Part shown: positions 1 to 64,000 of the stretch, piece by piece | Position numbering within the stretch: the first letter of the stretch is position 1 | Layout: every line of letters begins with the position of its first letter | DNA from: Gemmatimonadota bacterium | Lineage (GTDB): Bacteria > Gemmatimonadota > Gemmatimonadetes > JACCXV01 | Direction of reading: 5' to 3' | Length of the DNA: 64,000 nucleotides | Assembly (NCBI GenBank): GCA_036556205.1 | Contig: DATBJW010000064.1 | Location: 45,298 to 109,297 of the forward strand | Position numbers and translations under genes: made by a program | The notes under the pieces: generated by a model | Seen by the model: the letters and a program-made list of their open reading frames with translations, nothing else | Told to the model about the DNA's origin: nothing | Database searches by the model: none

Positions 1-830
1 GTGTTCGGCGCCGCGCCCTGCTCGAGGAGCCGGCGGACGAGAGCCGTATCGCCATGGAACGCCGCCTCGTGCAGCGGTGTCGAGCGCTCGAGGTCGGCGA
101 CCTCGGTCGCGGCCCCGTGCGCGAGCAACAGGTCGGTCATGGGGCGGGCGACCCTGGTGTCGATCGGCGTCGTCGATCCCACGGCGTACCGGAGCGGCGT
201 CCGTCCGCTCCCGTCGCGCGCATTTACGTCCGCGCCGTGCGCCAGCAGCATGCGCGCCACCTGGAGGCGTCCCTCGAGGCCCTCGCGGGAGAAGAGCCCC
301 TTGATCGCGGCATGGAGCGGCGTCTCCCGCGACTGCCCACGGGCGTTCACATCCGCCCCACTCTCGACGAGCAGCCGCGCGACCTCCACCCTCCCGTGGC
401 GCGCCGCAAGGTGGAGCGGCGCGTCGCCGTACTCGTCCCGCGCGTTCACGTCGGCGCCGCGCGCGAGCAGCACCCGGGCCACGTCGGCGCGGCCGTACTG
501 GGCGGCCGCGTGCATGGCGGTCTGGCAGCTCGCCCAATAGAGGCGGTTGACGTCCCGGGGATGCTTGGCCGCCCAGCTCTCCAGGTGAGCGAGCTCCGCA
601 CGCCTGCGTTCCGGTGGTCCGCGCTGCGAATAGCTGTTCGCCCACCCGGCCACGGCCTCCTCGGGCGTTCGGCAGTGGCGCTGGCCGGTGCGCGGGTCCC
701 GCCAGTCGCCGTGCTCCCAGCGTCGCGCGGTCAGGATTGCCAGTGCAAAGAGGGCTGCGATGACCACGACCAGCAACAGCGGTCCGAGAAGGACGCGCGA
801 CATTCCGCTTTCGAACGCCTGTTTGAGCAT
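1..830 (-). CDS. Membrane-anchored ankyrin-repeat protein. The coding sequence runs off the left edge of the window, so the C-terminus is missing.
   Basis: Reverse-complement translation gives MLKQAFESGMSRVLLGPLLLVVVIAALFALAIL (an N-terminal transmembrane helix), followed by at least five ankyrin repeats (GADVNARDxxGxTPLHxAA...). No stop codon before position 1. Not in the ORF track because it is truncated at the edge. Confidence 0.75.
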   Translation of the reverse strand, partial: MLKQAFESGMSRVLLGPLLLVVVIAALFALAILTARRWEHGDWRDPRTGQRHCRTPEEAVAGWANSYSQRGPPERRRAELAHLESWAAKHPRDVNRLYWASCQTAMHAAAQYGRADVARVLLARGADVNARDEYGDAPLHLAARHGRVEVARLLVESGADVNARGQSRETPLHAAIKGLFSREGLEGRLQVARMLLAHGADVNARDGSGRTPLRYAVGSTTPIDTRVARPMTDLLLAHGAATEVADLERSTPLHEAAFHGDTALVRRLLEQGAAPN

Positions 831-904
831 CCGACCACCTCCGCGCCTCGGGCACACCGCGCGCGGGACTCGCCGACGGGACGGTTCCGAAGCGGATCCC
901 GCAG

Positions 905-1354
905 CTACGGGCGCGCCTCCTTCTCCAGCTCGACCACGATCTCGAGCGGGATCGCCGGATCGAGTGTGGCGCGCACGGAACAGTACTTCTCGAACGCGAG
1001 CTCCGCCGCGCGCTCGGCCTTCGCGCGCTCGACCGCACCCACCACCCGCACGCGCGCCCGGAAGCTCGTGAAGCGGCGCGGCACCTCCGTGCTTCGCTCA
1101 CCGGTGAGCTGGACGGAGAGCGCGCGCAGGTCCTGACGGCCCTTGCGGAGGATGTCCACGATGTCGGCCGCGGCGCAGGAGGCGAGTGCCGCGAGCAAGG
1201 TCTCCATGGGTGACGGAGCGGCGGCGCCGTCGCCGTCCACCTGTCCGCGCGCGGCTCTGCCGCGGGACTCGAACCGATGGTCGCCGCTCCACGTCAGATC
1301 CACCGTCAACATCGGCGGCGGCGCGGACGGCTTCGGAGTCTGGATCACGGCCAC
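905..1354 (-). CDS. OsmC/Ohr family peroxiredoxin-like protein
   Basis: 149 aa. The internal M at MLTVDLTWSGDHRFE is the probable true start. Carries the OsmC-like conserved cysteine region LLAALASC. Size and motifs fit OsmC. Confidence 0.7.
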   Translation of the reverse strand: MAVIQTPKPSAPPPMLTVDLTWSGDHRFESRGRAARGQVDGDGAAAPSPMETLLAALASCAAADIVDILRKGRQDLRALSVQLTGERSTEVPRRFTSFRARVRVVGAVERAKAERAAELAFEKYCSVRATLDPAIPLEIVVELEKEARP

Positions 1355-1473
1355 CTACCTTTCCGTTCTCGCGGGGCTAAAGTTATCGCTTTTCGCGGGC
1401 GCCCCGCGGAGCAGGGAACTCGAGCTCGGCGCCGCGCCCGTCTCTCCCCCGTCCGATCCAGCGGAGCCCCTGC

Positions 1474-2946
1474 GTGAGCCGCGCCGCTCTCGACCAGCTG
1501 GTCTGCCTCGGCTATCTGATCGCGCTCGTCGGCGTCGGGCTCTGGCGCGGCCGCAAGGTCGCCACGCAGGACGAGTTCGTGGTGGGCGGCCGGCGCATGT
1601 CCACCTTCGTGCTCGTCGGCACGCTGCTCGCCACCTGGATCGGAACCGGCTCGATCCTCGGGGGCGCGGGGCTCGCTTACCGGATGGGCTTCTCGGCCCT
1701 CTGGTTCTCGGCGGGCGCCTGGAGCGCGATCATCGTGCTCTACCTGATCGCGGGCCGCGCGCGGGCCTTCGCCCAGTACACGGTCCCCGACATGCTCGAA
1801 GCCCGCTACGGCCCCGCCGCGCGCGTGCTCGGAACGCTGGTGACGATCGTCGCCTACACCGCCATCGTGAGCTACCAGTACCGCGGCGGCGGGATGGTGC
1901 TGAACCTCGTGACCGGCATGGACGTGGACACCGGCATTCTCATCACCGCGATCTTCATCGTCCTCTATACGGCGATCGCCGGCATCGTGTCGATCGCCTA
2001 CACCGACGTCGTGAACGGCGTCATCCTGCTCGTGGGGCTCGTGCTCACGCTCGGCCACCTGGCGGCGGGGCGCGGCGGCCTGCAGGCGCTCTTCGCGGAG
2101 CTGCCCCCCGAGAAGCTCTCGCCGCTCGGCACGCTCTCGATCCCGGCGGGTCTCGGCCTGGCGCTGCCGGCGCTCATCCTGATCCTCGGGGAGGCGAACA
2201 TGTACCAGCGCTTCTTCTCGGCCAGGAGCGGCAGAGCGGCCGAGCGCGCCGTCGTGGGCTGGCTCGCAGGAACGATCTTCGTCGAAAGCCTGATCGTGGC
2301 CATCGCCGTCGCGGGCTCGCTCTACCTGCCGGGCCTCGACACCGGCGCTGGACGCGGGACCGAGACGGTCGTGCTGCGGCTGGTCACGGACGTGCTGCCC
2401 ATCGGCCTGGGCGCGCTCCTGCTGGCGGCCGTGCTCGGCGTCATCGTGGACACCGGCGACTCGTTCCTCCTGATCCCCGCCACGAGCCTGGTCCACGACG
2501 TCTATCGCAGGTTCGTGGACCCCGACATGAGCCAGCGTAGGGCGGCCTGGCTGTTGCGCGGCGTCGTCGTGCTGCTGGGTGTGGTGGCCTGGGCGCAGCT
2601 GCGCTTCTTCGATACGATCCTGCAGATGGCGCTCTACGCCTACACCATGTACGGGGCCGGGATCACGCCCGCGGTCCTGGCGGCCTTCTTCTGGAAGCGG
2701 GCGACGGCCGCGGGCGGCGTGGCCTCGATCGCGGCCGGCATGCTGGCGACGCTGGCCTGGGAGGGCCTGAAGCGCGCCGGCGCCGTGCCCGCCGCGCTGG
2801 CCGCGTACGACACCGTGTTCTTCGCGCTGGCGGCCTCGGTGGCGGCGCTGGTGATCGTGAGCCTGGCCACGCCGGCTCCCCCCGAGGCACGCTGGCGGCC
2901 CTTCTTCCGCACCTCTTCCCCTCTCGAGAAGGGAGCCGACCCATGA
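1474..2946 (+). CDS. Sodium:solute symporter (SSF family) transporter
   Basis: 490 aa polytopic membrane protein with the typical SSS N-terminus (VGGRRMSTFVLVGTLLATWIGTGSILG) and 12-13 predicted TM segments. Confidence 0.8.
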   Translation: MSRAALDQLVCLGYLIALVGVGLWRGRKVATQDEFVVGGRRMSTFVLVGTLLATWIGTGSILGGAGLAYRMGFSALWFSAGAWSAIIVLYLIAGRARAFAQYTVPDMLEARYGPAARVLGTLVTIVAYTAIVSYQYRGGGMVLNLVTGMDVDTGILITAIFIVLYTAIAGIVSIAYTDVVNGVILLVGLVLTLGHLAAGRGGLQALFAELPPEKLSPLGTLSIPAGLGLALPALILILGEANMYQRFFSARSGRAAERAVVGWLAGTIFVESLIVAIAVAGSLYLPGLDTGAGRGTETVVLRLVTDVLPIGLGALLLAAVLGVIVDTGDSFLLIPATSLVHDVYRRFVDPDMSQRRAAWLLRGVVVLLGVVAWAQLRFFDTILQMALYAYTMYGAGITPAVLAAFFWKRATAAGGVASIAAGMLATLAWEGLKRAGAVPAALAAYDTVFFALAASVAALVIVSLATPAPPEARWRPFFRTSSPLEKGADP

Positions 2947-3335
2947 CGCAGCCCGCGCACCCGATCCGAGACCGATCTCGCGACCGCATTGCGGCGCTGG
3001 CGCTCGCAACACTCCTGGGAGGCGCCCTCACGGCCGCGGGCTGCGGACGCCCCCCCGACCAGGCCGGCGGGACTCCGCCAGCTGACCGGGCGCCGTCGGT
3101 GGACGCGCCCCGCCCGCTCACACCCGACGAGAAGCTCGCCGAGGACGTCCGGCACGCCATGCTTCAGGCGCCGGCGCTGGCCCGGGAGGACATCCAGATC
3201 GCGACCGCGCAGGGCCTCGTCGTCCTGGCGGGCAGCGTCTCGGCGCCCCACCTGCGCGACGAAGCGGTGCTGGTCGCGGGCTCGGTGCCGGGCGTCAAGA
3301 GCGTCCAGTCCAAGCTCGTCGTCAAGCGTCGCTAG
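2943..3335 (+). CDS. BON-domain lipoprotein (OsmY-like)
   Basis: 130 aa. Signal peptide with lipobox (LTAAGC). The C-terminal BON-like region (DIQIATAQGLVVLAGSVSAPHLRDEAVLVAGSVPGVKSVQSKL) matches the OsmY BON consensus. Start overlaps the stop of the symporter (ATGA). Confidence 0.7.
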   Translation: MTQPAHPIRDRSRDRIAALALATLLGGALTAAGCGRPPDQAGGTPPADRAPSVDAPRPLTPDEKLAEDVRHAMLQAPALAREDIQIATAQGLVVLAGSVSAPHLRDEAVLVAGSVPGVKSVQSKLVVKRR

Positions 3336-3339
3336 CGCC

Positions 3340-4647
3340 TCACGGGGGAGCCAGCGGACGCGCCGCTTCGGTCGGCCCGCCCGCCCTCACGCCGCCCAGC
3401 ATCAGCCCGCCGAGCACGAAGAGCGGCAGGATCGAGAGCAGCGCCAGACGCTGGTTCCCGCCCGTCGCGTAGGAGACCGTTCCGAAGAGGAGCGGGCCAA
3501 GCACCGAGGCGCTCTTCCCGCACAGCGTGTAGAAGCCGAAGAACTCACCCTCCCGTCCGTGCGGGATGAGTGTGGACATGAATGTGCGCGCGGCGGCCTG
3601 AACAGGGCCCAGGCCGGTGCCGGCCACGGCGGCGATCACGAAGAACTGGGTCGGCGTGCGGACCAGATAGCCCGCGACGATCACCAGCACCCACTGGACG
3701 AGCATGATCATGAGCACGCGCTTCGGGCCCCAGCGGTCGGTCGGTCGGGCCCACAGGAACGCCCCGACCAGCGCCGACGCCTGCACCAGCAGGAAGAGCT
3801 TGATGAGGTCCGGCATCGGGAAGCCCAGTGTCGTCTTGGCGAAAATGGACGAGAAGAAGATCACCGTGTTGACGCCGTCCTCGAACAGGAAGTAGGCGAG
3901 CAGGAACCGCCGCAGAGGGCGGATCTTCAGGATGTCGCGGAAGGTGCGCCAGGTGCCCCGCACGCCTTCGGTCGCCGCGGCGACGAAGCCGAGCGTCGAG
4001 CGCCGCTGCGCCGGGAGCCAGATCCAGGCCGGCACGATGAACACGAGGTAGGCGGCGGCCACCAGCAGGAAGGCCTGGTCGTAGCGCCCGGCGGAGACGA
4101 GCGGCAGCGCGCAGAGCAGAGCCAGAAAACTTCCCGCGTAGCCCGTGCCGAAGCCCCAGCCCGAGACGCGGCCCTGATAGGCGCGGGGCGCGATCTCGGG
4201 CAGGTAGGCGTTGTAGAAGAGCAGCGAGCCCTCGAACCCGACGTTGGCGACAAAGCTGAGCACGAACCCGTAGAGGATCATGCCGCGCTCGACTGTCGCG
4301 AGGAGGGCGGTGGCCGCGATCGAGGCCAGCGCGTAGCCGATGAGCAGCCCCTTGCGGATGCCGAGGTGGTCGGCGACCGATCCCAGCACGGGCGAGGTGA
4401 CCGCCACGAAGAGCATCGTGGCCGAGACCACGCGCCCCCACCAGGCGTCGCCCAGACCCGTTTCGTTGCCGACGACGTAGGTCGCGTAGTAGGCGGACCA
4501 GATCGTGGCCGGAATGACGGCCACGTACCAGGAGTTGGCGAAGTCGTAGAGGCACCACGCCAGGAGGACGCGGCGGTCGAGGCGGGTCGAGCCTCCGCGC
4601 TCGCGGTCGGGGTCGCGCGGCGAGATGGTTGCGGCGCCGATCTCCAC
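3340..4647 (-). CDS. MFS transporter (UMF1/Atg22-like family)
   Basis: 12-TM MFS-like protein (LLAWCLYDFANSWYVAVIP...). The ORF-track N-terminus (to 4755) is low-complexity and probably overextended. I placed the start at an in-frame GTG at 4647; the exact start is uncertain. Confidence 0.65.
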   Translation of the reverse strand: MEIGAATISPRDPDRERGGSTRLDRRVLLAWCLYDFANSWYVAVIPATIWSAYYATYVVGNETGLGDAWWGRVVSATMLFVAVTSPVLGSVADHLGIRKGLLIGYALASIAATALLATVERGMILYGFVLSFVANVGFEGSLLFYNAYLPEIAPRAYQGRVSGWGFGTGYAGSFLALLCALPLVSAGRYDQAFLLVAAAYLVFIVPAWIWLPAQRRSTLGFVAAATEGVRGTWRTFRDILKIRPLRRFLLAYFLFEDGVNTVIFFSSIFAKTTLGFPMPDLIKLFLLVQASALVGAFLWARPTDRWGPKRVLMIMLVQWVLVIVAGYLVRTPTQFFVIAAVAGTGLGPVQAAARTFMSTLIPHGREGEFFGFYTLCGKSASVLGPLLFGTVSYATGGNQRLALLSILPLFVLGGLMLGGVRAGGPTEAARPLAPP

Positions 4648-4841
4648 GGGCTCGGTGCTCCGGCCAGAGGGTCGCCCGGCCGCCGGCCCCGGAGGGCCGG
4701 ACGCGCGTTTACAGCCACCCGGGCGCTCGGCAATATACCGACGCCGTCCGTCCAACCTACGAGCGCGTGCCCGCCGCGCGCGCGGTGCGGTGGCCGAGCG
4801 AGCCGCCCTTCCCTCGTCCTCTCTCAGGATCAGGAGCTCCC

Positions 4842-6023
4842 ATGACCGACCGTCCCGCGCATCCCGAGCTCACGCGGCGTCGCTTCTTGCGGGCAGGCGC
4901 AGCCGCCTCGTTGGCGGCGGTCCTGCCGTCGGTGACCGAGCCTCCCCCGCCCGCTCCGCCGGGCGGACCCGGGCGCCGGCGTTCGCCCGTCCCGCTCCGT
5001 GAGGCGCGGCCCGTGGTCGTGGCCAGCGGGAACGGCGTGAACGCAGTCGGGCGCGCCTTCGACGAGATCGCGCGCGGCGCCGACCCGCTCGACGCGGTGA
5101 TCGCGGGCGTCAACCTGGTCGAGGAGGACCCCGACGACTACACGGTCGGCTACGGGGGCATCCCCAATGCCGACGGCGTGATCCAGCTCGACTCCTGCTG
5201 CATGCACGGGCCCACCCAGCGCGGCGGCGGCGTGGCCGCTCTGGAGGGGATCAAGACGCCCTCGAAGGTGGCGAAGCTCGTGATGGAGAGGACCGACCAC
5301 GTGCTGCTCGTGGGAAAAGGCGCGCTCGAGTTCGCGAAGCTTCAGGGCTTCGCGGAGGAGGACCTGAACACCCCCTTCACGCGCGAGCTCTACCGCTACT
5401 GGAAGGGTGCGGTCTCGGCCAGGGACGACTACCTGCCGCCTCCGATCGAGAGCCTCTCGCCCGCGGTGCAGGACTTCATCCGCCGCTACGGCGAGGAGGA
5501 CTACTTCTACCCCACCACCACCACGCCCGGGGTGAGCCGGAACCGGATCCGCGAGAACGTCTACGGCACCATCAACTGCGACGCCGTGGACGCCTCCGGC
5601 CGGATCGCCGGCGTGACCACCACCAGCGGCCTCTTCTTCAAGATTCCGGGTCGTGTCGGAGACTCGCCGATCCTGGGCGCGGGCCTCTACGTGGACGGCG
5701 ATGTCGGCGCGGCCGGCTCCACCGGGCGCGGTGAGGCCAACCTGTTGAACCTGTCGTCGTTCCTGGTCGTGGAGCGGATGCGAGGCGGGATGCACCCCAA
5801 GGATGCCTGCCTGGAGGCCTGCCGCCGGATCGTTGAGAACAACCTCGACAAGCGGCTCCAGAAGGACGACGGCCGCCCGAACTTCAACGTCAGCTTCTAC
5901 GCGCTGGACCGCGCCGGCCGCTACGGCTCGGCCGCCATCTGGTCGGGCGCCAGCGTGGCCGTGGCGGACGAGAAGGGAGCCCGCAAGGAGGAGTCGGCGG
6001 CGCTGTTCGAGCGGGAGGAGTGA
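4842..6023 (+). CDS. Secreted Ntn-hydrolase of the glycosylasparaginase / isoaspartyl peptidase / L-asparaginase family, with a Tat-type signal
   Basis: ATG at 4842 preceded by AGGAGC. N-terminus MTDRPAHPELTRRRFLRAGAAASLAAV (twin-arginine motif). Asparaginase_2 family hallmarks: the GTINCDAVDASG block and autoproteolytic-threonine context. The ORF-track 5' extension to 4629 is rejected. Confidence 0.8.
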   Translation: MTDRPAHPELTRRRFLRAGAAASLAAVLPSVTEPPPPAPPGGPGRRRSPVPLREARPVVVASGNGVNAVGRAFDEIARGADPLDAVIAGVNLVEEDPDDYTVGYGGIPNADGVIQLDSCCMHGPTQRGGGVAALEGIKTPSKVAKLVMERTDHVLLVGKGALEFAKLQGFAEEDLNTPFTRELYRYWKGAVSARDDYLPPPIESLSPAVQDFIRRYGEEDYFYPTTTTPGVSRNRIRENVYGTINCDAVDASGRIAGVTTTSGLFFKIPGRVGDSPILGAGLYVDGDVGAAGSTGRGEANLLNLSSFLVVERMRGGMHPKDACLEACRRIVENNLDKRLQKDDGRPNFNVSFYALDRAGRYGSAAIWSGASVAVADEKGARKEESAALFEREE

Positions 6024-6059
6024 GGACGGCCGCGGGCGGGTCGCGGGAGCCGGTCGGAG

Positions 6060-6551
6060 CTAGGGCCGCAGCTCGCGGAGCTGCGTGTCCACGGCCTCGC
6101 GCAGCGTGAGCCTCAGGTCGGAGGCGGCGACGTCGGCCGCGCGCGCCCGGAAGCTGCCCTTGAGGAGGAGCCCGTCGGCGAAGCCGCCGCTGGTGGCTCC
6201 CGCTACGATGATCGTTCCCGTGGGTGCGCCCAGCTGGTTGACGACGCGTCCGTTCGTAATGGACGGATCGGCGGCCACGAAGCTCACGCGGGCGGGATCG
6301 AAGCGAAGCTCCACGACGTAGGCTCCGAGCGGGGCCGAGCCGGCCGGCAGCTCGTAGCCCAGCGCGGCCTCGAACTCGGCGCCGGCAGTGGGACCCTCGG
6401 GGGCGAGATTCAGAGTGGTGCGGAAACCCGGGGCGGGCGGGGGGGGCGGCGGTGTGGGCCCGGACGGACCGTCTCCGCTGCTGCAGCCGAAGAGCGTGGC
6501 TGCGGCGAGCACGGCCCAGGCGCCACGGACGATGCGCCGCCGGTCGATCAC
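6060..6551 (-). CDS. Hypothetical lipoprotein
   Basis: 163 aa. Signal peptide plus lipobox (LAAATLFGCSS), Pro-rich linker, beta-rich C-terminal domain. No family recognised. Confidence 0.5.
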   Translation of the reverse strand: MIDRRRIVRGAWAVLAAATLFGCSSGDGPSGPTPPPPPPAPGFRTTLNLAPEGPTAGAEFEAALGYELPAGSAPLGAYVVELRFDPARVSFVAADPSITNGRVVNQLGAPTGTIIVAGATSGGFADGLLLKGSFRARAADVAASDLRLTLREAVDTQLRELRP

Positions 6552-6609
6552 GTTGGCCTCCGCATGGGGACGGGCCGCTGGCAGGGGGCCGGGCGGGTCC
6601 GCGCCCCGT

Positions 6610-6680
6610 TGGGGCGGGAGGATTCGAACCTCCGAATGCCAGATCCAAAATCTGGTGGCTTACCGCTTGCCGACGCCCCA
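6610..6680 (-). tRNA. tRNA-Gln (anticodon UUG)
   Basis: Reverse complement folds as a cloverleaf: acceptor 5'-TGGGGCG / CGCCCCA-3', anticodon arm CCAGA-TTTTGGA-TCTGG (loop TTTTGGA gives anticodon TTG), T-arm GGAGGTTCGAATCCTCC. 71 nt; CCA not encoded. Confidence 0.85.
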
Positions 6681-6733
6681 ACGGGCCGCCGCGCCCGCGA
6701 GCGACGGCGCGGCGCGCGCCGTCCCGGAGCCGC

Positions 6734-7648
6734 TCAGTCCAGGGCTTCGACGCCTCCCGAAAAGAACCGGACCCTGAAAATACCGTACTCCGGCCGGTTC
6801 CGATAGGCGTCCCGCAGGCGGTCGGCCTCCCGGTCGCGCCGCTCGCCGTCGGGGTAGAGCGCGAAGCAGGCCGAGCCCGTCCCCGACACCCGGGCGACGA
6901 CCGGCGAGCCCTCGATCAGCGTGCGGTGCAGGCTCTCGATCTCGGGGAACTTGGCGAAGACCAGCGGCTCGAAGTCGTTGCGGCAGGCCGCCAGGTTCTG
7001 GACGTCCAGGTCGGCGCGCCGCCACCGGCTCCCGGCGGCCGGCGGGTGCTTGCGAGCCTCCAGGTCCCAGGCGTGGTAGGCCCAGAAGGTCGAGACTTGC
7101 ACGTCGGGAACCACGATCAGCCCGGCCAGCGAGGGCGGCGGCCGCAGCGCCAGCAGGTGGCTGCCGTGATGGTATCCGAAGGCCGTGCCGCCATACAGGA
7201 AGAACGGCACGTCGGCCCCCAGCCCGGCCGCGAGCTCGGCCAGGTCGTCCAGCGACATGCCGAGCCCCAGCAGGTCCGTCAGCCCGCGCAGGACGGCCGC
7301 GGCGTCCGAGGACCCTCCACCCAGACCCGCGGCGGGCGGAATGCGCTTCGTGAGACGGATCTCCACACCGCGGTCAACGCCCGCGGCCTCGAGCAGCACC
7401 TGCGCGGCCTGGGCGGCCAGGTTGTCCTCGCCATCCGGGACTCCCTCGCGCCGCTGGCCGTGCACGGAGATCCGCACGCCCTCGTCCACGAGGGCCAGCT
7501 CGACGTCGTCGAAGAGGTCCACGGCCTGGTAGATCGTCGCCACGGAGTGCGTGCCGTCGGACAGGGTGCCCAGCACGTGCAGCCCGAGGTTGATCTTCGC
7601 GGGCGCCTGCAAGCGTGTCGAGCGACGGCCGTTGCCGAGCCTCATCGC
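6734..7648 (-). CDS. ispE: 4-diphosphocytidyl-2-C-methyl-D-erythritol kinase
   Basis: GHMP-kinase motifs: KINLGLHVLG near the N-terminus and PPAAGLGGGSSDAAAVL (ATP-binding glycine-rich loop). Likely start at the internal ATG (MRLGNGRR...). Length ~300 aa. Confidence 0.85.
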   Translation of the reverse strand, partial: AMRLGNGRRSTRLQAPAKINLGLHVLGTLSDGTHSVATIYQAVDLFDDVELALVDEGVRISVHGQRREGVPDGEDNLAAQAAQVLLEAAGVDRGVEIRLTKRIPPAAGLGGGSSDAAAVLRGLTDLLGLGMSLDDLAELAAGLGADVPFFLYGGTAFGYHHGSHLLALRPPPSLAGLIVVPDVQVSTFWAYHAWDLEARKHPPAAGSRWRRADLDVQNLAACRNDFEPLVFAKFPEIESLHRTLIEGSPVVARVSGTGSACFALYPDGERRDREADRLRDAYRNRPEYGIFRVRFFSGGVEALD

Positions 7649-7658
7649 CAGCCTCTCC

Positions 7659-8678
7659 TCACGCGATCTCGGCCGCGTCGCCGAGCCTCTCCTCAACCCG
7701 CTCCTCGCTGGTCTCGATCTCGCGCCAGCTCAGGTTGGCCCGCCAGGCCAGGTAGAAGCCGTAGAGCGTCACCGGCAGGTACTGCGAGATGTGATAGCCG
7801 ATGGAGTAGCTCAGGGCCAGATCCTTGTCCACTCCGAACGCCGAGAGCGCTTTGACCACGGACGCTTGAAAGGTGCCGATGAAGCCGGGCGACGACGGGA
7901 TGCTGATGCCCAGGGCGGCCACGGACTGGACGATCATCGCCCCGTCCACGCCGACGCGACCCAGGTCGAACGCCAGAAAGCCCAGGTAGAAGAGAAAGCC
8001 GTTGGCTCCCCACAGAAGAAAGGTCAGGAGCAGCGCCACCGCGACGCGGCGCGGCTCGCGCAGGAGCTGAAAGCCCTCGACGAACTTGCTCAGCAGTCCC
8101 TCCAGCTCCGCCTCCCAGCGGGGAGGCAGGAAACGGGCGGTCGTGGCGTGCAGCACCCGGAAGAAGACGCGCGGATACACGATCAGCAGGACTTCGAAGA
8201 GCAGCAGCAGCAGGAAGATCGCCCCACCGATCCGGGCCAGCACGATCATCCACTCGGGCACGGGCGCCAGCGCGATCGCGGTGATCAGGATGAGCACGAG
8301 CGCCGCCGCGTCGAACAGGCGCTCCACGAACAGGCTGCCGAAGGCGGTGGTCACGGGGACCGAGGAGCGCCGCCCGAGGACGTAGGCGCGCACGAACTCC
8401 CCCATGCGGGCGGGCAGCACGTTGTTGGCCATGAGCCCGATGCCGGTGGCGTTCACGAGCTCGCGCGCGGGCACGTGCGTGGCGGGCGGCAGGAACACGC
8501 GCCAGCGCAGGGCGCGGATCAGGACGCCGACCACGATCGCTCCCACGGCGGTGGCCGCCAGGTACTCGAGACGGGCCGTCCGCAGCGCGCCCCAGACCGC
8601 GGGCCAGCTCACGCCGCGCAGGACCCACCACAGGCAGGCAACGCTGATCGCGACACCGATCCAGTGGCGCCATTTCAC
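7659..8678 (-). CDS. UPF0104 family integral membrane protein (lysyl-phosphatidylglycerol-synthase TM-domain-like / flippase-like)
   Basis: 339 aa with ~8 TM segments. Conserved UPF0104 block LPARMGEFVRAYVL... and G-rich loops. No catalytic domain recognised. Confidence 0.65.
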   Translation of the reverse strand: MKWRHWIGVAISVACLWWVLRGVSWPAVWGALRTARLEYLAATAVGAIVVGVLIRALRWRVFLPPATHVPARELVNATGIGLMANNVLPARMGEFVRAYVLGRRSSVPVTTAFGSLFVERLFDAAALVLILITAIALAPVPEWMIVLARIGGAIFLLLLLFEVLLIVYPRVFFRVLHATTARFLPPRWEAELEGLLSKFVEGFQLLREPRRVAVALLLTFLLWGANGFLFYLGFLAFDLGRVGVDGAMIVQSVAALGISIPSSPGFIGTFQASVVKALSAFGVDKDLALSYSIGYHISQYLPVTLYGFYLAWRANLSWREIETSEERVEERLGDAAEIA

Positions 8679-8706
8679 GCGCGGCCCCCTTCGCGGGCGC
8701 GAGGGC

Positions 8707-9606
8707 TCAGAGGAAGTCCGCCCCGTTCACCCGGAGCTTGTAGACGCAGGCGAGCTTCTCCGCGGCGCGACGTGACAGGATCATGCGGGGCAGGAAGATC
8801 TCGAAGTACTCCATCACCGGCGAGATGCGCGTGTCGATCGTCAGATGCAGGGTGATGAGTCCCGCGACCGGCGGCGGCGCATCGGCCTCCTGGATGGCCT
8901 CCTCCATCTCCCGACCGCGTGTCTCGACGCTCAGGACCGAGCGTGTCACGGCGTAGTTCACGCGGTCGTGGATGTCGAAGTTGATCGTGGACCGTTCCCG
9001 CACGCGACTGCGATGCACGTCGGACTTGTCGGCGATGATGACCGCGGAGGCGACGGCGCTGACCGGGGCCCCGTCGATTTCGTCGTGATGGCCGATCGCG
9101 GCGATGATCTCGGTGACTTCCTCCACGGGCATGCCCATGCCGCGCAGGATCGAGTGCGCGATCTGGGCGCCCGACTGCGCATGCCAGTTGCGGTTCACGA
9201 TGTTGCCGATGTCGTGCAGGTAGGCCGCGATCTCGGCGAGCTCGCACGTGCGAGCCGGCTGCGACAGGGCCTCGAGCAGCTCGCGGGCGCGCTTGGCGCA
9301 GAGCTTGTGGTGGCGCTTGCCGTGCTCCGTGTAGCCGATCGCGCCCAGGATCTCGTTCGCGCGGTCGATGTAGTGGTTGACCTGAGCGCTGGCGCGCACC
9401 TGGGCCAGCGTGACCCGTCCCGGGTCGAGCGCCTCCGAGCGGCGGCCGGGCCTGTTCTTGGGAGCGCCGCCGGCGCGGCCGTTGGCGGAGGCGTCGCGGC
9501 CGGCCGCAGCGCCGCGCTCCGCGGCGGGTGGGGATGGGACTTGCGATCTGAGAGCGGGCTTGGCGTTCACGATCTTCCTTTCGGGGGAGAAAAAAGCCAT
9601 GACCAA
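8707..9606 (-). CDS. HD-domain phosphohydrolase family protein
   Basis: The HD motif (H...HD) sits in AAYLHDIGNIVNRNWHAQSGAQIAHS and AIGHHDEIDG. ~299 aa. N-terminal 60 aa are low-complexity, so the start is uncertain. Confidence 0.65.
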   Translation of the reverse strand: MVMAFFSPERKIVNAKPALRSQVPSPPAAERGAAAGRDASANGRAGGAPKNRPGRRSEALDPGRVTLAQVRASAQVNHYIDRANEILGAIGYTEHGKRHHKLCAKRARELLEALSQPARTCELAEIAAYLHDIGNIVNRNWHAQSGAQIAHSILRGMGMPVEEVTEIIAAIGHHDEIDGAPVSAVASAVIIADKSDVHRSRVRERSTINFDIHDRVNYAVTRSVLSVETRGREMEEAIQEADAPPPVAGLITLHLTIDTRISPVMEYFEIFLPRMILSRRAAEKLACVYKLRVNGADFL

Positions 9607-9667
9607 CCCGCAGCCATGGCCTGCAACTTCCGTTCCGCCTGCGATCCGCGGCGCTCGGGATCTTCTT

Positions 9668-10675
9668 CTACACGGCTCCCGCCCGGAAGGATTCGATGGT
9701 TCGATCGAAGACGCCCGTGAGCTTCTGCTTCTCGAGCTCGAGCCGCTGGGCGAGGCTTGCGAGGGTCTCGTGGCCGAGGGTCTGCGGATCGTGCGCCAGC
9801 AGGTGCGTCGAGGCCCGATCCAGGTCGGTGAGCGACATCGAGAACGCGTCCAGAACGTCGCGCAGCCTGCTCAGGGCGGCCTGCGCCTCGCCCGGCTGCG
9901 CCGCCGGACGCGTGGCGCCGCCCCGCAGCGATTCGAAGGTCGCGTAGCTGGCCGCCAGGCCCCCGGCGGGCGCTGCCGTGGCGGCGCGCGCCGGCGCGGA
10001 GGGCCCGCTCCACGGCTCGGACAGGATCTCGGCCAGGTTCGCGGACACGAAGAGGTCGCGCTCGGCCTCGACGAGATCGCGCGCGGCGAGCACTTCCAGA
10101 CCGCCCTCGGCCGGAGCGTCGGTCCAGGTCGGCACCTCGCGCTCCTCCTCGGCCTGCGCGGGATGTCCGGCCGGGCCGGGTGCCGCCTCGATCCGCTCCT
10201 CGGGCAGCGTCACCTCGACCGGCTCACCCTCGCGGAATCCTTCGGTCGGGGCCTCGAGGCCGGCTTCCGCGACTGCCGCGTCCGTTCGGGCGCCGGCCGG
10301 CGGCGCTTCCAGGTCCATCAGGCCGCGCACGCGGTCGGCGTAGCGCGCGCGGTCGAAGGCGAGGTGCGCCGGCCAGCGCCGCACGACGTCCTCGAGCAGG
10401 TCGAAGGTGTCGACGTAGAAATCCAGGATGTCCTGCGAGACCCGCGCGGAGGCGCGTCCGAGATGAAGCGTCACCTTCTCGACGGCGTTGCGCAGCAGCC
10501 GCACGGCCTCCGGCTCGTCGGTCTCGCGCGCGTGCCGGAGCCGCTGGCAGACCCGCAGGATTGACTTCAGGTACTCGACCTGCTCGGGATCGCGCTCCAG
10601 ACCGTAGAGCTGCTCCTGCAGCGCCTCCACCTGCACTTCGAGGAATCTGCGGTAGCCGTCGCGCGCCTGCTCCAT
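9668..10675 (-). CDS. Hypothetical protein: helical N-terminal region, acidic/Ala-Pro-rich middle, conserved C-terminal segment
   Basis: 335 aa ORF in operon-like context between pdxJ and the HD protein, same strand. Composition is more protein-like than the overlapping plus-strand ORF (9410..10564). No family recognised. Confidence 0.45.
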   Translation of the reverse strand: MEQARDGYRRFLEVQVEALQEQLYGLERDPEQVEYLKSILRVCQRLRHARETDEPEAVRLLRNAVEKVTLHLGRASARVSQDILDFYVDTFDLLEDVVRRWPAHLAFDRARYADRVRGLMDLEAPPAGARTDAAVAEAGLEAPTEGFREGEPVEVTLPEERIEAAPGPAGHPAQAEEEREVPTWTDAPAEGGLEVLAARDLVEAERDLFVSANLAEILSEPWSGPSAPARAATAAPAGGLAASYATFESLRGGATRPAAQPGEAQAALSRLRDVLDAFSMSLTDLDRASTHLLAHDPQTLGHETLASLAQRLELEKQKLTGVFDRTIESFRAGAV

Positions 10676-10775
10676 GTGCCGGCACCTCGTGGGCCAGGGG
10701 TTCTAGCCGTCGAAACGCTCGACAACTATAGCGGCGGATCGGGTCAAGTCAACGCGGCGAAAGGCCCAGGCGGGG

Positions 10776-11519
10776 TCAGACCCCGGCCCCACCGCCGGCC
10801 ATCCGCTCCAGCATCTCGCGCACCGCGTCCTGGAAGCCCACCAGCACGGCGCGCGAAACGATCGCGTGCCCGATGTTGAGCTCTGCGACCTCGGGAAGGG
10901 CGGCCACGGGGCCCACGTTCGCGTAGTTCAGACCGTGGCCCGCGAAGACCCGCAGCGAGGCGCCGGCGGCGGCCAGGGCACCCCGCTCGAGCCGTGCCAG
11001 CTCGGACCGGGCCGACTCGCCGGCCGGAGCGTTCGCGTAGGCGCCCGTGTGGAGCTCCACGGCATGGGCCCGGCAGCGAGCCGAGGCTTCGATCTCGGCC
11101 GGCTCGGGGTCGATGAAGAGGCTCACCACGATGCCCAGCGCCCGCAGCTCGGCCACCGCCTCCTCGACCTCGCGGGCTCCCGCGACGCGCAACCCGCCCT
11201 CGGTCGTGACCTCCTCCCGGCGCTCCGGGACGAGCGTCACCTGCTCGGGCCGGTAGCGGCGGGCGATGGCCAGCATCTCGGGAACGGCCGCCATCTCCAG
11301 GTTGATCTCGGTCCGCAGCCGCTCGCGCAGGGCGGCCAGGTCGTGTTCCTGCGCGTGGCGCCGGTCCTGCCGGAGGTGCAGGGTGATCCCGGCGGCGCCC
11401 GCCGCCAGCGCCGCCCGCGCGGCCTCGAGGGGCTCGGGCTCGGAGCCCTTCCGGGCCTCGCGCAGGGTGGCCACGTGGTCGACGTTGACCTTGAGCGTCG
11501 TCTTCGAGGGGGGGATCAT
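10776..11519 (-). CDS. pdxJ: Pyridoxine 5'-phosphate synthase
   Basis: MIPPSKTTLKVNVDHVATLREARKG...ITLHLRQDRRH...VSLFIDP...AVELHTGAYA matches the PdxJ TIM-barrel signature. Start ATG at 11519. The ORF-track 523-aa version is a spurious 5' extension. Confidence 0.9.
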   Translation of the reverse strand: MIPPSKTTLKVNVDHVATLREARKGSEPEPLEAARAALAAGAAGITLHLRQDRRHAQEHDLAALRERLRTEINLEMAAVPEMLAIARRYRPEQVTLVPERREEVTTEGGLRVAGAREVEEAVAELRALGIVVSLFIDPEPAEIEASARCRAHAVELHTGAYANAPAGESARSELARLERGALAAAGASLRVFAGHGLNYANVGPVAALPEVAELNIGHAIVSRAVLVGFQDAVREMLERMAGGGAGV

Positions 11520-12432
11520 CGCGCGCCCGTCCCGTCGGCGGATGCGGGGGCGAGCGCCTCGTCCGCCGCCCGCCGGAGCAGCTCGGCCATCTCCACCGAG
11601 GAGCCGCTCTCCGCGGCCGTCTCGAGGAGGAGCAGCCCCAGCCCCGCGTAGGCCAGGCGCTCGGCCCCGGAGAGGCGCGAGAGGTGCGCGCGCACGGTCG
11701 GCAGGTCGCCGCGTCGGATGGGACCCGTGAGCGGCAGCCGGTCGGCCGAGGCGCGCGCGTTCGCGACCGCGTTCGTGAGCAGGGCGTCCGCCGCCCGCGC
11801 GGCGTCGGCCGCGGAAAGTCCCGCCGACTCGAAGCGCCGCGCGGACCAGTCGCGCAGGAGCGCGCCGTAGTTGGAGGCAACGGCGGCGGCCAGATGGTAG
11901 AGCGCGCGATCGACGACGCACGAGGCGAGGGGCAGGCCGCCCAGCCCGTCGATGAGGCGCTCCGCCGTCTCGAGGGCGGCGGGGGATCCTTCCAGCGTGA
12001 AGGGAGCCCCCTCGAACAGGCGGCCGCCGGCCGCGCCGGCCCTGAGGGGGCGACCGTCCTCCGCGGAAGCCAGCGCGCGGAGCGGGTGGCAGGCGGCCGT
12101 CTCGGCTCCCCGCTCGGCGAGGGGCCTCAGCACCTCGGCGGAAGCCGCGCCCGAGGAATGGAGCACGGCCTTCCCCTGCCAGGCGACCTCCAGCGCCGCG
12201 AGGCGCTCGACGAGGTCCTCCAGGGCGCGGTCGGACACGGCGAGCCAGACGAGGTCGGCGTCGCGCACCGCTGGCGCGAGCTCGCCGGCCGCGAAGAAGC
12301 GCGCGCCGCGGGCACGGGCGGAGCCTGCGGTCGGCCCGCGCGTCCACACGCGAACCGCGTGGTCGCCCTCGGCCGTCAGGGCCAGCGCGAGCGCGCGGCC
12401 GAGCTGGCCGTAGCCCAGGATCGCGACCGTCA
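11516..12432 (-). CDS. Rossmann-fold NAD(P)-binding protein with a DUF2520 C-terminal domain (ProC/F420-oxidoreductase-like)
   Basis: GTG start gives VTVAILGYGQLGRALALAL (a GxGxxG dinucleotide fold), then a DUF2520-like helical domain (ALYHLAAAVASNYGALL). Stop overlaps the pdxJ start by 4 nt. Confidence 0.7.
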
Positions 12433-13770
12433 CCGGTCGGCCGGCCGGCGCACCAGGCCCTCCCGGCGAAGCCGCGCGACCTCCGCTCTGCGTCCCGCGA
12501 AGCGCACCTCCACGCGCCCGTTCCGAAACAGCCGCTCCAGGACGGCGCCCCGATCGTGGAGGCGCGCCAGGCCGCGCGCGTCGGAGGCGGGAAGCGAGAG
12601 CCAGACCTCTTCCTCGAGCTCGCTCAGCCGCCGCGCCAGCTCGCCGCGCAGCTCCGCGAGACCCCCGCCCGAGAGGGCCGAGGTAACGACGGACTCCTCG
12701 TGCGTGGCCCGCGCCCGGCGCAGGACGGCCTCCCGCGCGTCCGGATCCAGCCGGTCGGCCTTGTTGAAGACCGCGAGGCGCGGCGCGTCCGCCGCGCCGA
12801 GGCTCTCCAGGACCTCGGCTACGACGGCCATCCGCTCTTCGTACTCCGGATCGGAGACGTCCACGACGTGGAGCAGCAGGTCGGCCTCGACCACCTCCTC
12901 GAGCGTGGCCCGGAAGGAGGCGACCAGGTGGTGCGGGAGGTCGCGCACGAAGCCGACCGTGTCGGTCAGCAGGAACGCGTGGCGCTCGTCGAGCGGCACG
13001 CGCCGCGTCGTGGCGTCGAGCGTGTCGAAGAGCCGGTCGGCGGCCGCCAGTTCCGCTCCGGCGAGCCGGTTCAGGAGCGTGGACTTGCCCGCGTTCGTGT
13101 AGCCCACGAGCGCCACGTTGAACTGCTCGACGCGGCCGCGGCGCTGGGTGACGCGCCGCCGCTCGATGCCCGCCAGCTTCTCTTTCAGGTGACCGATCTT
13201 GGTGCGGATGGTCCGGCGGTCGACCTCGAGCTGGGTCTCGCCGGGCCCGCGCAAACCGATGCCGCCGCGGATGCGCGAGAGGTGCGTCCACATGCGCTTG
13301 AGCCGCGGCAGCAGGTACTGGAGCTGGGCCAGCTCGACTTGCAGCCGCGCCTCGCGGGTGCGCGCGCGGCGCGCGAAGATGTCGAGGATGATCTCGCTCC
13401 GGTCCACGACCCGCACGCCGAACAGCTCCTCGAGGTTCTTCCCCTGCGCCGGCGAGAGGTCGGTGTCGAAGACCACCATCTCCGCCCCCGAGGCCGCGAC
13501 CAGGTCGCGCACCTGCTCCGCCTTCCCGCGCCCGACGTAGGTGGCCGGGTCGGCCGCCGGACGGGTCTGGCGCACGGCCTCCACGACGCTCCCCCCCGCG
13601 CTCTCGACGAGCCGGCGCAGCTCCTCGAGCGGCTCTTCGCCGGCGTGGACCGGCGAGCGCACGCCGCCGCGGCCGGCCAGCGTCACGCCGACCAGCAGCG
13701 CGCGCTCGGGATCGGCGCGGAAGTCGCGCGGCGCGAACATGCGCTCCGGGCTGCGGCTCGCTCTCACCAT
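12430..13770 (-). CDS. hflX: GTPase HflX
   Basis: HflX N-terminal domain (ERALLVGV...VVFDTDLSPAQGKNLEELFGVRVVDRSEIILDIFARRA), then G1 GYTNAGKSTLLN, DTVGF, NKAD. Start ATG at 13770 (MVRASRSPERMF...). The upstream ORF-track extension is rejected. Confidence 0.9.
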   Translation of the reverse strand: MVRASRSPERMFAPRDFRADPERALLVGVTLAGRGGVRSPVHAGEEPLEELRRLVESAGGSVVEAVRQTRPAADPATYVGRGKAEQVRDLVAASGAEMVVFDTDLSPAQGKNLEELFGVRVVDRSEIILDIFARRARTREARLQVELAQLQYLLPRLKRMWTHLSRIRGGIGLRGPGETQLEVDRRTIRTKIGHLKEKLAGIERRRVTQRRGRVEQFNVALVGYTNAGKSTLLNRLAGAELAAADRLFDTLDATTRRVPLDERHAFLLTDTVGFVRDLPHHLVASFRATLEEVVEADLLLHVVDVSDPEYEERMAVVAEVLESLGAADAPRLAVFNKADRLDPDAREAVLRRARATHEESVVTSALSGGGLAELRGELARRLSELEEEVWLSLPASDARGLARLHDRGAVLERLFRNGRVEVRFAGRRAEVARLRREGLVRRPADR

Positions 13771-13774
13771 TGCC

Positions 13775-15142
13775 TCAAGATAACGTCTCGGGCCGGTCCG
13801 CCGGCGGCGGCTCGGCCGCGCGGCTCTCGCGCAGCTCGCGCCAGCGCGCCAGGCGCTTGGCGATCTCCGCCTCGCGCCCGCGGCCCGTGGGCTCGTAGTA
13901 GCGTGCGTTCCCGAGCGCTTCGGGCAGGTGGCGCTGGCCCGAGAAGGCGTCGGGCTCGTCGTGGTCGTAGCGGTAGCCGGCGCCGTAGCCGAGCTCCCCC
14001 ATGAGGGGCGTGGGCGCATTGCGGATGTGCAGGGGCACGGGCTCCCCCAGCGTCGCCTGCGCGTCCTGCTTGGCGCGGCTATAGGCGAGCGTCACGGCGT
14101 TGCTCTTGGGGGCGGTCGCCAGGTAGGCCGCCGCCTCCGCGAGCGCCAGCTCGCCCTCGGGCATGCCGATGAAGTGCACGGCCTCCTTGGCGGCCACCGC
14201 CACGGCCAGAGCTTGCGGGTCGGCCAGCCCCACGTCCTCCGAGGCGAAGCGCACCATCCGGCGCGCCACGTAGAGCGGATCCTCGCCGGCCTCGAGCATG
14301 CGCGCGAGCCAGTAGAGCGCCGCGTCCGGGTCGGAGCCGCGCAGCGACTTGTGCAGGGCGGAGATGATGTTGTAGTGCTCCTCGCCCGACTTGTCGTAGA
14401 GGAACGCGCGCTTCTGGAGCGCCTCCTCGAGGGCGGCGCGCTCGATCGTCCCGTCGGGCGCGGCCATGCGCGAGGCCAGGTCCAGCGTGTTGAGCGCCGC
14501 GCGGGCGTCGCCGTGCGCGACCCGAGTCAGGAACGACCGCCCCTCGTCGGTCACGCGGAAGCGCCCGGCGGGTCCCAGGCCCCGCCCGGCGTCCCCCAGC
14601 GCGCGATCCACCACGCGGCCCACTTGCTCGGCCGAGAGCGGCTTCAGGACGAACACGCGCGTGCGCGAAAGCAAGGCCGAGATCACCTCGAAGCTCGGGT
14701 TCTCAGTGGTGGCTCCGATCAGCGTCAGCAGCCCTTTCTCGACGTGGGGCAGGAAGGCGTCCTGCTGCGCTTTGTTGAAGCGATGGATCTCGTCCACGAA
14801 CAGGATCGTCCGCCGTCCGTGCAGCGCCAGCCGCTCCTCGGCGGCCGCCACGACCGCCCGCACGTCCTTGATCCCCGAGCTGACGGCGCTGAACCAGACG
14901 AACTCCGAGCCCGTCTCGTTGGCGATCACCTGGGCGAGGGACGTCTTGCCGGTCCCCGGCGGTCCCCAGAGGATCATGGACTCGATGCGGTCGGACTCGA
15001 TCATCCGCCGCAGCACCTTTCCCTCCCCAACCAGGTGCTCCTGGCCGACGAACTCGGCCAGGGTCTCGGGGCGCATGCGATCGGCGAGGGGAGCCGCCGC
15101 GCGGAGGCGCGTCGTCTTCTGTTGGCTGAAGAGATCCGTCAC
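13775..15142 (-). CDS. rarA: Replication-associated recombination protein A (AAA+ ATPase)
   Basis: Walker A (LWGPPGTGKTSLA), Walker B (ILFVDEIHRFNK) and the MgsA C-terminal helical domain. GTG start at 15142 (VTDLFSQQK...). Confidence 0.9.
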   Translation of the reverse strand: MTDLFSQQKTTRLRAAAPLADRMRPETLAEFVGQEHLVGEGKVLRRMIESDRIESMILWGPPGTGKTSLAQVIANETGSEFVWFSAVSSGIKDVRAVVAAAEERLALHGRRTILFVDEIHRFNKAQQDAFLPHVEKGLLTLIGATTENPSFEVISALLSRTRVFVLKPLSAEQVGRVVDRALGDAGRGLGPAGRFRVTDEGRSFLTRVAHGDARAALNTLDLASRMAAPDGTIERAALEEALQKRAFLYDKSGEEHYNIISALHKSLRGSDPDAALYWLARMLEAGEDPLYVARRMVRFASEDVGLADPQALAVAVAAKEAVHFIGMPEGELALAEAAAYLATAPKSNAVTLAYSRAKQDAQATLGEPVPLHIRNAPTPLMGELGYGAGYRYDHDEPDAFSGQRHLPEALGNARYYEPTGRGREAEIAKRLARWRELRESRAAEPPPADRPETLS

Positions 15143-16320
15143 CGCGCGCTCCCGGACACGGGGGGTTCCGATTCGCGCGCGACGGAAGCGCCCGAGGCGA
15201 CGTTGGTAGGCGCGCGCTCCATGAGCCGCTCGCCCGGCGGGCCGAATCCCACCTTGCGGTAGAGCCCGTGGGCGTCCGCCGTGTGCAGCAGCCAGCGGCG
15301 ATCGGCGAACGGGGAGTTCTCGACCGCCTCGCGGACCAGCTCCACCCCCAGACCGCGGCCGCGGAACTGCGGGAGCACGTACACGTCGGCCAGATAGGCG
15401 AAGGACTGGTCGTCCGAGACCGCGCGCGCGAACCCTACCTGGCGTCCCGCGAGGTAGAGTCCCACCACGCGCGAGGCCTCCCGGATGAGGCGCTCGACCG
15501 TTACGCGCGGCCGCCCGGCGGCCCAGTAGCTCTCCTGCGACAGGTAGCGGTGGATCTCGGCCACGTCGAGGCGGGCCGGGTCGTCGTCCAGCTCGAAGCC
15601 GCCCGGCAGCGCGCGCGCGCCGCGGCGCACCGGCGGCCCACCGGCCGGCGGCGGCTCGCCGGGCGAGCCAATGGGTTTCTTTGGCGAGCCGGCGAGACCG
15701 CCGCCGGCCAGCTGCGCCCCGGGGACGGCAGCAGGCCCGCGCGCGAGGCGCTCTTCGAGCCACGCGCGCACCCCGGGCCATTCGGGTGCGACGATGCTGA
15801 AGTAGATGGAGTCCCGCAGACGCCCCCCGGCCGTGATCATGTGCGCGCGCAGGATGCCTTCCTCCTTCGCACCGATGCGCAGCAATGCCCGCCGCGAGCG
15901 CTCGTTCAAGACGTCGGTCTTGAACTCCACCCGGATCAGGCCGAGCGTCTCGAAGGCGTGGCGCAGCATGAGGTACTTGGCCTCGGTGTTGAGGGGCGTT
16001 CGCTGCCACGGCCGGCCGATCCAGGTCCAGCCGATCTCCACCCTCCGGTTCGCGCGGTCCGCGTTGGCGAAGCGCGTGCTGCCCACCACTTTTCCCGAGG
16101 ACCGCTCGACCGTGGCGAAAGGCAGTGCCGAGCCCTGGCCTGCCTCGTCGAGAGCCGTTTGCAGGTAGGCCCGCATATCGTCCCGGGTCGCGATCCGCGA
16201 GACCGACAAGCGCCAGAGCTCCGGGTCCAACCCCACCGCGCAGAGTGCGTCCAGGTGCTCGGGCGCGAGCGGCTCCAGGCGCACGTGGTCCCCCTCCAGA
16301 ATGCGGGGCGCGAGGTCCAT
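15139..16320 (-). CDS. Tandem GNAT N-acetyltransferase: two acetyltransferase domains in one polypeptide
   Basis: N-terminal RimL-like GNAT (LEPLAPEHLDAL...VGSTRFANADRANRRVEIGWTWIGRPWQRTPLNTEAKYLMLRHAFETLGLIRVEF). Gly/Pro-rich linker. Second GNAT (VGFARAVSDDQSFAYLADVYVLPQFRGRGLGVELVREAV...HGLYRKVGF). ATG at 16320 shares a base with the mpg stop. Confidence 0.75.
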   Translation of the reverse strand: MDLAPRILEGDHVRLEPLAPEHLDALCAVGLDPELWRLSVSRIATRDDMRAYLQTALDEAGQGSALPFATVERSSGKVVGSTRFANADRANRRVEIGWTWIGRPWQRTPLNTEAKYLMLRHAFETLGLIRVEFKTDVLNERSRRALLRIGAKEEGILRAHMITAGGRLRDSIYFSIVAPEWPGVRAWLEERLARGPAAVPGAQLAGGGLAGSPKKPIGSPGEPPPAGGPPVRRGARALPGGFELDDDPARLDVAEIHRYLSQESYWAAGRPRVTVERLIREASRVVGLYLAGRQVGFARAVSDDQSFAYLADVYVLPQFRGRGLGVELVREAVENSPFADRRWLLHTADAHGLYRKVGFGPPGERLMERAPTNVASGASVARESEPPVSGSAR

Positions 16321-16931
16321 CAGCTCGACCGGCTCACGAACGGGCTGCTGCTCACGAATGCGCGATAGGGCAGGTCGGCCGCGACGCGGATCCCCACGCG
16401 CGGGGCCCACACGACGTCGCGGTTCGCCACCGGGTCCCCGCGGCGGATCGTGAGCGGTCCGCGGGTCAGGTCAGCGCGGTTCTCACGGGGGCCAATGGCC
16501 AGCGCCTGCGCGAGCTTGCCCGGGCCGCTCGTCAGCTCGCGATCGGGCCGCTCGCCGCGACGGCGGCGCATCAGGTCGAGCCCCTCCACGGGCTCGAGCG
16601 CGCGAACCAGGACCGCCGACGGCAGGCCCGCCGCGCGGGTCACCGCATTGAAGCACCAGTGCATGCCGTAGATGAAGTATACGTAGGCGTGGCCGGGCGG
16701 ACCGTACAACGGGTCGGTCCGCGGCGTGAGGCCGGCTGCCGCGTGGCAGGCCGCGTCCTCCTCGCCCACATACGCCTCGACCTCGACGATGCGTCCCGCC
16801 GCGCGGCCGTCGCTCGCCTCGTGCACGAGCAGCATGCCCAGAAGCTCGCGCGCCACCTCCAGCGTGTCGCGCGCGTAGAAGCCGCGGGGCAGGGCGCGCG
16901 ACCGCCGCGTGCGGAGCGTCGCGCCCATCAT
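16320..16931 (-). CDS. mpg: DNA-3-methyladenine glycosylase (Mpg/AAG family)
   Basis: 203 aa. Motifs EVEAYVGEEDAACHAAAG...YVYFIYGMHWCFNAV are characteristic of the AAG/Mpg family. Confidence 0.85.
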   Translation of the reverse strand: MMGATLRTRRSRALPRGFYARDTLEVARELLGMLLVHEASDGRAAGRIVEVEAYVGEEDAACHAAAGLTPRTDPLYGPPGHAYVYFIYGMHWCFNAVTRAAGLPSAVLVRALEPVEGLDLMRRRRGERPDRELTSGPGKLAQALAIGPRENRADLTRGPLTIRRGDPVANRDVVWAPRVGIRVAADLPYRAFVSSSPFVSRSS

Positions 16932-18364
16932 CGCCCGTCGGGAGAGAGCGGCGCGCCGGCGACGGGCCCGGCCAGAAGGCGGGCCTCGCGCAGGAGCGTC
17001 TCGCGCTGGTTGAGCGAAGGATCGTCGATCACCCGCTGGAGCAGCGCGGAGAGGATCTCCCGGTAGCGGGGGCCGGGAGGGAGGCCCAGCGACCGCAGCT
17101 CGTCTCCGCCGATCGCCAGATCGGCGACCTTCAGAGCGCCCCTGGCCGCAGCCACCTCGCGAGCCCGCCGGTAGAGCGCCCGGAGCTCGCGCGCGGGCTG
17201 CGGCTTGGCGCGGTTCCCCGCCCAGTCCGCGACGTGGAGGCGAAAGAGGTCGCGCACGTTCTCCTCTCCCACCCGCTGGAGCCAGCGCCGCACCGCCGCG
17301 TCACCGGATTCCATCGGGAACAGGTCCATGTGCGCGCGCACGAGACCCGCGGCGCGCTCGATGTCGCGGCGCGGAAAGCGCAGCCTTTCGAGGATCGTCC
17401 GGGCCATGCGGGCGCCGATCTCGTCGTGCCCGCGAAACACGTAGTCCTGGCGCGCGGGGTCCCACGTCTTGGCCGCCGGCTTTCCCAGGTCGTGAAGGAG
17501 TGCGACGAGCCGCAGGAAGGAATGCCGCCGCGGGACGGCGTCCACGACCAGCAGGGTGTGCTCGCCCACGTCGTCCGGGTGCCAGCGGTTCTGCTCGACG
17601 CCGAAGGCGGCCTCGAGCTCGGGCAGGATCTCCTCGAGGACGCCCGTCTCGCGCAGCAGCCGGAAGGCCGCCGACGGGCGCTCCGCCTGGGCGAGCGTCT
17701 TCATCAGCTCGTCCCGCACGCGCTCGCCCGAGAGCGACCGCGTGCCCTCCGCGCTCTCACGCATCGCGTCCCGCACGTCGTCCGGAACCTCGAGATCGAA
17801 GCGCGCGGCGAAACGGGCGCCGCGCAGGATGCGCAGGTAGTCCTCCGCGAAGCGCCGGCGGGCGTCGCCGACCGTGCGCAGCACCCGCGCCGCCAGATCG
17901 CTCAGGCCGCCGAAGGGGTCGATCAGCTCCCGCGTCTCGGGGTCGAAAGCCAGGGCGTTGATCGTGAAGTCGCGGCGCGCCAGGTCCTCGCGCAGGTCGT
18001 TGCCGAAGCGGACGCGCGCCTTGCGCCCGAAGGTCTCGACGTCGGCCCGGAAGGTCGTGACCTCGACGGTGCCGTCGTCGGCCCGCACCCCGACCGTCCC
18101 GTGCTCCAGGCCGACCGGGTGCGTGCGCGGGAAGAGGCGCTGCACCTCCTCGGGCAGGGCGCTCGTGGCCACGTCCATGACGGGCTCGGTCGGGGCGCCG
18201 AGCAAGGCGTCGCGGATGACCCCGCCCACAACGTAAGCCTGGTGGCCCGCCCCCCTCAGGGTCCCGATGACCGACACCACGTGCTCGGGAAGATGGATCG
18301 GGGGCCAGTCGGGCGCCCCGCCGGCCGGGTCCGGCGATGAATTCCGTATGAGCATATCACTCAT
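16928..18364 (-). CDS. cca: CCA-adding tRNA nucleotidyltransferase / poly(A) polymerase family protein with an HD domain
   Basis: PolyA_pol head (GGVIRDALLG...DVAT...FRAD...RDFTINALAF). C-terminal HD domain (LLHDLGK...H.D). Start ATG at 18364 (MSDMLIRN); the upstream 48 codons of the ORF track are rejected. Confidence 0.85.
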   Translation of the reverse strand: MSDMLIRNSSPDPAGGAPDWPPIHLPEHVVSVIGTLRGAGHQAYVVGGVIRDALLGAPTEPVMDVATSALPEEVQRLFPRTHPVGLEHGTVGVRADDGTVEVTTFRADVETFGRKARVRFGNDLREDLARRDFTINALAFDPETRELIDPFGGLSDLAARVLRTVGDARRRFAEDYLRILRGARFAARFDLEVPDDVRDAMRESAEGTRSLSGERVRDELMKTLAQAERPSAAFRLLRETGVLEEILPELEAAFGVEQNRWHPDDVGEHTLLVVDAVPRRHSFLRLVALLHDLGKPAAKTWDPARQDYVFRGHDEIGARMARTILERLRFPRRDIERAAGLVRAHMDLFPMESGDAAVRRWLQRVGEENVRDLFRLHVADWAGNRAKPQPARELRALYRRAREVAAARGALKVADLAIGGDELRSLGLPPGPRYREILSALLQRVIDDPSLNQRETLLREARLLAGPVAGAPLSPDGR

Positions 18365-18441
18365 GAATTTAGCCCATCCGGCAGCAAATCCCAATATGGC
18401 CCCTGGACGTGCCCGTGAGACCGGCCGTGGGCCGTAAGCTC

Positions 18442-18470
18442 TTGACACTATTGAAGGTGAATGATATCCT
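18442..18470 (+). promoter_or_regulatory. Candidate sigma-70-type promoter for rho, followed by a ~155-nt C-rich/G-poor leader
   Basis: TTGACA (18442-18447), 17-nt spacer, TATCCT (18465-18470). The downstream leader (18480-18620) is strongly C-rich and G-poor, unlike the surrounding GC-balanced DNA. Confidence 0.4.
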
Positions 18471-18625
18471 CGACATCCGGCACGCCCCGCTTTTCCGATC
18501 CAGTTCATAATCCCGGCTCATTCAGGGCGACACCCGCTTCCGGCAAAGCCTTTCCCAGGCATACTCCTGCTCCCACGATCGCTCGTTCCACCCGACCGAC
18601 CCACAACCTCCTCGAGGAAACCCGT

Positions 18626-19876
18626 TTGGACATCGCCGAGTTGAAATCCAAGTCCATGCCCGAGCTCCACGCCATGGCGGAGAAGCTCTCCATCCAGAAC
18701 TTCAGCGGCATGCGCAAGCAGGATCTGATCTTCAAGATCGAGCAGAACCTGCTGGACACCGAGACGGTGCTGCGCGGCGAGGGCGTGCTCGAGATCCTGC
18801 CCGAGGGCTACGGGTTCCTCCGCTCCCCCGACTGGAACTACCTGTACGGCCCCGACGACATCTACGTCTCCCCGTCCCAGATCAAGCGCTTCGACCTGCG
18901 CACCGGGGACACCGTGCAGGGGCAGGTGCGCCCTCCCAAAGAGGGCGAACGGTATCTGGCGCTCCTCAAGGTCGAGAAGATCAACTACGAGGACCCCGAG
19001 AAAGCCAAGCACAAGACCCTCTTCGACAACCTCAAGCCCCTCTACCCCAAGGAGCGCATCAAGCTCGAGAGCAAGGAGCCGAAGAACTTCGGCATGCGGA
19101 TCGTGGACCTGATCTCGCCGATCGGGAAGGGTCAGCGCGGTCTGATCGTCTCGCCGCCCAAGGCCGGCAAGACGATGCTCCTGCAGATGATCGCCAACTC
19201 GGTCACCGAGAACCATCCCGAGATCGACCTCATCGTGCTGCTGATCGACGAGCGCCCCGAGGAGGTCACCGACATGGAGCGGTCCGTGCAGGGCGAGGTG
19301 ATCGCCTCCACCTTCGACGAGCCCGCCGACCGTCACGTCCAGGTCGCCGACATGGTGATCGAGAAGGCCAAGCGGCTGGTCGAGCACGGACACGACGTGG
19401 TGATCCTGCTGGATTCGATCACGCGCCTCGCCCGGGCGCACAATGTCGTCGTCCCCCACAGCGGCAAGATCCTCTCGGGCGGCGTCGACGCGCACGCGTT
19501 GCACAAGCCCAAGCGCTTCTTCGGCGCGGCCCGCAACATCGAGGAGGGCGGAAGCCTCACGATCGTGGCCACGGCCCTCATCGACACCGGCAGCCGCATG
19601 GACGAGGTGATCTTCGAGGAGTTCAAGGGCACGGGCAACATGGAGCTCGTGCTCGACCGCACACTGTCCGATCGCCGCATCTTCCCCTCCATCGACATCA
19701 ACCGCTCCTCGACCCGCAAGGAGGAGCTGCTCCTCACCAAAGAGGAGCTGAACCGCGTCTGGCTGCTGCGCAAGTTCCTGAACGACCTGACGCCGTCCGA
19801 GGCGATGGAGTTCCTGATCGAGAAGATGAAGGCCACGAAGTCGAACGCCGACTTCCTGGCCTCGATGAGCGGCTAG
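18626..19876 (+). CDS. rho: Transcription termination factor Rho
   Basis: Full-length Rho. N-terminal domain ([21 protein letters not shown]), RNA-binding OB fold, Walker A ([16 protein letters not shown]), Q and R loops. TTG start at 18626 with GAGGAAA 7 nt upstream; the ATG at 18656 is an alternative. Confidence 0.9.
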
Positions 19877-19893
19877 CGGCCGGGTCCTCCCCG

Positions 19894-19911
19894 CCGCGGC
19901 GCGAGCCGCGG
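19894..19911 (+). terminator. Candidate intrinsic terminator hairpin after rho
   Basis: CCGCGGC-GCGA-GCCGCGG: perfect 7-bp GC stem with a GNRA-like loop, then a weak T-containing tract (CCCTTCCATCGTTCTC). Confidence 0.3.
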
Positions 19912-19984
19912 GCCCTTCCATCGTTCTCGCACGCGACGCCGCGCGGTTGCCGGCCGCTCGCCCGCTTCGCTAGGCTTTCCCCCC

Positions 19985-20398
19985 ATGTCCCGCATCCTCG
20001 CCGTCGACTACGGCACGAAACGCGTCGGGCTGGCGCTCTCGGACCCCACGCGCACGCTGGCCGCGGGGCTCCCCACGCTGGAGCGCAGGCCGAAGCAGCC
20101 GCTGCCGGAGGCCATCGCCCGACTGGTCGAGCGCCACGCGGTGGGCGAGGTGCTGGTGGGGCTGCCGCTCGAGGCGGACGGAACCGTCGGCGAACGGGCG
20201 CGGACGGTCGAGCGTTTCGCGGAGGCGCTCCGGGCCCGGGTCTCCGTCCCGGTGACCCTCGTGGACGAGCGGCTCTCGACGGTCCGGGCCTACGAGCTGC
20301 TGCGCGAGCGAGGCAAGCGGGCCCGAGCCGGCAAGGCGCACGCGGACCGGGTCTCGGCGGCGATCCTGTTGCAGGATTACCTGGACGCCCGTCCGTGA
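19985..20398 (+). CDS. ruvX: Putative pre-16S rRNA nuclease / Holliday-junction-resolvase-like protein YqgF
   Basis: MSRILAVDYGTKRVGLALSD is the RNase H-like YqgF signature. 137 aa. Confidence 0.85.
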   Translation: MSRILAVDYGTKRVGLALSDPTRTLAAGLPTLERRPKQPLPEAIARLVERHAVGEVLVGLPLEADGTVGERARTVERFAEALRARVSVPVTLVDERLSTVRAYELLRERGKRARAGKAHADRVSAAILLQDYLDARP

Positions 20399-21393
20399 GC
20401 CGTCGCACGCGCGCGGCCCTGGCGGCATTCCTCGCCGGGGTCGTCCTTCTCGCCGGCGCGGCCTGGATCCGGCACGAGCTCCAGCCGCCCGCCGCGGGTC
20501 CCGGACGCGTGGAGGTCCAGGTGCGGAGAGGCGCCGACATGGGCGAGGTGGCGGGGCTCCTCGCGGAGCGCGGGGTCGTGCGCAACGCGGCGGTCTTCCG
20601 CTGGCTCGCCCGCTTGCGGGGAGACGCCGGCCGGGTGCAGGCCGGCCGCTACGAGCTGCCCACCGACCGGAGCGCCCTCGAGGTGCTCGACCTGCTCGTC
20701 GAGGGCCGCACGCGGCTGGCGAAGATCGTGGTCCCCGAGGGCCTCACGGCCGAGGAGGCCGCTCAGGCCGTCGCCCGCCAGGCGCGCTTCCCCGCCGCCG
20801 ACTACCTGGCCCTGGCGCGCGACTCGAGCCTCGCCGACTCGCTGGGCCTGCCGGGCCCCACGCTGGAGGGCTACCTCTTTCCCGAGACCTACTTCGTGGA
20901 TCCCGAGATCTCGGCCCGCGACTTCGTGGTGCTCCAGGCGCAGACCTTCCGCGAGGTCTTCGGCGGGGAGCTCCGGCGCGAGGCCGAGCGCGCGGGGTTC
21001 ACGCCGCGCGAGATCGTGACGCTGGCCTCCATCGTGGAGGCCGAGGCGCGACGCCCCGACGAGCGGCCGGTCATCGCCTCGGTCTATCGGAACCGGCTCG
21101 CGCGCGGCATGCTGCTCGAAGCCGACCCCACCGTGCAGTACGCCCTGGGGGGCCACCGCGAGCGGGTGCTCTACCGCGACCTCGAGGTGGATTCGCCCTA
21201 CAATACGTACCGCAACCCGGGGCTCCCGCCCGGGCCGATCGGAAGCCCCGGTCGGGCCTCGCTCGAGGCGGCGGTGCGGCCCGACTCCACGCCGTACCTC
21301 TACTTTTTCTGGATCGGCGACTCGCTCGGGACCCACACCTTCTCGACGAGCTACGACGAGCACCTGCGCAAGCGGGCGCGGCTCGGCCGCTGA
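20395..21393 (+). CDS. mltG: Endolytic murein transglycosylase MltG (YceG family)
   Basis: N-terminal TM helix, then YceG-family motifs (VTLASIVEAEARRPDERPVIASVYRNRLARGMLLEADPTVQYAL; PYNTYRNPGLPPGPIGSPG). Start overlaps the ruvX stop (ATGA). Confidence 0.9.
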   Translation: MSRRTRAALAAFLAGVVLLAGAAWIRHELQPPAAGPGRVEVQVRRGADMGEVAGLLAERGVVRNAAVFRWLARLRGDAGRVQAGRYELPTDRSALEVLDLLVEGRTRLAKIVVPEGLTAEEAAQAVARQARFPAADYLALARDSSLADSLGLPGPTLEGYLFPETYFVDPEISARDFVVLQAQTFREVFGGELRREAERAGFTPREIVTLASIVEAEARRPDERPVIASVYRNRLARGMLLEADPTVQYALGGHRERVLYRDLEVDSPYNTYRNPGLPPGPIGSPGRASLEAAVRPDSTPYLYFFWIGDSLGTHTFSTSYDEHLRKRARLGR

Positions 21394-21535
21394 AGCGCGG
21401 GCCGCACGCCGGGCCCGCGGCGCCCTTCCCTGCCAGGTTCTACCCCCGCTTCAGTTGCATCCGAAGCAGGAGAGCCCGACGGGTGGTTCATGGCGAGCGT
21501 GCGACCCACCCGCCGGGCTCCCGGCAAGCCGAGGA

Positions 21536-22096
21536 TCAGCCGAAGTACTCCGGCTCGTTACCCGGCTTCCACTTGATGTTGCAGCCGATCGACGGCACCT
21601 GGTCGGAGGGGACCGGCTTCCCCGCCAGGACGGCGTCGAGCGCGTCTCGCAGGTCGCGCCCCGTGACCGGAACGCCGTTCGAGGGCCGGCTGTCGTCGAG
21701 CTGCCCGCGGTAGACGAGCCGCTGGCCGGCGTCGAACAGGAAGAAGTCCGGGGTGCAGGCCGCCCGGTAGCTCTTGGCGACCTCCTGCGTGGCGTCGAAG
21801 AGCAGTGGGAACGTGAAGCCCTGCTCCCGCGCCATCTCGGCCAGGCTCTCCGGGGCGTCGTCGGGGTGCGCGTGCGCGTCGTTGGAGCCGATGGCCACGA
21901 TCCCGACCCCCTTGCCCCGATAGTCCCGCCCGAGGCGGGCCAGCTCCGCCTGCACGTGCTTCACGAACGGGCAGTGCCGGCAGATGAACATGACGAGCAG
22001 CGCCGGCGCCTTCCCGAACGCGTCGCGGCCCACCGTGCGGCCGGTTACGACGTCGGGAAGCGCGAAGTCCGGCGCCCGCGTACCGAGCTCGAGCAT
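21536..22096 (-). CDS. Thioredoxin-fold protein (AhpC/TSA / thiol-disulfide oxidoreductase family)
   Basis: CxxC motif CRHCP within LLVMFICRHCPFVKH. Thioredoxin-like beta-alpha-beta topology. ~187 aa from the ATG at 22096. Confidence 0.7.
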   Translation of the reverse strand: MLELGTRAPDFALPDVVTGRTVGRDAFGKAPALLVMFICRHCPFVKHVQAELARLGRDYRGKGVGIVAIGSNDAHAHPDDAPESLAEMAREQGFTFPLLFDATQEVAKSYRAACTPDFFLFDAGQRLVYRGQLDDSRPSNGVPVTGRDLRDALDAVLAGKPVPSDQVPSIGCNIKWKPGNEPEYFG

Positions 22097-22235
22097 GGTC
22101 GAAGCGGTGCGAACCACGGTGGTCCTCCTGGATGGAAGGGATGTCGAGCGAATGAAAAACGCCCGACTCCCTTACGCGGGAGGTCGGGCGCGAGTTCCTG
22201 GGAGGGCCGCGGGGCCGCGGCCGACCGGATCGTGC

Positions 22236-22505
22236 TTACTGCCGGTCGACGAGGCGGATCAGGCGAACGGCGAGGCGCAGGCCCTTCAGGAAGAAAAAGA
22301 CGAACAGGCAGGTCGTGGCGAGGATGATCAGGTTCAACGCCCAGATCGCCTCCACGTCCTTGGCGGCGAAGGCCACCAGGCCGATGGCCGAGAAGAGCGC
22401 GGGAACCACGACGAACAGGGCGAACGCCACCGCGGCCAGCTCGCCGAGGCTCGGCTTGCGCCTGGGAAGCGCTGTGGAGGAGCGGGAACGACGGCGGCTG
22501 CTCAT
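22236..22505 (-). CDS. Small hypothetical membrane protein (two TM helices)
   Basis: 89 aa: basic N-terminus, then two hydrophobic helices (LAAVAFALFVVVPALFSAIGLVAFAA; LIILATTCLFVFFFL). No homology recognised. Could be spurious. Confidence 0.35.
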   Translation of the reverse strand: MSSRRRSRSSTALPRRKPSLGELAAVAFALFVVVPALFSAIGLVAFAAKDVEAIWALNLIILATTCLFVFFFLKGLRLAVRLIRLVDRQ

Positions 22506-22625
22506 GCGGGCCTCGCGGGAGAATCGGTGTCCGGCCCAAGCTTACCGACCGGCGAGGTCCCGCCCAATCGTCTGGCGGACCGACCGCCTCTCCGTCCCGC
22601 TGGCGCTCCGCTTTTTGTCCTCCTG

Positions 22626-23615
22626 CTACCGTCGGCCTACGACGCGGGCGCCGCGAGGCTCGGGCTCCTCGGCCCGGGCGGCGTCCCGGTCCACGAACGT
22701 GAGCCAGCCCTCCCGATCGGGGACCTGGCCGCGGACCGCGGCGAAAAACCGCTCCTGGAGGGCGCGCGTGACGGGTCCCGGCCGGCCCGAGCCGATCGGG
22801 GATCCGTCGAGCTCGCGGATCGGCGTGACCTCGGCCGCCGTCCCCGTGAAGAAGGCCTCGTCGGCGTTGTACACATCCTCGAGCCGGATCCGGTTCTCCA
22901 CCCGCGAGAGCACCCCCAGATCGCTGGCCAGCTCGAGCACCGAGTCGCGCGTGATCCCGGGCAGGATCGAGGCGCTGGCGTCGTTCGTGATCAACACCCC
23001 GCCGCGGACCAGGAACAGGTTCTCGCCCGACCCCTCGGCCACGAAGCCCTCCTGGTTCAGGAGCAGAGCCTCGGTGAAGCCGCGGGCGCGTGCGTCGGCC
23101 AGGGCGAGCAGCGAATTCAGGTACTGCCCCGATCCCTTGGCGACGGAGGGGATCATGGAGTGGTGGGTCTTGCGCCAGGGCGAGACCGTGATGCGGATCC
23201 CCTTCTCCATCCCCTCGACACCCAGATAGGTCGGGAACGGGTACACGATGATGGCCACGGTCGTCGGGCACTCGCGGGGCAGGATCCCCAGGTTGCCGTA
23301 GCCGAAGAAAGCCAGCGGCCGGATGTAGCCCTCGGGCAGCCCGCTCGAGTGGATCACGCGCTCGACGGCCGCGCTCAACTGCGCCGCGTCCCAGGGCAGG
23401 CTCATGCCGTAGGTCGCCGCCGAGCGCCCGAAGCGCGCCAGGTGCTCGGGCAGCCGGAACACGGCGCGCCCCTGCGCGGTCGGATAGAAGCGGATGCCCT
23501 CGAAGACGCCGGTGCCGTAGTGGAGCCCGTGCACGCACACGTGCACGCGTGCGTCCGACCAGGGAAGCAGCTCGCCATCCAGCCAGATCTCGCCTTTCTC
23601 AGGGAAGAAACCCAT
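22626..23615 (-). CDS. ilvE: Branched-chain amino acid aminotransferase (PLP fold type IV)
   Basis: MGFFPEKGEIWLDGELLPWSDARVHV...GTGVFEGIR...EALLLNQEGFVAEGSGENLF match IlvE class IV aminotransferases. Start at the internal ATG 23615. Confidence 0.9.
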   Translation of the reverse strand: MGFFPEKGEIWLDGELLPWSDARVHVCVHGLHYGTGVFEGIRFYPTAQGRAVFRLPEHLARFGRSAATYGMSLPWDAAQLSAAVERVIHSSGLPEGYIRPLAFFGYGNLGILPRECPTTVAIIVYPFPTYLGVEGMEKGIRITVSPWRKTHHSMIPSVAKGSGQYLNSLLALADARARGFTEALLLNQEGFVAEGSGENLFLVRGGVLITNDASASILPGITRDSVLELASDLGVLSRVENRIRLEDVYNADEAFFTGTAAEVTPIRELDGSPIGSGRPGPVTRALQERFFAAVRGQVPDREGWLTFVDRDAARAEEPEPRGARVVGRR

Positions 23616-23660
23616 TCCGCCTCCGCTCACGTTTCGCGCGCGACCGGGGTCCGGCGCACG

Positions 23661-25484
23661 TTACTGGATCTTGACCAGGAAGCGCTGCTCGACGCCGCCC
23701 GGATCGTTGACGCCATACGAGCCCACGGCCTGGAGGTTCGTCAGCGCGGCGAGCACGCGGTTCAAGGTGTCCTGCGACTCGGGTGATGGGTTCTGGCCGC
23801 CCATCTGCTGGAGCGTGGTGACCGCCGCGCCGATCTCGCCCAGCAGGCGCGCCACGTCCAGGAAGCCCACCACGTTCGCCGTCTCGGGGAAGAAATTCCC
23901 CAGCGACTGGTAGCGGGCGTTGCTCCGCACCGTCTGCCCCGTCCCCGTCTTCACGTCCAGCATGTGCTTGAGCGTGCCGCGCGCGAGCGTCACCACGGCG
24001 TAATCGTCGTGGATCACGTAGCTCGGCGCCAGTCCTTCGCCCATGGGTGTGGGGGCGAAGCGGATCTTGACCCCCTTGTACTCCTCCTCTTGAAACTGCA
24101 CCGGGAAGGACTGCGGCCCGCTCTGCGCGGCGGTCGCCACGTCGGCCTCGAGCTTCGTGAAGAAGGCCCGGGCCCGGGTCGTGTCCGCGGCCTGGATCAC
24201 CACGCTCAGCTCGGGGATCGGGAAGAACCCGCCCTTGACGACGCCGTTCAGGCCGAGCGCGGCCTCCTTCCCCATCCAGCCCAGGATGTCCGTGCGGATG
24301 CTCATGCCGCTCTTGCGCTCGAACTCGGCGATCGCGCTGTCCACGCGCGCCGCAGCCGCGGGTCCGGCGGCCGAGTCCTGCGCCATCGCCGCTTCCTTGA
24401 GGTAGGCCACCGCCACGTCGTAGATGCGCGGCGCGTCGAGGAAGTTCACCGTGTAGACGCCGAGGGTCGAGTCGGGGAAGTAGCCCACGACCCCGCTCTC
24501 CGAAGGCGCGGTCTTCAACATCTCGCGCAGCGGTGCGGCGCCCGGGGAGGTGGGGTCCAGCATCGAGTACGTGCGCACGTCCAGACCCTGGTCGTTCCAG
24601 CCGAAGCCGCTCACGAACGCGCTCTGGATGTTGTAGCGGTCCGCCACGTCGAGCACGCGTTCCGCCTGCGCCGCCTCCGCGCCCTCCGCCGAGCGCAGCG
24701 CCTGGCTGCGCAGGGCGCGGGTCGCGTCCTTGCGGACGAAGAGCGTGAGATTGGCCTCGCCCACGTGCGGCAGCGCGCGCTTGTACAGGCTGTCCCTGTC
24801 CATCGTCGCGCCCTGCCCGTCCAGGGCGTCGACCGCGCCCTGCAGGCCGGCCTGGTCCGTGGCCGCCACCAGCTTCTCCTTGTGGAAGCCGTAGAGCGCG
24901 CGCACGGTGCCGCCCGAGTCCGAGACGACCGTGACGCCCACACCCTTGTAGGTCTCGTCGCGGAACGTCCGGCCCTCGCCCTCGGCAGCCTTGCGCACGT
25001 TGTCCAGGATCGAGCTCAGCGCGTCCTTGTCGGCCAGATCGGCGACGAGCACGACGCGCGCGGACATGGTGTCCGCGCCCACGGCGTAGACTCCGACCTG
25101 GATTCGCTTCCCGAGCGTGTGGAAGAGCGTCTGCTTGTTGAAGGGAACCCCCGTCACCGTCTGGAACTGCTGCAGGGCTTCGGCGAGACGCGGGTTCTGG
25201 GCCGGATCCAGCTTGGCCTTGACCTCGGGGATGGCCATGAGCTGGGTGTAGAGCTGGGTCGACTCGAGGCGCGTCCAGAAGGCCTCGAGGTCGTAGGCGG
25301 AGATCGCCACGACCGCGCCCCCCGGCAGCTCGCCCGCGACGGCCTTGGTGGTGATCGGCGCCGGCGCGGCTCCCTCGGCCATCCCGGCCGCGGCGGGCCC
25401 TTCCTCCTTCTTGCGACAGGCCCCGAGGGCCACGAGCAGGAGCAGCAAGGCGACGCGCCAGCCGTTCTTGCGGTGCGCGGACAT
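23661..25484 (-). CDS. Large conserved lipoprotein of unknown function
   Basis: 607 aa. Signal peptide plus lipobox (LLLLLVALGAC). Predicted periplasmic or outer-membrane-anchored. No catalytic motif found. Confidence 0.6.
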   Translation of the reverse strand: MSAHRKNGWRVALLLLLVALGACRKKEEGPAAAGMAEGAAPAPITTKAVAGELPGGAVVAISAYDLEAFWTRLESTQLYTQLMAIPEVKAKLDPAQNPRLAEALQQFQTVTGVPFNKQTLFHTLGKRIQVGVYAVGADTMSARVVLVADLADKDALSSILDNVRKAAEGEGRTFRDETYKGVGVTVVSDSGGTVRALYGFHKEKLVAATDQAGLQGAVDALDGQGATMDRDSLYKRALPHVGEANLTLFVRKDATRALRSQALRSAEGAEAAQAERVLDVADRYNIQSAFVSGFGWNDQGLDVRTYSMLDPTSPGAAPLREMLKTAPSESGVVGYFPDSTLGVYTVNFLDAPRIYDVAVAYLKEAAMAQDSAAGPAAAARVDSAIAEFERKSGMSIRTDILGWMGKEAALGLNGVVKGGFFPIPELSVVIQAADTTRARAFFTKLEADVATAAQSGPQSFPVQFQEEEYKGVKIRFAPTPMGEGLAPSYVIHDDYAVVTLARGTLKHMLDVKTGTGQTVRSNARYQSLGNFFPETANVVGFLDVARLLGEIGAAVTTLQQMGGQNPSPESQDTLNRVLAALTNLQAVGSYGVNDPGGVEQRFLVKIQ

Positions 25485-25817
25485 CAGCGGGGGACTCCTC
25501 GGGAGGAAATTGAGAGCGACGGGAAGCCGGAGCGGCGGTACGGGCCAGCAGTCTAGCCTCGACTCAGAGGGCTGTCAAACGCGACCGGCGACCGATTTCC
25601 GCTCACGGGCGCGGCGCTTCCGCCTGCCGCCCGGCCGCGCGCACCTGGGCTCCCGACGGTCGAGATTCTTCCTCCGCGGCCGGGGTTCGTCTTAGCTTTC
25701 GCTCCCGAACGCTCCCCGGGAGTGGTGGGTGGCCTTCCCCAGAGGTTCGGGTTCTTCCCTTCAGTCCGTGCGCTTCAAATCGACGCTCTTCAAGCGTCAG
25801 GCAGCCCGGAGGTGCGT

Positions 25818-27653
25818 ATGCTCGAAGTCACCGTAGGAACGGTGCGCCCGCGCGCGAGGACCAGAGCGATCCTCGCCATCGGGCTCACGGTCGCGATTGT
25901 GCCGGCGGCCTGGGGTCAGCAGGCCCTGGGCAGCCGGATGGTCAAGGGCAGGCCGATCACCGAGTTCCTCTCGGCCGGCGGCCTGGCGGCGGCGCTGGGC
26001 AAGCACGTGGGTTCCGTGCCCCCGGGCTCCGACGCGATCGATCTCACCGGGCCGGCATCCCCGACCGCCTCGACCAATGGGTTCGTGAACGACCCCTGCC
26101 TGGATCCCGGCCCCCTGGTCCCGTTTCCCTTCAACTTCTTCGACGTCGTTCAGAGCGAGACCGAGCTTGCGGTCTGGAACGGCGCGCCGGGCGGCCGGGA
26201 GTTCAAGCCGATCGTTGCCGGCTACAACGACTCCAAGGGCTTCACCACGAACACCCAGGGCCTCTCCGGGTTCGCGTACAACCTGCGTAGCGGCCAGAAA
26301 GACAAGTGGATCGACGGCGGTGGACTTCCGCCGCGCTTTCCGGACACGGGTCCTCCCCCGCCTGGAGGTCTGGCCTTCGACCAGTTCTTCGGCGATCCCA
26401 GCCTCGTCGTGAACCAGCGTACGGGCGAGTTCTTTTACGGGTCGATCTATGTGTCGCCCCAGGGTTATTCCACCATCAGCGTCAGCCGCGGTGTGTTCAA
26501 GAACGCGAAGCCGCAGGGTGCGGAGAGCGTCTCGAACACCCGCTGCGAGGGCCGATCCAACCTGTTCGGAGTGCCGCTGAACCCTCCGGCCGGCAACCAG
26601 CGGATCATCTGGGACAAGCCGGTCGAGGCCGTCCGGCCGCCTTTCCTGGGGCCCGACAACGCCGACTTCCCCGACAAGCCGTTCCTCGCCATCGATCAGA
26701 AGACGGGCACGCTCTACGTGACCTACACGCGCTTCGCCGCGGACGGCCCCACCCCCCTCGAGGTCGTGGTGTCCTTCGACGGCGGGCACACGTGGACTCC
26801 ACCACGGACCATCGTGCCCAACTTGAACGACACGCTGAACCAGGCCGCGATGGCGGTCGTCACTCCCACGGGACGCGTCATCGCCACCTGGTGGTCGCGC
26901 GTCTTCGACCTGAACGACCCCACGTTCCCCATCAAGCGGGCCCAGATCCAGGCCGCGTACTCGGACAACCAGGGCCTGACGTGGAGCGACGTGATTCGCG
27001 TCGCCGCGGCCGAGCCACAGGGCGAGCCGCCCGGCTACAACCGCGAGCGGCCCCTGATCCTTAACGCGCCCTTCATCGCGGTGGACCGGGGCAAGGACGA
27101 CGGCAACGACACGGCCGCCGAGAAGAAGCGCGCGGGCTTCGGGAACGTGTACATCGTCTACACGCGCGGAACGACGCCGCTGCCGGCCATCGCCTTCGAC
27201 AAGGCGGCCGACATCTTCGTCGTGCGCTCGACGAACGACGGAAGGAGCTGGGGCCAACCCGTGCGGATCAACGACGACGGAACGCAGACGATCCACGTCT
27301 TCCCGAACGTGCAGGTCAACAAGGACGGAAAGGTGTTCGTGTCCTGGATCGACCGCCGCCGCGACCCGGTGAACAACATCTTCAACGACACCTTCGCGGC
27401 GGCCTCGACGGACCTGGGCCAGACCTTCGGCCCGAACCTGCGGGTCACGGACGTGCCCGGTACGTCCTGGTTCACGCGCGCGGACGCGGCCCCGAACTTC
27501 GGCGACTACAACTCGAGCGATCTCATCGACTACGACGAGTTCGCCGTGATCTGGGCGGATGGACGCTTCCTGCCGCCCGGCCGGACCAAGGTCCTGCACC
27601 GAGGCACGAAGGCCACGCCGGACGCGCTCTTCACGAGGACGCCGGGACTCTGA
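25818..27653 (+). CDS. Secreted BNR/Asp-box repeat protein (sialidase-like beta-propeller)
   Basis: ATG at 25818 with GGAGGTG upstream. Signal peptide (AILAIGLTVAIVPAAWGQQ). At least four Asp-box motifs: SFDGGHTW, SDNQGLTW, STNDGRSW, STDLGQTF. Confidence 0.75.
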   Translation: MLEVTVGTVRPRARTRAILAIGLTVAIVPAAWGQQALGSRMVKGRPITEFLSAGGLAAALGKHVGSVPPGSDAIDLTGPASPTASTNGFVNDPCLDPGPLVPFPFNFFDVVQSETELAVWNGAPGGREFKPIVAGYNDSKGFTTNTQGLSGFAYNLRSGQKDKWIDGGGLPPRFPDTGPPPPGGLAFDQFFGDPSLVVNQRTGEFFYGSIYVSPQGYSTISVSRGVFKNAKPQGAESVSNTRCEGRSNLFGVPLNPPAGNQRIIWDKPVEAVRPPFLGPDNADFPDKPFLAIDQKTGTLYVTYTRFAADGPTPLEVVVSFDGGHTWTPPRTIVPNLNDTLNQAAMAVVTPTGRVIATWWSRVFDLNDPTFPIKRAQIQAAYSDNQGLTWSDVIRVAAAEPQGEPPGYNRERPLILNAPFIAVDRGKDDGNDTAAEKKRAGFGNVYIVYTRGTTPLPAIAFDKAADIFVVRSTNDGRSWGQPVRINDDGTQTIHVFPNVQVNKDGKVFVSWIDRRRDPVNNIFNDTFAAASTDLGQTFGPNLRVTDVPGTSWFTRADAAPNFGDYNSSDLIDYDEFAVIWADGRFLPPGRTKVLHRGTKATPDALFTRTPGL

Positions 27654-27737
27654 CCCGACGGCTCGAGTCACGAGGAACAGGTGCCGGCCGGCGCCGGTGC
27701 CAAGAGGAGGGGCCCGCCCGGGTGCGGGCCCCTCGCG

Positions 27738-27754
27738 TTGGTACCGACCTTGCC
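27738..27754 (+). promoter_or_regulatory. Candidate sigma-54 (RpoN) -24/-12 promoter upstream of the gspE operon
   Basis: TTGGTAC-CGACC-TTGCC. GG at 27740-41 and GC at 27752-53 with the canonical 10-nt spacing. Matches TGGYAC-N5-TTGC. A sigma-54 activator gene lies at 41033-42373. Confidence 0.5.
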
Positions 27755-28288
27755 CGCCTGTCCGAAAAGGAGCCGGCGTGCAAGCTCCAGCGATCGAGCT
27801 GGGCCTTCCGGCCCCCTTGACGCCGGCGGAACTGATTGACCGTAACTGCTCGGCTCTCTTATAGTTAAAGTTCGCCGTCGCCACGCAGGCTCAGGCCCAA
27901 GACCTGGAACCCGGCCCAGCGCCGGTCCCCCGCGGGCGGACGGGAAAACGCGACGTTCCAGGGCAGGTGCGCCATCAAGGTCAGGCCTCCTTCAGACCGG
28001 CAGCCGCCGCGCGCGGCGGCGCCGAACGGCTCCCCGCTCCCCGGTTCTTCCGCCGACCGCGCGACCGGCCTCGAGGCCGCGCAGCCGGCCGGCACGACCG
28101 GAGGCCGGCTCTCGCTCACCCGCGTCAATGTAGACGAGGGGCTGATCCCCGAGCGGGACTTCCTGCGGGCCCTCGCGCGCCGGGACGGAACCCTGGTCCT
28201 GGAGCGGCTCGCCGAGGCACTGGTCGAGCCCGTCCCCACCAGCCTGCCGCTCCCCTACCTCGAGGAGTTCCTCATCGTCCCGCTCGAG

Positions 28289-29734
28289 ATGGACGAGCGC
28301 ACCGTCAAGATCGCCACGGCGCTCGATCTCGACCTCGCCACCGAGGACGAGATCGCGACCGCCTTCGAGCGTCGGGTGCGGCGCGTGTACGCTCCCAAGG
28401 CCGAGATCCTGGAGTCGCTGCGCCGCTTCTACGGCGCGGCGGGGGACGAGCTCGACGTGGTCGTGCAGGGCGGGTTCGACGCCGACGGCCAGGCCGAGGA
28501 GGACACGGACCCGGCCAACCTGGAGGACCTGGCCAACCAGGCGCCTGTGATCCGGCTCGTGAACTTCCTCATCCTCGAGGCCGCACGCCGGCGCGCCTCC
28601 GACATTCACTTCGAGGCGCTCGAGAACTCGCTCAAGGTGCGCTACCGGATCGACGGGCGGCTGCAGGAAGTGACCACGCCGCCCAAGAAGCTGCAGGCGG
28701 CGATCACCTCGCGCATCAAGATCATGGCCGAGATGAACATCGCCGAGCGGCGCCTGCCGCAGGACGGGCGCATCCGCCTGAAGGTGGCGGACAAGGATCT
28801 GGACCTGCGCATCTCGACGATCCCCACCCTGCACGGCGAGAGCGTGGTCATGCGCCTGCTCGACAAGGGCGGGGCGCGGCTGGATCTCGAGGAGCTGGGC
28901 ATGGACGTGGAGACCGTGGAGCGCTTCGTCCGGCTGATCGGCGCGCCGCACGGCGTGCTGCTCGTGACGGGGCCCACCGGCTCCGGCAAGACGACCACGC
29001 TCTACGCCGCCCTCGAGCGCCTGAACGCGCAGGAGAACAAGATCCTCACGGTCGAGGACCCGGTGGAGTACCAGCTGCCGGGCGTCAACCAGGTGCCCGT
29101 GAAGACCAAGATCGGGATGACCTTCGCGCGCGCGCTGCGCCACATCCTGCGCCAGGACCCCGACATCATCATGGTCGGCGAGATGCGGGACTTCGAGACC
29201 GCCGAGATCGCGATCCAGGCGGCGCTCACGGGCCATCTGGTCTTCAGCACGCTGCACACGAACGACGCGCCGGCGGCCGTGACGCGCCTGATCGAGATGG
29301 GGATCGAGGACTACCTGGTGGCGTCGGCGGTGAACGGCATCCTGGCCCAGCGGCTCGTGCGCACGCTGTGCCAGCGCTGCGCGGCCGAGGAGCCGGCCGA
29401 TCCCGAGGAGCTGGCACAGCTGCTGGGCGAAGGCGAGCGGCTGCGCGTCGAGCGCCTGCGCCAGGATCCCACCGTCGCGGCGCTGCGCGTCAAGCGGCCG
29501 GTCGGCTGTCCGGCCTGCGAGGGCACGGGCTACCGCGGCCGCACCGGCATCTACGAGCTGCTGGCGCTGGACGACGAGCTGCGCGCGAAGATCCCCGAGC
29601 ACGCGGCCGCCGGGCTCCGCGAGTCGGCGCGCGCGAAGGGCATGGTCACGCTGCGCGAGGACGGGCTCCGCAAAGTTGCCCGCGGGATCACCAGCGTGCA
29701 GGAAGTGCTGCGCGTCACCCGCGAGGAGGAGTGA
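28289..29734 (+). CDS. gspE: Type II secretion ATPase GspE. Coordinates from the first canonical ATG; the conserved N-terminal domain continues in-frame upstream to about 28020.
   Basis: Walker A (GPTGSGKTT), Asp box, Walker B, His box, and the tetracysteine zinc motif (CQRC...CPAC) typical of GspE. The upstream in-frame sequence encodes a GspE N1-like domain (RVNVDEGLIPERDFLRALA...LPLPYLEEFLIVPLE) but has no ATG/GTG/TTG. Confidence 0.85.
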   Translation: MDERTVKIATALDLDLATEDEIATAFERRVRRVYAPKAEILESLRRFYGAAGDELDVVVQGGFDADGQAEEDTDPANLEDLANQAPVIRLVNFLILEAARRRASDIHFEALENSLKVRYRIDGRLQEVTTPPKKLQAAITSRIKIMAEMNIAERRLPQDGRIRLKVADKDLDLRISTIPTLHGESVVMRLLDKGGARLDLEELGMDVETVERFVRLIGAPHGVLLVTGPTGSGKTTTLYAALERLNAQENKILTVEDPVEYQLPGVNQVPVKTKIGMTFARALRHILRQDPDIIMVGEMRDFETAEIAIQAALTGHLVFSTLHTNDAPAAVTRLIEMGIEDYLVASAVNGILAQRLVRTLCQRCAAEEPADPEELAQLLGEGERLRVERLRQDPTVAALRVKRPVGCPACEGTGYRGRTGIYELLALDDELRAKIPEHAAAGLRESARAKGMVTLREDGLRKVARGITSVQEVLRVTREEE

Positions 29735-30954
29735 TGGCGAGCTTCACCTACCGGGCCACGGACGCGCGCGGAGAGATCACGAACGGCGTCGTGCAGGGGC
29801 TCAACCTGGCGCAGGTCAAGGTGACCCTGCAGCGCCAGGGGCTCTTCCCGCTCGAGGTCACGGAGCGGGCCGCGGCCACCACGAACGGGGCCGGCGTGGG
29901 AGCCAGCCTGCGGCGATTGGGCTCGGCGCGGGCCGAGCTTCCCGCCTTCACGCGCGCGCTGGCGTCGTTTCTCGGTGCCGGCTTCCCGCTGGACCGCGCG
30001 CTCGGCATGTACGCAGACCTGGCCTCCCATCCGCGCTTCGACGCGGCCGTCAAGCACGTGCGGCGGGAGATCCAGGCCGGACGCAGCTTCGCGGGCGCGC
30101 TGGAGACGGAGCCCGGGCTCTTCGATCCGCTCTACGTGAGCACCGTGGGCGCCGCCGAACGCGCGGGCGCCCTGGAGGCGGCGCTCACGAGCCTGGCCGA
30201 CGCGCTCGAGGAGCGTCGCGAGCTGCGCCAGCAGTTGCAGGGGATCCTGCTCTACCCCGCGCTCATGGCTTGCGTGGGCGCGCTGGCCGTGGCCGTGCTG
30301 CTGATCTTCGTGATCCCGCGCTTCGTGGACATCCTGGAGGGCGGCGGGGCGGCGCTGCCCTGGGCCACGGCCGCGTTGCTGGGGGTGAGCCGCGTCGTGA
30401 CCCGCTTCTGGTGGCTCCTGGGGCTGATCGCGGCACTCGTCTTCGCGCTCGTCCACGGATACCTGAACACCTCCGAGGGCCGGCGCGCCTGGGACCGGCG
30501 CAAGCTGCGCCTGCCCGTCGCCGGGATCCTGATGCGCAAGCTCCTCGCGGCGCGGTTCTGCCGTACGCTGGGAACGCTGCTCCAGAACGGCGTGCCGCTC
30601 ACGAACGCCCTGCGGCTCACGGCCGAGACGCTGGGGAACACCGCCGCCGTGCAGGCCGTGCGCGACGTGCACGGTCGCGTCAAGGAAGGCGAGAGCCTGG
30701 CCTCGGCGCTCGGCCGTTTCGACGTGTTCCCGCCCGCGGTGCTGCGCATGATCGCCGTCGGCGAGGAGTCGGGGAAGCCCGAGGACATGCTGTTCAGGGC
30801 AGCTGAGTTCTACGAAGGCGAGACGCGGCGCAACCTGCGCACGCTGGTCGGGCTGGTGGAGCCGGCTCTGATCCTGCTGCTGGGGGGCGTCGTCGGATTC
30901 GTGGCGCTGGCCATGATCCAGGCCGTGTTCAGCATCAACGACGTGCCGCTGTGA
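29734..30954 (+). CDS. gspF: Type II secretion inner-membrane platform protein GspF
   Basis: Two GspF/PilC repeats with three TM segments. ATG overlaps the gspE stop (TGATG). The 995-aa ORF-track version starting at 27967 is a wrong-frame read-through. Confidence 0.9.
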   Translation: MASFTYRATDARGEITNGVVQGLNLAQVKVTLQRQGLFPLEVTERAAATTNGAGVGASLRRLGSARAELPAFTRALASFLGAGFPLDRALGMYADLASHPRFDAAVKHVRREIQAGRSFAGALETEPGLFDPLYVSTVGAAERAGALEAALTSLADALEERRELRQQLQGILLYPALMACVGALAVAVLLIFVIPRFVDILEGGGAALPWATAALLGVSRVVTRFWWLLGLIAALVFALVHGYLNTSEGRRAWDRRKLRLPVAGILMRKLLAARFCRTLGTLLQNGVPLTNALRLTAETLGNTAAVQAVRDVHGRVKEGESLASALGRFDVFPPAVLRMIAVGEESGKPEDMLFRAAEFYEGETRRNLRTLVGLVEPALILLLGGVVGFVALAMIQAVFSINDVPL

Positions 30955-30980
30955 AGGGCGCCCAACCCACGGAGAACGTC

Positions 30981-31415
30981 ATGGCCAGGCTGAGAGAGCG
31001 GCGGGGATTCACGCTGATCGAGATCATGGTGGTGGTCATCATCCTGGGACTGCTGGCGGTGCTGGTGGCGCCGAACGTGATCGACAAGCTCAGCGTGGCC
31101 AAGGACAAGACGGCGCGCACGCAGATCGAGCTCCTGGGGACCGCACTCGACAGCTACCGCCTGGACAACGGCACCTATCCGTCCACGCAGCAGGGGCTCG
31201 AGGCGCTCTGGGCGAAGCCGATCACGGCCCCCGAGCCGCGCAACTGGGCGGGCCCCTACCTCAAGAAGCACGTGCCGCAGGATCCCTGGGGCCACGCCTA
31301 CGTGTACCACAGCCCCGGCGAGCAGAGCCCCGACGGCTACGACCTGCTGTCCCTGGGAGCCGACGGCGCCCCGGGCGGCGAGGGTGAGGATGCCGACCTC
31401 AAGAGCTGGGAGTAG
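30981..31415 (+). CDS. gspG: Type II secretion major pseudopilin GspG
   Basis: Prepilin leader plus cleavage/methylation motif (RGFTLIEIMVVVIILGLLAVLVAPN). Conserved GspG body (KAKADIQ-like TARTQIELLGTALDSYRLDNGTYP...GPYL...DPWG..Y.Y..PG..GYDLLS.G.DG). Confidence 0.9.
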   Translation: MARLRERRGFTLIEIMVVVIILGLLAVLVAPNVIDKLSVAKDKTARTQIELLGTALDSYRLDNGTYPSTQQGLEALWAKPITAPEPRNWAGPYLKKHVPQDPWGHAYVYHSPGEQSPDGYDLLSLGADGAPGGEGEDADLKSWE

Positions 31416-31890
31416 CGCCCGCCGCCCCGCGCGCCGGCCGGCCGCGGGCTTCACGCTGCTCGAGATCCTGGTCACGATCGCGATCCTGGGCCTGGTGAGC
31501 GCCCTCGCGGCGCCGGCGATCGCGAGCCGGCTGCTGGAAACGCCGCTCGATCACTCGGCGCGGCTGCTGGCGGGAATGCTCCAGGAGGCGCGCGCGCGGG
31601 CCGCCGTGCGGGCCGAGCCGGTGGCCGTGCTCTGGTCGCCGGAGGGACGACGCTTCAGCCTGCGCGGCGCGAAGGGCGAGCACGTGCTGGCGCTGCCGCC
31701 GGCCGTGCGCGTCGAGGCGCGCGGTCTGGTGACGGGTCTGCCCGGCATGCCGGCGGGCCGCGAGGGAATCGTCTTCTTCCCGCTGGGGGGCTCGAGCGGC
31801 GGGTCCATCACGCTTCGCTCGAGCGCGGGGTCCGCCACGCTGCGCGCGGATCCGATCGCCGGGACGGTGCAAACCGTCCGCGCGCGATGA
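31384..31890 (+). CDS. gspH: Type II secretion minor pseudopilin GspH-like
   Basis: Prepilin-type N-terminal methylation motif (AGFTLLEILVTIAILGLVSALAAP). ~165 aa. Position after gspG. Confidence 0.7.
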   Translation: MRMPTSRAGSSARRPARRPAAGFTLLEILVTIAILGLVSALAAPAIASRLLETPLDHSARLLAGMLQEARARAAVRAEPVAVLWSPEGRRFSLRGAKGEHVLALPPAVRVEARGLVTGLPGMPAGREGIVFFPLGGSSGGSITLRSSAGSATLRADPIAGTVQTVRAR

Positions 31891-32342
31891 GCCGGCGCGC
31901 CTTCACGCTGCTCGAGGTGCTGGTGGCGCTCGCCATTCTGGGCCTCGGCATCACGAGCGCGCTGACGCTGATGGGCACCTCGAGCCGGGCCGCCGTCCGG
32001 GCCCGCGACGTGACCGAGGCCACGTTCGTCGCCGAGGAGGTCATGGAGGAGCTCTGCACGTTGAACGAGTCCGAGCTGCGCGCGAAAGCGCGCGAGACCG
32101 GCGACTGGGCCGAGCTCGAGCGGCGCGCCCAGCAGCGCCGTGAGGGACGCTCGAGCGCTCTGGAGCGCCTGCCCGAGCCCGACCGCTACGCGTACGCCGT
32201 GCAGGTCGTCGCGGACCGGAACGAGCCCGGACTCTACCGCGTGGACGTGGAGGTGACCTGGCCCGGGACCGGCGAATCGGGCCTGCAGCTCACGACCCTG
32301 CGGCGCTTCCCGGCGCCCGAGACCGGAGGGATGCCGCAGTGA
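31887..32342 (+). CDS. gspI: Type II secretion minor pseudopilin GspI-like
   Basis: RAFTLLEVLVALAILGLGITSAL N-terminal motif. 151 aa. Position. Confidence 0.7.
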   Translation: MSRRAFTLLEVLVALAILGLGITSALTLMGTSSRAAVRARDVTEATFVAEEVMEELCTLNESELRAKARETGDWAELERRAQQRREGRSSALERLPEPDRYAYAVQVVADRNEPGLYRVDVEVTWPGTGESGLQLTTLRRFPAPETGGMPQ

Positions 32343-33382
32343 AGCGCTCCCGGCGCCGCGGCGTGGCCCTGGTGCTCGCCCTCTGGGTCCTCGTCCTCTT
32401 CTCCTTCGTGGGCCTGGAGCTGAGCACCTTCTCGCGGGCCGACACGGGGGGCGCGCGCTACCTGAAGGAGCGCCTCCAGGCCTACTACCTCGCGCGCGGC
32501 GGCGTCGAGCGCGGGATCGGGCTGGTGAACGACTACTTCCGGCGTTACCCCGCGAACGCTCTCGCCGCCAAGAACCTGGGGCGCGATCTGAGCACGCTGA
32601 AGGAGTCGCGGCCTCCGCTCCTGACGTGGCTCGCCGACCGCGGCCTGGCCCGCGTGCCGCTCGGCGCGGGCAGCTACAGCCTGCGCTTCGAAGACCTCGC
32701 CGCTCGCGTGAACGTGAACCGCACCGATCCGCTCGTGCTGGCGAACCTGATCCGGCTCACCGGTGTTGACGACGCCCGCTCGCGTCAGCTCGCCGACGCG
32801 GTTCTGGACTGGGTCGACGCCGACGACCAGCACCGCCCCCAGGGAGCCGAGCGGGACTGGTACGAGCGCCACCGCCTCCGCCCCCCGCGCAACGGCCCCG
32901 TGACGCAGCTCGAGGAGCTGCTCCTCGTGAAAGGCATGACGCGCGACATCCTCTTCGGCGGCGAGCGGACCAAGGGGTTGGTCCCCTTCCTCACGACCGA
33001 GGGACCGGGCAAGATCAACGTGAACTCGGCACCGGCCGAAGTGCTGCTGGCCGTCCCAGGGCTGGATCAGGGGACGGTCTCGCGCATCCTGAGCACGCGG
33101 CGCACGCGCTCGCTGCGCAGCCTGGCCGAGGTTCTGGGCGCCGATCCCGAGGCGCAACTCGGCCGCAATCCCGTGCTCGGCCTCCTCTCGTTCGACACGA
33201 CCGAGATGGCCGTGGAGGCGCAGGGGATGCTGGCCGGCGCGCCGGCCCGCAGCGTGGTGCGCGCCACGGTCGGCGTCATGCCCGCGGGGCTCGTCGTGCG
33301 CGGCTGGCGCGACGACTTCCCGTCGGGACTGGCGCTGGCTCCCGCATCGTCCGCCGCCGACTCAACCGGTCCGCAATCGTGA
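32339..33382 (+). CDS. gspK: Type II secretion minor pseudopilin GspK-like
   Basis: N-terminal RGVALVLALWVLVLFSFVGLELS. Size ~347 aa. Helix-hairpin-helix-like segment (INVNSAPAEVLLAVPGLDQGTVSRIL) is typical of GspK. Confidence 0.7.
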   Translation: MKRSRRRGVALVLALWVLVLFSFVGLELSTFSRADTGGARYLKERLQAYYLARGGVERGIGLVNDYFRRYPANALAAKNLGRDLSTLKESRPPLLTWLADRGLARVPLGAGSYSLRFEDLAARVNVNRTDPLVLANLIRLTGVDDARSRQLADAVLDWVDADDQHRPQGAERDWYERHRLRPPRNGPVTQLEELLLVKGMTRDILFGGERTKGLVPFLTTEGPGKINVNSAPAEVLLAVPGLDQGTVSRILSTRRTRSLRSLAEVLGADPEAQLGRNPVLGLLSFDTTEMAVEAQGMLAGAPARSVVRATVGVMPAGLVVRGWRDDFPSGLALAPASSAADSTGPQS

Positions 33383-34812
33383 AGCGCTGCCTGGGTATCG
33401 AGATCGGCCGCGCGTTCGCGGCGATCTGCGAGGTCGCCCCGGACGGCGAGGGCCCCGGCCGGCATCGCCTCGCCCGGCACGCCTTCGCCGAAGGCGAGCT
33501 GCCCACGCCCGACCAGCTGGCCGACACCTGTCTGCAGCTGGCGCTCGAAACCGGGATCCGCGAGCGCGCGGCCGTGCTGGCGCTCGCCCGCTCGCTCACC
33601 TACACGAAGACCGTCCAGCTGCCGCCGCTTCCGAACGACGACCGGCTGAAGCTGGTCACGGTCCAGCCCGAGCGGTTCTTCCCGGTCTCCGACCGGGCTC
33701 TCGTATGCGACCTCGAGCCGGGCACGAACGGTGGACCCTCGGTCGCCCATGCCACCGAGGCCGATCAGCTCGAGGCCGTGGTCGAGGCGCTCCAGAGTCG
33801 CGGCTTCCGCATCCGCGCCGTGCTGCCGGCTTCAGCGGCCCTGCAGCGCGCGGCGCTGCGGGGCATCCCGGGGCTGTCGGACGCCAACTGGCTGCTCGTG
33901 CGGCCCGAGGCGGGAGGGATCACCGCCAACGCCTTTCGGGCCCGCAGCCTGCGCGTCTCGCGCCGCATGGAGAACTTCAGCGGGGATCCCGAAGGGGCGT
34001 TCCGCGAGATCGCGCGCACCGTAGCCAGCGCCTTCGAGGATGGGGCGGCGGTCAGCGAGGTGCGGTGGTCCGGTTGGAACGGGCTCCCCGACGCGGTCCG
34101 CCGCGCGGGCGCCGCGAGCCTGCCGGTGCCGGTGCGGGACCTCTCGGAGCTGCCGGTCGAGAGCGAAGGGCTCGTCGCGTACGGCGCCGCGCTGGCGGGT
34201 CTCGAGGAGGCGCCGCGGCCCGACCTGCTGCCGCCCGCCGTTCGGGCGCGCCGGCGCCAGCAGGGGCGCTGGATCACGATGGCCTGCGGCGCGCTGGCGC
34301 TGCTGGCCGCCCTGGCGCTCATCTGGGCCCTGGGGCAGCGGCAGGATCGCCAGCTGGCCCAGCTCGAGGCGGAGACCCGCAAGGCGCGGGCCGGTGCGCT
34401 CGCCGCGGCCGACGCCCGCGACGCGCTGAAAGCGCTCGAGGACCGCATCGCCGCCGTCCAGGGCCGCATGGAGCAGCGCGCGGCCTGGCTGAGGATGATG
34501 AAGGAGATCAGCTCGGCGCTGCCGACGAGCGCCTGGATCGGAAGCCTCTCCATCGCCCCGGACGGCGATGTGAGCCTCTCGGGATACGCCACGACGGCCT
34601 CGGCCCTCGTTCCCGCTTTGCAGGCCACCGACGCCCTGGACCGCGTCGAGTTCGCCGCTCCCGCCACGCGCGCCAACATCGGGCGCCGCGAGCTGGAGGC
34701 GTTCAACATCCGCGCGGTCCTGCAGGGGAGCCCGGCCGACAGCTCCCGCGCGGCCAATCCGCAGGGGACCGTGGAGAACCCCGACGCCGGCCTGGTCGGA
34801 GACGAGGAGTGA
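33379..34812 (+). CDS. gspL: GspL-like inner-membrane assembly protein: cytoplasmic actin-like (PilM-like) domain, one TM helix, periplasmic PilN/GspL-like domain
   Basis: Cytoplasmic domain 1-300. TM (WITMACGALALLAALALIWAL). Coiled coil, then a periplasmic ferredoxin-like domain. Architecture equals GspL, or a PilM-PilN fusion. Confidence 0.65.
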   Translation: MKRCLGIEIGRAFAAICEVAPDGEGPGRHRLARHAFAEGELPTPDQLADTCLQLALETGIRERAAVLALARSLTYTKTVQLPPLPNDDRLKLVTVQPERFFPVSDRALVCDLEPGTNGGPSVAHATEADQLEAVVEALQSRGFRIRAVLPASAALQRAALRGIPGLSDANWLLVRPEAGGITANAFRARSLRVSRRMENFSGDPEGAFREIARTVASAFEDGAAVSEVRWSGWNGLPDAVRRAGAASLPVPVRDLSELPVESEGLVAYGAALAGLEEAPRPDLLPPAVRARRRQQGRWITMACGALALLAALALIWALGQRQDRQLAQLEAETRKARAGALAAADARDALKALEDRIAAVQGRMEQRAAWLRMMKEISSALPTSAWIGSLSIAPDGDVSLSGYATTASALVPALQATDALDRVEFAAPATRANIGRRELEAFNIRAVLQGSPADSSRAANPQGTVENPDAGLVGDEE

Positions 34813-34816
34813 GGGC

Positions 34817-35407
34817 GTGATCTGGCTGCGTCTCGACAAGGGCCAGCTGGCCCTCGTGCTCTTCTCCGTGGCGCTCTTCGTGGCCGCCATCGTCGTGCTG
34901 CTGCTGCCGGCACCCGCGCTGCCCGAGCCGGCACCTCTCACCTCGCGCGACGGATCCCCCCCCGCGTTCGAGGCCCCGCTCCCTTCGATGGCCAACGACC
35001 CGGCCGGACCGCTCGTGGACGCCGACCCGTTCGACGCCACCCGCCAGCCCCCGGCCAGGCGCAGGACGACGCTCGGCGCCGAGGGCGGCGACGAGCAGGC
35101 GCTGCCGGCGGCCTTCACCCTGCTCGGCACCGTCGTGACCGGAAACGGCCGCGACATGGCCGTGATCCGGGCCAACCCCGCCCTTCCCACGGGCGCCACG
35201 TACCGCGTCGGCGACGAGCCCCTGCCCGGCTATCGCGTGACGAGCATCCGGCGCGACGGCGTCACGATCTCCGGCAACGGTCAGTTGTTCGAGCTCGAGA
35301 TCCAGAAGACCGCGGACTTCCACATGCCGCAGGGCCTGCAGGGCGCGGGCTACCAGGGCGACTTCGGCGACACCGACGAGGACCAGGAAGAAGGGATGAA
35401 CCAGTGA
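34817..35407 (+). CDS. GspC/PilP-like inner-membrane protein of the type II secretion system (secretin-interacting HR-type domain)
   Basis: GTG start. N-terminal TM (LALVLFSVALFVAAIVVLLL), Pro-rich linker, then a small beta domain (FTLLGTVVTGNGRDMAVIRANP...TYRVGDEPLPGYRVTSIRRDGVTI) resembling the GspC HR / PilP fold. Confidence 0.55.
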   Translation: MIWLRLDKGQLALVLFSVALFVAAIVVLLLPAPALPEPAPLTSRDGSPPAFEAPLPSMANDPAGPLVDADPFDATRQPPARRRTTLGAEGGDEQALPAAFTLLGTVVTGNGRDMAVIRANPALPTGATYRVGDEPLPGYRVTSIRRDGVTISGNGQLFELEIQKTADFHMPQGLQGAGYQGDFGDTDEDQEEGMNQ

Positions 35408-36288
35408 CGGCCCGCGAGCGGCGCACCGTGCGGCTGGGTCTCGTGGCCGCCGCCATGATCCTCCTCTACGTGCTGGCGCTGGACCCGTACCTGACGGCCC
35501 GCGCGAAGACGCGTGACCTGATCGAGCAGCAGCAGGCCCAGCTCTCCCGGCTGGTGGCCCTGGACCGGTCGCTGCCGATCTACCGCCGGCGCCTGCAGGC
35601 GGCGCAGGCCACCTGGGACGCCGAGGTCCGGCCGCGGCTCGTGGCCGGGGACGTGCCCGCCGTCGCCGCTTCGACCCTTTCCAACGAGGTGCGACGCGTC
35701 GCCGCCCAGAGCTTCCTCGACGTCGAGCGCGAGAACGTGCTGGCCGCGACCGAGAAGGACGGCCTCACCGCGATCCCCGTGCAGTTCTCGCTGCGGGGCG
35801 ACATCTACGGCCTGCGGGACTTCCTGGCCGCGCTCGAGTCCACGCGTACGTTCCTGAACCTGCGGGAGCTGCGCGTCACGGCGATCACGGGCGGATTCAA
35901 CCAGGTCCTTCCCGTCACGGCGGCTCCGCTCCAGATGACGGTCACGGTGGAGGGCTACCTGGGCGGGGCGCCGGCCGCGGGTGAGCCGGCGGCCCCGCAG
36001 CCGCCGGGCGCAGCTGCGCCGGCCGGCGCCGAGGGAACGACCGTCACCCCGAGCCCACCGGCCGCGGAGCCTGCTCCGACGAGCTCCGTCGAGCCCGGCC
36101 CGCCGAGCGGCGTCCCTGCCCCTGCCGGGCCTTCGCAGGAGGGAGCGCGGGCGGAACCGGGCGCGGCCCCGCGAGCGGGCCTCGGCGGCGCACCCGAGCG
36201 GCCGGCCGGGGCGCCGGCCGGGGCGGACGTCCGTCGCATCCCGCGCGGCGGCGCGGCCGCGCCCGCTCCGGGGGACGCGCGCCGATGA
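35404..36288 (+). CDS. gspM: GspM/PilO-like type II secretion inner-membrane protein with an extended Pro/Ala-rich C-terminal tail
   Basis: N-terminal TM (LGLVAAAMILLYVLAL), coiled coil, ferredoxin-like periplasmic domain (LTAIPVQFSLRGDIYGLRDFLAALES...LRELRV). ~110-aa low-complexity tail. Confidence 0.6.
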   Translation: MTARERRTVRLGLVAAAMILLYVLALDPYLTARAKTRDLIEQQQAQLSRLVALDRSLPIYRRRLQAAQATWDAEVRPRLVAGDVPAVAASTLSNEVRRVAAQSFLDVERENVLAATEKDGLTAIPVQFSLRGDIYGLRDFLAALESTRTFLNLRELRVTAITGGFNQVLPVTAAPLQMTVTVEGYLGGAPAAGEPAAPQPPGAAAPAGAEGTTVTPSPPAAEPAPTSSVEPGPPSGVPAPAGPSQEGARAEPGAAPRAGLGGAPERPAGAPAGADVRRIPRGGAAAPAPGDARR

Positions 36289-36407
36289 GGCTCCCCGAGG
36301 GACCTGCGCCGGCCCACGCGGGTCGGAACGATCCGGGCGCGCGCATGCACGCGAACGGCAACCCCGGCGAGTCGGGCGAACGAGCGGATCGCCAACGCGG
36401 AGAGACG

Positions 36408-38900
36408 ATGACGCGAGACCTCCCGGACATTCCCAGCGGCCACGGCCGTCGCCGGCCGTGCGTCGCTGCGCGCCGGGCCCTTCTCGCGGCGCTGTTCCTC
36501 GTCTCGGCGCTGGCCGCTCCGGCCGTCGCTCCCGCCCGCGCGCAGGAGCCCGGCGTGCGCCGGGAGGGCGGGCTGGTCTACTTCAACCTCCAGAACGTGG
36601 ACATCCGCTCGGCCCTGGACACGATCAGCCAGGTGCTGGGGATCAGCTACGTGCTCGGCGGAAGCGTGCCCACGGGCACGCCGATCACGATCAGCACCGC
36701 GGCCGGGATCCCCCTCGAGAAGGTGCCCGACCTGCTGGACTCGGTCCTGCGCACCTACAACCTGGCGCTCATCAAGACCGGGGACGTCTTCACGGTCATC
36801 CAGGCCGGCGAGGGCCAGCCGGCGGGGGAAGTGACGCGCACCCAGGTTTACGTCTACTACCTGCGGAACGCCAACGCCGTGGACGTTGCGAACGTGCTCT
36901 CGCAGCTCTTCCAGGGATCAGCTCCCGCCGGCGGGTTCGTGCGCCGCAGCCCTCCTGCGCAGGGCCTCTCGCGGCGCCTCGAGCAACAGAACCTACCCTA
37001 CGCGGACACGCAGCAGAACCCCTTCGGCATGGGCGGGGTGAACGACCAGGTCCCGCAGGCGACCGAGGCGAACACGCCCGTGCGCGTGATCCAGGGCGAG
37101 CTCGTCGGCCAGACGTCGATCGTGCCGGACGAGACCACGAACAGCCTGATCATCAAGACCGCGCCCGAGAACTACCCTTCGATCCAGGAGACGATCGCCA
37201 AGCTCGACATGCGGCCCGCGCAGGTGCTAATCGAGGTCACCATCGCCGAGATCACGCTGGACAAGTCGATGCAGTTCGGCATCGAGTACCTGCTCAGGGG
37301 CAAGACCGAGATCGGCGGCGAGACCGTGCGCGGCGAGCTCGAGCTCCAGAGCCCGACTCCGATTGTGGGCGGCCTGCGCGCGCACGTCTTCGACAGCGGG
37401 AACGTGGACGTGGTCCTGCGGGCGCTGGCCGCGGACGCCCGCGTCAACGTGCTCTCGACGCCGCGCGTGCTCGCCGTCAACAACCACGAGGCTCGGATCC
37501 TGATCGGCTCCGAGGTTCCCTTCGTTCAGTTCTCGCGCGCGACCACGGGCGAGGCCATCGACCAGGTCGTGCAGTACCGCAACGTGGGCCTGGAGCTCAC
37601 CGTCACGCCGCGCATCAACCCTGACCGCTACATCAGCATGGACCTGCTGCAGCAGGTCTCCGCGCTCACGAACGACGTCCTATTCGACGCTCCCATCATC
37701 ACGACGCGGGAGGCGCAGACCTCACTGGTGGTAGGTGACAACCAGACGATCGTGCTGGGCGGGTTGATGGAAGACCGCAAGGAGAAGCGCCGCAACGGGA
37801 TTCCCATCCTGAAGGACATTCCGGTCCTGGGCTGGCTCTTCGGCACCACGTCCGAGCGCACGGTGAAGACCGAGCTGGTCCTCACCCTCACGCCCTACAT
37901 CGTCGAGTCGGACCAGGAGCTGCAGCGCCTGCGCCAGGAGATCGAGTCCCACAGCGAGCTCTACCAGAAGGAGCTCGAGAAGCGCCGCGAGGAGGGGCAC
38001 TTCGTGCCCGGCGACCTGACTCCCGAGCGAATGCAGTCGGCTCCCGTCGCGCCGGCGGGACCGGCACCAACGCCAACGCCGCTTCCGGCCGACACGACCA
38101 CGCTCGCGCCGCGCGACACGGCGCGGGCGGCCGCCATGCCGGCCATGGGCGAGCCGGCCCAGGCGCCCGTGGTCGGCGCAGAGCCGGAGCCCCGCGTCAG
38201 CAGCCTGGAGCGAGGGCCGGAGATCAGCCAGCCGGCTCCCGAGGGCGGCGGGGGGAATGCCGATGCTCCCTCGCCTTCGACCTACGGCGCGCCCTCGTCG
38301 GCGGGAGAGACTCCGGAGGTGAATCAGCCCGCGGCGCCGAGTCCCCCGCCGGCGGAGGCCGTCGAGCCGACTCCAGACGAACCGAGCGGCGAGCAGGTCG
38401 AGACCTTCGAGCCGACTCCGGGCGAGCCGGGTGCCGAGCAACAGGTCGAGACGTTCGAGCCGCCTGCCGGCGAACCGGGCGGCGGGCACGTGGAGACGTT
38501 CGAGGCGCCCGCCGCTGAACCGGGCGGCGGGCACGTGGAGACGTTCGAGGCGCCCGCCGGCGAACCGGGCGGCGAAGCCCGGCAGACGCCACCGTCCCCC
38601 GCCGAGCCGGGAGGCGCCCCTGAGACGCCAGAGCCGCCCCTCGCCGAGCCGGGCGGCCCGAGCTTCCGGGTGCAGGTCATGGCCGTCCCCGATCAGCGCG
38701 CGGCCGAGGACGAAGCCGACCGGCTGCGCGGCATCCTCGGACCGGAGCTCCCGGTCTACGTGGAGCGGGAGCGCCCCTTCTACAAGGTCCGGGTGGGCGA
38801 CTTCCCCACCAAGGACGAAGCGCACGCCGCGGTCGTCAGGCTGCGCGGGCTGGGCTACAACGACGCCTGGACGGTCACCGTTCCGGGCTCGGGCGGCTAG
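36408..38900 (+). CDS. gspD: Type II secretion secretin GspD fused to a C-terminal SPOR domain through a repetitive linker
   Basis: ATG at 36408; signal peptide (ALLAALFLVSALAAPAVAPARAQEP). N0-N3 domains, then the secretin core (VLSTPRVLAVNNHEARILIGSEVPFV...NVGLELTVTPRIN...TIVLGGLMED...IPILKDIPVLGWLFG...VLTLTPYIV). Then a ~230-aa Pro/Glu-rich linker with 4x VETFEAPAGEPGGGH repeats. Then a SPOR-like domain (FRVQVMAVPDQRAAEDEADRLRG...PFYKVRVGDFPTKDEAHAAVVRLRGLGY). Confidence 0.85.
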   Translation: MTRDLPDIPSGHGRRRPCVAARRALLAALFLVSALAAPAVAPARAQEPGVRREGGLVYFNLQNVDIRSALDTISQVLGISYVLGGSVPTGTPITISTAAGIPLEKVPDLLDSVLRTYNLALIKTGDVFTVIQAGEGQPAGEVTRTQVYVYYLRNANAVDVANVLSQLFQGSAPAGGFVRRSPPAQGLSRRLEQQNLPYADTQQNPFGMGGVNDQVPQATEANTPVRVIQGELVGQTSIVPDETTNSLIIKTAPENYPSIQETIAKLDMRPAQVLIEVTIAEITLDKSMQFGIEYLLRGKTEIGGETVRGELELQSPTPIVGGLRAHVFDSGNVDVVLRALAADARVNVLSTPRVLAVNNHEARILIGSEVPFVQFSRATTGEAIDQVVQYRNVGLELTVTPRINPDRYISMDLLQQVSALTNDVLFDAPIITTREAQTSLVVGDNQTIVLGGLMEDRKEKRRNGIPILKDIPVLGWLFGTTSERTVKTELVLTLTPYIVESDQELQRLRQEIESHSELYQKELEKRREEGHFVPGDLTPERMQSAPVAPAGPAPTPTPLPADTTTLAPRDTARAAAMPAMGEPAQAPVVGAEPEPRVSSLERGPEISQPAPEGGGGNADAPSPSTYGAPSSAGETPEVNQPAAPSPPPAEAVEPTPDEPSGEQVETFEPTPGEPGAEQQVETFEPPAGEPGGGHVETFEAPAAEPGGGHVETFEAPAGEPGGEARQTPPSPAEPGGAPETPEPPLAEPGGPSFRVQVMAVPDQRAAEDEADRLRGILGPELPVYVERERPFYKVRVGDFPTKDEAHAAVVRLRGLGYNDAWTVTVPGSGG
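38395..38585 (+). repeat. 45-bp tandem repeat inside gspD (two perfect copies plus two degenerate copies; 15-aa repeat VETFEAPAGEPGGGH)
   Basis: gaaccgggcggcgggcacgtggagacgttcgaggcgcccgcc occurs twice in tandem, flanked by diverged copies (gagccgggtgccgagcaacaggtcgagacgttcgagccgcctgcc). Confidence 0.8.
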
Positions 38901-38911
38901 GCCCGGCCCGC

Positions 38912-39598
38912 GTGCGGAGCCTCTTGCTTAGAGAGGCGGCAGCCTGGAAGACGCTCCACGGCGCGCGTGCGCTCGATCCCGCGCGATCGGCGCGCGGCTT
39001 CACGCTGATCGAGGTCGCGGTCGCGCTCGCGATCCTGGGGCTCATCACGGTCACGATCTACATGTCGCTCCGGAGCGCTCTCGACAACGTGGATCACCTC
39101 CGCGAGAGCCAGGAGCCCTATCAGCGCGGGCGCGTGACGCGGTCGTTCCTCGCGAGCGCGCTGCGCTCTGCGTCCCTGTTCACGGGGCTGCCCGAGGACG
39201 GCTTCGCCGCGGTGGACAGCTCGCACGCCGGGGTCCCGCGCGACGAGCTCACCTTCGTGGCCCTCTCTCCGCCGGGGGCGCGCGGGAGCCGCATGCAGGT
39301 CCACCTCTACGTGGCGGATTCGGCCGGCGGCTCGTTCCTGAAGCTCGACGTGCGTCCGGTCGGCGTGGCTGACTCCACGCCACCCTTCACGAGCTACACG
39401 CTGTCGAACGCCGTGCGCGGGCTCGACCTGAGCTACCTCGCCGCGGCGGCCGACGACCGCACGATCTGGCTCGACCACTGGGATTCGCTGATCCGCCTGC
39501 CGTACGCCGTCCGCATCACGTTCCTGCCCGCCGGCGTGCCGGATCCCCTGTGGGAGACCCCCCTGGTGACCCAGCTCCCCGCCGGCCGCATGCTCTGA
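38912..39598 (+). CDS. gspJ: Type II secretion minor pseudopilin GspJ-like
   Basis: Prepilin cleavage/methylation motif (RGFTLIEVAVALAILGLITVTIY). ~228 aa. The C-terminal beta-rich domain is typical of GspJ. Confidence 0.65.
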   Translation: MRSLLLREAAAWKTLHGARALDPARSARGFTLIEVAVALAILGLITVTIYMSLRSALDNVDHLRESQEPYQRGRVTRSFLASALRSASLFTGLPEDGFAAVDSSHAGVPRDELTFVALSPPGARGSRMQVHLYVADSAGGSFLKLDVRPVGVADSTPPFTSYTLSNAVRGLDLSYLAAAADDRTIWLDHWDSLIRLPYAVRITFLPAGVPDPLWETPLVTQLPAGRML

Positions 39599-39834
39599 GG
39601 CGGCGTCCCCACCCTCACCCTCTCCTACCGCGCTAGGCCGTTCGGCGGATGGCGCTCTGCGCCTCTCGCTGGATGCGCCGCACCCGCGCGCGCGGCACCT
39701 TCGGACCGCGGCGACGCGTGGCCTCCCGCCGAGCGGCGGAGGCTCCCCACACCCCGTGAGCCGCGCTCTCAACGAGCGCCCGCCCCCACCCAGGCCGCCG
39801 CCCGCGGTGGCCGTGCCCACAAGGAGGTTGGCCC

Positions 39835-41046
39835 ATGAGACGCGTGCTCGCGCTGCTCTCGCTGTCGGCTCTCGCCGCGTGCCGGGACGCACCCGGCCCC
39901 CTCGCTCCCGGCGACGAAGCGGCGGACGCGAGCCTCTCGGACCAGGCCTCGGACTCCCTGTCGCCCACGCTCGACGCCAGCGCCGAAGGCGTCCTGCCGG
40001 GTCGCTGGATCGTGACGCTCAAGCCCGGGGTGGCCTCTCTCACCGCGGGCACCAGCCTCGGTCTGCGCCCCGACTACGTCTACACGCGGGCGCTCAACGG
40101 CTTCGCGGTTCGGCTCTCCGATTCGGCGGCGCGCGCTCTTTTGCGGGACGCGCGCATCCTCTCGATCGAGCCCGACGGGATCGCCACCGCGACGACGACG
40201 GAGACGAGCGCGCCCTGGGGGCTCGACCGCATCGACCAGCGCAAGCTCCCCGTCGACACCCAATTCCACTACACGGCCACCGGGCAGGGTGTCACGGCCT
40301 ACGTGATCGACACCGGCATCCGGTTCGACCACGCCGAGCTCTCGGGTCGCGCCGTGAGCCTCGTGGACGAGGTCGACGGAGGCTCCGCGGACGACTGTCT
40401 CGGCCACGGCACGCACGTCGCCGGAACGCTGGGCGGGGAGACCTACGGCGTGGCCAAGGACGTGAAGCTGGTCGCCGTGCGCGTGCTGGACTGCAACGGG
40501 TTCGGCACCTGGAGCCAGGTGATCGCCGGTATCGACGCCGTGATCGCCGACCACCAGGCCGGCGTGCCGGCCGTCGCCAACCTCTCGCTGGGCGGGCCCA
40601 AGCGGGCGTCGGTCAACACCGCGATCAAGAACCTGATCGGCGACGGCGTCACGACGGTCGTCGCGGCCGGCAACGGCGACATCTTCGGGTTCCCCCAGAA
40701 CGCCTGCAACGTCTCGCCCGCGGGTGTGCGCCTCGCGATCACCGTGGGCGCCACCGACCAGACCGACACCAAGGCCCCGTGGTCGAACTTCGGCAACTGC
40801 GTGGACTGGTTCGCGCCGGGCGTGGACATCCTCTCGGCCTGGGTCTCGGGTCCCCACGACACGTTGATCCTGAGCGGCACCTCGATGGCCGCACCCCACA
40901 CCGCCGGCGTAGCCGCCCTGTTCCTGCAGGGCAGCCCCTCGGCCTCCCCAGCGGCGGTGCGCAGCGCGCTCTTCGCCAAGACGACGAAGGGCATCGTGAA
41001 GGCCTCGAGCACGGCCACGAACCACCTGCTCTTCACGAAGTACTAG
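39835..41046 (+). CDS. Subtilisin-like serine protease (peptidase S8, proteinase-K-like) with an I9 propeptide and a lipoprotein signal
   Basis: Signal plus lipobox (LSLSALAAC). Inhibitor_I9 prodomain (RWIVTLKPG...). Catalytic triad motifs: D (AYVIDTGI), H (HGTHVAGT), S (GTSMAAPH). RBS AAGGAGG upstream. Confidence 0.9.
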   Translation: MRRVLALLSLSALAACRDAPGPLAPGDEAADASLSDQASDSLSPTLDASAEGVLPGRWIVTLKPGVASLTAGTSLGLRPDYVYTRALNGFAVRLSDSAARALLRDARILSIEPDGIATATTTETSAPWGLDRIDQRKLPVDTQFHYTATGQGVTAYVIDTGIRFDHAELSGRAVSLVDEVDGGSADDCLGHGTHVAGTLGGETYGVAKDVKLVAVRVLDCNGFGTWSQVIAGIDAVIADHQAGVPAVANLSLGGPKRASVNTAIKNLIGDGVTTVVAAGNGDIFGFPQNACNVSPAGVRLAITVGATDQTDTKAPWSNFGNCVDWFAPGVDILSAWVSGPHDTLILSGTSMAAPHTAGVAALFLQGSPSASPAAVRSALFAKTTKGIVKASSTATNHLLFTKY

Positions 41047-42373
41047 TCGAAGGCGCCGGCGGCGCCCCGTCGCAGGCGCCGCCGGGCTCGTCCCTCCCTC
41101 GCGCGCCATCGTCGGCGGCGGCGTCCACGCCCGCCGCCGGCGCCTCGTTTGTCAGCTCCCCCTCCGCGGCGTCCGACCCGTCGTCGAGATTGCCCGGGTC
41201 CTCCGCGCCGACTTCCGGCGCCCCTTCCCGCTCGTCCGGCTCGTCGTCATCGGCGGAAGTGCCGCGCGGGACGGGCACGCCCAGCCGGCGGGCCTCGCGC
41301 CGGACCTTGTTCCGTTCCCAGCCCAGGAGCGCCCCGGCCCGGGTCAGGTTGCCGCGCGCGATCGCCAGCACGCGCCGCAAGTGGTGGCGGAGCACCGTGT
41401 CGGCTCGCAGGTCGGGTGGTCCGTCGTCCTCGTGCATGGCCCAGACCTTCAGGTCCCCGCGCTCGATCCAGCACGAGCGGGCCCGCAGGAAACCGATGCG
41501 AAGCGTCTCGCGCAGCTCGCGCACGTTTCCCGGCCAGGCGTAGGCCAGAAACCAGGATTCCGTCGCCGCGTCCCAACCACGCACGTCCTTGCCGTAAGCC
41601 TCGGCGAACTCGCGCATGAACGTCTCGGCCAGTAGCAGGATGTCCTCGCCCCGGTCGCGCAGAGGCGGCAGCGACAGCTCGATCCCGCTCAAGCGGTAGT
41701 ACAGGTCGCGCCGGAAGCGCCCCTGCGCCACGAGCCGGCCCAGGTTGCGGTTCGTGGCGCTCACGAACTGGACGTTCACGTCCACCGCGCTCGAGGAGCC
41801 CACCGGTCGCACCTGACGGCTCTCGGACACGTAGAGCAGCTTGGCCTGGACGCGGGGGCTGATCTCGGTGATCTCGTCCAGGAACACGGTCCCGCCGCTG
41901 GCCTCGACTATGAGTCCGCGCCGCTCGCTCCGCGCGTCGGTGAATGCTCCCCGCGCGTGGCCGAACAGCTCGCTCTCGAAAAGGGTGGCCGGGATGTTGG
42001 GGCAGGGCACCTCGATGAAGGGCCGAGCCGCGCGGGGGCCTATCGCGTGGTAGAGGCGGGAGAGGAAGCTCTTCCCCGTGCCGGTGGGACCCGTGAGGAG
42101 GAGGTTGATCGAGTAGGCCGAGAGCGACCTCAGCGTGCTCTTGACCTCGAGCATGCCCGGCGAGGAGCCCACGACCTTGTCGAGCGCGTCGGGGACGCCG
42201 ATCCTGTCACCTGCCTCGCGATAGACTTCCGCGTGGGGGCTTGCCGTCGGGTGTCCCAGCACGCCTCTCCCTCCCGATCCCGGGCTCGCGGACGGACGAC
42301 TCAAGCTCCCAACCGGGTCTCCCGCCCCTGCACGACGCGTGCCGAGCAGCAGAGGAGACCGGGCGAAAGGCAT
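41033..42373 (-). CDS. Sigma-54-dependent transcriptional activator (bEBP) without a receiver/sensor domain and with an acidic C-terminal tail
   Basis: AAA+ sigma-54 interaction domain: Walker A (LLTGPTGTGKS), GAFTDA variant (GAFTDARSER), Walker B (GTVFLDEI), arginine fingers, C-terminal Fis-type HTH (LRRVLAIARGNLTRAGALLGWERNKVRR). Only ~70 low-complexity residues precede the AAA+ domain. ~85-aa Asp/Glu-rich tail. Confidence 0.85.
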   Translation of the reverse strand: MPFARSPLLLGTRRAGAGDPVGSLSRPSASPGSGGRGVLGHPTASPHAEVYREAGDRIGVPDALDKVVGSSPGMLEVKSTLRSLSAYSINLLLTGPTGTGKSFLSRLYHAIGPRAARPFIEVPCPNIPATLFESELFGHARGAFTDARSERRGLIVEASGGTVFLDEITEISPRVQAKLLYVSESRQVRPVGSSSAVDVNVQFVSATNRNLGRLVAQGRFRRDLYYRLSGIELSLPPLRDRGEDILLLAETFMREFAEAYGKDVRGWDAATESWFLAYAWPGNVRELRETLRIGFLRARSCWIERGDLKVWAMHEDDGPPDLRADTVLRHHLRRVLAIARGNLTRAGALLGWERNKVRREARRLGVPVPRGTSADDDEPDEREGAPEVGAEDPGNLDDGSDAAEGELTNEAPAAGVDAAADDGARGRDEPGGACDGAPPAPSTSTS

Positions 42374-42525
42374 GGCGAGAGTGACGAGTCACGCTCCTGA
42401 CCCGGCGTTCAAAGCCGAGCGTGAGCGGCGGCACTGGTTCGGGAGGCCGGTCCGCGCCGCGCGGGGGGACTGACGGGCAGGTGACACACGGGCGACTGGA
42501 GCGCCGCCCGGGCGGGCCAGAGGGA

Positions 42526-42840
42526 TCAGGCCCCTTGCATCTCCTCGCGGATGGCCTGCGCGAGGTCGCCGTGGCCGTGCGCCAGGGCGCTGGCGAGGCC
42601 GGAACCGAAGGCCAGCTGCGCCGCCTCCGACTCTCCCAGCAAGTGATGGGCGCGCCCTTTCATGCGGTAGGCGGCTCCCACGTCGCCCCCGGGCAGCAGG
42701 GCCACGTAGCGGTCGAGATACGCCAGGGCGCGGGCCGGCTCCCCGGCGTTCAGGAGCTCGTTGCCGGCCATGATCTGCGGCATGGGCTCGTCGGGGTTCT
42801 CGTCGGCCAGGCTCAGGACGGTCTCGAGTCGCGAGCTCAT
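42526..42840 (-). CDS. Small TPR-like helical protein
   Basis: ~105 aa. ATG at 42840 overlaps the stop of the upstream gene (ATGA). Helical repeats (ARALAYLDRYVALLPGG...AAYRMKGRAHHLLGESEAA). Confidence 0.5.
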   Translation of the reverse strand: MSSRLETVLSLADENPDEPMPQIMAGNELLNAGEPARALAYLDRYVALLPGGDVGAAYRMKGRAHHLLGESEAAQLAFGSGLASALAHGHGDLAQAIREEMQGA

Positions 42841-43367
42841 CGCACAGTCGCCTGGCCGGGCGCGAGCGTCACGTCGAAGCGCTCCGCGTCGCGATCCACC
42901 ACGACACCGCCCTCGAGGCCCACGGGGTACACACCGGCCGCGACCGTGCCGGTGCGGAAGCTCATGAGCAGGACCGCGCCCTCCCCGGCCGGGATCGTGG
43001 CCGTCCCCTCGGGATCGAAGAGCAGCAGCCGGGCGCGGCCGAGCTCCAGGTTCTGAACGACGGCTTCGAGCCGCCCGGCGGCGCGCCCTTCGGGTGCCGC
43101 GCCCTCCAGCAGGGGGATCACGTCCGGCGCGCTCACCAGATCCACCTGCAGGCTCGCGACCGGGAGGTTGTTGGCGAGCACGAGAGCGACGCTCACGCGC
43201 TCTCCAGTCCCGGTCGTGAAGCTTGGCGCCGTGATCGTCGCGGCCGGCGTCGGACCCGGCCCTCCCCCGCCGCCGTCGCCGCAAGCGGAGGCGAGGACCG
43301 CTCCGGTGAGGGCCACCGCGAGCAGCGCGGCACCGACAGCGCGCGTGGCGCGCGGCCCGGCGCTCAC
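42837..43367 (-). CDS. Cohesin-like domain lipoprotein
   Basis: GTG start at 43367. Signal plus lipobox (AALLAVALTGAVLASAC). Gly/Pro linker. ~130-aa beta-sandwich resembling cohesin modules (VSVALVLANNLPVASLQVDLVSAPDV...LLLFDPEGTATIPAGEGAVLLMSFRTGTVAAGVYPVGLEGGVVVDRD). Start overlaps the stop of the dockerin gene (GTGA). Confidence 0.5.
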   Translation of the reverse strand: MSAGPRATRAVGAALLAVALTGAVLASACGDGGGGGPGPTPAATITAPSFTTGTGERVSVALVLANNLPVASLQVDLVSAPDVIPLLEGAAPEGRAAGRLEAVVQNLELGRARLLLFDPEGTATIPAGEGAVLLMSFRTGTVAAGVYPVGLEGGVVVDRDAERFDVTLAPGQATVR

Positions 43368-45655
43368 CGCGCGGGCCTCCCGAGCGCCGGCGCACCGGCG
43401 CCGAGCGCGGCGACGGCACTCGCGGAAGCGAGCGGGCGCAGGCTTCCCCCGCGCGTGGCCGCCGTCACGCCCTCCAGCCGCGGCGCCGTGCCGGCGAAGC
43501 GGAAGAGCGGCACGCCCAGCGGCAGGTTCGCCCCCGCCAGGACGAGCACCCGGAACCGCCCGCCTCGCACGCCGGCCGTCACGACCTGGCCCGCGCTCGA
43601 GACCAGGCGCGGGGGCGTGGCGAGGCCCGCCGGGAGCCGGAAGGTGACCTCGAGCGCGCCCAGCGCGAGGTCCGGGCCAGGCGCGGCCGAGCCGTCGCTG
43701 GCCGCGCGCCGCCGGCCGCCCGGCATGGCGCCCGCGCCCGGCGCTTCCACCAGGCGAAAGGCGGCATCGTACCCGCCATGTCCATCCGGCTCGTCGTAAC
43801 GGTATTCGGGGATCTGGGCCTGCTTGCTCAAGCTGCTGCGCCCCAGCGCGCCGGGTGCGAGCAGGTTCCGGTCGAGGACCCGGTCCACGAGCCCCACCAG
43901 GTCGCCCACGTCGAGCTGCCCGTTGCCGTTCACGTCGGCGGCGCGCGTCTCCGAGTCCGAGAGGCTCCCGCGGCCGGCCAGGACCCCCAGCGCGCGCTGC
44001 AAGTCGGCAGCGTCCGAGCGCCCGTCGCCGTCCAGGTCCCCGGTCGCGAAGGGTGCGGCGGCCGCGGAAAGGGCGGCCCCCGAGATCACGTACGCCTCGC
44101 CGGCGTCCAGGAACAGGTTGCCGCGGCCGTCGCCGATCATGGCGTTCACGACCACGTCGCCGGCGCCGTCCTGGTCCACGTCGGCGCCGATCAGGGAGTA
44201 GGAGAGGATGTCGCCCGGATCGGCGGCCAGCACGACGCCGAAGGGCAGGGTCGCCAGGGGAGGATGGTCCAGCTGGATCTCCGCCGGCAGGCGCCCGGCG
44301 GGCGAGCGGACGAAGAAGAGCGCTCCGGTGCGCTCGCGCGCGTCGCTCCCCAGGAAGGTGCCGGTGGGGCTGCCGATGAAGACGTCGTCGCGCCCGTCGC
44401 CGTCGATGTCGATGAAGCGCGCCGTGTCGCCCGTGATCCCGCCCGCCGTGGGTCCGTAGATGACGCTCACTCCCGCCGGCGGCTGGCGCAGGTCGATGCG
44501 CGCGCCGTGCAGCGCCGGCCCTCCGTAGACGAGGTACGCCTCGCCCGCGCTGTTGCGCAGGTTCTCGAACCCGTCGGCCGTGAGCGCCCCGATCAGGACG
44601 TCGCCGAAGCCGTCGCCGTCGGCATCGCCCACGTTGACCTCCTCGCCGGCGAAGTCGCCGGGGTCGGCGCCGTAGACGATGGCCGCATCCGCGGGCGGGT
44701 CGGCGAGATCGACGCTCCCTCCGCGCGTCGGCGTGAAGACGACCGCCACCTCGCCCGCCCGCGCCCGCGTCTCGTCGGGGCCGTCGGCTCCCTCGACGGA
44801 GCCGTTGAAGACGACGACCGCCGCCCGGTTCAGCGCCGAGCCCACGACGAGGTCGGCCACACCGTCGGCGTCGATGCGTCCGGCGTGGACGGCGCTGCCC
44901 GCCTTGTCCTGGCTGTCGGCGCCGTGGACGGTGAAGACCCGTCCGGCCGCGTCCAGCGCGCCCACCGAGGTCGTCCCGGGCACCAGGTCGCCCCCGCCGT
45001 AGAGCACGTACGCGGCCCCGGCGCTCTCCCGGTCTCCCGCCGGCCCGTCCACGTCGGGCGCCCCGACCAGCACGTCCCCGAAGCCGTCGCCGTCCACGTC
45101 CACCACGTCCACCCAGACGCCGAAGTGGTCGCCCCCCGTCGCGCCGGCGATGCGGAGCACGTTCGGAGAAGCGAGCACGTCGATCTCGGGAGCCAGCGCG
45201 GGCGAGCCGAAGACCACGTAGACCGTTCCCGTCCCCACCTGCCCGGACACGACGACGTTGGGCGCGCCCAGGACGAGGTCCGCGAATCCGTCGCCGTTCA
45301 CGTCCCCGCCGGCGCACTCGACACCCAGCGACTGGATGCCCGAGATCCGGGTCACGACGCCCGGCTGGGCGAGGGCCTCCTGCTGGCCGGCGTTGACGGA
45401 GGGCGCGAAGAAGAGGAAGGCCTCGGAGGCGTTGAAGGCGCAGAGGAGCACGTCGTCGCGCCGGTCGCCGTTCACGTCTCCGCCGCCGAGCGGGAGCCCG
45501 AAGTTGCCGCCGCTGATCGTGCGCAGGAGGAGGTCTCGCTGCCCGGCGGGGTGAAGGGCCGTGTCCCATCTGAGAACGCTCTGCGCCTCCAGCGGGCGCG
45601 CGGCGGCGGCCGGCCCGAGCAGGGCGAGGAGAGCGATCCTTCGAAGGGGGAGCAC
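43364..45655 (-). CDS. Secreted FG-GAP (integrin-alpha-like) repeat beta-propeller protein carrying a type-I dockerin module
   Basis: GTG start at 45655 gives a signal peptide (LPLRRIALLALLGPAAAARPLEA). Multiple FG-GAP/VCBS repeats (GDVNGDGFADLVLGAP, DVDGDGFGDVLVGAP, DADGDGFGDVLIGA, DIDGDGRDDVFIGSP, DVDQDGAGDVVV). Dockerin duplicated segment (DLDGDGRSDAADLQRALGVLAGR / DVNGNGQLDVGDLVGLVDRVL). The C-terminal ~130 aa are beta-rich with no assignment. The 45913 ORF-track start is rejected. Confidence 0.75.
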   Translation of the reverse strand: MLPLRRIALLALLGPAAAARPLEAQSVLRWDTALHPAGQRDLLLRTISGGNFGLPLGGGDVNGDRRDDVLLCAFNASEAFLFFAPSVNAGQQEALAQPGVVTRISGIQSLGVECAGGDVNGDGFADLVLGAPNVVVSGQVGTGTVYVVFGSPALAPEIDVLASPNVLRIAGATGGDHFGVWVDVVDVDGDGFGDVLVGAPDVDGPAGDRESAGAAYVLYGGGDLVPGTTSVGALDAAGRVFTVHGADSQDKAGSAVHAGRIDADGVADLVVGSALNRAAVVVFNGSVEGADGPDETRARAGEVAVVFTPTRGGSVDLADPPADAAIVYGADPGDFAGEEVNVGDADGDGFGDVLIGALTADGFENLRNSAGEAYLVYGGPALHGARIDLRQPPAGVSVIYGPTAGGITGDTARFIDIDGDGRDDVFIGSPTGTFLGSDARERTGALFFVRSPAGRLPAEIQLDHPPLATLPFGVVLAADPGDILSYSLIGADVDQDGAGDVVVNAMIGDGRGNLFLDAGEAYVISGAALSAAAAPFATGDLDGDGRSDAADLQRALGVLAGRGSLSDSETRAADVNGNGQLDVGDLVGLVDRVLDRNLLAPGALGRSSLSKQAQIPEYRYDEPDGHGGYDAAFRLVEAPGAGAMPGGRRRAASDGSAAPGPDLALGALEVTFRLPAGLATPPRLVSSAGQVVTAGVRGGRFRVLVLAGANLPLGVPLFRFAGTAPRLEGVTAATRGGSLRPLASASAVAALGAGAPALGRPAR

Positions 45656-45707
45656 GAGCCTCCGGGAGGGGAAGAGGGCCAGGCAATATCGCGCGGAAGG
45701 GAGGCCT

Positions 45708-46382
45708 CTACAAGACGACCGCGGCCTGCCGGCGCTCGCGCAGCAGCGCCAGGAGATGGCGCCGGAAGACCGGGTCCGCGAGCACGCCGTGCAGGTAGGT
45801 GCCCATCGCCGCGTAGTCGCGCGTCGCGAGGCCGAGGGGGCAGGCCGCGCTCCCGCGGGCCGCTTCGTGGAAGAGCGGCGCGGCGTCGCCGCTGCGGAGG
45901 ACGGATTGGCCACCGTGGGTCTCGAACCCCGACACTTCGGCCCCGGCGGGCAGGAACGCCGCCGCCCCGGTCGCGCGCACCGGCTCGTCGATCTTCTCGC
46001 GCGTGAACGTGGTCACCAGGTCGAAGATCGCGAGCCCGCTCGCCCGCTCGGCGCCGCCCTCGAGCCGCTCCGGGTCGAGGAGCTCGCTGCCCATCATCTG
46101 GAAGCCGCCGCAGATCCCGAACAGGAGCGCCCCCCCGGCCGCGGCACGGCGCACGGCCGCCTCCATTCCCGTCGCGCGCAGGTGCGCCAGGTCGGGCAGC
46201 GTCGCCTCGGAGCCGGGGAGCACGACCATGTCGGCAAGGCCGAGGTCCTCGGGGCGGTCCACGAAGGCCAGGTCCACGCCCGGCTCGGCCGCGAGGGCCT
46301 CGTACTCCTCGAGGACCGCGCTTTGAGGCAGGCGGACGATGCGGACGACGAGCCGGACCTCTGGATTCATGCTACCCTTCAT
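45708..46382 (-). CDS. Stand-alone glutamine amidotransferase domain protein (CobB/CobQ-type GATase1)
   Basis: LFGICGGFQMMG (nucleophile-cysteine motif of the CobQ/CobB GATase family) and a C-terminal histidine (YLHGVL). ~225 aa with no synthetase domain attached. Start could be M at 46382 or 46370. Confidence 0.7.
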   Translation of the reverse strand: MKGSMNPEVRLVVRIVRLPQSAVLEEYEALAAEPGVDLAFVDRPEDLGLADMVVLPGSEATLPDLAHLRATGMEAAVRRAAAGGALLFGICGGFQMMGSELLDPERLEGGAERASGLAIFDLVTTFTREKIDEPVRATGAAAFLPAGAEVSGFETHGGQSVLRSGDAAPLFHEAARGSAACPLGLATRDYAAMGTYLHGVLADPVFRRHLLALLRERRQAAVVL

Positions 46383-46555
46383 GAGCCTGAAGGTCGTCTC
46401 GTGACCGAGCTCACGCCTTGCGCGGGAGTCGGCGGCGGCGAGGCGTGAAGCTCGCGGCGACGGAGCGATCGGGCGTTCGCCCGCTCTCACTTCCGCGTCC
46501 CCGCCGGCGTCTTACATTCTACGACACCGCCCGGCCTCAAACCAAGGAGACCCGT

Positions 46556-47281
46556 ATGCCTCGAGCCCGCGCCCTTCGCGTCGCAACGCTTCTCTGCGCG
46601 GCCGCCGCGCTCCCCCTGGCCGTCTCGGCCTGCAGACGCGAGCACGAGAACGGCGAGGAGGCCAAGCCGCCGCCCTCGCGATCCAGCGAGCTCGCGCGCG
46701 ACGCGGGCGAGAAGCCGCAGCTGGTCATGGACAAGCTCGAGATCCGGGCGGGAAGCAACGTGGTCGACGTGATCGCCGGCGGGGGCTACTACACCTACCT
46801 GCTCTCCGAGCGCGTGGGCCCGGCCGGGAAGGTCTACGCGACCGGCGCCGAAGGTGTGACCCAACGCATGAACGAGGGGGACCTCAAGGGAAAATCGAAC
46901 ATCACGGTCGTGAAGGACGTGGCTGACATCCCGGCCGGCTCGCTGGACGCGGTCCTCATCAATCGCGCCTACCACCTGATCAACAAGCCCGGCGAGACTT
47001 TCTTCCCCGCGCTCCAGAAAGCACTCAAGCCCGGCGGGCGGATCGGGATCGTCGAGGTCCGGCTGGGGCAGCCCACGGGCCACGACATGAAGACGCACCG
47101 CATGGGCGAGCAGACCGTGCGGGAGGAGGTCGAGGCAGGCGGGTTCACGCTCGTCGAGTCGTCGGCGCTGCTGGCCAACCCGGCCGACCCGCGCACCGAT
47201 TTCATGGAGGGCAAGCGCCACCTGGCCGACCGGATGTTCCTGATCTTCGAGAAGCCCCCCGCGGCCGCCGCGGCGCGCTGA
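46556..47281 (+). CDS. Class I SAM-dependent methyltransferase-like lipoprotein
   Basis: ATG at 46556 with AAGGAGA upstream. Lipoprotein signal (LLCAAAALPLAVSAC). Methyltransferase motif I (VVDVIAGGGYYT) and post I/II (LDAVLINRAYHLI...LKPGGRIGI). Confidence 0.7.
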   Translation: MPRARALRVATLLCAAAALPLAVSACRREHENGEEAKPPPSRSSELARDAGEKPQLVMDKLEIRAGSNVVDVIAGGGYYTYLLSERVGPAGKVYATGAEGVTQRMNEGDLKGKSNITVVKDVADIPAGSLDAVLINRAYHLINKPGETFFPALQKALKPGGRIGIVEVRLGQPTGHDMKTHRMGEQTVREEVEAGGFTLVESSALLANPADPRTDFMEGKRHLADRMFLIFEKPPAAAAAR

Positions 47282-47323
47282 CGCCGCGCGGGCCGGGGAG
47301 CCCGCCGCTTCCCACCTATCCCT

Positions 47324-49357
47324 CTACGCCGCGCGCTTCGCCGGCGGCGTTTCCTTCTTGGGGCTCGTTCCCTTTCCCGGCGCCGCTCCCTTCCCCGGGG
47401 CGCCGGCCTTCCCCGAGTCCGCCGCCGCCGGGTTCGTCTCGGGTTGAATCTCCCGCACGCCGGCCTGGACGTTGGCGCTGTACCAGAAGGCCCGCGGCGT
47501 CACCAGGAGCTTGCGCGGCTTGACGGCGATGTGGACCTCGCGGCCTTCGACCTCCACCGACTCGCTCACGCTGGCCGGCAAGTCGAGCGTGGGGACGATC
47601 TTGGTGGGCAGCTTGATGTTGAAGCCTTTGGTCAAGACCTTGGTCAACAACGCCACGATCTTGTCGGGGCTCATCACCTTCATTCCGATCCCGCATTTCC
47701 CCAGGTCGTTCAGCTCCGACATCGTCGTGCGCACCTTGGCCCACGTCGCCTCCGACGGAGAGACCGAGACGCGGATCTTCTGCACGGGGAACTGGGGCGA
47801 GGCCACGATCCTGTCCCCCACGGCAGCCAGCACGAGGTCGCCCGTCACGTTGTAGCTTCGGGGGACCGCGTTGCCGTCCACGTCGAGCGTCTTCTGGAAG
47901 TCGCCGCAGGCGGCGCCCGAGACGCCCTGCGCGTCCCAAGTGAAGGCCACCGTGGCCGTGCCGTAGCCCGAGACAGCTCGCACGGGCACCGAGACGCGGA
48001 GCCGGTTCTCGCCCACGACGCTGACCAGCGGCGGGTCGGCGGCAAGGATCGCCTGAATGCGCTTGACGGTGACGTGGACCTTCCAGCTCCCGGCCGTGAT
48101 CATCTTGCCGAAAGGTCCTTTGACCTTGACCGTCTCGCCCTCGTCCACCTCTTCCCCGAGGTTGATGTCCAGCTCGACCCGCTTCAAGAAACGCCTCGTC
48201 GCCTCCTGAACCAGGTGGTTGATCAGCTCGGGCTTGATCCCCACGGCCACCTCGCCGGGGTCGGCCGCGATCGCCCACAGGAGCGTGTCCGCGGCCGTCG
48301 CGACCTTGATCGAGTCGGTGAGGGCTTCGAACTGGCTCCGCAGCTCCTTCATGCGCGGGGTCATGCTGTCGGGCGGAGCGCCCGCGGATGACATGCGGCT
48401 CTCGACCGACTCCATCGCCGCGCCGACCTCTCCAGCCGCGGAGGTGTCGGGCTCCTGGCCCGGGTCCGGCTTCTGGAGCGGCAGAGGGACGCGATCCTCG
48501 AGCACAGCGCCGTCGGAACCCAGCGAGCGGCTGGCCCATCGCACGGCCCCGGCCGCCCGGGCGGCCGGCTTCGTCTCCTCGGCCTTTCCCCCGGTGCTGT
48601 CGGCTTGACCGGGCTCTTGCACGTCGACTCCGATCGTGACCCAGACCTTCCCCGCCACGACGAGCACTTCCTCGACTGCGACGCGCAGAGGGACGACCGC
48701 GGGCGCGATCTTCACCTCACCGGCGGGCCCCACCCCGGGGATCTTCACCTGCTGCTCGAGCGCGACCGGGATCTCGAGGTTCGAGGCCAGGGAGTTGAGC
48801 TTCTCCAGGGGCAGGCTGACCAGGGCGTCGACCAGGCCCTGAACCGGGGCCGACACGCCCATGACGGCCACCTTCGGCACCTCGAGGCCGATCACGTCCA
48901 CGCGGGCGCGCAGCACGCCCGTCTTGGGGTCGATGCCCGTCACCTGCAGCACGCCGTAGACCTTCACGTCCGCGGCCACGGTCTCGTCTTCGCCTCCCAC
49001 CAGGCTGCCGCGGCCGTTCAGCTCGACGAGCGCGAAATTGGCCCGGAAGTCCACCTTGGCCGAGTTCACCTGGATGCGATACTTGTCGTCGATGACGCGC
49101 TCGTAGGGCGTCGCCTCGTCCAGCAGCTGGCCGACCAGCCGCTGGTCGACCGTGACCAGCACCTGGTCGAAATCGAGGATCTTGCCTTTCCGTGTCGTCT
49201 CGAGCAGGGACTGGGCGCCCTTGACCCGCCGCTCGAGGATCGTCTCCTGCAACTCCACGCCGGACGTCCCGCCTCCCTTTCCACGACACCCCGCCAGGTC
49301 GAAGGCGGCTCCGGCCAGAAGGAGGGCCTGGAGGAGAACGATCGGGACGCTGCGCAT
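47324..49357 (-). CDS. Large lipoprotein of unknown function, paralog A (internally duplicated)
   Basis: 677 aa. Lipobox (LLLAGAAFDLAGC). Shares extended similarity with the next gene (e.g. TPYERVIDDKYRIQVNSAKVDFRANFALVELNGRGSLV vs TPYERVVDDTYRVRVDSAAVEFQAGFALVRLDGRASLV). The C-terminal half repeats the N-terminal theme. Confidence 0.65.
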   Translation of the reverse strand: MRSVPIVLLQALLLAGAAFDLAGCRGKGGGTSGVELQETILERRVKGAQSLLETTRKGKILDFDQVLVTVDQRLVGQLLDEATPYERVIDDKYRIQVNSAKVDFRANFALVELNGRGSLVGGEDETVAADVKVYGVLQVTGIDPKTGVLRARVDVIGLEVPKVAVMGVSAPVQGLVDALVSLPLEKLNSLASNLEIPVALEQQVKIPGVGPAGEVKIAPAVVPLRVAVEEVLVVAGKVWVTIGVDVQEPGQADSTGGKAEETKPAARAAGAVRWASRSLGSDGAVLEDRVPLPLQKPDPGQEPDTSAAGEVGAAMESVESRMSSAGAPPDSMTPRMKELRSQFEALTDSIKVATAADTLLWAIAADPGEVAVGIKPELINHLVQEATRRFLKRVELDINLGEEVDEGETVKVKGPFGKMITAGSWKVHVTVKRIQAILAADPPLVSVVGENRLRVSVPVRAVSGYGTATVAFTWDAQGVSGAACGDFQKTLDVDGNAVPRSYNVTGDLVLAAVGDRIVASPQFPVQKIRVSVSPSEATWAKVRTTMSELNDLGKCGIGMKVMSPDKIVALLTKVLTKGFNIKLPTKIVPTLDLPASVSESVEVEGREVHIAVKPRKLLVTPRAFWYSANVQAGVREIQPETNPAAADSGKAGAPGKGAAPGKGTSPKKETPPAKRAA

Positions 49358-49433
49358 GCTCGGGATCCTGCTCGGAAGGGTTGGCCGGCCGGTCCGGCTC
49401 GACGGCCGGAGCGCGGACGCGACGTTGTGGCGA

Positions 49434-51314
49434 TCAGCGGCCGGGCGCCCCCAGGGAGTCGGCGCCCACCGGCGCTCGGATCGGCGCCGGCCCGCCGGGC
49501 TCGGCCTCGACCGCGGCCGTGTACCAGAGCACGGACGGCGCTGTTCGCAGCTGCTGGGGTTGCACGTCGAGCAGGATCGTCCGGTCCTCGAACTCGACGG
49601 ACTCGCTCACGCGGGCCGGGATCTCGACCGTCTTCAAGATACTGCGCGGGAGCTTGACCTTGAAACCCTTCTGCTGCCCGATCTCCTCGAGCTTCTCGGT
49701 CAGGTCGTCGACGTCCACCACCCCGCACTTGCCGCTCTCGTTCTGGGATTCGATGATCGCCCGGACCCTGGCCCACGACTCGGGCGCGAGGTCCACCTTG
49801 ATGCGAAACTTCTCGCGGGGGAAGTCCGGCCGCGCCAGGATCTCCTCGCCCTGGGCCGTCAGCACGTAGTCCCCCTTCACCTGATAGGTTCCCGGCAGGA
49901 CCACGCCCGAGATGTCGAGTGTGGTCGCGAAATCGTCGCATACGATCTCCACCAGCGACTTCGCGTCCCAGGTGAAGTCGAGGGTGCCGCTCCCCTGACC
50001 CCGCACGATGGACACCGGCAGCGTCAGGTGGATCCGGTCCGGCTCCCTGAAGGCGAGGCGCGGAGTCCCGGCCCTGAGCACTCCGCGCAGGCGCTCGATG
50101 TGGAGCACCACGCTCCAGTCACCGGCCTTGATGTCGCCGACCGGCGTCTCGACCTCGAGAGGCTTCGTTTCGTCCACCGGCTTCTCGGGGGTGAGGTCGA
50201 GCTCGACGTGATCCAGGTAGACGGCCGCCACCTGCCGGGCCAGCAGCTCGAGCAGCGCCGGCCGCACGAACAGCGCCACGTCGCCGGTGTCGGCCACCGC
50301 CTTCAGGAACAGCGTGTCGCCCGCGGTGAGCGCGGTGATGCTGTCCTCCAGGGCCGCGTAGGTCGCCCGCAGCTCGGCCTCGCGCCGACGTCGCTCCAGC
50401 GAGTCCGCGCGCTGTCCTCCGAGCGGCTGCCCCATGCCGAGCGTCGCGAAGGCGGCCGAGCCCGGCGTCGGGCTGCTCGCCAGGCCCTCCAGCGTGACTC
50501 CTTGGCCCCTTCTCACACGCGGCGCGCCCGCGGACCCGAGGCCGCCGTATTGGACCGTGTCGGGTGGCACGGCCACCGCGATCGTGATCCAGAGCTTCCG
50601 GGCGATCACCTTCACGCCCTGGACGGAGACCCGCAGGGGGATCCTGGCGGCCGGGATGCGGACCCGGTCGTCCTCGTCGCCCGCGTTCACCCGGGGGAGC
50701 TTCAACGCCTCGTCGAAGCGGACCGGGATCTCGAGTTCGGAGTTGAACACGTCGAACTTCGAGATCTCCTCGCGGGTGAGGTCCTCGATCAGTCGGCGAA
50801 CCGGCGGCTCCATGCCGAGCAGGCCGACCCGCCGGGCCGTGAAGGCGATGATGTTCAAGCGCGCGCGCAGGACTCCGCTGGCCGGGTCCACCCCCCGCAC
50901 GTCCAGGCCGCTGTAGAGGCTGACGTCGGCGAACGCTCCGTCGGGGGCGGCCCGCACCAGGCTCGCGCGACCGTCCAATCGCACGAGCGCGAAGCCGGCC
51001 TGGAACTCGACGGCCGCGGAGTCCACTCGAACCCGATACGTGTCGTCGACGACGCGCTCGTAGGGCGTGACCGACGAGATCAGGTCCCCGATCAGCCGCT
51101 CGTCCACGACCGCCACCATCTGCTCGAAGGGGACCAGCGGACCTTGCCGGGCGGCGGCGAGAAGGCGTCGGGCGCCCTCGATCCGGCGCTCGAGCACGGC
51201 TTGCCTGGGAGGGACGCGCGGCTGGGAGGGGCGGCGGCACCCGCTCAGCGGCACGAGCAGCAGCGCTATCAGGGCCCCGCCGACGAGCGGGACGCGGGAT
51301 CCAAGCCCTCTCAT
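49434..51314 (-). CDS. Large lipoprotein of unknown function, paralog B
   Basis: 626 aa. Lipobox (LVPLSGC). Homologous along its whole length to 47324..49357. Confidence 0.65.
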   Translation of the reverse strand: MRGLGSRVPLVGGALIALLLVPLSGCRRPSQPRVPPRQAVLERRIEGARRLLAAARQGPLVPFEQMVAVVDERLIGDLISSVTPYERVVDDTYRVRVDSAAVEFQAGFALVRLDGRASLVRAAPDGAFADVSLYSGLDVRGVDPASGVLRARLNIIAFTARRVGLLGMEPPVRRLIEDLTREEISKFDVFNSELEIPVRFDEALKLPRVNAGDEDDRVRIPAARIPLRVSVQGVKVIARKLWITIAVAVPPDTVQYGGLGSAGAPRVRRGQGVTLEGLASSPTPGSAAFATLGMGQPLGGQRADSLERRRREAELRATYAALEDSITALTAGDTLFLKAVADTGDVALFVRPALLELLARQVAAVYLDHVELDLTPEKPVDETKPLEVETPVGDIKAGDWSVVLHIERLRGVLRAGTPRLAFREPDRIHLTLPVSIVRGQGSGTLDFTWDAKSLVEIVCDDFATTLDISGVVLPGTYQVKGDYVLTAQGEEILARPDFPREKFRIKVDLAPESWARVRAIIESQNESGKCGVVDVDDLTEKLEEIGQQKGFKVKLPRSILKTVEIPARVSESVEFEDRTILLDVQPQQLRTAPSVLWYTAAVEAEPGGPAPIRAPVGADSLGAPGR

Positions 51315-51321
51315 GGAAGGC

Positions 51322-51918
51322 TCAGTGCGCGGGCGTGGTGGAAAAGCCCCGGATCAAGCGCCGCGCGGCGGGATCGACCCGGGCCCAGCCGGCAAAGGGA
51401 ATCGTGGTCCAGAAGGCGAAGCGATCCTCGAGGCCCAGGAGGCGGCAGGCGTAGAGCGCGAGCACGGTCCCATGCGACACGATCGCCACGTCTCCGGCGG
51501 GGTGCTCGCTCAGGATGCGGGCGACTGCCGCGGCCATCCGCCAATCGGCCTCTGCACACGACTCCCAGCTCTCCGGCCCACGAGTCCCGGTCAGATAGTC
51601 GCGCACCGCCTCCTCCCAGCCGGGCAGGCGCCCCGCCGGGCGCCGCACCTCTCGAAGGGCTGGGACCGCGCGGAGCGAGAGCCCGTGGCGACGCGCGGCG
51701 GGCTCCGCCGTCTGTACGGCCTTGGGCTCATCGCTCGAGTGCAGGGTACGAATTTGCCGCCAGAAGGGCTCTCTTGCGAGGGCCAATGCCTGCTCGCGGC
51801 CGCCGGGCGAAAGGCGCCAACGATCGGCGGGCACGTCGTAATCCGGAAGGGACTGCGCGTGGCGGATGAGGACCAGTTCGCGGGGCCGCGAATGCGGGCC
51901 GGGCTCGCCAGGGAGCAT
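51322..51918 (-). CDS. Histidine phosphatase family protein (phosphoglycerate-mutase-like)
   Basis: RHG-type motif (LVLIRHAQS) at the N-terminus and a C-terminal VSHG (AIVSHGTVL). ~198 aa from the ATG at 51918. Confidence 0.7.
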   Translation of the reverse strand: MLPGEPGPHSRPRELVLIRHAQSLPDYDVPADRWRLSPGGREQALALAREPFWRQIRTLHSSDEPKAVQTAEPAARRHGLSLRAVPALREVRRPAGRLPGWEEAVRDYLTGTRGPESWESCAEADWRMAAAVARILSEHPAGDVAIVSHGTVLALYACRLLGLEDRFAFWTTIPFAGWARVDPAARRLIRGFSTTPAH

Positions 51919-51940
51919 GGACCAGCCGCAGGCGCGGGGT

Positions 51941-53615
51941 CTAGCGTCCCCGCCGTCTGCCTCCGCGGCGTCCTCGGCGAGAGCCGCCGTGCGTGGTTCC
52001 GGGGCCGCGGCCCGCGGCCTCGGACCGTACGCGCGTCGTTTCGGGGCGCGCAGGCTGACCGCGTCGGCCCGGCGCGCCGTCACCACGCTGGAGGTGGCTG
52101 TGGTGGCGACTGTAGAAGAAGTAGATCGCGAGCCCGATCACGAGCCAGACCACGAGGCGCAGCCAGGTGTCGCCTGGCAGCCCCGCCATCATCGCGAAGC
52201 AGACCACGATCCCCAGGATCGGCACCAGCGGCACGAGCGGGGTCCGGAAGGGGCGCGCGCGGTCCGGCTCCTTGACCCGCAGGTACCAGACGCCGGCGCA
52301 GACGATCACGAAGGCGAGCAGCGTCCCGATCGAGACCAGCTCGCCCAGGATCGAGATCGGCAGCGCTCCGGCGAAGGCGGCGCAGACAATCCCGGTGAGG
52401 ATCGTGGTCACGTACGGCGTGCGGAAGCGGGGATGGACCTTGCTGAAGACGGGAGGCAGCAGCCCGTCGCGGGACATCGAGTAGAAGACCCGCGGCTGCC
52501 CCATGAGCATCACGAGCATCACCGAAGAGAGGCCCGCGATGGCGCCGATCTTGACCAGGTCGCGCAGGATGTCGATGCCCGTCTTCTCGATGCCGACCGC
52601 GATCGGCTCGGGGACGTTGAGCAGCGCGTACGGGACCATGGCCGTCAGGATGCCCGAGACCAGGATGTAGAGGATGGTGCAGATGAGCAGCGACCCCAGG
52701 ATTCCGATCGGCATGTCGCGCTGGGGGTTGCGGGCTTCCTGGGCGGTGGTGGAGACGGCGTCGAATCCGATGTAGGCGAAGAAGATGACCCCCGCCGCGC
52801 GCAGCACGCCGGTCCAGCCGAAATGGCCGAAGGCGCCCTCGTTGGGCGGGATGAAGGGCGACCAGTTGTCGGCCGCCTCGGCGGGGTGGCCGAAGAGCCA
52901 CGAGGCGCCGGCCAGGATGAACATCAGGATGACGGCGAGCTTGATGACCACGATCGCGTTGTTGAAGCGCGCCGACTCCTTGATGCCGATCACGAGCAGG
53001 ATCGTGATGCACGTGATCGCGAAGACCGCCACCAGGTTGAAGACGCCCGTGGCGTGGGGCAGCGCAGCCATGTCCACGCCTTGCGCGGCGAGCTGCTCGC
53101 CGAGCTGGCGCGTCACCAGCACCCAGCTCTCGGACCCGGGCGCCTGGACGAGCTGGGCGCCGTAGGCGTTCGACCACTGGGGCGGGATGTGGATCCCGAG
53201 GTCGCGCAGGAACGAGACGACGTAGCCCGACCAGCCGACCGAGACGGTGGCGGCGCCGAACATGTACTCCAGGATCAGGTCCCAGCCGATGATCCAGGCC
53301 ACCAGCTCGCCGAGGGTGGCGTAACCGTACGTGTAGGCCGAGCCCGCCGCCGGGATCATGGAGGCGAACTCCGAGTAGCAGAGCCCGGCGAAGGCGCAGC
53401 CCACGCCCGCCAGCACGAACGACAGCACGATGGCCGGCCCCGCGTACTGGGCGGCCGCGTGGCCGGTGAGCACGAAGATTCCGGTGCCGATGATGGCGCC
53501 GATGCCGAGCGCCACCAGGTTCACGGGGCCGAGCGCGCGCTTGAGGCTGTGCTCGCCCTCCGTGAAGGCGTCGGCGCGCAGCGTGTCGATCGACTTCCGC
53601 GCGAACAGGTTCACC
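51941..53615 (-). CDS. APC-superfamily amino acid permease, copy 1
   Basis: GTG start (VNLFARKSIDTLRADAFTEGEHSLKRALGPVNLVALGIGAIIGTGIFVLTG) with AGGAGA upstream. 12-14 TM helices. ~80% aa identity to the 61268..62863 copy. Confidence 0.85.
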
Positions 53616-53663
53616 GGGATCTCTCCTGTTGGTGAGGGTGAGGGCCGGGTACGGCGGTCGGGG

Positions 53664-55316
53664 TCACGCGCCGTGATCCTCGAGGACCGGCCGGCCGGTG
53701 GGCGTGCGCGCACCGCGCGCGGCCCGCAGCGCCATCCAGAAGAGCGATCCGGCCAGCAGCAGCAGCACGGCGGCCGAGATCGCGATCACCTGCGCCGCCC
53801 CCCCGCTCTGGCCGGTCAGACCTCCGCGCACGTGCAGCACGAGCGAGACGAGCGTGACGGCGGCCAGGAAGACGAGCGGCAGGACGGCGATCGCCGGGCT
53901 GCGGCCCGTGCGCGCGAGCCAGACCGCGATGCCCGTCAGCGTGAGCGCCGCCAGCAGCTGGTTGCTGGTCCCGAACAGCGACCAGACCGTGGCGTAGGCG
54001 TCGTCGGGGAGCGCCATCAGGAACACCGCGGCGGGTACGACGGTGGCCGCGGTGGCGGCGTAGCGGCCGAAGCTTCCGGTCCAGCCGCAGAGCTCCTGCA
54101 GGATGTAGCGCGCGAGCCGGGTGGTTACGTCGAGCGTGTCGTAGATGAAGGTCGTGAGCGCGAGGAAGCCGAATCCGGTCGCCAGGCCGACGGGGATGCC
54201 GATAACCGAGAGGAAGCGGGCGATCCCGCCGGCGAAGATCTCGTCGGGTTTGCTCGCTTGCGTGCCCATCATGACGGTCGCCAGTGCGATCAGGGCGACC
54301 ACGCCTTCCGCCAGCATCGCGCCGTAGCCCACCAGCCGGGCGTCGCTCTCGCTGCGCAGCTGCTTGGACGTCGTGCCGCTGCAGACCAGGCCGTGGAACC
54401 CCGAGCAGGCGCCGCAGGCGATCGTGACGAAGAGGATCGGGAACAGGCTTCCGTGTCCCGGGCTCGTGAAGCCCAGGAAGGCGGGCGCCCGCACGGTGAG
54501 GCCGCCGAACAGGAGCCCGATCGCCCCCGCGGCCAGGAAGCCGTAGAGCAGGAAGCCGCCCAGGAACCCGCGCGGCTGGAGCAAGAGCCACATGGGAAGC
54601 ACCGCGGCCACGAAGCAATAGGCCAGGATCAACAGGTCCCAGGCCTTGCGCGGGTTCTCCGCCACCCACTCGGGCAGGACGATGGGAGCCTTCGGGCCGA
54701 GCCAGATCGCAGCCAGGAGCAGCGGCCCGAAGATCCCCGCCACGAGTGGCAGCGGCAGCTGGCGCCAGCGCAGCAGCAGCCCCAGCGCGAAGGCCAGGCC
54801 CAGATAGAGGAGCGAGGACGTCGCCACCCCACCGCCGAAGCCGGCATGCGTGAACTCGGAGGCCGTGATGTCGGTGAAGGCGACGATCACGTAGAGCAGG
54901 GCGATCCAGATGAACGACAGGAACAGCAGGAAGGCCGGGCGGCCGACGTGCTCGCGCATGATCTCGGCCACCGAGCGCGCCCCATGGCGCACGGAGCCCA
55001 CCAGGCTGGCGAAATCATGGGCGGCGCCCAGGAACACGCAGCCGAGCGCGATCCAGAGGATCGCCGGCACCCAGCCGAACCACAGCGCGGCCAGGATCGG
55101 GCCCACGATCGGCCCCGCGGCGCTGATGGCGCTGAAGTGCTGCGCGAAGAGGAAGCCGGGCCGGGCCGGGACGTAGTCCATCCCGTCCTCGAGCACCCAG
55201 GCGGGGGTGGGGCGGGCGGGGTCGAGCGCGAACCGGCGGGCCAGGAAACGCCCGTACACCAGGTAGCCCGCCCCGAAGAGCGCGAGCACGGGGAGGATCG
55301 CCAGCAGCAGCGGCAT
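53664..55316 (-). CDS. cstA: Carbon starvation protein CstA family peptide/pyruvate transporter
   Basis: 550 aa. The N-terminus (MPLLLAILPVLALFGAGYLVYGRFLARR) and conserved CstA blocks (GPIVGPILAALWFGWVPAILWI...; CGACSGFHGLVCSGTTSKQL) identify the CstA family. Confidence 0.9.
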   Translation of the reverse strand: MPLLLAILPVLALFGAGYLVYGRFLARRFALDPARPTPAWVLEDGMDYVPARPGFLFAQHFSAISAAGPIVGPILAALWFGWVPAILWIALGCVFLGAAHDFASLVGSVRHGARSVAEIMREHVGRPAFLLFLSFIWIALLYVIVAFTDITASEFTHAGFGGGVATSSLLYLGLAFALGLLLRWRQLPLPLVAGIFGPLLLAAIWLGPKAPIVLPEWVAENPRKAWDLLILAYCFVAAVLPMWLLLQPRGFLGGFLLYGFLAAGAIGLLFGGLTVRAPAFLGFTSPGHGSLFPILFVTIACGACSGFHGLVCSGTTSKQLRSESDARLVGYGAMLAEGVVALIALATVMMGTQASKPDEIFAGGIARFLSVIGIPVGLATGFGFLALTTFIYDTLDVTTRLARYILQELCGWTGSFGRYAATAATVVPAAVFLMALPDDAYATVWSLFGTSNQLLAALTLTGIAVWLARTGRSPAIAVLPLVFLAAVTLVSLVLHVRGGLTGQSGGAAQVIAISAAVLLLLAGSLFWMALRAARGARTPTGRPVLEDHGA

Positions 55317-55392
55317 GCGGGATACCGAAGAGGAGGCGCAGGATCGGCGCCCAACCTAGCTTTCACCGCCACGCCGAACAAGCTTCGGTGCC

Positions 55393-56568
55393 ATGCACGG
55401 AAGGATCGTCGCGAGCCGCGAACGCCTGAGGACGTGGGGGCTGGTCCTCGGGTTCTGGACGCTGCTCGCGCTCTTCTTCAGCAGCGAGATCTACTCCTAT
55501 CAGCTCGCAGCCGGCGAGCCGCTGCCGTGGCTTCGCGCGCTGCGCTGGTCCCTGGTCTCCTGGTATTCGTGGGCGGCGCTCGCCCCGCTCGTGTTCTGGC
55601 TCGTGCGCCGCTTCTCGCTCGAGCGGCTGGGGATCGCGAGGGGCGTGGTCCTGCACGTGGTTCTCTCGGCCGTCTTCTCGCTCCTCCACCTGGTCGTCAC
55701 GAACGCGGGAAACGCGGCGCTCCTGCGGCTGGCGGGAGAGCCGTTCGACTTCTGGGAGGAGTTCCGCTACCTGCTGCCGCTCACCTTCCACTTCGGGATG
55801 GTGACCTACTGGGTGATGGCGGGCGCCTGCGTGGCGCTCGACGTCTACCGCCGCTACCGGGAGCGCGAGCACCGCGCCTCCGCCCTCGAGTCCCAGCTGG
55901 CGCGCGCCCGGCTCCAGGCCCTGCGCGGGCAGCTGCACCCGCACTTCCTGTTCAACACGCTCAACACGATCTCGGCCCTGGTCGCGCGGGATCCGCGCGC
56001 GGCGGACCGCATGATCGAGCGCCTGGGCGATCTCCTGCGCCGGACCCTGGACGACGGCGGCTCGGCCGAGGTGCCCCTGGAGGAGGAATTGCGGTTTCTG
56101 GAGGGCTACCTCGAGATCGAGCGCACGCGCTTTCGCGATCGGTTGACAGTCCTGACGCACATCGACCCGCGGGCGCGGGACGCGCGGGTCCCCAGCCTGA
56201 TCCTGCAGCCGCTGGTGGAGAACGCCATCCGCCACGGAATCGCTCCGCGCGCCGGCCCCGGCCGCATCGAGATCCGGGCCGAGCGCCACGAGGCCGGGCT
56301 GCGGCTGCTCGTCCAGGACGACGGTCCCGGCGTACCCGGCGGCGCCCCCGCGGGAGCGCCGGAAGGCGTGGGCCTGGCCAACACCCGCGCGCGCCTGCGC
56401 CAGCTCTACGGCGATCGGCAGCGTCTGAGCGTCGGGAACGCCGCAGGCGGCGGCTTCGAAGCCGTGATCGAGATCCCGTTCCAGCACGCCGCCGACCCTG
56501 CCTCGGCAGGCGGCGAGCCTCGCGCCGCGGCCGGAGGGCCCGGCCCGGCGGGCGGAGAGCCCGGATGA
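55393..56568 (+). CDS. LytS/YehU-family sensor histidine kinase (membrane 5TM-like sensor plus His_kinase/HATPase_c)
   Basis: N-terminal polytopic region. His_kinase domain (LRGQLHPHFLFNTLNTISALV). HATPase N-box (LILQPLVENAIRHGI) and G-boxes (DDGPGVP...GVGLANTRARL). Confidence 0.85.
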   Translation: MHGRIVASRERLRTWGLVLGFWTLLALFFSSEIYSYQLAAGEPLPWLRALRWSLVSWYSWAALAPLVFWLVRRFSLERLGIARGVVLHVVLSAVFSLLHLVVTNAGNAALLRLAGEPFDFWEEFRYLLPLTFHFGMVTYWVMAGACVALDVYRRYREREHRASALESQLARARLQALRGQLHPHFLFNTLNTISALVARDPRAADRMIERLGDLLRRTLDDGGSAEVPLEEELRFLEGYLEIERTRFRDRLTVLTHIDPRARDARVPSLILQPLVENAIRHGIAPRAGPGRIEIRAERHEAGLRLLVQDDGPGVPGGAPAGAPEGVGLANTRARLRQLYGDRQRLSVGNAAGGGFEAVIEIPFQHAADPASAGGEPRAAAGGPGPAGGEPG

Positions 56569-57350
56569 CCGCGCGCGTCTTGATCGTGGACGACGAGCCC
56601 TTCGCCCGCGAGCGGATCCGCGCGCTGCTGGCCGGGGAGCCGCGCGTGGAGGTGGTCGGAGAATGCGGCGACGGCAGGAGTGCCGTGCGCGCCACGCTGG
56701 CGCTGGCCCCCGACCTGCTCTTCCTCGACGTCCAGATGCCCGAACTGAACGGCTTCGCGGCGTTGCGCGCGATCGGCGTCGAGAAGGCCCCCGCGGTGAT
56801 CTTCGTCACGGCCTTCGACCGCTACGCGGTGGAGGCCTTCGAGGTGCACGCGCTCGACTACCTGCTCAAGCCCTTCAGCGAAGACCGCTTCCGGGCGGCC
56901 CTGAACAGAGCCCTGGCCCGGCTCGAGCAGGGCGAGCCCGAGGACGTGGCGCGGCGGATCGGCGCGTTGCTCGAGGAGGTGGGCGGCCGGGCCCGGGACG
57001 GGGGACGCCGCCGGCACCTGGACCGGCTTCCGATCAGGGGCGACGGGCGCATCACCTTCCTCGCGACGGGTGACGTGGACTGGATCGAGGCCGTCGGCAA
57101 CTACGCGCGCATCCACTCCGGCCGCACCTCACACCTGGTGCGCGAGACGATGACCGCTCTCGAAGCCAAGCTCGACCCCGACACGTTCCTGCGCATCCAC
57201 CGCTCCACGATCGTGAACCTGGGCCGCTGCCGGGAGCTGCGCCCCCTGCCGCACGGGGAGTACGAGGTGCTGCTCGAGAACGGCACGCGCGTCATCCTCT
57301 CGCGCCGCTACCGGGCGAAGCTCAAAGGCCGCTTCGGGCTGGATCCCTGA
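56565..57350 (+). CDS. LytR/AlgR-family response regulator (REC plus LytTR DNA-binding domain)
   Basis: REC domain (VLIVDDEPFARERIRALL...DLLFLDVQMPELNGF...VIFVTAFDRYAVEAF...DYLLKPF). LytTR domain (RITFLATGDVDWIEAVGNYARIHSGRTSHLVRETMTALEAKL...FLRIHRSTIVNL). ATG overlaps the kinase stop. Confidence 0.9.
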   Translation: MTARVLIVDDEPFARERIRALLAGEPRVEVVGECGDGRSAVRATLALAPDLLFLDVQMPELNGFAALRAIGVEKAPAVIFVTAFDRYAVEAFEVHALDYLLKPFSEDRFRAALNRALARLEQGEPEDVARRIGALLEEVGGRARDGGRRRHLDRLPIRGDGRITFLATGDVDWIEAVGNYARIHSGRTSHLVRETMTALEAKLDPDTFLRIHRSTIVNLGRCRELRPLPHGEYEVLLENGTRVILSRRYRAKLKGRFGLDP

Positions 57351-57393
57351 CGTCGAGTCTCACGTCACATCGACCGATTCAACGGCGAACCGG

Positions 57394-58755
57394 CTACGCC
57401 TCACTCCCCGGATTCTTTCCCGCCAATCGGCGCGAGAAGAGGTATTGCTCGGCGATCTCTCGCCCTCGGGGGGTGAGCAGACTCTCATTCGTGCGCCTGT
57501 CGCGTCGCAGGTGGGCCAGGCGGCGACCATGCAGCGCCCCGATCAGACGGGGTTCAGAACCCATCTGTTCGACGAGCCGCTTCAGATCCTGACTATTGAT
57601 CCTGCCTCCACGCTCCAGGATGCTTCCGAGAATTGATGCGTTGCGGGAGTCATCCTGGATGACGGCCTCGCTGGAGCTCGATCCCATCAGGTAGATCCGT
57701 CCGCGACGCTCGCCGCGCGCTTCGATCAGTCCCTTTCTCGCCAGCAGCGTCAAGTGGTAGCGGACGGTGCGCGAGGGCAGCCCCAAAGCTTCGGCGATTT
57801 GAGGTGCGGTGGCTCGAGCCATTCTTCGGACCAGATCAAGGATGCGCCCCTGAATATTCGAGAGACGGAGCATGGAAGTCTCGACGCCGAGCTTGGCCAA
57901 GAGGTTCTGTTGCTGCGCACGTAGGGCGCGCAAGAAGAAGACAAGCCAGTCCGTGAAGTCGCTCGGATTCGAGCGCATCGCTAGCTGAGAGCCACGCAGC
58001 GCGGCGTAATAGGCCAGCTTGTTGTCCTCGATCACTCGCTCGAGCGAAGCGTAGGGCACATAGTCGTAGCCGGCACGCAGGAGGAGCAGCGCGGTCAGTG
58101 CTCGCGCCAGCCGGCCGTTGCCGTCCTGGAAGGGGTGGATCGCCAGAAACTCCACAATGAAGCGTGCGATTGCGACCAGTGGATGAATGCGGTCGTCCGC
58201 GAGGATCGCACTGGTTTCAGCGACCAATTCCTTCATGAGTCTCGGCGTATCGAAGGGAGCTGCCGTTCGAAAAACGACCTCTTGGCGTCCGTCGGGATGG
58301 CGGGCCTGGACGTGGTTTTCGTGCTTCTTGTATTCACCTCGATGCCAGGCGTCGCTTTCCGAGTGCCCGAGCAGGATGCCGTGGAGCTGCTTGAGAAACC
58401 GCTCCTCGAGAGGAATGTCCTGATAGTGATCGAAGATGGTCTGGAGTAGCTCTCCGTACCCGTGAACCTCGGCCTGGCCGCGGGCTCGGAACGTGTCTAC
58501 CGAGACCCCCGCGAGAATCTGCGCGACCTCCGCATCGCTGAGTTCAGCCCCTTCGATTCGAGTCGAGCTGGCTGTCGATTCGATCGTCGTTACCTGGCGG
58601 AGCGCTCCCAGACGCTCAGCGGTGATCTCACGCAGCTTTCGCCAGTGTCCCTTGAACTCATCGATCTGTCCGAGCAGTCGAAGCAGCTCGGTCAGTCTTT
58701 CGGGGTCGGCTGTCGGAGTGAGCTTCTCCATGCCAGTTGCCAATATTGTTGCCAA
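57394..58755 (-). CDS. Fic/Doc family protein (putative AMPylator/toxin-like) with a C-terminal winged-helix DNA-binding domain
   Basis: Fic motif HPFxxGNGR present as HPFQDGNGRLARALT. C-terminal wHTH (ILDLVRRMARATAPQIAEALGLPSRTVRYHLTLLARKGLIEARGERRGRIYL). GC content clearly lower than neighbouring genes. Start may be the TTG at 58755 or the ATG at 58731. Confidence 0.85.
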   Translation of the reverse strand: MATILATGMEKLTPTADPERLTELLRLLGQIDEFKGHWRKLREITAERLGALRQVTTIESTASSTRIEGAELSDAEVAQILAGVSVDTFRARGQAEVHGYGELLQTIFDHYQDIPLEERFLKQLHGILLGHSESDAWHRGEYKKHENHVQARHPDGRQEVVFRTAAPFDTPRLMKELVAETSAILADDRIHPLVAIARFIVEFLAIHPFQDGNGRLARALTALLLLRAGYDYVPYASLERVIEDNKLAYYAALRGSQLAMRSNPSDFTDWLVFFLRALRAQQQNLLAKLGVETSMLRLSNIQGRILDLVRRMARATAPQIAEALGLPSRTVRYHLTLLARKGLIEARGERRGRIYLMGSSSSEAVIQDDSRNASILGSILERGGRINSQDLKRLVEQMGSEPRLIGALHGRRLAHLRRDRRTNESLLTPRGREIAEQYLFSRRLAGKNPGSEA

Positions 58756-58800
58756 TTGTTGCCGTTAAAAACTCAAGCTGGTTGCCAATAATATTGCCAT
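58735..58800 (-). repeat. AT-rich segment with direct repeats of ATTGGCAAC (three copies, 12-nt phasing) spanning the Fic start and its upstream region
   Basis: Minus-strand reading: ...ATTGGCAACcagcttgagtttttaacGGCAACaATTGGCAACaatATTGGCAACtggcATG. Also TTGCCATTA x2 on the plus strand further upstream. Local GC drops sharply. Confidence 0.6.
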
Positions 58801-59027
58801 TACTTGCCATTAAAATCAACTACTTCTGTAACTTGCTATTCTACAATCCAACAGACGCGACAAGTTCACAGGGAACTGGACTGACTCACCTCCTGCTTCC
58901 CCGGGACATCCCCACGATCTGCCGCTCGTCACTCGCTACGTGACCCGCTCTCGAGCATAGCTCTAACGTGACCAGTTCGGAGCAGGAGCCTGGACCGTGG
59001 CCGAGCCGGTGGATAGCTACCCGACCC

Positions 59028-61247
59028 ATGCAAGGTGACGACGACGAACGCGTGCGCAGGCTTCAAGGAAGAACGCTCCCCGCCCTCGCGCTGGTCGCGG
59101 CCCTGAACACCCTCCCCGTCACCGGCACCCGCGCCCAGGAACCCGACGCCCTGCCGGCCGTCCCGGCGGAAGGCGAGATCGAGATCGACGGGCGGCTGGA
59201 CGAGCCGGCGTGGGCCGCCGCCCCCGCCGTCACCGACTTCCGCCAGCAGGAGCCGGACGAGGGTCAGCCGGCCACCTTTGCGACCTCGGTCAAGGTGCTG
59301 TTCTCCGAGGAGCGGCTCTACATCGGAGCGCGGCTCAGTGATCCCGAGCCGGACCGGATCATCGCGCGCATCCTGGAGCGCGATCTCCTGATCACGCAGG
59401 GCTTCTTCTCGCTCACCTCCGACGACGACGCCTTCTTCGTCGTGCTCGACACCTTCGACGACGATCGCAACGCCTTTCTCTTCGCCACGAATCCCAACGG
59501 CGCCGAGACGGACGCCCTGCTGCGCGACGAGGGCAGCCTGAACGTCTCGTGGGACGCCGTCTGGCAGGTGGCGTCGACGCTGGATGAGGGCGGCTGGACG
59601 GCGGAGATCGCCATTCCGCTGGGACAGCTTCGTTTCGCCAAACGGGGACCGTGGACCTGGGGGATCAACTTCGAGCGCGTGATCAAGCGCCGGAACGAGG
59701 TCGCGCTCTGGACGAGCTGGACGCGCGACAACGGCGGCCTGCTCAAGGTCTCACAGGCGGGCTCGCTCACCGGGCTCGCCGGTCTCGACCAGGGCGTGAA
59801 CCTGCAGGTCAAGCCCTACGTGCTGGGGCGCGCCACGCACGTGGAGGACGAGACCGCTTCCGACCTCTTCGACGACGAGAGCGGCGCCTCGGGCGACGTG
59901 GGCGGCGACCTCAAGTACGGGGTCACCCCCAACCTCACGCTCGACGCCACGGTCAACACGGACTTCGCCGAGGTCGAGGCCGACATCCGCCAGGTCAACC
60001 TGACGCGCTTCAAGCTCTTCTTCCCCGAGAAGCGGGAGTTCTTCCTGGAGAACGCCGGCATCTTCGACTTCGGGATCCCGGGCTTCGGGGGGCCGCCTTC
60101 GGTGCTGCTCTTCTTCAGCCGGCGCATCGGACTCGAGGAAAACGTCGAGGTGCCGATCATCGCCGGCGCCAAGCTGACGGGCAAAGCGGGGCCCTGGAGC
60201 CTGGGCGTCCTCGACGTCGTCACCGAGGAATCCGTCACCCCGGTCTCCAACTTCGGAATCGCGCGCGTGCAGCGGGACGTCGGAGGGCGCTCGCGCGTGG
60301 GCGCCATCCTGACGCACCGGGCCCGTGAGGGTGAGTCGGGCTCGGCCGCCGCCGGAGCCGACACGCACGTGCAGTTCAGCCAGAAGATGTCGTTCGACGG
60401 GTTCGTCACCGCTTCCGACGAGCTGGACGCGAAGACCTCGGCCTACCGCGCGGCGCTGGACTTCACCGCCGACCAGTGGGGATGGTTCCTGGAGCAGGCC
60501 TACCTGGGTGAGGATTTCGACCCCGCGGTCGGCTTCGTCCTGCGCAACGACATCAACCGCCAGTTCGGCACGTTCCGGGTGACCCCCCGGCCCCAGGCCC
60601 TGGGCCTGCGCCGCGTGGACCTGCGCCTGAACGGCACGTTCATCTCGTCGGCCGATTGGGAGAGGCGCGACCAGAACTGGCGCTTCAGCGTGACGCCCCA
60701 GTTCGACTCGGGAGATCAGATCGAGATCGGCGTCCAGCGCGACTTCGCGCGCCTGGTCGACCCGTTCGTCCTGTCCGACGACGTCATCTTCCCCGCCGAT
60801 GACTATTGGAACGGGAGCGTGACGCTCGCGCTCACGACCAGTCGCAACCGCGTCGTGAGCGGAGAGCTTTCGCTGGGCGACCTGGGTTTCTTCAGCGGCC
60901 GCAACCGCAGCGTGGCGGGCACCGTGCAGGTGGCGGTCAATCGCCATCTGGCGTTCGAGGGCGGCTGGGCCCACAACGCGATCGAGTCACCGGACGGCGA
61001 CCTCACTACCGACCTCGGCACCTTGCGGGTCAACTGGAACCTCTCGACGCGGCTCTTCACGAGCGCCCTGATCCAGTATGACTCGGTCGCCGACGCGGTC
61101 GAGGCGAACGTGCGCGTGGACTTCATCCACTCCCCCGGCAGCGACCTGTTCGTGGTGCTGAACGAGCGTCGTGGAGAGTCGGGAGATCCCTTCCGCTCCC
61201 GCAACCGCGCGCTCATCGTGAAACTCACGAAGCAGATCGACTTCTAA
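59028..61247 (+). CDS. DUF5916 / CBM9-like (carbohydrate-binding family 9 / DOMON-like) domain protein with a large predicted beta-barrel C-terminal region; likely outer-membrane
   Basis: Signal peptide (LPALALVAALNTLPVTGTRAQEP). CBM9-like N-domain (IDGRLDEPAW...FRQQEPDEGQPATFATSVKVLFSEERLYIGARL). Long beta-rich region ending in a C-terminal aromatic (…LTKQIDF), typical of outer-membrane barrels. Confidence 0.65.
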   Translation: MQGDDDERVRRLQGRTLPALALVAALNTLPVTGTRAQEPDALPAVPAEGEIEIDGRLDEPAWAAAPAVTDFRQQEPDEGQPATFATSVKVLFSEERLYIGARLSDPEPDRIIARILERDLLITQGFFSLTSDDDAFFVVLDTFDDDRNAFLFATNPNGAETDALLRDEGSLNVSWDAVWQVASTLDEGGWTAEIAIPLGQLRFAKRGPWTWGINFERVIKRRNEVALWTSWTRDNGGLLKVSQAGSLTGLAGLDQGVNLQVKPYVLGRATHVEDETASDLFDDESGASGDVGGDLKYGVTPNLTLDATVNTDFAEVEADIRQVNLTRFKLFFPEKREFFLENAGIFDFGIPGFGGPPSVLLFFSRRIGLEENVEVPIIAGAKLTGKAGPWSLGVLDVVTEESVTPVSNFGIARVQRDVGGRSRVGAILTHRAREGESGSAAAGADTHVQFSQKMSFDGFVTASDELDAKTSAYRAALDFTADQWGWFLEQAYLGEDFDPAVGFVLRNDINRQFGTFRVTPRPQALGLRRVDLRLNGTFISSADWERRDQNWRFSVTPQFDSGDQIEIGVQRDFARLVDPFVLSDDVIFPADDYWNGSVTLALTTSRNRVVSGELSLGDLGFFSGRNRSVAGTVQVAVNRHLAFEGGWAHNAIESPDGDLTTDLGTLRVNWNLSTRLFTSALIQYDSVADAVEANVRVDFIHSPGSDLFVVLNERRGESGDPFRSRNRALIVKLTKQIDF

Positions 61248-61267
61248 CCCCGCGACCGCGAGGACGC

Positions 61268-62863
61268 ATGGCGACTGACCTGTTCGCCCGGAAATCCATC
61301 GATCTGCTGCGGAAGGACGCCTTCACGGAGAGCGAGCACAGCTTGAGGCGCGCGCTCGGTCCCGTGAACCTGGTGGCGCTCGGCATCGGCGCCATCATCG
61401 GCACCGGCATCTTCGTCCTCACCGGCAACGCGGCGGCGCAATACGCGGGACCGGCGGTCGTGCTCTCCTTCGTGCTGGCGGGGATCGGCTGCGCCTTCGC
61501 CGGGCTCTGCTACTCCGAGTTCGCTTCTATGATCCCGGTCGCGGGGTCGGCGTACACCTATGGATACGCCACGCTGGGCGAGCTCGTGGCCTGGATCATC
61601 GGCTGGGACCTGATGCTCGAGTACCTGTTCAGCGCGGCCACGGTGGCGGTGGGATGGTCGGGGTTCGTGGTCTCCTTCCTGCGCGACCTCGGGATCGTGA
61701 TCCCGCCCCAGTGGTCGAACGGCGCCGGCGTGAGCCTCGTCCAGCTGCCGGACACCGGCAGCTGGGTCCCGATCACGCGCCAGCTCACGGACAACCTGGC
61801 CGCCCAGGGCATCGCGCTGGAGTCGCTTCCGCACGCCACGGGGGTCTTCAACCTGGTGGCCATGGTCGCCATCGCCGTCCTGACGACGATCCTGGTGGTG
61901 GGGATCAGGGAGTCGGCGCGCTTCAACAACGGGATCGTGATCGTCAAGCTCACGGTGATCCTGATGTTCATCCTGGCCGGGGTGTGGTACGTGTTCCGGA
62001 ACCCCGCCGTGACCGCGGACAACTGGTCGCCCTTCATCCCTCCCAACGCGGGCGAGTTCGGCGTCTACGGCTGGAGCGGGGTCCTGCGCGCGGCGGGCGT
62101 CATCTTCTTCGCCTACATCGGATTCGACGCGGTCTCGACCGCCGCCCAGGAGGCGCGGAATCCGCAGCGCGACATGCCCATCGGCATGCTCGGCTCGCTC
62201 GCGATCTGCACCGTGCTCTACATCCTCGTGGCGGGGCTTCTGACCGGCATGGTGAACTACAGCCGCCTGAACGTGCCCGACCCGATCGCGGTCGGCATCG
62301 ACGTGACCGGCGTGCGCATCCTGCGGGACTTCGTGAAGATCGGCGCCATCGCCGGGCTCTCGTCGGTGATGCTCGTCCAGCTGCTCGGGCAGTCCCGCAT
62401 CTTCTTCTCGATGTCCCGGGACGGGTTGCTGCCGCCGGCCTTCAGCCGCGTTCACCCTCGCTTTCGCACTCCCTACATGACGACCATCCTGACGGGGGTC
62501 GTATGCGCGCTGATCGCGGGCGCCTTTCCGCTGGCGCTGCTGGGGCAGCTCGTCTCGATCGGCACCCTGCTCGCCTTCGTGATCGTCTGCGCCGGGGTCT
62601 GGTACCTGCGGGTCAAGGAGCCCGAGCGGGAGCGGCCGTTCCGGACGCCGATGGTCCCCCTGGTGCCGATCCTGGGCATCGTCGCCTGCCTGGGGATGAT
62701 GGCCGGCTTGCCGCTCGACACCTGGCTGCGGCTCATCATCTGGCTCGTGATCGGGCTCGCGATCTACTTCCTCTACAGTCGCCACCACAGCGTCATCCAG
62801 CGGGCCGGTGTCCAGGCCCGGGAGAGTGTGCCCGAGGCTCCCACGTACACGGACACGGACTAG
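61268..62863 (+). CDS. APC-superfamily amino acid permease, copy 2
   Basis: MATDLFARKSIDLLRKDAFTESEHSLRRALGPVNLVALGIGAIIGTGIFVLTG... Collinear with, and ~80% identical to, the minus-strand copy at 51941..53615. Confidence 0.9.
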   Translation: MATDLFARKSIDLLRKDAFTESEHSLRRALGPVNLVALGIGAIIGTGIFVLTGNAAAQYAGPAVVLSFVLAGIGCAFAGLCYSEFASMIPVAGSAYTYGYATLGELVAWIIGWDLMLEYLFSAATVAVGWSGFVVSFLRDLGIVIPPQWSNGAGVSLVQLPDTGSWVPITRQLTDNLAAQGIALESLPHATGVFNLVAMVAIAVLTTILVVGIRESARFNNGIVIVKLTVILMFILAGVWYVFRNPAVTADNWSPFIPPNAGEFGVYGWSGVLRAAGVIFFAYIGFDAVSTAAQEARNPQRDMPIGMLGSLAICTVLYILVAGLLTGMVNYSRLNVPDPIAVGIDVTGVRILRDFVKIGAIAGLSSVMLVQLLGQSRIFFSMSRDGLLPPAFSRVHPRFRTPYMTTILTGVVCALIAGAFPLALLGQLVSIGTLLAFVIVCAGVWYLRVKEPERERPFRTPMVPLVPILGIVACLGMMAGLPLDTWLRLIIWLVIGLAIYFLYSRHHSVIQRAGVQARESVPEAPTYTDTD

Positions 62864-62929
62864 CGCGCCGGCGGGCGCCGCGGGCCGGGAGCCGCGCGCT
62901 CCCGGTAGCCGCGGGGCCGGCGCTTGCTC

Positions 62930-63331
62930 CTAGGATCGGCTGCGCGCGTATCGCAGCGCGAGTCCCAAGCCTACCAGAACCAGACCGGCCAGCACGACCG
63001 TGGGCAGCGGCGACGCCGTCGTCGGCATCTCCGCACCCGGCTCCTCGGTCCGCTCCTGCGTGGTCGAGGCTCGCTCGGTCACGCCCGGCTCGGGCTGCGC
63101 GGCATGCTCAGTCGGAGCGGGCTCGGTCGGCGCCGTCACGCCGGGCTTGCTGGGGTTAACGGCCGCGTCGGTCGGGTTCACGACCGCGCTGTCGCTGGTC
63201 ATTCCCTGATCGCCGGCCTGCGGACCTTGCGTGGGCTTGTCCTGTCCGGTGTTCGTCTCCTGCTGCGCGGCGGCCGGTACGGCGAAGGCCACCAGCGCGA
63301 AGACGGCAAGCAGGCTCAAGATGGAACGCAT
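62930..63331 (-). CDS. Small secreted Pro/Thr/Gln-rich protein with a C-terminal hydrophobic anchor and basic tail (candidate C-terminal sorting signal)
   Basis: ATG at 63331 gives a signal peptide (MRSILSLLAVFALVAFAVPAAAQQ). Low-complexity middle. C-terminus SPLPTVVLAGLVLVGLGLALRYARSRS (TM helix plus Arg-rich tail, resembling PEP-CTERM-type architecture but without a PEP motif). Confidence 0.5.
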   Translation of the reverse strand: MRSILSLLAVFALVAFAVPAAAQQETNTGQDKPTQGPQAGDQGMTSDSAVVNPTDAAVNPSKPGVTAPTEPAPTEHAAQPEPGVTERASTTQERTEEPGAEMPTTASPLPTVVLAGLVLVGLGLALRYARSRS

Positions 63332-63544
63332 GACTCTTCCTCCTTGAAAAAAGCTTCGGATTGACACGTGAGCGAGTCCGGCACGAGCACGGTCGGGAGA
63401 CTGCTAGGCACGCCGCGTGCCACAGGCCTCCACGCGGGAAACCGTATCGGGGAGCCGCGCGTCGCGGCGGGGACCGTGCGGAGTGCGGAAGTTTTTACGC
63501 GACCGGGCCGGCCGCGGGGTGGAAATAAGGGGGCTGTGGGAGCG

Positions 63545-64000
63545 TCAGCCCCGCGTGCTCCCGACGGATGGCTCGGCCGCGCGGCGGCGCAGGCCGGCCA
63601 GCGCCACGCCGGCCAGCACCAGCGCGGACCCGAGCCACCCGCGCGGCCCCAGGCGCTCGCCCAGGAAGACCCAGCCCACGAACACCGCGACCACCGGGAA
63701 GAGATAGGAGATGAGCGACAGGCGGCTCACGGCCACGCGCTTGAGCAGCGTGTAGTAGACCATGAACGTGAGCACGCTCCCGAAGACGATCAGGTACAGG
63801 AGCGCCGTCACGGCGTTCGGCGTCCAGCGCACGCGCTGCCAGTCCTCGAGAGCGGCGCTCAGGCTCAGCATGGCCGCGCCGCCGTAGAGCATCGGCAGCG
63901 TGGCGATCGTGTAGGGATGGAGCGCCGCCGCGTGCTTCTTGATCGCCACGTTGGAGACGGCCCCCGCCAGCGGGGACAGGAGGACCACCCCGGCGGCCAG
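63545..64000 (-). CDS. EamA/DMT-family transporter, partial (N-terminus beyond the window end)
   Basis: C-terminal EamA repeat (…LLYLIVFGSVLTFMVYYTLLKRVAVSRLSLISYLFPVVAVFVGWVFLGERL). The ORF is open to the right edge. Confidence 0.7.
   Translation of the reverse strand: MAAGVVLLSPLAGAVSNVAIKKHAAALHPYTIATLPMLYGGAAMLSLSAALEDWQRVRWTPNAVTALLYLIVFGSVLTFMVYYTLLKRVAVSRLSLISYLFPVVAVFVGWVFLGERLGPRGWLGSALVLAGVALAGLRRRAAEPSVGSTRG

Follow-up and report, generated by a model that had tools for sequence, protein, structure and literature searches.

Our analysis identifies, in a window of 64,000 nucleotides from an uncultured Gemmatimonadota lineage, a chromosomal type II secretion system (T2SS) operon, gspE-F-G-H-I-K-L-C-M-D-J, flanked by a sigma-54 activator (bEBP). 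Pfam and NCBIfam profile matches bear out the eleven contiguous plus-strand genes described in an earlier note on this DNA. The operon opens with the gspE ATPase, which has an MshEN-type N-terminal domain (27974..29734; Pfam T2SSE 1.8e-141 and MshEN; 641.7 bits against TIGR02533, above the cutoff of 630.25), and the inner-membrane platform protein gspF (29731..30954; T2SSF 3.8e-56). The major pseudopilin gspG (30951..31415; T2SSG 3.4e-41, N_methyl) is followed by three minor pseudopilins, namely gspH (31384..31890; N_methyl, GspH 2.9e-6), a gspI-like gene (31887..32342; N_methyl, with T2SSI at 0.0056, below cutoff) and gspK (32339..33382; T2SSK_1st 5e-15, T2SSK). Next come a gspL-like assembly protein of the PilM/PilN type (33379..34812; C-terminal PilN 1.5e-8 and a weak PilM-like NCBIfam match), a gspC-like protein (34817..35407; T2SSC 4.7e-5 and GspC_delta 5.7e-9, both below cutoff) and gspM (35404..36288; T2SSM_b 1.9e-9; NF040576 81.6 bits, cutoff 60). 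The secretin gspD (36285..38900; Secretin 1.8e-46, Secretin_N, N0, SPOR 8.9e-13), whose best NCBIfam match is GspD at 305 bits, under the 351 cutoff, contains a low-complexity linker and ends in a SPOR (peptidoglycan-binding) domain, and the last gene is a gspJ-like minor pseudopilin (38912..39598; N_methyl only in Pfam, with a sub-threshold full-length GspJ match of 4e-6 in NCBIfam). The description of this inventory as full holds in that all the genes are present, though the J, C-like and I-like calls fall below curated cutoffs, and the absence of a prepilin peptidase is upheld, as a profile search returned no Peptidase_A24 (GspO) match in any scanned ORF of the window.

The loci used for comparison come from a single clade, with GspE 80-89% identical, and are for this reason not independent. 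Upstream of gspE, six were compared (the window, its nearest relative L166, L167, L168, L169 and L170), and six on the bEBP side (the window, L081, L083, L084, L171 and L172). Directly upstream of the T2SS, a plus-strand gene encodes a secreted BNR/sialidase-like protein (25722..27653; weak BNR/BNR_2 Pfam matches), a possible T2SS cargo outside the core; L166 and L170 have an equivalent gene at this place, L167 and L169 none. The S8 lipoprotein subtilisin that had been placed between the T2SS and the activator is confirmed (39835..41046, plus strand; Peptidase_S8 4.9e-35), with an I9 propeptide, a D159/H191/S350 catalytic triad and an LAAC lipobox. It occurs in three of six loci (the window, L171 with an orthologue at 72%, and L084 with one at 54% in a different position), is absent from L081, L083 and L172, and is an accessory gene that some genomes keep together with the operon's 3' end. 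Pullulanase (PulA), a classical T2SS substrate, is a lipoprotein, and the S8 lipoprotein is a plausible candidate for a secreted or surface-displayed substrate. Its gene overlaps tail to tail by 14 bp (41033-41046) with that of the sensor-less bEBP (41033..42262, minus strand; Sigma54_activat 3.1e-55). Pfam and orthologue alignment agree with the PspF/HrpS-like architecture proposed for this protein, on the opposite strand and without a sensory domain: a short N-terminus, an AAA+ domain with a GAFTDA loop, which is listed among functional variants (PMC4641369), a Fis-type HTH and the acidic tail, 84 residues long with 22 D/E against 5 K/R. It is a genuine sigma-54 activator that reaches no NCBIfam equivalog cutoff. 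The start proposed at 42373 (446 aa) is replaced by a GTG at 42262, supported by a conserved GTGCTGG and Shine-Dalgarno sequence, so the protein has 409 aa rather than 446. Upstream of and co-directional with the bEBP gene are genes for an FG-GAP/dockerin protein, a cohesin-like lipoprotein and a 104-aa TPR protein (42529..45913, minus strand; Pfam), which are kept beside it in five loci (traced in part by tblastn with the L081 proteins) and absent beside it in L084.

Compared with the canonical Gsp systems (Klebsiella Pul, Vibrio Eps, Xanthomonas Xps), the operon contains the same E, F, G, H/I/J/K, L/M/C and D components in one unit, but it opens with E and F, its GspL is PilM/PilN-like and its GspM of the 'b'/XpsM type, its short C-like protein misses the family cutoffs, the SPOR domain of the secretin occurs in the window and L171 only, no prepilin peptidase accompanies it, and gspE apparently starts at ATC. 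The PilS/PilR-sigma-54 systems of Pseudomonas, Myxococcus and Geobacter likewise have a sigma-54 activator beside T2SS-homologous type IV filament genes; PilR, however, acts on the pilin promoter and carries a receiver domain, with a kinase as its partner, whereas the window bEBP has neither receiver nor kinase, and gspG is preceded by no intergenic space and no sigma-54 site. PspF and HrpR/HrpS are built, like the window bEBP, of an AAA+ domain plus a C-terminal HTH only, with about 28-30 residues before the AAA+ domain. HrpR/S regulate a type III secretion system (T3SS), and secretin stress elicits the PspF response. The window bEBP nevertheless reaches 199 bits against the PspF equivalog cutoff of 444, has an acidic tail whose length varies, has no PspA or HrpV-like antagonist nearby, and is apparently expressed from a sigma-54 promoter, unlike PspF with its sigma-70 promoter. 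VasH/Sfa of type VI secretion systems and DVUA0100, the sigma-54 activator of the Desulfovibrio vulgaris T3SS (PMC4641369), are single-component activators at the edge of a secretion cluster, as here, but the structural operons in those systems have recognisable conserved sigma-54 promoters and the orthologous T2SS operons here do not.

The model we favour, to which we give somewhat better than an even chance, is that the T2SS operon is of the sigma-70 type, that a sigma-54-like motif before it is the by-product of a hairpin, and that the bEBP gene has a sigma-54 promoter of its own. A housekeeping sigma-70-type promoter, TTGACC-N18-TATAGT (27836..27865, plus strand; predicted start near 27872), would drive the operon and give a leader of ~100 nt, at the end of which stand a conserved Shine-Dalgarno-like sequence and, in frame, the ATC at 27974. 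A search for this promoter found one match against none in 50 shuffles; sigma-70-type matches number five in the whole window, all correctly oriented upstream of genes, including rho. Such boxes precede gspE in five of six loci (the window, L166, L167, L169 and L170), the sixth being cut by a contig end, and identity to L166 is 26/30, compared with 0.60-0.71 at third codon positions. Judged from the DNA itself, we infer that this is probably the main promoter of the operon. The leader and translation-initiation block (GGCGGACGGGAAAACGC ... AGGTGCGCCATCAAGGTC; 27937..27990, plus strand), with its AGGTG and ATC, is conserved in four loci and matches L166 at 45/54 positions; it has no Rfam match and a stability not above shuffles. 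The first canonical ATG of gspE is at 28289 and GspE N-terminal homology reaches back to about 27985, and the non-canonical ATC at 27974 is the probable start.

The bEBP, in the same model, would be made from a sigma-54 promoter (42345-42329) through autoactivation or by another activator, with its remaining targets outside the sequence at hand. The putative promoter, TCGGCACGCGTCGTGCA (42329..42345, minus strand), precedes the GTG start by ~67 nt, and its GGCACG-N4-GTGC pattern, rare across all comparison loci, stands before the bEBP gene in all six within otherwise diverged intergenic DNA. It is the only conserved sigma-54-type promoter candidate of the neighbourhood. A candidate enhancer (UAS), TGTCACCTGCCCGTCA (42471-42486, minus strand), has a second copy with one mismatch, AGTCGCCCGTGTGTCA (42482-42497, minus strand; 5-nt overlap with the first), and the -24 element follows 141-152 nt downstream of the two; this enhancer spot is the single match to TGWCR-N4-8-YGWCA in the 64-kb window. 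The 16-bp element (TGWCR-N6-CGTCA) has one match per locus in all six and precedes the bEBP promoter by 78-141 nt. This conserved pair of elements suggests that the bEBP gene is itself sigma-54-dependent and therefore probably made from such a promoter. The promoter-like element can also be written as a palindrome, GCACG-N3-CGTGC, perfect in four of six loci, and an identical letter pattern at L084 5220-5233 proved to be a mere hairpin after a stop codon; it could for these reasons be an operator, bound by a repressor or by the HTH of the bEBP itself, a reading akin to the autorepression of PspF at a sigma-70 promoter and one that we consider doubtful. All loci keep the G next to the 5' side of the palindrome, which yields GG at -25/-24, and none has a C at the mirror position, the palindrome-breaking changes in L083 and L084 hit bases tolerated by sigma-54 promoters, the base following the GC is A/T in five of six loci, and both the 55-70 nt to the start codon and the upstream 16-bp element fit the usual sigma-54 layout.

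A functional tie between the bEBP and the T2SS that bypasses the gspE promoter is in our estimation unlikely. The bEBP may control substrates or envelope-stress genes elsewhere in a PspF-type secretin-stress response, it may act with the small upstream TPR protein as partner or antagonist, or convergent transcription into the 3' end of the operon may modulate the T2SS. The bEBP adjoins the T2SS in six of seven informative related loci, including L084 with its different far flank, which argues for such a tie, but L168 has a T2SS without the activator directly downstream, and since all loci belong to one clade, shared descent of the gene order may be enough to account for the adjacency. The likeness to PspF and HrpR/S, whose activity is under the control of partner proteins, and the weak secretion-chaperone likeness of the conserved TPR protein directly upstream in five loci (SctY, 24 bits, below cutoff) are consistent with a partner, although no PspA/IM30 or HrpV-like gene occurs in any bEBP/T2SS gene context examined. 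The tail-to-tail overlap with the S8 gene is read directly from the sequence, whereas an antisense effect is a conjecture from this arrangement.

In the model of the earlier note, which we regard as improbable, the sigma-54-like motif TTGGTACCGACCTTGCC (27738..27754, plus strand; GG 27740-27741, GC 27752-27753) is where the bEBP switches on the T2SS genes and possibly also the S8 protease; the sigma-70-type box would then be secondary or basal. The motif, though of doubtful function, does exist and outscores every other sigma-54 match of the window, at 14.3 bits with an approximate matrix based on the general consensus; TGGTACCGACCTTGCC (27739-27754) is the sole TGGYAC-N5-TTGCH match. It is statistically unusual, with 0.03 matches expected, and it is intergenic, in the right orientation and in a locus with a bEBP. 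Rather than exactly upstream of gspE, it lies ~210 nt before the probable start and 535 nt before the first ATG, and the better-conserved sigma-70-type promoter, beginning 82 nt downstream of it, stands in between. Its counterpart in L166 (8.8 bits) keeps a correctly spaced GG and GC and is abutted by a candidate-enhancer-like TGACG-N7-CGACA palindrome, but the identity of 13/17 is about the neutral level, third codon positions being 0.60-0.71 identical, and L167, L168, L169 and L170 have no counterpart at all in a sigma-54 scan, even though L167 and L170 come from genomes retaining the bEBP. The complete L167 operon and the nearly complete L168 operon have no coding-strand sigma-54 match, and the partial operons L084 and L172 have scattered, weak ones (7-11 bits) at no common position. 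No enhancer-like site lies within 260 nt upstream of the motif in the window, a stretch that is mostly BNR coding sequence. The adjacency of the bEBP to the T2SS fits this model too, and there is precedent in Plesiomonas shigelloides, whose T2SS expression is RpoN-dependent by RNA-seq (PMC9743648), but the conservation pattern leaves a dedicated sigma-54/bEBP circuit for the T2SS unsupported. The motif is, moreover, embedded in the 3' half of a long GC-rich hairpin (27674..27762, plus strand; inverted repeat 27695-27717 / 27724-27746) that starts ~20 nt past the BNR stop codon, folds at -65.7 kcal/mol (z = -2.86; none of 200 shuffles equally stable), is terminator-like without a U-tract and has no repeat copies within the window. 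The motif is most likely a by-product of this hairpin behind the BNR gene and at most a recent promoter limited to this sublineage, in which case gspE may have a distal sigma-54 promoter besides the proximal sigma-70 one.

In summary, the T2SS of this Gemmatimonadota lineage is itself ordinary, and the interesting part of the locus is the sensor-less sigma-54 activator next door. Its adjacency to the T2SS across these related loci, kept even where the far flank differs, hints at a functional tie beyond the model that we favour.

Our analysis indicates that this locus is best described as a type II secretion system (T2SS) operon of a known kind accompanied by an orphan sigma-54 activator, which probably controls the expression of its own gene; what the earlier note had observed is largely correct, whereas its interpretation is supported only in part. 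The eleven contiguous plus-strand genes that it had listed (gspE-F-G-H-I-K-L-C-M-D-J, 27974-39598) are borne out by Pfam and NCBIfam. GspE carries T2SSE (1.8e-141) and an MshEN domain and scores 641.7 bits against TIGR02533 (cutoff 630.25), and family matches also identify gspF (T2SSF, 3.8e-56), gspG (T2SSG, 3.4e-41), gspH (GspH, 2.9e-6), gspK (T2SSK_1st, 5e-15) and gspM (NF040576, 81.6 bits against a cutoff of 60). The gspD product combines Secretin (1.8e-46), Secretin_N, N0 and a C-terminal SPOR domain (8.9e-13), its top NCBIfam match being GspD at 305 bits, under the cutoff of 351. The I-like pseudopilin has N_methyl only, with T2SSI below cutoff, the J-like pseudopilin has N_methyl and a sub-threshold GspJ match, the L-like gene has a PilN domain only, and the C-like gene is short with family scores below cutoffs. 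With these weaker assignments as a caveat, the machine is a T2SS by its defining parts, namely the GspE ATPase and GspF platform, GspG with the minor pseudopilins, and a secretin with N0. The prepilin peptidase that had been reported missing was indeed not found, with no Peptidase_A24 (GspO/PilD) in any scanned ORF of the window, and may be encoded elsewhere in the genome.

The window has a G+C content of 70-75%, GspE and the activator are 100% identical to the database proteins P0121 and P0001, respectively, in protein searches, and the exact or near-exact protein matches belong to Gemmatimonadota metagenome bins. The neighbouring genes have housekeeping roles (rho, ruvX, a class IV aminotransferase, permeases and a tRNA), and their order around the locus is found again in relatives; the locus is chromosomal rather than a mobile island. 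Close relatives were obtained through protein searches and contig look-ups; genome and metagenome contig scans with GspE gave relatives at no more than 56% identity among the matches listed, none of which had this layout. Five orthologous gspE upstream regions (L166-L170, GspE 80-89% identical) were compared; L167 shares one contig with the activator-bearing locus L081, and L170 one bin with L083. Two features of the apparatus vary among the related loci. A long acidic proline-rich repeat linker leading into the peptidoglycan-binding SPOR domain forms the C-terminus of GspD (window 38660-38880); apart from the window, only its closest relative, L171 (10383-12881), has this SPOR-bearing secretin, and the secretins of L081, L083, L084 and L172 are 596-654 residues long and have neither linker nor SPOR. 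The C-like gene and gspM also trade places between sublineages (window 34817-36288, L167 16931-18363, L084 16718-18306): the window and the contig carrying the database protein P0123 have L-C-M-D, and L167, L083, L084, L172 and L168 have L-M-C-D.

The activator gene (41033-42262, minus strand) lies beyond the 3' end of the operon. When the DNA preceding it is aligned across loci, a conserved GTGCTGG emerges behind a strong Shine-Dalgarno sequence, which places the start at GTG 42262 and gives a protein of 409 rather than 446 residues. As the earlier note had described, this protein has no input domain, with some 30 residues before its AAA+ domain (PF00158, 3.1e-55) and no receiver, GAF, PAS or V4R; its acidic tail is 84 residues long with 22 D/E against 5 K/R, and the tails of its orthologues are acidic but variable in length and sequence. 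The label PspF/HrpS-type holds for the domain layout, which the activator has in common with PspF and HrpR/S, but not for membership in either family; its scores with the PspF models are 199 and 167 bits, where the cutoffs are 444 and 529. No NCBIfam equivalog cutoff is reached, and no PspA-like gene occurs in any of the compared locus contexts. The activators of this family are closely related, their 17 clusters forming one clade with identities of 72-100%, and generic activators reach at most 47%. GAFTDA forms the loop that contacts sigma-54; it does not vary among 14 orthologues and occurs in NtrC-family homologues too. We rejected this sequence as an argument against sigma-54 function since the variant is common and is among the functional loop variants (PMC4641369). 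Pfam returned no HTH_8 at E < 0.01 at the C-terminus, where alignment with the HTH of NtrC-family proteins shows a putative Fis-type helix-turn-helix in which N, T, A, L, G and R residues are invariant.

In the window, L081, L083, L084, L171 and L172, the operon's 3' end and the activator gene meet tail to tail. Because the far flank of L084 differs from those of the other activator loci, the arrangement mildly favours a tie of the activator to the T2SS over one to the FG-GAP, cohesin-like and TPR genes on its other side. All loci belong to one clade, and inherited gene order is therefore a sufficient explanation of the linkage; in L168 a different gene follows the operon. The neighbours in question are co-directional (window 42529-45913, minus strand) and comprise an FG-GAP/dockerin-like protein, a cohesin-like lipoprotein and a 104-residue TPR protein with a weak, below-cutoff likeness to the type III secretion (T3SS) chaperone SctY; the array stops just upstream of the activator's candidate promoter and is present in five loci, L084 being the one without it.

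Between apparatus and activator lies the S8 lipoprotein protease gene (39835-41046, plus strand) that had been proposed as cargo, and its identity is upheld by a Peptidase_S8 match (4.9e-35), an I9 propeptide, the lipobox LAAC and a catalytic triad at DTG159, HGT191 and GTSMA348. Besides the window, L171 (72% identical) and L084 (54%, between gspD and gspJ) carry the gene, and L081, L083 and L172 do not; it is accessory. Its product is a reasonable candidate for T2SS cargo because the gene is found repeatedly near the operon end, at two positions. The S8 and activator genes are convergent, with 3' ends overlapping by 14 bp (41033-41046), and no terminator-like site was found between them. A secreted BNR/sialidase-like protein encoded directly upstream of the operon (window 25722-27653, L166 7770-9593, L170 7710-9590; missing in L167 and L169) is possibly another T2SS substrate. 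Elsewhere in the window, some six copies of TTGCCA(A/T)T, probably an operator array, occur in an AT-rich intergenic stretch (58735-58830, local G+C 0.64) flanked by a Fic/HTH gene (57394-58755, minus strand) on one side and a CBM9/DUF5916 gene (58944-61247) on the other.

At the activator gene, a single block is conserved across all six activator-bearing loci, 55-80 nt upstream of the start codon, in intergenic DNA that has otherwise diverged. It reads TCGGCACGCGTCGTGCA in the window (42345-42329, minus strand) and TGGGCACGTCTCGTGCG, TGGGCACGCGTTGTGCT, TGGGCATGCCTCGTGCT, CGGGCACGTCTCGTGCA and TGGGCACGTCTCGTGCT in the other five loci, and it fits GG-N10-GC with a perfect GGCACG, GGCACG-N4-GTGC being found in all six. 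Each of the six loci also has a 16-bp element, TGWCR-N6-CGTCA, placed 78-141 nt upstream of the block, and the 64-kb window contains no other match to it, though it is a post hoc motif taken from a degenerate pattern, exact 6-8-mer enrichment having found nothing. Together the block and this element have the usual layout of an enhancer-dependent promoter, which suggests that the activator gene is itself sigma-54-dependent, plausibly via autoactivation. As a caveat, the block is at the same time a palindrome, GCACG-N3-CGTGC, and a similar pattern elsewhere in L084 is a simple hairpin. In favour of a promoter, its invariant 5' G has no mirror partner and both of the changes that break the palindrome fall on bases tolerated by sigma-54 promoters. 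We regard the predicted sigma-54 promoter as a fairly probable reading of the block.

A second GGCACG-N4-GTGC, upstream of a BNR gene in L084, was rejected as a promoter, being a hairpin past a stop codon, and neither the FG-GAP operon nor the BNR or S8 gene of the window has an upstream sigma-54 site. In L081, an HSP70-family gene is preceded, at a distance of about 130 nt, by a very strong sigma-54-type motif, TTGGTACGGCGATTGCT (1237-1253, minus strand; 19.3 bits), so consensus sigma-54 promoters do exist in the clade.

For the T2SS operon, the evidence points to a different kind of promoter. TTGACC-N18-TATAGT is present at 27836-27865 (one found, against none in 50 shuffles). The whole window contains five sigma-70-type matches, and since all five lie upstream of correctly oriented genes, rho among them, the organism clearly uses this promoter type. 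Such boxes are present at gspE in five of six loci, the sixth ending at a contig end. Upstream of them, L167 (9790-9830) and L169 (9745-9780) have in common GTTTACACG, with one or two copies of TGTCAAACGGAC, a block that could be an operator.

The earlier note had placed a near-consensus sigma-54 element exactly upstream of gspE and proposed that it drives the operon. The element itself (27738-27754) is real: with GG at -24, GC at -12 and consensus spacing (TGGTAC-N5-TTGC), it is the window's top match, at 14.3 bits, to an approximate matrix based on the published consensus. As TGGTACCGACCTTGCC (27739-27754), it is also the sole window match to TGGYAC-N5-TTGCH, where 0.03 are expected, and it thus exceeds a chance-level match. 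The sigma-70-type promoter nevertheless intervenes between it and gspE. The element is moreover the 3' half of a hairpin (arms 27695-27717 and 27724-27746) that starts about 20 nt past the BNR stop codon and folds at -65.7 kcal/mol (z = -2.86), with none of 200 shuffles equally stable; no repeated copies that would mark it as a REP-like repeat were found. A GC-rich hairpin, we caution, can yield a near-consensus sigma-54 match.

Nor is the element conserved. In L166, the closest gspE locus, its equivalent is TGGTCCCGAGCTTGCT (8.8 bits); at that position L169 reaches 3.3 bits and no match in L167, L168 or L170 attains that score, and the genomes of L167 and L170 keep the activator. The complete L167 operon and the nearly complete L168 operon contain no coding-strand sigma-54-like sites, and in L084 and L172, whose operons are partial, there are only scattered weak matches at no common position. 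Between the window and L166, the motif is identical at 13/17 positions, the sigma-70 boxes at 26/30 and the leader at 45/54, with third codon positions 0.60-0.71 identical, so the motif is conserved at a neutral level. The region upstream of it is BNR coding sequence and hairpin, and a search 40-260 nt upstream for an enhancer-like TGWCR-N5-7-YGWCA, with one mismatch allowed, found none. Hairpin, intervening sigma-70 box, non-conservation and lack of an enhancer-like site all argue against a sigma-54 promoter driving the T2SS from this position. We consider unlikely a narrower version in which, in the window and L166, the sensor-less, self-driving activator has come to use an additional sigma-54 promoter, distal to the sigma-70 one and upstream of it. 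As a separate observation, a palindrome in L166, TGACGGTTTTTGCGACA (9730-9746), resembles the activator gene's candidate enhancer and abuts the degenerate motif there; it is the only such match in the 14.7-kb L166 locus, and in the window the corresponding position is occupied by the hairpin.

The gspE leader was also considered as an RNA element and rejected, as it had no Rfam match, either at gathering threshold or with E allowed up to 10, its fold was not more stable than shuffles (z = +1.72) and its consensus fold showed little covariation. The start of gspE is itself unusual. In the window, L167, L169 and L170, no in-frame ATG, GTG or TTG precedes the conserved N-terminal segment RLSLTRVNVDEGL, and the sole candidate there is a conserved in-frame ATC 5-6 nt past a Shine-Dalgarno-like AGGTG/GGAGG (window 27974, L166 9986, L167 9962, L170 9773, L169 9839/9842, the last with a weaker Shine-Dalgarno match). 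Translation of gspE probably initiates at this AUC codon, which would account for the calling of GspE at 502-675 residues by gene callers.

Secretion clusters that include their own activator are familiar from T6SS, T3SS and type IV pili. An example is DVUA0100 (PMC4641369), and an RNA-seq study reports RpoN-dependent T2SS expression in Plesiomonas shigelloides (PMC9743648). In those systems the sigma-54 promoters stand on the structural operons, whereas the orthologous T2SS operons here have none. If the earlier model were true, type II secretion would join the surface machines already linked to sigma-54 (flagella, type IV pili, T3SS and T6SS), in a phylum with almost no genetics. The dual promoter, if true, would be the first dedicated sigma-54/activator circuit for a T2SS, making the operon and its lipoprotein protease switchable by a signal through a protein partner. 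In summary, a T2SS locus conserved in soil Gemmatimonadota is now documented, a probable conserved ATC start at which gene callers truncate GspE is flagged, and the orphan activator has a promoter and enhancer prediction that can now be tested.

What the first reader, a model, noticed from the sequence alone, without database searches (positions are those of the whole stretch)
27866..28289. GspE N-terminal domain encoded in-frame upstream of the first canonical start codon
- The first ATG of gspE (28289) lies in the middle of the conserved N1 domain (…LPLPYLEEFLIVPLE-M-DERTVKIATA…).
- The same frame stays open upstream back to a TAA at 27866 and encodes convincing GspE N-terminal sequence (RLSLTRVNVDEGLIPERDFLRALARRDGTLVLERLAEAL).
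- That 140-codon stretch contains no ATG, GTG or TTG at all.
- Either translation starts at a non-canonical codon (CTG/ATC/ATT), or there is an indel in the assembly, or the protein truly starts mid-domain. A mid-domain start would delete the GspL-interaction surface.
- This matters for any functional inference about the apparatus.
Basis: seen in the sequence. Interest (0 to 1): 0.55.

Follow-up and report, generated by a model that had tools for sequence, protein, structure and literature searches.

The report
gspE likely starts at ATC codon
The secretion-motor gene gspE in this Gemmatimonadota genome has no ordinary start codon ahead of its conserved N-terminal domain. It most likely begins at a rare ATC codon that its relatives share, which explains why public annotations of this gene disagree and are mostly too short.

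Summary
The gspE frame is open from TAA 27866-27868 to ATG 28289, with no ATG, GTG or TTG in 140 codons (about 5e-5 by chance). The sequence from 28106 to 28288 is real coding sequence. It is conserved in relatives with mostly third-position changes, matches the PilB/GspE N-terminal domain, and is predicted to fold with high confidence. Met-28289 is not conserved; relatives have I, V or L there.

The best explanation is a non-canonical ATC start at 27974, which gives a 586-aa protein.
- ATC 27974 is the only table-11 start codon between the stop and CTG 28142.
- An in-frame ATC occurs in all eight relatives of this subclade. Six of them share it as an aligned CCATC, 4-5 nt after an SD-like GGTG/GGAGG.
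- The ATC stays in frame although the linker after it varies from 75 to 106 codons.
- Upstream of the ATC, conserved DNA carries 1- and 2-nt indels and no coding-type substitutions, so it is a leader.
- Two other independent assemblies (L002, L087) also have no canonical start.

An assembly error, NCBI's CTG 28142 start and the ATG 28289 start are all disfavoured. ATC starts are rare but documented (Deinococcus dnaA). This is a new member of a known kind and has not been tested experimentally.

The parts
27836..27865 (+). Sigma-70-like promoter, TTGACC-18 nt-TATAGT. The predicted transcription start is near 27872.
   Evidence: It is the only promoter-like site in 27500-28500, against 0.1 expected. 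It is nearly identical in L088 and L001, and L084 has a similar TATACT box.
27866..27868 (+). In-frame TAA that closes the gspE frame upstream.
27872..27973 (+). Probable untranslated leader of about 100 nt.
   Evidence: The DNA is conserved with L088 and L001, but it carries 1-nt and 2-nt indels, and the window and L001 read the same bases in different frames. The five L001/L088 differences I read by eye in the 39-nt block before the ATC (GGACGGG...ATC) all fall on codon positions 1 or 2 (read). There is no Rfam match and no significant fold.
27965..27969 (+). Shine-Dalgarno-like AGGTG, 4 nt before the ATC.
   Evidence: A G-rich purine motif (AGGTG, GAGGTG, GGGGAGG, CGGTG or GAGGGA) lies 4-5 nt upstream of the ATC in all seven loci, and in L088 (AGGTG). 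Other genes in the window carry GGAGG-type motifs before their starts.
27974..27976 (+). Proposed initiation codon ATC (AUC).
   Evidence: It is the only table-11 start codon in frame between 27866 and 28142. An in-frame ATC occurs in L001, L002, L082, L083, L084, L087 and L088; in all of these except L087 it aligns with the window's as an invariant CCATC.
27977..28105 (+). P/A/G-rich N-terminal linker, residues 2-44, predicted to be disordered.
   Evidence: pLDDT is below 50 for residues 1-45. Its length varies between relatives, but only by whole codons. The first codons show synonymous changes (V GTC/GTA, P CCT/CCC/CCG, D GAC/GAT, R CGG/CGC). The sister subclade has an analogous linker of 60-70 aa after a GTG start.
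28106..28288 (+). Conserved first half of the N-terminal (MshEN/PilB-N-like) domain, residues 45-105, which lies upstream of the first ATG.
28142..28144 (+). CTG used as the start in the NCBI record (HEY7462101.1, 530 aa). It is probably only Leu-57.
   Evidence: P0001 begins MIPERDFL.... The GAGGGG lies directly against it. Conserved, well-modelled residues 45-56 lie upstream.
28289..28291 (+). First ATG, residue Met-106. It is an internal hydrophobic position. IMG uses it as the start (481 aa).
   Evidence: Relatives have ATC, ATC, GTC, ATG, ATC and CTC here. P0122 is the 481-aa version. The 481-aa version scores 628.1, below the TIGR02533 cut-off of 630.25.
27974..29734 (+). Proposed full gspE coding sequence: 586 aa plus TGA, which overlaps the gspF ATG (TGATG).

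Best explanation
gspE, the first gene of a type II secretion operon, is translated from a non-canonical AUC codon at 27974. The AUC is positioned by an SD-like AGGUG 4 nt upstream, on an mRNA that probably starts near 27872 from the TTGACC/TATAGT promoter. The product is a 586-aa ATPase: a disordered P/A/G-rich linker of about 44 residues, then an N-terminal MshEN/PilB-N-like domain (residues about 46-154), then the T2SSE ATPase core.

Shown here:
- No canonical start exists.
- The sequence upstream of the ATG is coding and under selection.
- The ATC and its SD-like motif are conserved, and the frame after the ATC is preserved.
- The frame before the ATC is not preserved.

Inferred:
- The ribosome initiates at this AUC.
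- The weak codon keeps GspE synthesis low or makes it sensitive to IF3, as with infC and pcnB in E. coli.
For: 1. The window has no ATG/GTG/TTG between TAA 27866 and 28289. ATC 27974 is the only table-11 start codon before CTG 28142.
2. Residues 45-105 must be translated. They are conserved in relatives with mostly third-position changes (220/87/609, against 153/105/428 downstream of the ATG). They align to solved PilB N-termini. They are modelled at pLDDT 88-95. More distant Gemmatimonadota homologues have a canonical Met just before the equivalent FLRSRRSVDEGL.
3. An in-frame ATC with an SD-like motif 4-5 nt upstream occurs in window, L001, L002, L082, L083, L084 and L088 as an aligned invariant CCATC. 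L087 has one too, in a different context (ATC ATC GTA ATC, not aligned with the others).
4. The ATC-to-YLEEFL distance is 282, 291, 276, 285, 318, 285 and 225 nt. All are multiples of 3 although the length varies.
5. The codons after the ATC give I-K-V-x-P-x-x-D-R-x-P with synonymous wobble.
6. The DNA upstream of the ATC is conserved but its frame is not. The window has GGTGCGCC where relatives have GGTGCCGCC or GGTGCCACC, and there is a further 2-nt indel. L001/L088 differences there avoid third positions.
7. L002 and L087, which are independent assemblies, also have no canonical start between the upstream stop and the domain. In L002 the ATC is again the only table-11 start before the EGL codon.
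8. Where canonical codons do exist in relatives, their positions differ: -13, +2, +5, +13 and +19/+22 codons from the ATC. Annotated lengths scatter accordingly: 481, 502, 516, 530, 535, 572, 574, 584, 597, 599 and 675 aa.
9. AUC initiation has precedent. The dnaA ATC start in Deinococcus deserti was shown by N-terminal proteomics (PMC2830850). AUC gives 1-2% of AUG in E. coli and yields N-terminal Met (bioRxiv 10.1101/063800).
Against: - There is no direct evidence: no proteomics, Ribo-seq or reads.
- AUC is a poor initiator in E. coli (1-2% of AUG).
- ATC is the usual Ile codon in this GC-rich genome, so the codon's identity alone says little.
- The linker is only weakly constrained (372/298/446 by codon position).
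- Only nine loci from one clade were available, and they are related, so the number of independent events is small.
- In L087 the context differs (ATC ATC GTA ATC, no CCATC).
- L088, L001, L082, L084 and P0123 have canonical codons nearby that could serve in those genomes.
- The sister subclade uses GTG.
- A second ATC at 28145 also has a GAGG 5 nt upstream.
Confidence: 0.68

Rival explanations
1. Translation starts at CTG 28142, as in the NCBI record (530 aa), or at the adjacent ATC 28145.
For: CTG is an allowed table-11 start and is what NCBI annotated. The 530-aa form still passes TIGR02533 (641.8 against 630.25). ATC 28145 has a GAGG 5 nt upstream.
Against: Residues 45-56 (RLSLTRVNVDEG), upstream of this site, are conserved with synonymous changes (V GTA/GTG/GTC, T ACC/ACG/ACT, G GGG/GGT/GGC). 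They align to the PilB QRLGSILVKNG helix and belong to the well-modelled domain (H50-54). The GAGGGG abuts the CTG with no spacer. Codon 58 is GTC, CTT, CTC or CTG in relatives, so ATC 28145 is not conserved. More distant homologues start upstream of the equivalent segment.
Confidence: 0.1
2. The protein really starts at ATG 28289 (481 aa), so it lacks the first half of its N-terminal domain. The upstream open frame would then be a relic or a chance feature of a GC-rich sequence.
For: It is the only canonical start. IMG calls it on six contigs (P0122).
Against: The Met is I, V or L in five of seven relatives. No SD lies within 20 nt. The upstream 61 codons show the same purifying-selection pattern as the gene body. 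The ATG sits at the end of a strand inside a compact domain. The truncated product falls below the GspE cut-off (628.1 against 630.25).
Confidence: 0.04
3. An assembly or sequencing error (an indel or a substitution) in this MAG contig hides a canonical start.
For: The window lacks one base that five relatives have in GGTGC(C)GCC, a CC run just before the ATC. L088, which is more than 90% identical, has an in-frame GTG 13 codons upstream of the ATC where the window has GCG.
Against: Restoring the base puts the leader in a frame that still has no ATG/GTG/TTG in the window. From the ATC onward the window is in frame with all relatives. L002 and L087, from other studies, show the same absence. 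The exact 481-aa product occurs on six JGI contigs and was called from the internal ATG there. The L088 GTG is not shared by L001 or any other relative.
Confidence: 0.05
4. Initiation in the leader or linker does not use ATC 27974. It could occur at a codon outside table 11, at several weak sites, or by re-initiation or frameshifting from GTG 27967.
For: E. coli shows measurable initiation from many codons. GTG 27967 overlaps the SD-like motif.
Against: The GTG is 7 nt from the ATC in the window and L083, 8 nt in four relatives, and absent in L002 and L087. It therefore lies in different frames, and in L001 it gives a 5-codon ORF. No other conserved codon or motif was found in the linker.
Confidence: 0.1

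Closest known systems
dnaA of Deinococcus deserti, D. geothermalis and D. radiodurans, which starts at ATC (Baudet et al. 2010, PMC2830850)
   Same: A conserved bacterial gene whose orthologues share an ATC start. Gene callers gave heterogeneous, wrong N-termini until the nucleotide sequences were aligned. It is the same codon in a GC-rich genome.
   Different: There the start was proven by TMPP-labelled N-terminal peptides. Here it rests on comparative sequence evidence only. The gene, the phylum and the long disordered linker after the start are all different.
infC and pcnB of E. coli, which start at AUU
   Same: A near-cognate AUN start that is conserved in orthologues and keeps expression low or IF3-dependent (and established knowledge).
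   Different: IF3 autoregulation is demonstrated for infC. No regulatory role has been shown here. The codon is AUC rather than AUU.
GspE and PilB secretion ATPases with an N-terminal MshEN/T2SSE_N domain (TIGR02533; Geobacter PilB 5ZFR/5TSG/6OLJ; Vibrio EpsE 4PHT/1P9R)
   Same: T2SSE core (E 2.5e-141). The GspE equivalog score is above its cut-off. The N-domain aligns to PilB from residue about 35-40. The gene sits in a gspE-F-G-H-K-M-D operon.
   Different: Only the second helical half-motif of the MshEN domain is present. The first is replaced by a disordered P/A/G-rich linker. Typical family members start at ATG.

Membership tests
Type II secretion ATPase GspE (NCBIfam TIGR02533 equivalog) | Whole-protein score above the curated cut-off of 630.25 bits | tested here: met
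   641.3 bits for the 586-aa ATC-start protein and 641.8 for the 530-aa form. The 481-aa ATG-start form scores 628.1 and fails. The PilB model TIGR02538 scores 574, below its cut-off of 675.65.
Type II secretion ATPase GspE (NCBIfam TIGR02533 equivalog) | T2SSE ATPase core with a P-loop | tested here: met
   Pfam PF00437, E 2.5e-141, full length 3-370/370. The GPTGSGKTTT motif is invariant in alignment A2.
Type II secretion ATPase GspE (NCBIfam TIGR02533 equivalog) | Encoded with the other T2SS components | tested here: met
   Downstream lie T2SSF, T2SSG, GspH, a further pseudopilin, T2SSK, a 477-aa protein with a PilN domain, a weak T2SSC-like protein, T2SSM_b, and a secretin with a GspD N0 domain. 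The order is the same in relatives.
Type II secretion ATPase GspE (NCBIfam TIGR02533 equivalog) | N-terminal domain binds the cytoplasmic domain of GspL | not testable with these tools
   This is known for Vibrio EpsE-EpsL (established knowledge; PDB 4PHT is listed). phmmer did not align the EpsE N1 domain to this protein (4pht aligns from chain residue 77).
Genes initiated at a near-cognate (non-ATG/GTG/TTG) codon | No canonical start can account for conserved, selected coding sequence | tested here: met
   This holds in the window, L002 and L087.
Genes initiated at a near-cognate (non-ATG/GTG/TTG) codon | The near-cognate codon is conserved and in frame across orthologues, and coding signatures begin at it | tested here: met
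   An in-frame ATC is present in all 8 loci of the subclade. The frame is kept after it and broken before it.
Genes initiated at a near-cognate (non-ATG/GTG/TTG) codon | A ribosome-binding site at a working distance | tested here: inconclusive
   An SD-like AGGTG, GGAGG or GAGGGA lies 4-5 nt upstream in all loci. The match is short, in a G-rich background, and was not scored statistically.
Genes initiated at a near-cognate (non-ATG/GTG/TTG) codon | An N-terminal peptide or an initiating-ribosome footprint at the codon | not testable with these tools
   No proteomic or Ribo-seq data are available for this uncultured lineage.
MshEN c-di-GMP-binding domain (PF05157) | Pfam match above the gathering score | tested here: met
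   44.8 bits against 23.1, E 1.2e-11. The match covers only model positions 16-88 of 90.
MshEN c-di-GMP-binding domain (PF05157) | Two tandem RLGxx(L/V/I)(L/V/I)xxG(L/V/I)(L/V/I)xxxx(L/V/I)xxxLxxQ motifs (feature recalled from the literature on MshEN) | tested here: not met
   This was judged by inspection. Distant homologues show two copies in the A2 consensus (LGxxLxxxGxxxxExLxxAL ... ERLGExLVALGxxxExDxLRALAxQ). The window has one degenerate copy (RLSLTRVNVDEGLIPERDFLRALARR), and the place of the first is taken by the disordered linker. c-di-GMP binding is therefore doubtful.

The most novel reading that the evidence does not exclude
The conserved AUC start, together with the conserved leader and the first ten codons, is a regulatory device and not merely a tolerated weak start. 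It would make synthesis of the T2SS motor ATPase depend on IF3 level and initiation fidelity, and so on growth state or stress. That would be a post-transcriptional throttle at the head of a secretion operon, analogous to infC and pcnB but in a secretion system of Gemmatimonadota.
Probability: 0.2. Interest if true: 0.55.

Novelty: new member of a known kind. Interest (0 to 1): 0.38.

Why it matters
Public records give this one gene eleven different lengths, from 481 to 675 aa. Most of them either cut into the N-terminal domain or add untranslated leader. That domain is the part of GspE/PilB ATPases that docks the motor to the inner-membrane platform, or senses c-di-GMP, so a wrong start changes any inference about whether the secretion apparatus is intact. 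The 481-aa call even drops below the GspE family cut-off.

The case also adds a comparative example of a conserved AUC initiation codon outside Deinococcus. It shows that standard gene callers, which allow only ATG, GTG and TTG, fail systematically on such genes in uncultured GC-rich phyla.

Tried and rejected
- **Rfam.** A scan of 27500-28500 at E up to 10 gave only chance hits, so there is no riboswitch or known leader.
- **Leader folding.** The window leader is not more stable than shuffles (z +1.19). L001 gave z -2.27. The two disagree, so I make no structural claim.
- **Metagenome scans.** The first, using the N-terminal alignment, returned 600 pattern matches and no true relative. The second, using a 47-nt degenerate DNA pattern for PTSLPLPYLEEFL, found nothing. 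The sample of relatives could not be enlarged this way.
- **Genome contigs.** This gave only one close relative (L002). The other hits were about 55% identical or less.
- **Second protein search.** A search with the N-terminal 149 aa found only P0121, from the GTG-start sister subclade.
- **Missing DNA.** DNA for P0003, P0004 and P0121 could not be fetched, and P0010 is not on record.
- **GTG 27967 as the start.** Rejected, because its offset to the gspE frame differs between relatives and it is absent in two of them.
- **The 995-aa ORF from 27967.** This is an out-of-frame artefact of a GC-rich sequence that runs into gspF.
- **tRNA scan.** The window holds only tRNA-Gln, so nothing can be said about the initiator tRNA.
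Full report
**1. The observation**

The window has 71% G+C. ATG 28289 opens a 481-aa ORF that ends at 29734. The same frame is open upstream as far as TAA 27866-27868.

A codon count shows no ATG, GTG or TTG among those 140 codons. The only other table-11 start codons there are ATC at 27974, 28145 and 28274, and CTG at 28142, 28163, 28193, 28199, 28220 and 28244. In the gspE body 6.9% of codons are ATG, GTG or TTG. The chance of none in 140 codons is therefore about 5e-5, and of none in 105 codons about 6e-4. Among the coding-like ORFs between 15 and 50 kb of the window, this one has the longest stretch before its first canonical start.

**2. Is the upstream stretch coding?**

It is coding from 28106 onward.
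- **Composition.** GC by codon position for 28109-28288 is 0.82/0.38/0.93, against 0.72-0.77/0.39-0.43/0.95-0.96 in the gene body.
- **Family models.** Pfam MshEN (E 1.2e-11) and the NCBIfam GspE equivalog TIGR02533 both span the ATG. The GspE model begins at 28241, and the PilB model aligns from 28115.
- **Relatives.** Proteins at 81-89% identity, all from Gemmatimonadota metagenome assemblies, conserve RRLSFTRANVDEGLIPEREFLRALARRD... upstream of the Met.
- **Substitution pattern.** In a codon alignment of seven loci, differences in residues 45-105 (numbered from ATC 27974) fall 220/87/609 on codon positions 1/2/3. Downstream of the ATG the figures are 153/105/428.
- **Solved structures.** Full-length alignment to Geobacter PilB pairs GGRLSLTRVNVDEGLIPERDFL with GGQQRLGSILVKNGLVTEPDL.
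- **Predicted structure.** AlphaFold2 on a 54-sequence alignment models residues 46-154 as one domain at pLDDT 88-95. Met-106 (28289) sits at the end of strand 101-106. Residues 1-45 have pLDDT below 50.
- **The Met itself.** It is not conserved. Relatives have ATC, ATC, GTC, ATG, ATC and CTC at that codon.
- **Family cut-off.** The 481-aa product starts at model position 21 and scores 628.1, below the curated cut-off of 630.25. Longer versions score about 641.5.

**3. Where does translation start?**

I obtained DNA for eight close relatives:

| Locus | Source |
|---|---|
| L001 | GCA_040961615.1 |
| L002 | JBHENL010000157.1 |
| L082 | Logan SRR26798519 |
| L083 | ENA ERZ1758346 |
| L084 | JGI 3300051851 |
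| L087 | JGI 3300065626 |
| L088 | GCA_973515355.1 (more than 90% identical to the window) |
| L085, L086 | sister subclade |

In the window's subclade every locus has an in-frame ATC. In seven of the eight (all but L087) it aligns as an invariant CCATC. A G-rich purine motif lies 4-5 nt upstream:

| Locus | Sequence up to the ATC |
|---|---|
| window | AGGTGcgccATC |
| L001, L084 | AGGTGccgccATC |
| L088 | AGGTGccaccATC |
| L082 | CGGTGccgccATC |
| L083 | GAGGTGttccATC |
| L002 | GGGGAGGcccgccATC |
| L087 | GAGGGAcgcgATC |

Other genes in the window carry GGAGG-type motifs before their starts, so this organism does use SD pairing.

Four arguments place initiation at this ATC.

*(a) It is the only available codon.* In the window and in L002 it is the only table-11 start codon between the upstream stop and the codon for the conserved Leu of DEGL. 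L087 likewise has no canonical start in that interval. The conserved segment RLSLTRVNVDEG lies upstream of that Leu.

*(b) The frame is preserved after it.* The distance from the ATC to the YLEEFL anchor is 282, 291, 276, 285, 318, 285 and 225 nt. The linker length varies between 75 and 106 codons, but always by whole codons.

*(c) The following codons look translated.* They read I-K-V-x-P-x-x-D-R-x-P with synonymous variation: GTC/GTA, CCT/CCC/CCG, GAC/GAT and CGG/CGC.

*(d) The frame is not preserved before it.* Immediately upstream the DNA is still conserved (GGACGGGAAAACGC.ACGT...GGCAGGTG). The window has GGTGCGCC where five relatives have GGTGCCGCC or GGTGCCACC, and window against L001 has a further 2-nt indel. 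As a result the same bases are read as GRENATFQGRC in the window and as DGKTPRITAGA in L001. Reading by eye, the five L001/L088 differences I counted in the 39-nt block before the ATC all fall on codon positions 1 or 2. That is the opposite of a coding pattern.

Upstream of this leader lies a promoter-like TTGACC-18-TATAGT at 27836-27865. It is the only such site in the kilobase, and it is nearly identical in L088 and L001. This predicts a leader of about 100 nt.

**4. Why the annotations disagree**

Canonical codons near the ATC occur in some relatives, but at different places:
- GTG 13 codons upstream in L088
- GTG 2 codons downstream in P0123
- GTG 5 codons downstream in L001
- TTG 13 codons downstream in L084
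- GTG and ATG 19 and 22 codons downstream in L082
- only far-upstream ATG or TTG in L083
- none in the window, L002 or L087

Gene callers therefore produced proteins of 481, 502, 516, 530, 535, 572, 574, 584, 597, 599 and 675 aa for what is one orthologue. NCBI's record for this very sequence (HEY7462101.1, 530 aa) starts at CTG 28142. IMG's (P0122) starts at ATG 28289.

The sister subclade (L085, L086, P0121) begins with a conserved GTG (VSATTP(E/Q)TR) followed by an A/P/S-rich linker of 60-70 residues. A long disordered N-terminal linker is therefore normal for this family. More distant Gemmatimonadota homologues (about 55% identical) have an ordinary Met shortly before the equivalent of RLSLTR.

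**5. Rivals**

- **CTG 28142 or ATC 28145.** These would remove the conserved, well-modelled residues 45-56. The GAGGGG abuts the CTG with no spacer. Codon 58 is not conserved as ATC.
- **ATG 28289.** The problems are set out in section 2.
- **An assembly error.** This does not explain the same situation in L002 and L087. Restoring the one base the window lacks in the spacer does not create a canonical start either.
- **GTG 27967.** It lies at a different frame offset in different relatives and is absent in two.
- **A structured RNA in the leader.** I found no evidence for one.

**6. Comparison with what is known**

ATC and AUC starts are rare but established. In Deinococcus deserti the dnaA ATC start was demonstrated by N-terminal labelling. 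It is shared by D. geothermalis and D. radiodurans, whose annotations had heterogeneous N-termini (PMC2830850). In E. coli, AUC, AUA, AUU and CUG initiate at 1-2% of the AUG level and give N-terminal Met. infC and pcnB use AUU (bioRxiv 10.1101/063800).

The present case has the same kind of evidence as the Deinococcus reannotation, but without the proteomics. The protein is a GspE by the NCBIfam cut-off, and it heads a gspE-F-G-H-pseudopilin-K-(PilN-domain protein)-(C-like)-M-D operon. Its N-domain is more PilB/MshEN-like than EpsE-N1-like by sequence, and it keeps only one of the two helical half-motifs.

**7. Verdict**

The anomaly is real, and an artefact is unlikely. The most likely explanation is a conserved AUC initiation codon at 27974, with confidence about 0.68. 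The remaining probability is spread over other weak starts and error. This is a new member of a known kind. Its value lies in correct annotation and in any functional reading of this T2SS, and it is of moderate interest as an example of a lineage-conserved AUC start. Whether the weak codon has a regulatory role is speculation.

Noticed in passing
window 27965-27976, compared with L001, L082, L084 and L088: The window has a 4-nt SD-ATC spacer (CGCC). Four close relatives have 5 nt (CCGCC or CCACC). The missing base lies in a CC run, so this could be real variation or a small assembly error. Either way it does not create or remove a canonical start.
   Followed up: yes
window 27836-27973; L001 2840-2985; L088: The promoter-like TTGACC/TATAGT and blocks of the roughly 100-nt leader (GGACGGGAAAACGC, GGCAGGTG) are conserved at the DNA level in close relatives, yet they are not coding. 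Their function is unknown. There is no Rfam match and no consistent fold.
   Followed up: partly
window 27974-28105, compared with the A2 consensus: This clade appears to have lost the first of the two helical RLGxxL...G...L half-motifs of the MshEN domain. A disordered P/A/G-rich linker takes its place. c-di-GMP binding by this GspE is therefore doubtful.
   Followed up: partly
window 27709-27732: A perfect GC-rich hairpin, GGGGCCCGC-cccgggt-GCGGGCCCC, lies 56 nt after the stop of the upstream BNR-repeat gene (25722-27653). It has no T tract. It is probably a terminator or a transcript-stabilising element. L001 has an analogous hairpin followed by a T run (L001 about 2637-2668).
   Followed up: no
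window 36285-38900: The GspD-like secretin (871 aa) carries a C-terminal SPOR (peptidoglycan-binding) domain at residues 793-864. This is not part of the classical proteobacterial GspD.
   Followed up: no
window 33379-34812: In the position where gspL is expected there is a 477-aa protein whose only Pfam match is a C-terminal PilN domain. It may be a fused PilM/PilN-like GspL equivalent, and so the likely partner of the GspE N-domain.
   Followed up: no
L088 3300-4520, and the P0003 locus: In two relatives gspF is called as two ORFs (133 + 269 aa, and 191 + 229 aa) instead of one of 406 aa. This suggests frameshifts, either real or from assembly, in those contigs.
   Followed up: no
L085 2480-2503; L086 194-217: In the sister subclade the conserved GTG start has its GGAGG 12 nt upstream, which is a long spacing. 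That start may also deserve checking.
   Followed up: no
window 29732-29736: The gspE stop and the gspF start overlap as TGATG, with GAGGAGGAG inside the end of gspE serving as the SD. This points to translational coupling of gspF to gspE. A weak gspE start could therefore also limit gspF.
   Followed up: no
window 6608-6680 (- strand): tRNA-Gln (anticodon TTG) is the only tRNA gene in the window.
   Followed up: no

Follow-up and report, generated by a model that had tools for sequence, protein, structure and literature searches.

A type II secretion system secretin with a C-terminal SPOR domain on a disordered, repeat-containing linker in an uncultured Gemmatimonadota bacterium

How secretin pores cross, attach to and are placed in the peptidoglycan is partly understood. 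The solutions vary by lineage and include AMIN domains, the GspA/B proteins, OutB, TsaP and, in Legionella, an N-terminal SPOR domain. The locus described here lies within a window of 64,000 nucleotides (the whole stretch of DNA that was analysed) and was drawn to attention by an earlier note, made from the sequence alone, in which a secretin was reported to end in a SPOR domain. The question raised is whether this C-terminal fusion is genuine and, if so, what a peptidoglycan-binding module might do at that end of a secretion pore.

The gene, referred to as gspD-SPOR, is one unbroken ORF of 871 aa when counted from the first ATG (Table 1). Likely start codons are located at 36408 (830 aa, the NCBI call HEY7462110.1) or 36345 (851 aa, the JGI call). 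Signal-peptide cleavage probably occurs at a conserved A-x-A↓Q, of which A43 and Q46 are invariant in the alignment; a lipobox is absent from the signal region. Third-position GC was about 0.90 over the whole ORF, in one frame, and the fusion ORF is uninterrupted in four independent assemblies, namely the window and the loci L006, L001 and L002, which exhibit nucleotide identities to the window locus of 99.7%, ~91% and ~83%, respectively.

Table 1. Coordinates of the gspD-SPOR gene, its encoded features and the neighbouring genes in the window.
Feature	Position	Strand	Remarks
gspE	28289-29734	+	
gspF	29734-30954	+	
gspG	30951/30981-31415	+	
gspH	31384-31890	+	
gspI	31887-32342	+	
gspK	32339-33382	+	
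gspL-like (PilM/PilN-type)	33379-34812	+	
gspC-like	34817-35407	+	
gspM	35404-36288	+	
gspD-SPOR gene	36285-38900	+	Maximal ORF, 871 aa; stop codon 38898-38900
Probable Sec signal peptide	36408-36542	+	MTRDLPD...APARA↓QEPG; A-x-A↓Q conserved in alignment
Periplasmic N-domains	36585-37223	+	GspD N0 36585-36791, Secretin_N 36849-37223; Pfam and model
Secretin domain (PF00263), outer-membrane β-barrel	37422-37907	+	E 1.8e-46
Conserved helix after barrel	37911-37991	+	Residues 502-528 of the 830-aa form; alignment and model
Disordered linker	37992-38657	+	222 residues; pLDDT <50 nearly throughout
45-bp tandem repeat	38362-38575	+	4.7 copies; Tandem Repeats Finder, 83% matches
SPOR domain (PF05036)	38661-38876	+	Pfam, profile match, AF2, structural match
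Pseudopilin-like gene	38912-39598	+	Prepilin N-methylation motif; directly 3' of gspD-SPOR
Subtilase gene	39835-41046	+	Peptidase_S8 and I9 propeptide; adjoins operon, conserved there

Analysis of the 871-aa translation using Pfam placed GspD N0 at residues 101-169, Secretin_N at 189-313, Secretin at 380-541 and SPOR at 793-864, in agreement with the layout first described, in which some 330 residues follow the secretin core and the last 75 or so constitute the SPOR domain. The HMM search proposed in the earlier note returned both expected families over threshold, PF00263 scoring 158.3 bits against a cut-off of 27.5 and PF05036 48.8 bits against a gathering score of 21. Secretin_N (PF03958) was likewise clear at 55.3 against 28.2, while N0 (PF21305) was marginal at 27.7 against 27; both are folded in the AF2 model. 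No AMIN family was matched in the product at E values up to 1, nor was an N-terminal SPOR found by Pfam, the C-terminal match being the sole one.

The secretin missed the cut-off of the NCBIfam GspD equivalog TIGR02517 (305 bits against 351.35), yet GspD was still far ahead among the NCBIfam secretin subfamilies, PilQ scoring 194.9. Structural matches of the secretin part were to PulD, GspD, EpsD and XcpQ, with the PulD-PulS (6hcg) and AspS-GspD (5zdh) complexes among the best. The protein is, judging from its sequence, a divergent GspD; identity as a PilQ, T3SS or Flp secretin was rejected since both the operon and the order of the NCBIfam scores point to GspD. The upstream T2SS genes form one operon, 28289-36288 (+), of which gspD-SPOR is the closing gene, and the core set encoded together with it comprises the GspE ATPase, GspF, the major pseudopilin GspG, minor pseudopilins and GspL/M/C. 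The protein is the outer-membrane secretin of a complete type II secretion system of an uncultured Gemmatimonadota bacterium, with a predicted role as a multimeric gated outer-membrane channel for folded proteins. The operon showed no gene of the GspA type, and T2SSB appeared only as a weak, sub-threshold match inside the GspC-like protein. The subtilase is a candidate T2SS substrate. The location of the pseudopilin-like gene is kept in relatives.

The SPOR match had an E value of 8.9e-13 and covered profile positions 4-75 of 76. In the full-length AF2 model the barrel is followed by a helix, a disordered linker and a C-terminal β-α-β-β-α-β domain at a pLDDT of 91-95. When the SPOR domain was modelled alone (pLDDT 84.9), the best PDB match was the SPOR domain of CwlC (1x60; TM 0.75/0.82, rmsd 1.5 Å), followed by those of RlpA (including the glycan complex 6i09), DedD and DamX. 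Sequence profiles gave the same families, with CwlC at 5.7e-10, FtsN at 1.1e-8 and further matches to RlpA and DedD. The claim that this secretin bears a genuine C-terminal SPOR domain is therefore upheld by family, profile, predicted fold and structural comparison alike. Residues that bind glycan have been identified in FtsN (Q251, S254, W283, R285) and RlpA (Q270, R309) (PMC6895207). The Gln equivalent to FtsN Q251 and RlpA Q270 is invariant across all secretin-SPORs compared. The window SPOR has Phe at the W283 position and Lys at that of R285, both conservative, and Ala at the S254 position, the same as RlpA. These conserved residues of the glycan face sit in RVQV and FYKVRVG.

The helix that follows the barrel occupies the position of the S-domain and is common to SPOR-less relatives too. 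Established secretin structures have the C-terminal S-domain on the outer face of the barrel on the periplasmic side, in contact with the pilotin. The SPOR domain had been supposed to place an anchor at the opposite end of the channel, a supposition that misreads this topology: because the C-terminus of a secretin is periplasmic, the tail begins just below the outer membrane and the SPOR domain is not stranded on the wrong side, and the notion of an anchor on the wrong end was rejected on these grounds. The linker is rich in proline (49 of 222 residues), alanine (34), glutamate (32) and glycine (29). The AlphaFold model, which had been suggested as a check of whether the domain could reach the wall, predicts the SPOR fold at the end of ~220 disordered residues, a length that can bridge to the peptidoglycan.

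A C-terminal SPOR on a secretin had been considered unusual and a survey of homologues was called for; the arrangement proved to be common in sequences from Candidatus Binatia. Of the 120 homologues that best matched P0161, a secretin of the Binatia type, 116 had the domain within 40 residues of the C-terminus. Binatia proteins exhibit the order N0, Secretin_N, Secretin, helix, Pro-rich disordered linker and C-terminal SPOR, and their genes are the last of a gspE-F-G...K-L-M-D operon. In a neighbour-joining tree the two SPOR clades stood apart, the window clade being nested among SPOR-less Gemmatimonadota GspDs; within Gemmatimonadota the fusion was confined to this small clade, and its nesting among SPOR-less relatives indicates a probable independent gain in the phylum. 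Recurrence in Gemmatimonadota and Binatia argues that the arrangement is selected. The closest relatives lack any SPOR, which shows that T2SS function as such does not depend on the domain, and SPOR-less sister secretins bear similar Pro-rich tails without any domain.

Other searches added little to this distribution. Nothing usable came from a word-indexed search for homologues in which the query was the SPOR domain by itself. Loci could not be found with the 116-sequence alignment, whose members were too diverse, and a closer alignment was used for a scan of GTDB genomes, which yielded three loci only, all of SPOR-less relatives; two metagenome scans, with an exact DNA pattern from the start of the SPOR and with protein, found no further members of the window clade. 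The statement that the arrangement had not been described stands in part: no paper was found describing a C-terminal SPOR on a secretin, but the LspD of Legionella is already a secretin with a SPOR domain, at its N-terminus. PMC12475490, retrieved as a possible report of GspD with SPOR, was dropped as its matches were to the word 'spore'.

The most likely function, to which a probability of roughly 0.7 is assigned, is that flexible tethers ending in SPOR domains bind peptide-free glycan strands and so anchor or position the pore. During evolution the periplasmic C-terminus of GspD would have gained an acidic, Pro-rich disordered linker of ~220 residues and a terminal SPOR, such that one SPOR per subunit of the secretin ring would hang by a flexible tether from the barrel's outer side, just below the outer membrane. 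SPOR domains are expected to bind the peptide-free ('denuded') glycan strands of peptidoglycan. Binding would fasten the pore to the wall and bias its installation towards amidase-processed sites, that is, septa and new poles. An equivalent job is performed elsewhere by the N-terminal AMIN domains of PilQ, the N-terminal SPOR of LspD or partners such as GspA/B and OutB.

The strongest competing explanation, although unlikely, is that the SPOR domain is a targeting signal only, bringing new secretin monomers to the septum so that the T2SS is pre-installed at future poles, with later attachment irrelevant. Characterised SPOR domains are septal-targeting modules (PMC6895207; PMC5285504), an analogous role in septal recruitment has been proposed for the AMIN domains of Pseudomonas PilQ (PMC5285504), and a long, floppy tether would make a poor load-bearing strut while being adequate for capture. 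However, the presence of many tethers per pore would confer high avidity, suggesting lasting attachment. The two roles are moreover not exclusive, nor can they be told apart from sequence.

A second alternative questions the ligand itself. The SPOR fold may have drifted to recognise something else (an exopolysaccharide, a partner protein or, as a built-in assembly aid resembling a pilotin, the secretin itself), or may have become a nearly neutral appendage. Against the ~91% relative the dN/dS of the SPOR domain was 0.14, a value in favour of the main reading although based on 7 substitutions only; against the ~83% relative it was 0.67, compared with 0.07 for the barrel, indicating that the SPOR is evolving much faster and under weaker constraint. 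The relative P0002 has Glu where the basic residue corresponding to FtsN R285 and RlpA R309 belongs. This substitution, together with the fast evolution of the domain, means that strong glycan affinity is not guaranteed, and the domain-free Pro-rich tails of the sister secretins would also accord with an expendable addition. Drift is nevertheless improbable: the Gln in the β-strand that binds glycan is invariant and the RVRVG strand nearly so across all secretin-SPORs, the fold is predicted with high confidence, and the independent recurrence in Binatia, where the domain has been kept over hundreds of sequence clusters, points to selection. Binding to denuded glycan remains the preferred reading.

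The 45-bp repeat within the linker encodes VETFE(P/A)P(A/P)(G/A)EPGGGH units, of which there are four VETFE-type copies of 15/16 aa with degenerate copies on the flanks. Two of the copies had been described as identical at the nucleotide level; the closest pair (38487-38531 and 38532-38576) in fact matches at 41 of 45 positions, with an exact common stretch of about 28 nt. The prediction that the tract would be length-variable was borne out by an exact 45-bp indel between contigs otherwise 99.7% identical. In one 90%-identity cluster, two alleles had 3 units, and four distinct sequences, including that of the window, had 4; the variation was judged from eight members of this cluster because the metagenome scans had supplied no more of the clade. 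Alleles of 3 and 4 units are otherwise >99% identical and the SPOR is in frame in all. Each unit number was found together with either state of a Pro/Thr polymorphism close by, and the change in unit number must consequently have recurred or been recombined.

Such a tract might be a contingency locus, in which slipped-strand changes in unit number are selected and tune the reach of the tether or an exposed epitope. The 3- and 4-unit alleles in otherwise near-identical sequences and their combination with both Pro/Thr states are what would be expected of it, but several features render it slightly more doubtful still than drift of the SPOR domain. As the unit of 45 bp is 3 x 15, slippage alters the length of the linker and not the frame; a phase-variable on/off switch was rejected since every allele keeps the SPOR in frame. 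The copies are imperfect, and in a random coil of 222 residues the gain or loss of 15 makes only a small difference. Being periplasmic, the tail is not surface-exposed. The linker of P0003 is similar in length without such repeats and that of P0002 is arranged differently, showing that the repeat itself is not conserved. The repeat would best be regarded as slippage-prone tether filler, the gain or loss of a unit adding or removing 15 residues with the frame unchanged and with probably neutral effect.

It is scarcely credible that the fusion is an artefact in which mis-assembly or a frameshift has run two genes, one for a secretin and one for a SPOR protein, together. This hazard was named in the earlier note, and only the general risk of metagenome assemblies speaks for it; no such defect was seen, and the artefact was rejected because the four independent assemblies agree while differing in sample and divergence. 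The high GC3 of the ORF taken as a whole falls in a single frame. The SPOR-less relatives, moreover, have no separate SPOR ORF beside gspD: a search of the window and of L003-L005 with an HMM derived from secretin-SPORs gave none.

The fusion is a real but modest modular variation on the known fastening of pores to the wall, not a new system, and the understanding of the T2SS mechanism is unchanged by it. A C-terminal SPOR on a flexible tether would represent a further solution, probably arisen independently in two poorly studied phyla, and such an origin lends weight to the idea that secretins in general need to be attached to peptidoglycan. More tentatively, and with the odds somewhat against so broad a proposal, SPOR domains may have been acquired by T2SS secretins at least three times, N-terminally in Legionella and C-terminally in Gemmatimonadota and Binatia independently, as a general means of coupling pores to denuded peptidoglycan without a pilotin or GspA/B; in the C-terminal form, long acidic tethers of variable length would then surround each pore as a ring, setting the sites of pores at septum-derived poles and mechanically linking the outer membrane and wall. 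The fusion makes a simple test case, since the SPOR domain can be produced in isolation and tested for binding to glycan or localisation at septa. For annotation, more than 100 database entries named 'GspD' bear an extra SPOR that goes unmentioned.

Among known systems, the T2SS of Legionella pneumophila lacks GspA/GspB and has a secretin, LspD, that bears a SPOR at its N-terminus (PMC6617341, PMC9239104, bioRxiv 10.1101/525063). The likeness lies in a GspD-type T2SS secretin that itself carries a peptidoglycan-binding SPOR domain. By its published description, LspD has the SPOR directly before N0, whereas in the window protein it is at the extreme C-terminus, past the barrel, the helix and the linker; LspD is furthermore from another phylum. 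In the GspA/ExeA (PF01471) and GspB/OutB proteins, accessory peptidoglycan-binding partners tie the T2SS secretin to the cell wall (PMC9239104), but GspA/B-type partners are separate inner-membrane proteins, whereas the module described here is part of the secretin. The PilQ secretins of type IVa pili in P. aeruginosa, M. xanthus and Neisseria have AMIN domains that bind septal or denuded peptidoglycan for polar or septal installation and anchoring (PMC5285504). PilQ resembles the window protein in being a secretin with its own peptidoglycan module, and differs in that the module is AMIN rather than SPOR, is N-terminal and serves a pilus machine rather than a T2SS. FtsN, DamX, DedD, RlpA and CwlC share the fold and family of the window SPOR, in whose glycan-binding β-sheet the Gln is kept and the aromatic and basic positions are filled by Phe and Lys; these classical SPOR proteins act in division or wall remodelling, whereas the window SPOR sits on a secretion pore. 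A further parallel is the GspD of Binatia (e.g. MEA2659549.1, named 'type II secretion system secretin GspD'), for which database sequences were found but no publication on the C-terminal SPOR. Its secretin core is 33-37% and its SPOR 20-32% identical to those of the window protein, it is without the VETFE repeat and its clade is separate in the tree, yet the domain order and the position at the end of the operon are the same.

Translation of the secretin gene from its most upstream ATG, which at 36285-36288 overlaps the stop codon of gspM (ATGA), yields a protein of 871 aa from a single ORF, in a window with a G+C content of 71%. Exact-sequence look-ups recovered two public gene calls with later starts, Met21 at 36345 (851 aa, JGI) and Met42 at 36408 (830 aa, NCBI HEY7462110.1, entitled 'MAG TPA: secretin N-terminal domain-containing protein [Gemmatimonadota bacterium]'), and orthologues begin near 36408. 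A probable Sec-type signal peptide follows Met42, with a putative cleavage site at its conserved end, A-x-A↓Q. Pfam analysis of the translation identified the secretin domains followed by a C-terminal SPOR domain, as the earlier note had recognised, and the predicted fold agrees. Among the NCBIfam secretin models, GspD ranked first (305 bits; PilQ, 195), the GspD equivalog cut-off of 351 not being reached. The gene is the tenth in a co-directional type II secretion system (T2SS) operon; the protein is a T2SS secretin and not one of a pilus or T3SS.

Features of the secretin gene and its surroundings (nucleotide positions in the window; residues of the 871-aa translation for domains)
Feature	Position	Strand	Remarks
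643-aa protein	25722-27653	+	just upstream of gspE; sub-threshold BNR/Asp-box (sialidase-like) matches
gspE	28289-29734		first in order
gspF, gspG, gspH, gspI, gspK, PilM/PilN-type gspL, gspC-like			in this order
gspM	35404-36288	+	T2SSM_b at residues 79-185 of 294
Small tandem repeats	36201-36262		8-12 bp, in gspM
gspD-SPOR	36285-38900	+	
GspD N0	residues 101-169		Pfam 27.7 bits (cut-off 27)
Secretin_N	residues 189-313		Pfam 55.3 bits (cut-off 28.2)
Secretin	residues 380-541		Pfam E 1.8e-46
SPOR	residues 793-864		Pfam E 8.9e-13, 48.8 bits (cut-off 21)
Tandem repeat	38362-38575		45-bp period, 4.7 copies (Tandem Repeats Finder)
Pseudopilin-like gene	38912-39598		downstream of gspD-SPOR
Subtilase with I9 propeptide	39835-41046	+	downstream of the operon
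Sigma-54-dependent activator	41033-42373	-	downstream of the operon
FG-GAP repeat protein	43364-45913	-	weak dockerin type I match; small ORFs adjoin

A frameshift or assembly artefact joining SPOR to the secretin is excluded for practical purposes, because the same unbroken ORF is carried by three other independent assemblies, namely L006 (JGI sample 3300036848; 99.7% identical to the window over 12.3 kb), L001 (GCA_973515355.1; approximately 91%) and L002 (GCA_040961615.1; approximately 83%). The orthologues in L001 and L002 sit in the same neighbourhood. The subtilase, a candidate secreted substrate, and the sigma-54-dependent activator, a candidate regulator, are kept immediately 3' of the operon in all three lineages, and the sialidase-like protein lies upstream in L006 too. 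At the L002 locus orthologous to that of the FG-GAP protein (7008-10113), a small neighbouring protein has a weak cohesin match; pairs resembling cohesin and dockerin would be out of the ordinary for Gemmatimonadota. GspM extends past its T2SSM_b domain by a Pro/Ala/Gly-rich C-terminal stretch of approximately 100 residues, so that low-complexity tails in this T2SS are not confined to GspD.

The full-length AlphaFold2 model (116 sequences in the alignment; residues numbered from Met42) comprises folded N-domains, a barrel at approximately residues 272-499, a helix at 502-528 that is also conserved in SPOR-less relatives, a linker of 222 residues (529-750; P 49, A 34, E 32, G 29) whose pLDDT stays below 50 almost everywhere, and a compact β-α-β-β-α-β domain (752-825; pLDDT 91-95). 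The last 87 residues modelled alone (pLDDT 84.9) matched CwlC best in the PDB (1x60; TM 0.75/0.82, rmsd 1.5 Å), and the other best matches were likewise all SPOR domains: RlpA (6i05, and 6i09 in complex with denuded glycan), DedD (6ztg) and DamX (2lfv). The top structural matches of the secretin model include PulD-PulS (6hcg) and AspS-GspD (5zdh).

In T2SS secretins the S-domain, at the C-terminus, is found on the outer face of the barrel on its periplasmic side, and there it is bound by the pilotin, a lipoprotein of the outer-membrane inner leaflet. The C-terminal extension therefore starts on the periplasmic side, just beneath the outer membrane, and the earlier proposal that SPOR places an anchor on the opposite end of the channel is true of the primary sequence and not of space. 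By our own estimate, a disordered chain of 222 residues has a contour length of approximately 80 nm and an expected coil dimension of more than 10 nm, which suffices for reaching the peptidoglycan layer.

The sequence profile of the secretin SPOR domains matched CwlC (5.7e-10), FtsN (1uta; 1.1e-8), RlpA and DedD. Window, P0003 (a homologous SPOR-bearing cluster) and Binatia proteins were compared with FtsN and RlpA, the roles of whose glycan-binding residues were taken from PMC6895207. The Gln at the position of FtsN Q251 and RlpA Q270 is invariant in every secretin SPOR examined. The position of FtsN W283 is Phe in the window protein and Trp in the Binatia proteins, that of R285 (RlpA R309) is Lys, with Glu in the relative P0002, and that of FtsN S254 is Ala, as in RlpA. 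Nei-Gojobori dN/dS values for SPOR were 0.14 against L001 (only 7 substitutions) and 0.67 against L002, compared with 0.10 and 0.07 for the barrel. SPOR is under less constraint than the barrel, yet its fold-defining and ligand-face motifs are kept. The fusion most likely (probability roughly 0.7) serves to tether the T2SS pore and/or to position it at septa and poles, with flexible C-terminal SPOR arms that would bind denuded peptidoglycan.

The linker carries the 45-bp tandem repeat previously noted, with units encoding VETFE(P/A)P(A/P)(G/A)EPGGGH; contrary to the earlier note, in this one detail, no two copies are identical, the closest pair agreeing at 41 of 45 nucleotides. The predicted length variability was borne out: compared with the window, L006 here lacks exactly one 45-bp unit, in frame, and has one SNP, and the 90%-identity cluster of the window protein contains two alleles with 3 units (P0001, P0408) and four distinct sequences with 4 (P0403, P0405, P0406, P0407); P0403 and P0406 are two gene calls of the window protein that differ in their start. 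A Pro/Thr polymorphism nearby is found in both its states among the 3-unit as well as the 4-unit sequences, indicating either recurrent slippage or recombination. Repeat number cannot act as an on/off switch, since the unit length is a multiple of three. Related units are arranged differently in P0002, and P0003 has a long linker without such a repeat; the tract is a fast-evolving part of a linker of unconserved sequence.

Among the 120 listed homologues of the window protein, SPOR was found in only three clusters (P0001, 98% identity; P0002, 77%; P0003, 76%). The next relatives, with 58-68% core identity, have the same helix and Pro-rich tails of 80-110 residues without SPOR. In four SPOR-less Gemmatimonadota GspDs (P0007-P0010) the Pro-rich tails end in a common (V/L)(I/L)GDT(I/L)P(S/T) and at most three further residues (columns ~670-690 of A2, the alignment of secretin relatives). 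This motif might serve as a peptide for sorting or partner binding at the C-terminus, in the place taken by SPOR in the window's clade. A search of 1.84 billion representatives, using as query a chimera of the final portion of the Secretin domain and SPOR and screening matches by local domain scoring and then Pfam, yielded six further clusters with Secretin followed by C-terminal SPOR, one annotated as Candidatus Binatota (MEA2659549.1). The fusion, rare around the window protein, is common in Binatia: SPOR lies within 40 residues of the C-terminus in 116 of the 120 listed homologue clusters of the Binatia-type secretin P0161, itself one of these six, the named ones being Candidatus Binatia, and was not detected in the other four, at least one of which (P0387) is annotated as partial. 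On a Binatia contig of 203 kb, gspD-SPOR is again the last gene of a gspE...M operon. The gene order of the Binatia T2SS operon (locus L007, 8482-10011) matches that of the window, with gspD-SPOR last, and a 171-aa protein without Pfam match occupies the place of the GspC-like gene relative to gspD.

Binatia and window proteins are 33-37% identical in their secretin cores and 20-32% in SPOR. A neighbour-joining tree built on the cores, which as a distance tree lacking support values does not prove the number of gains, nests the window's SPOR clade among SPOR-less GspDs of Gemmatimonadota and sets the Binatia clade apart. The simplest reading is two independent gains of SPOR; the two phyla may nevertheless share one T2SS operon subtype. 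A third group of shorter proteins (cluster P0232; approximately 600 aa, no N0 domain detected) also has Secretin followed by C-terminal SPOR and groups with the Binatia clade. Its JGI names are 'Flp pilus assembly secretin CpaC' and, for fragments, 'DedD', automatic naming of the fusions being inconsistent.

The earlier claim that this arrangement is undescribed holds for the C-terminal position, for which no description on a secretin or GspD was found in the searched literature, yet it sits unremarked in more than 100 database entries. SPOR on a secretin is itself known there from Legionella LspD only (PMC6617341, PMC9239104, bioRxiv 10.1101/525063), at the N-terminus rather than the C-terminus as in the window GspD. 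PilQ has N-terminal AMIN domains (PMC5285504), and other T2SSs employ GspA/B or OutB (PMC9239104). Secretins that carry their own peptidoglycan-binding module are a kind already known, and the present arrangement is a variant, a modular rearrangement and not a new principle, whose most interesting aspect is its convergent recurrence.
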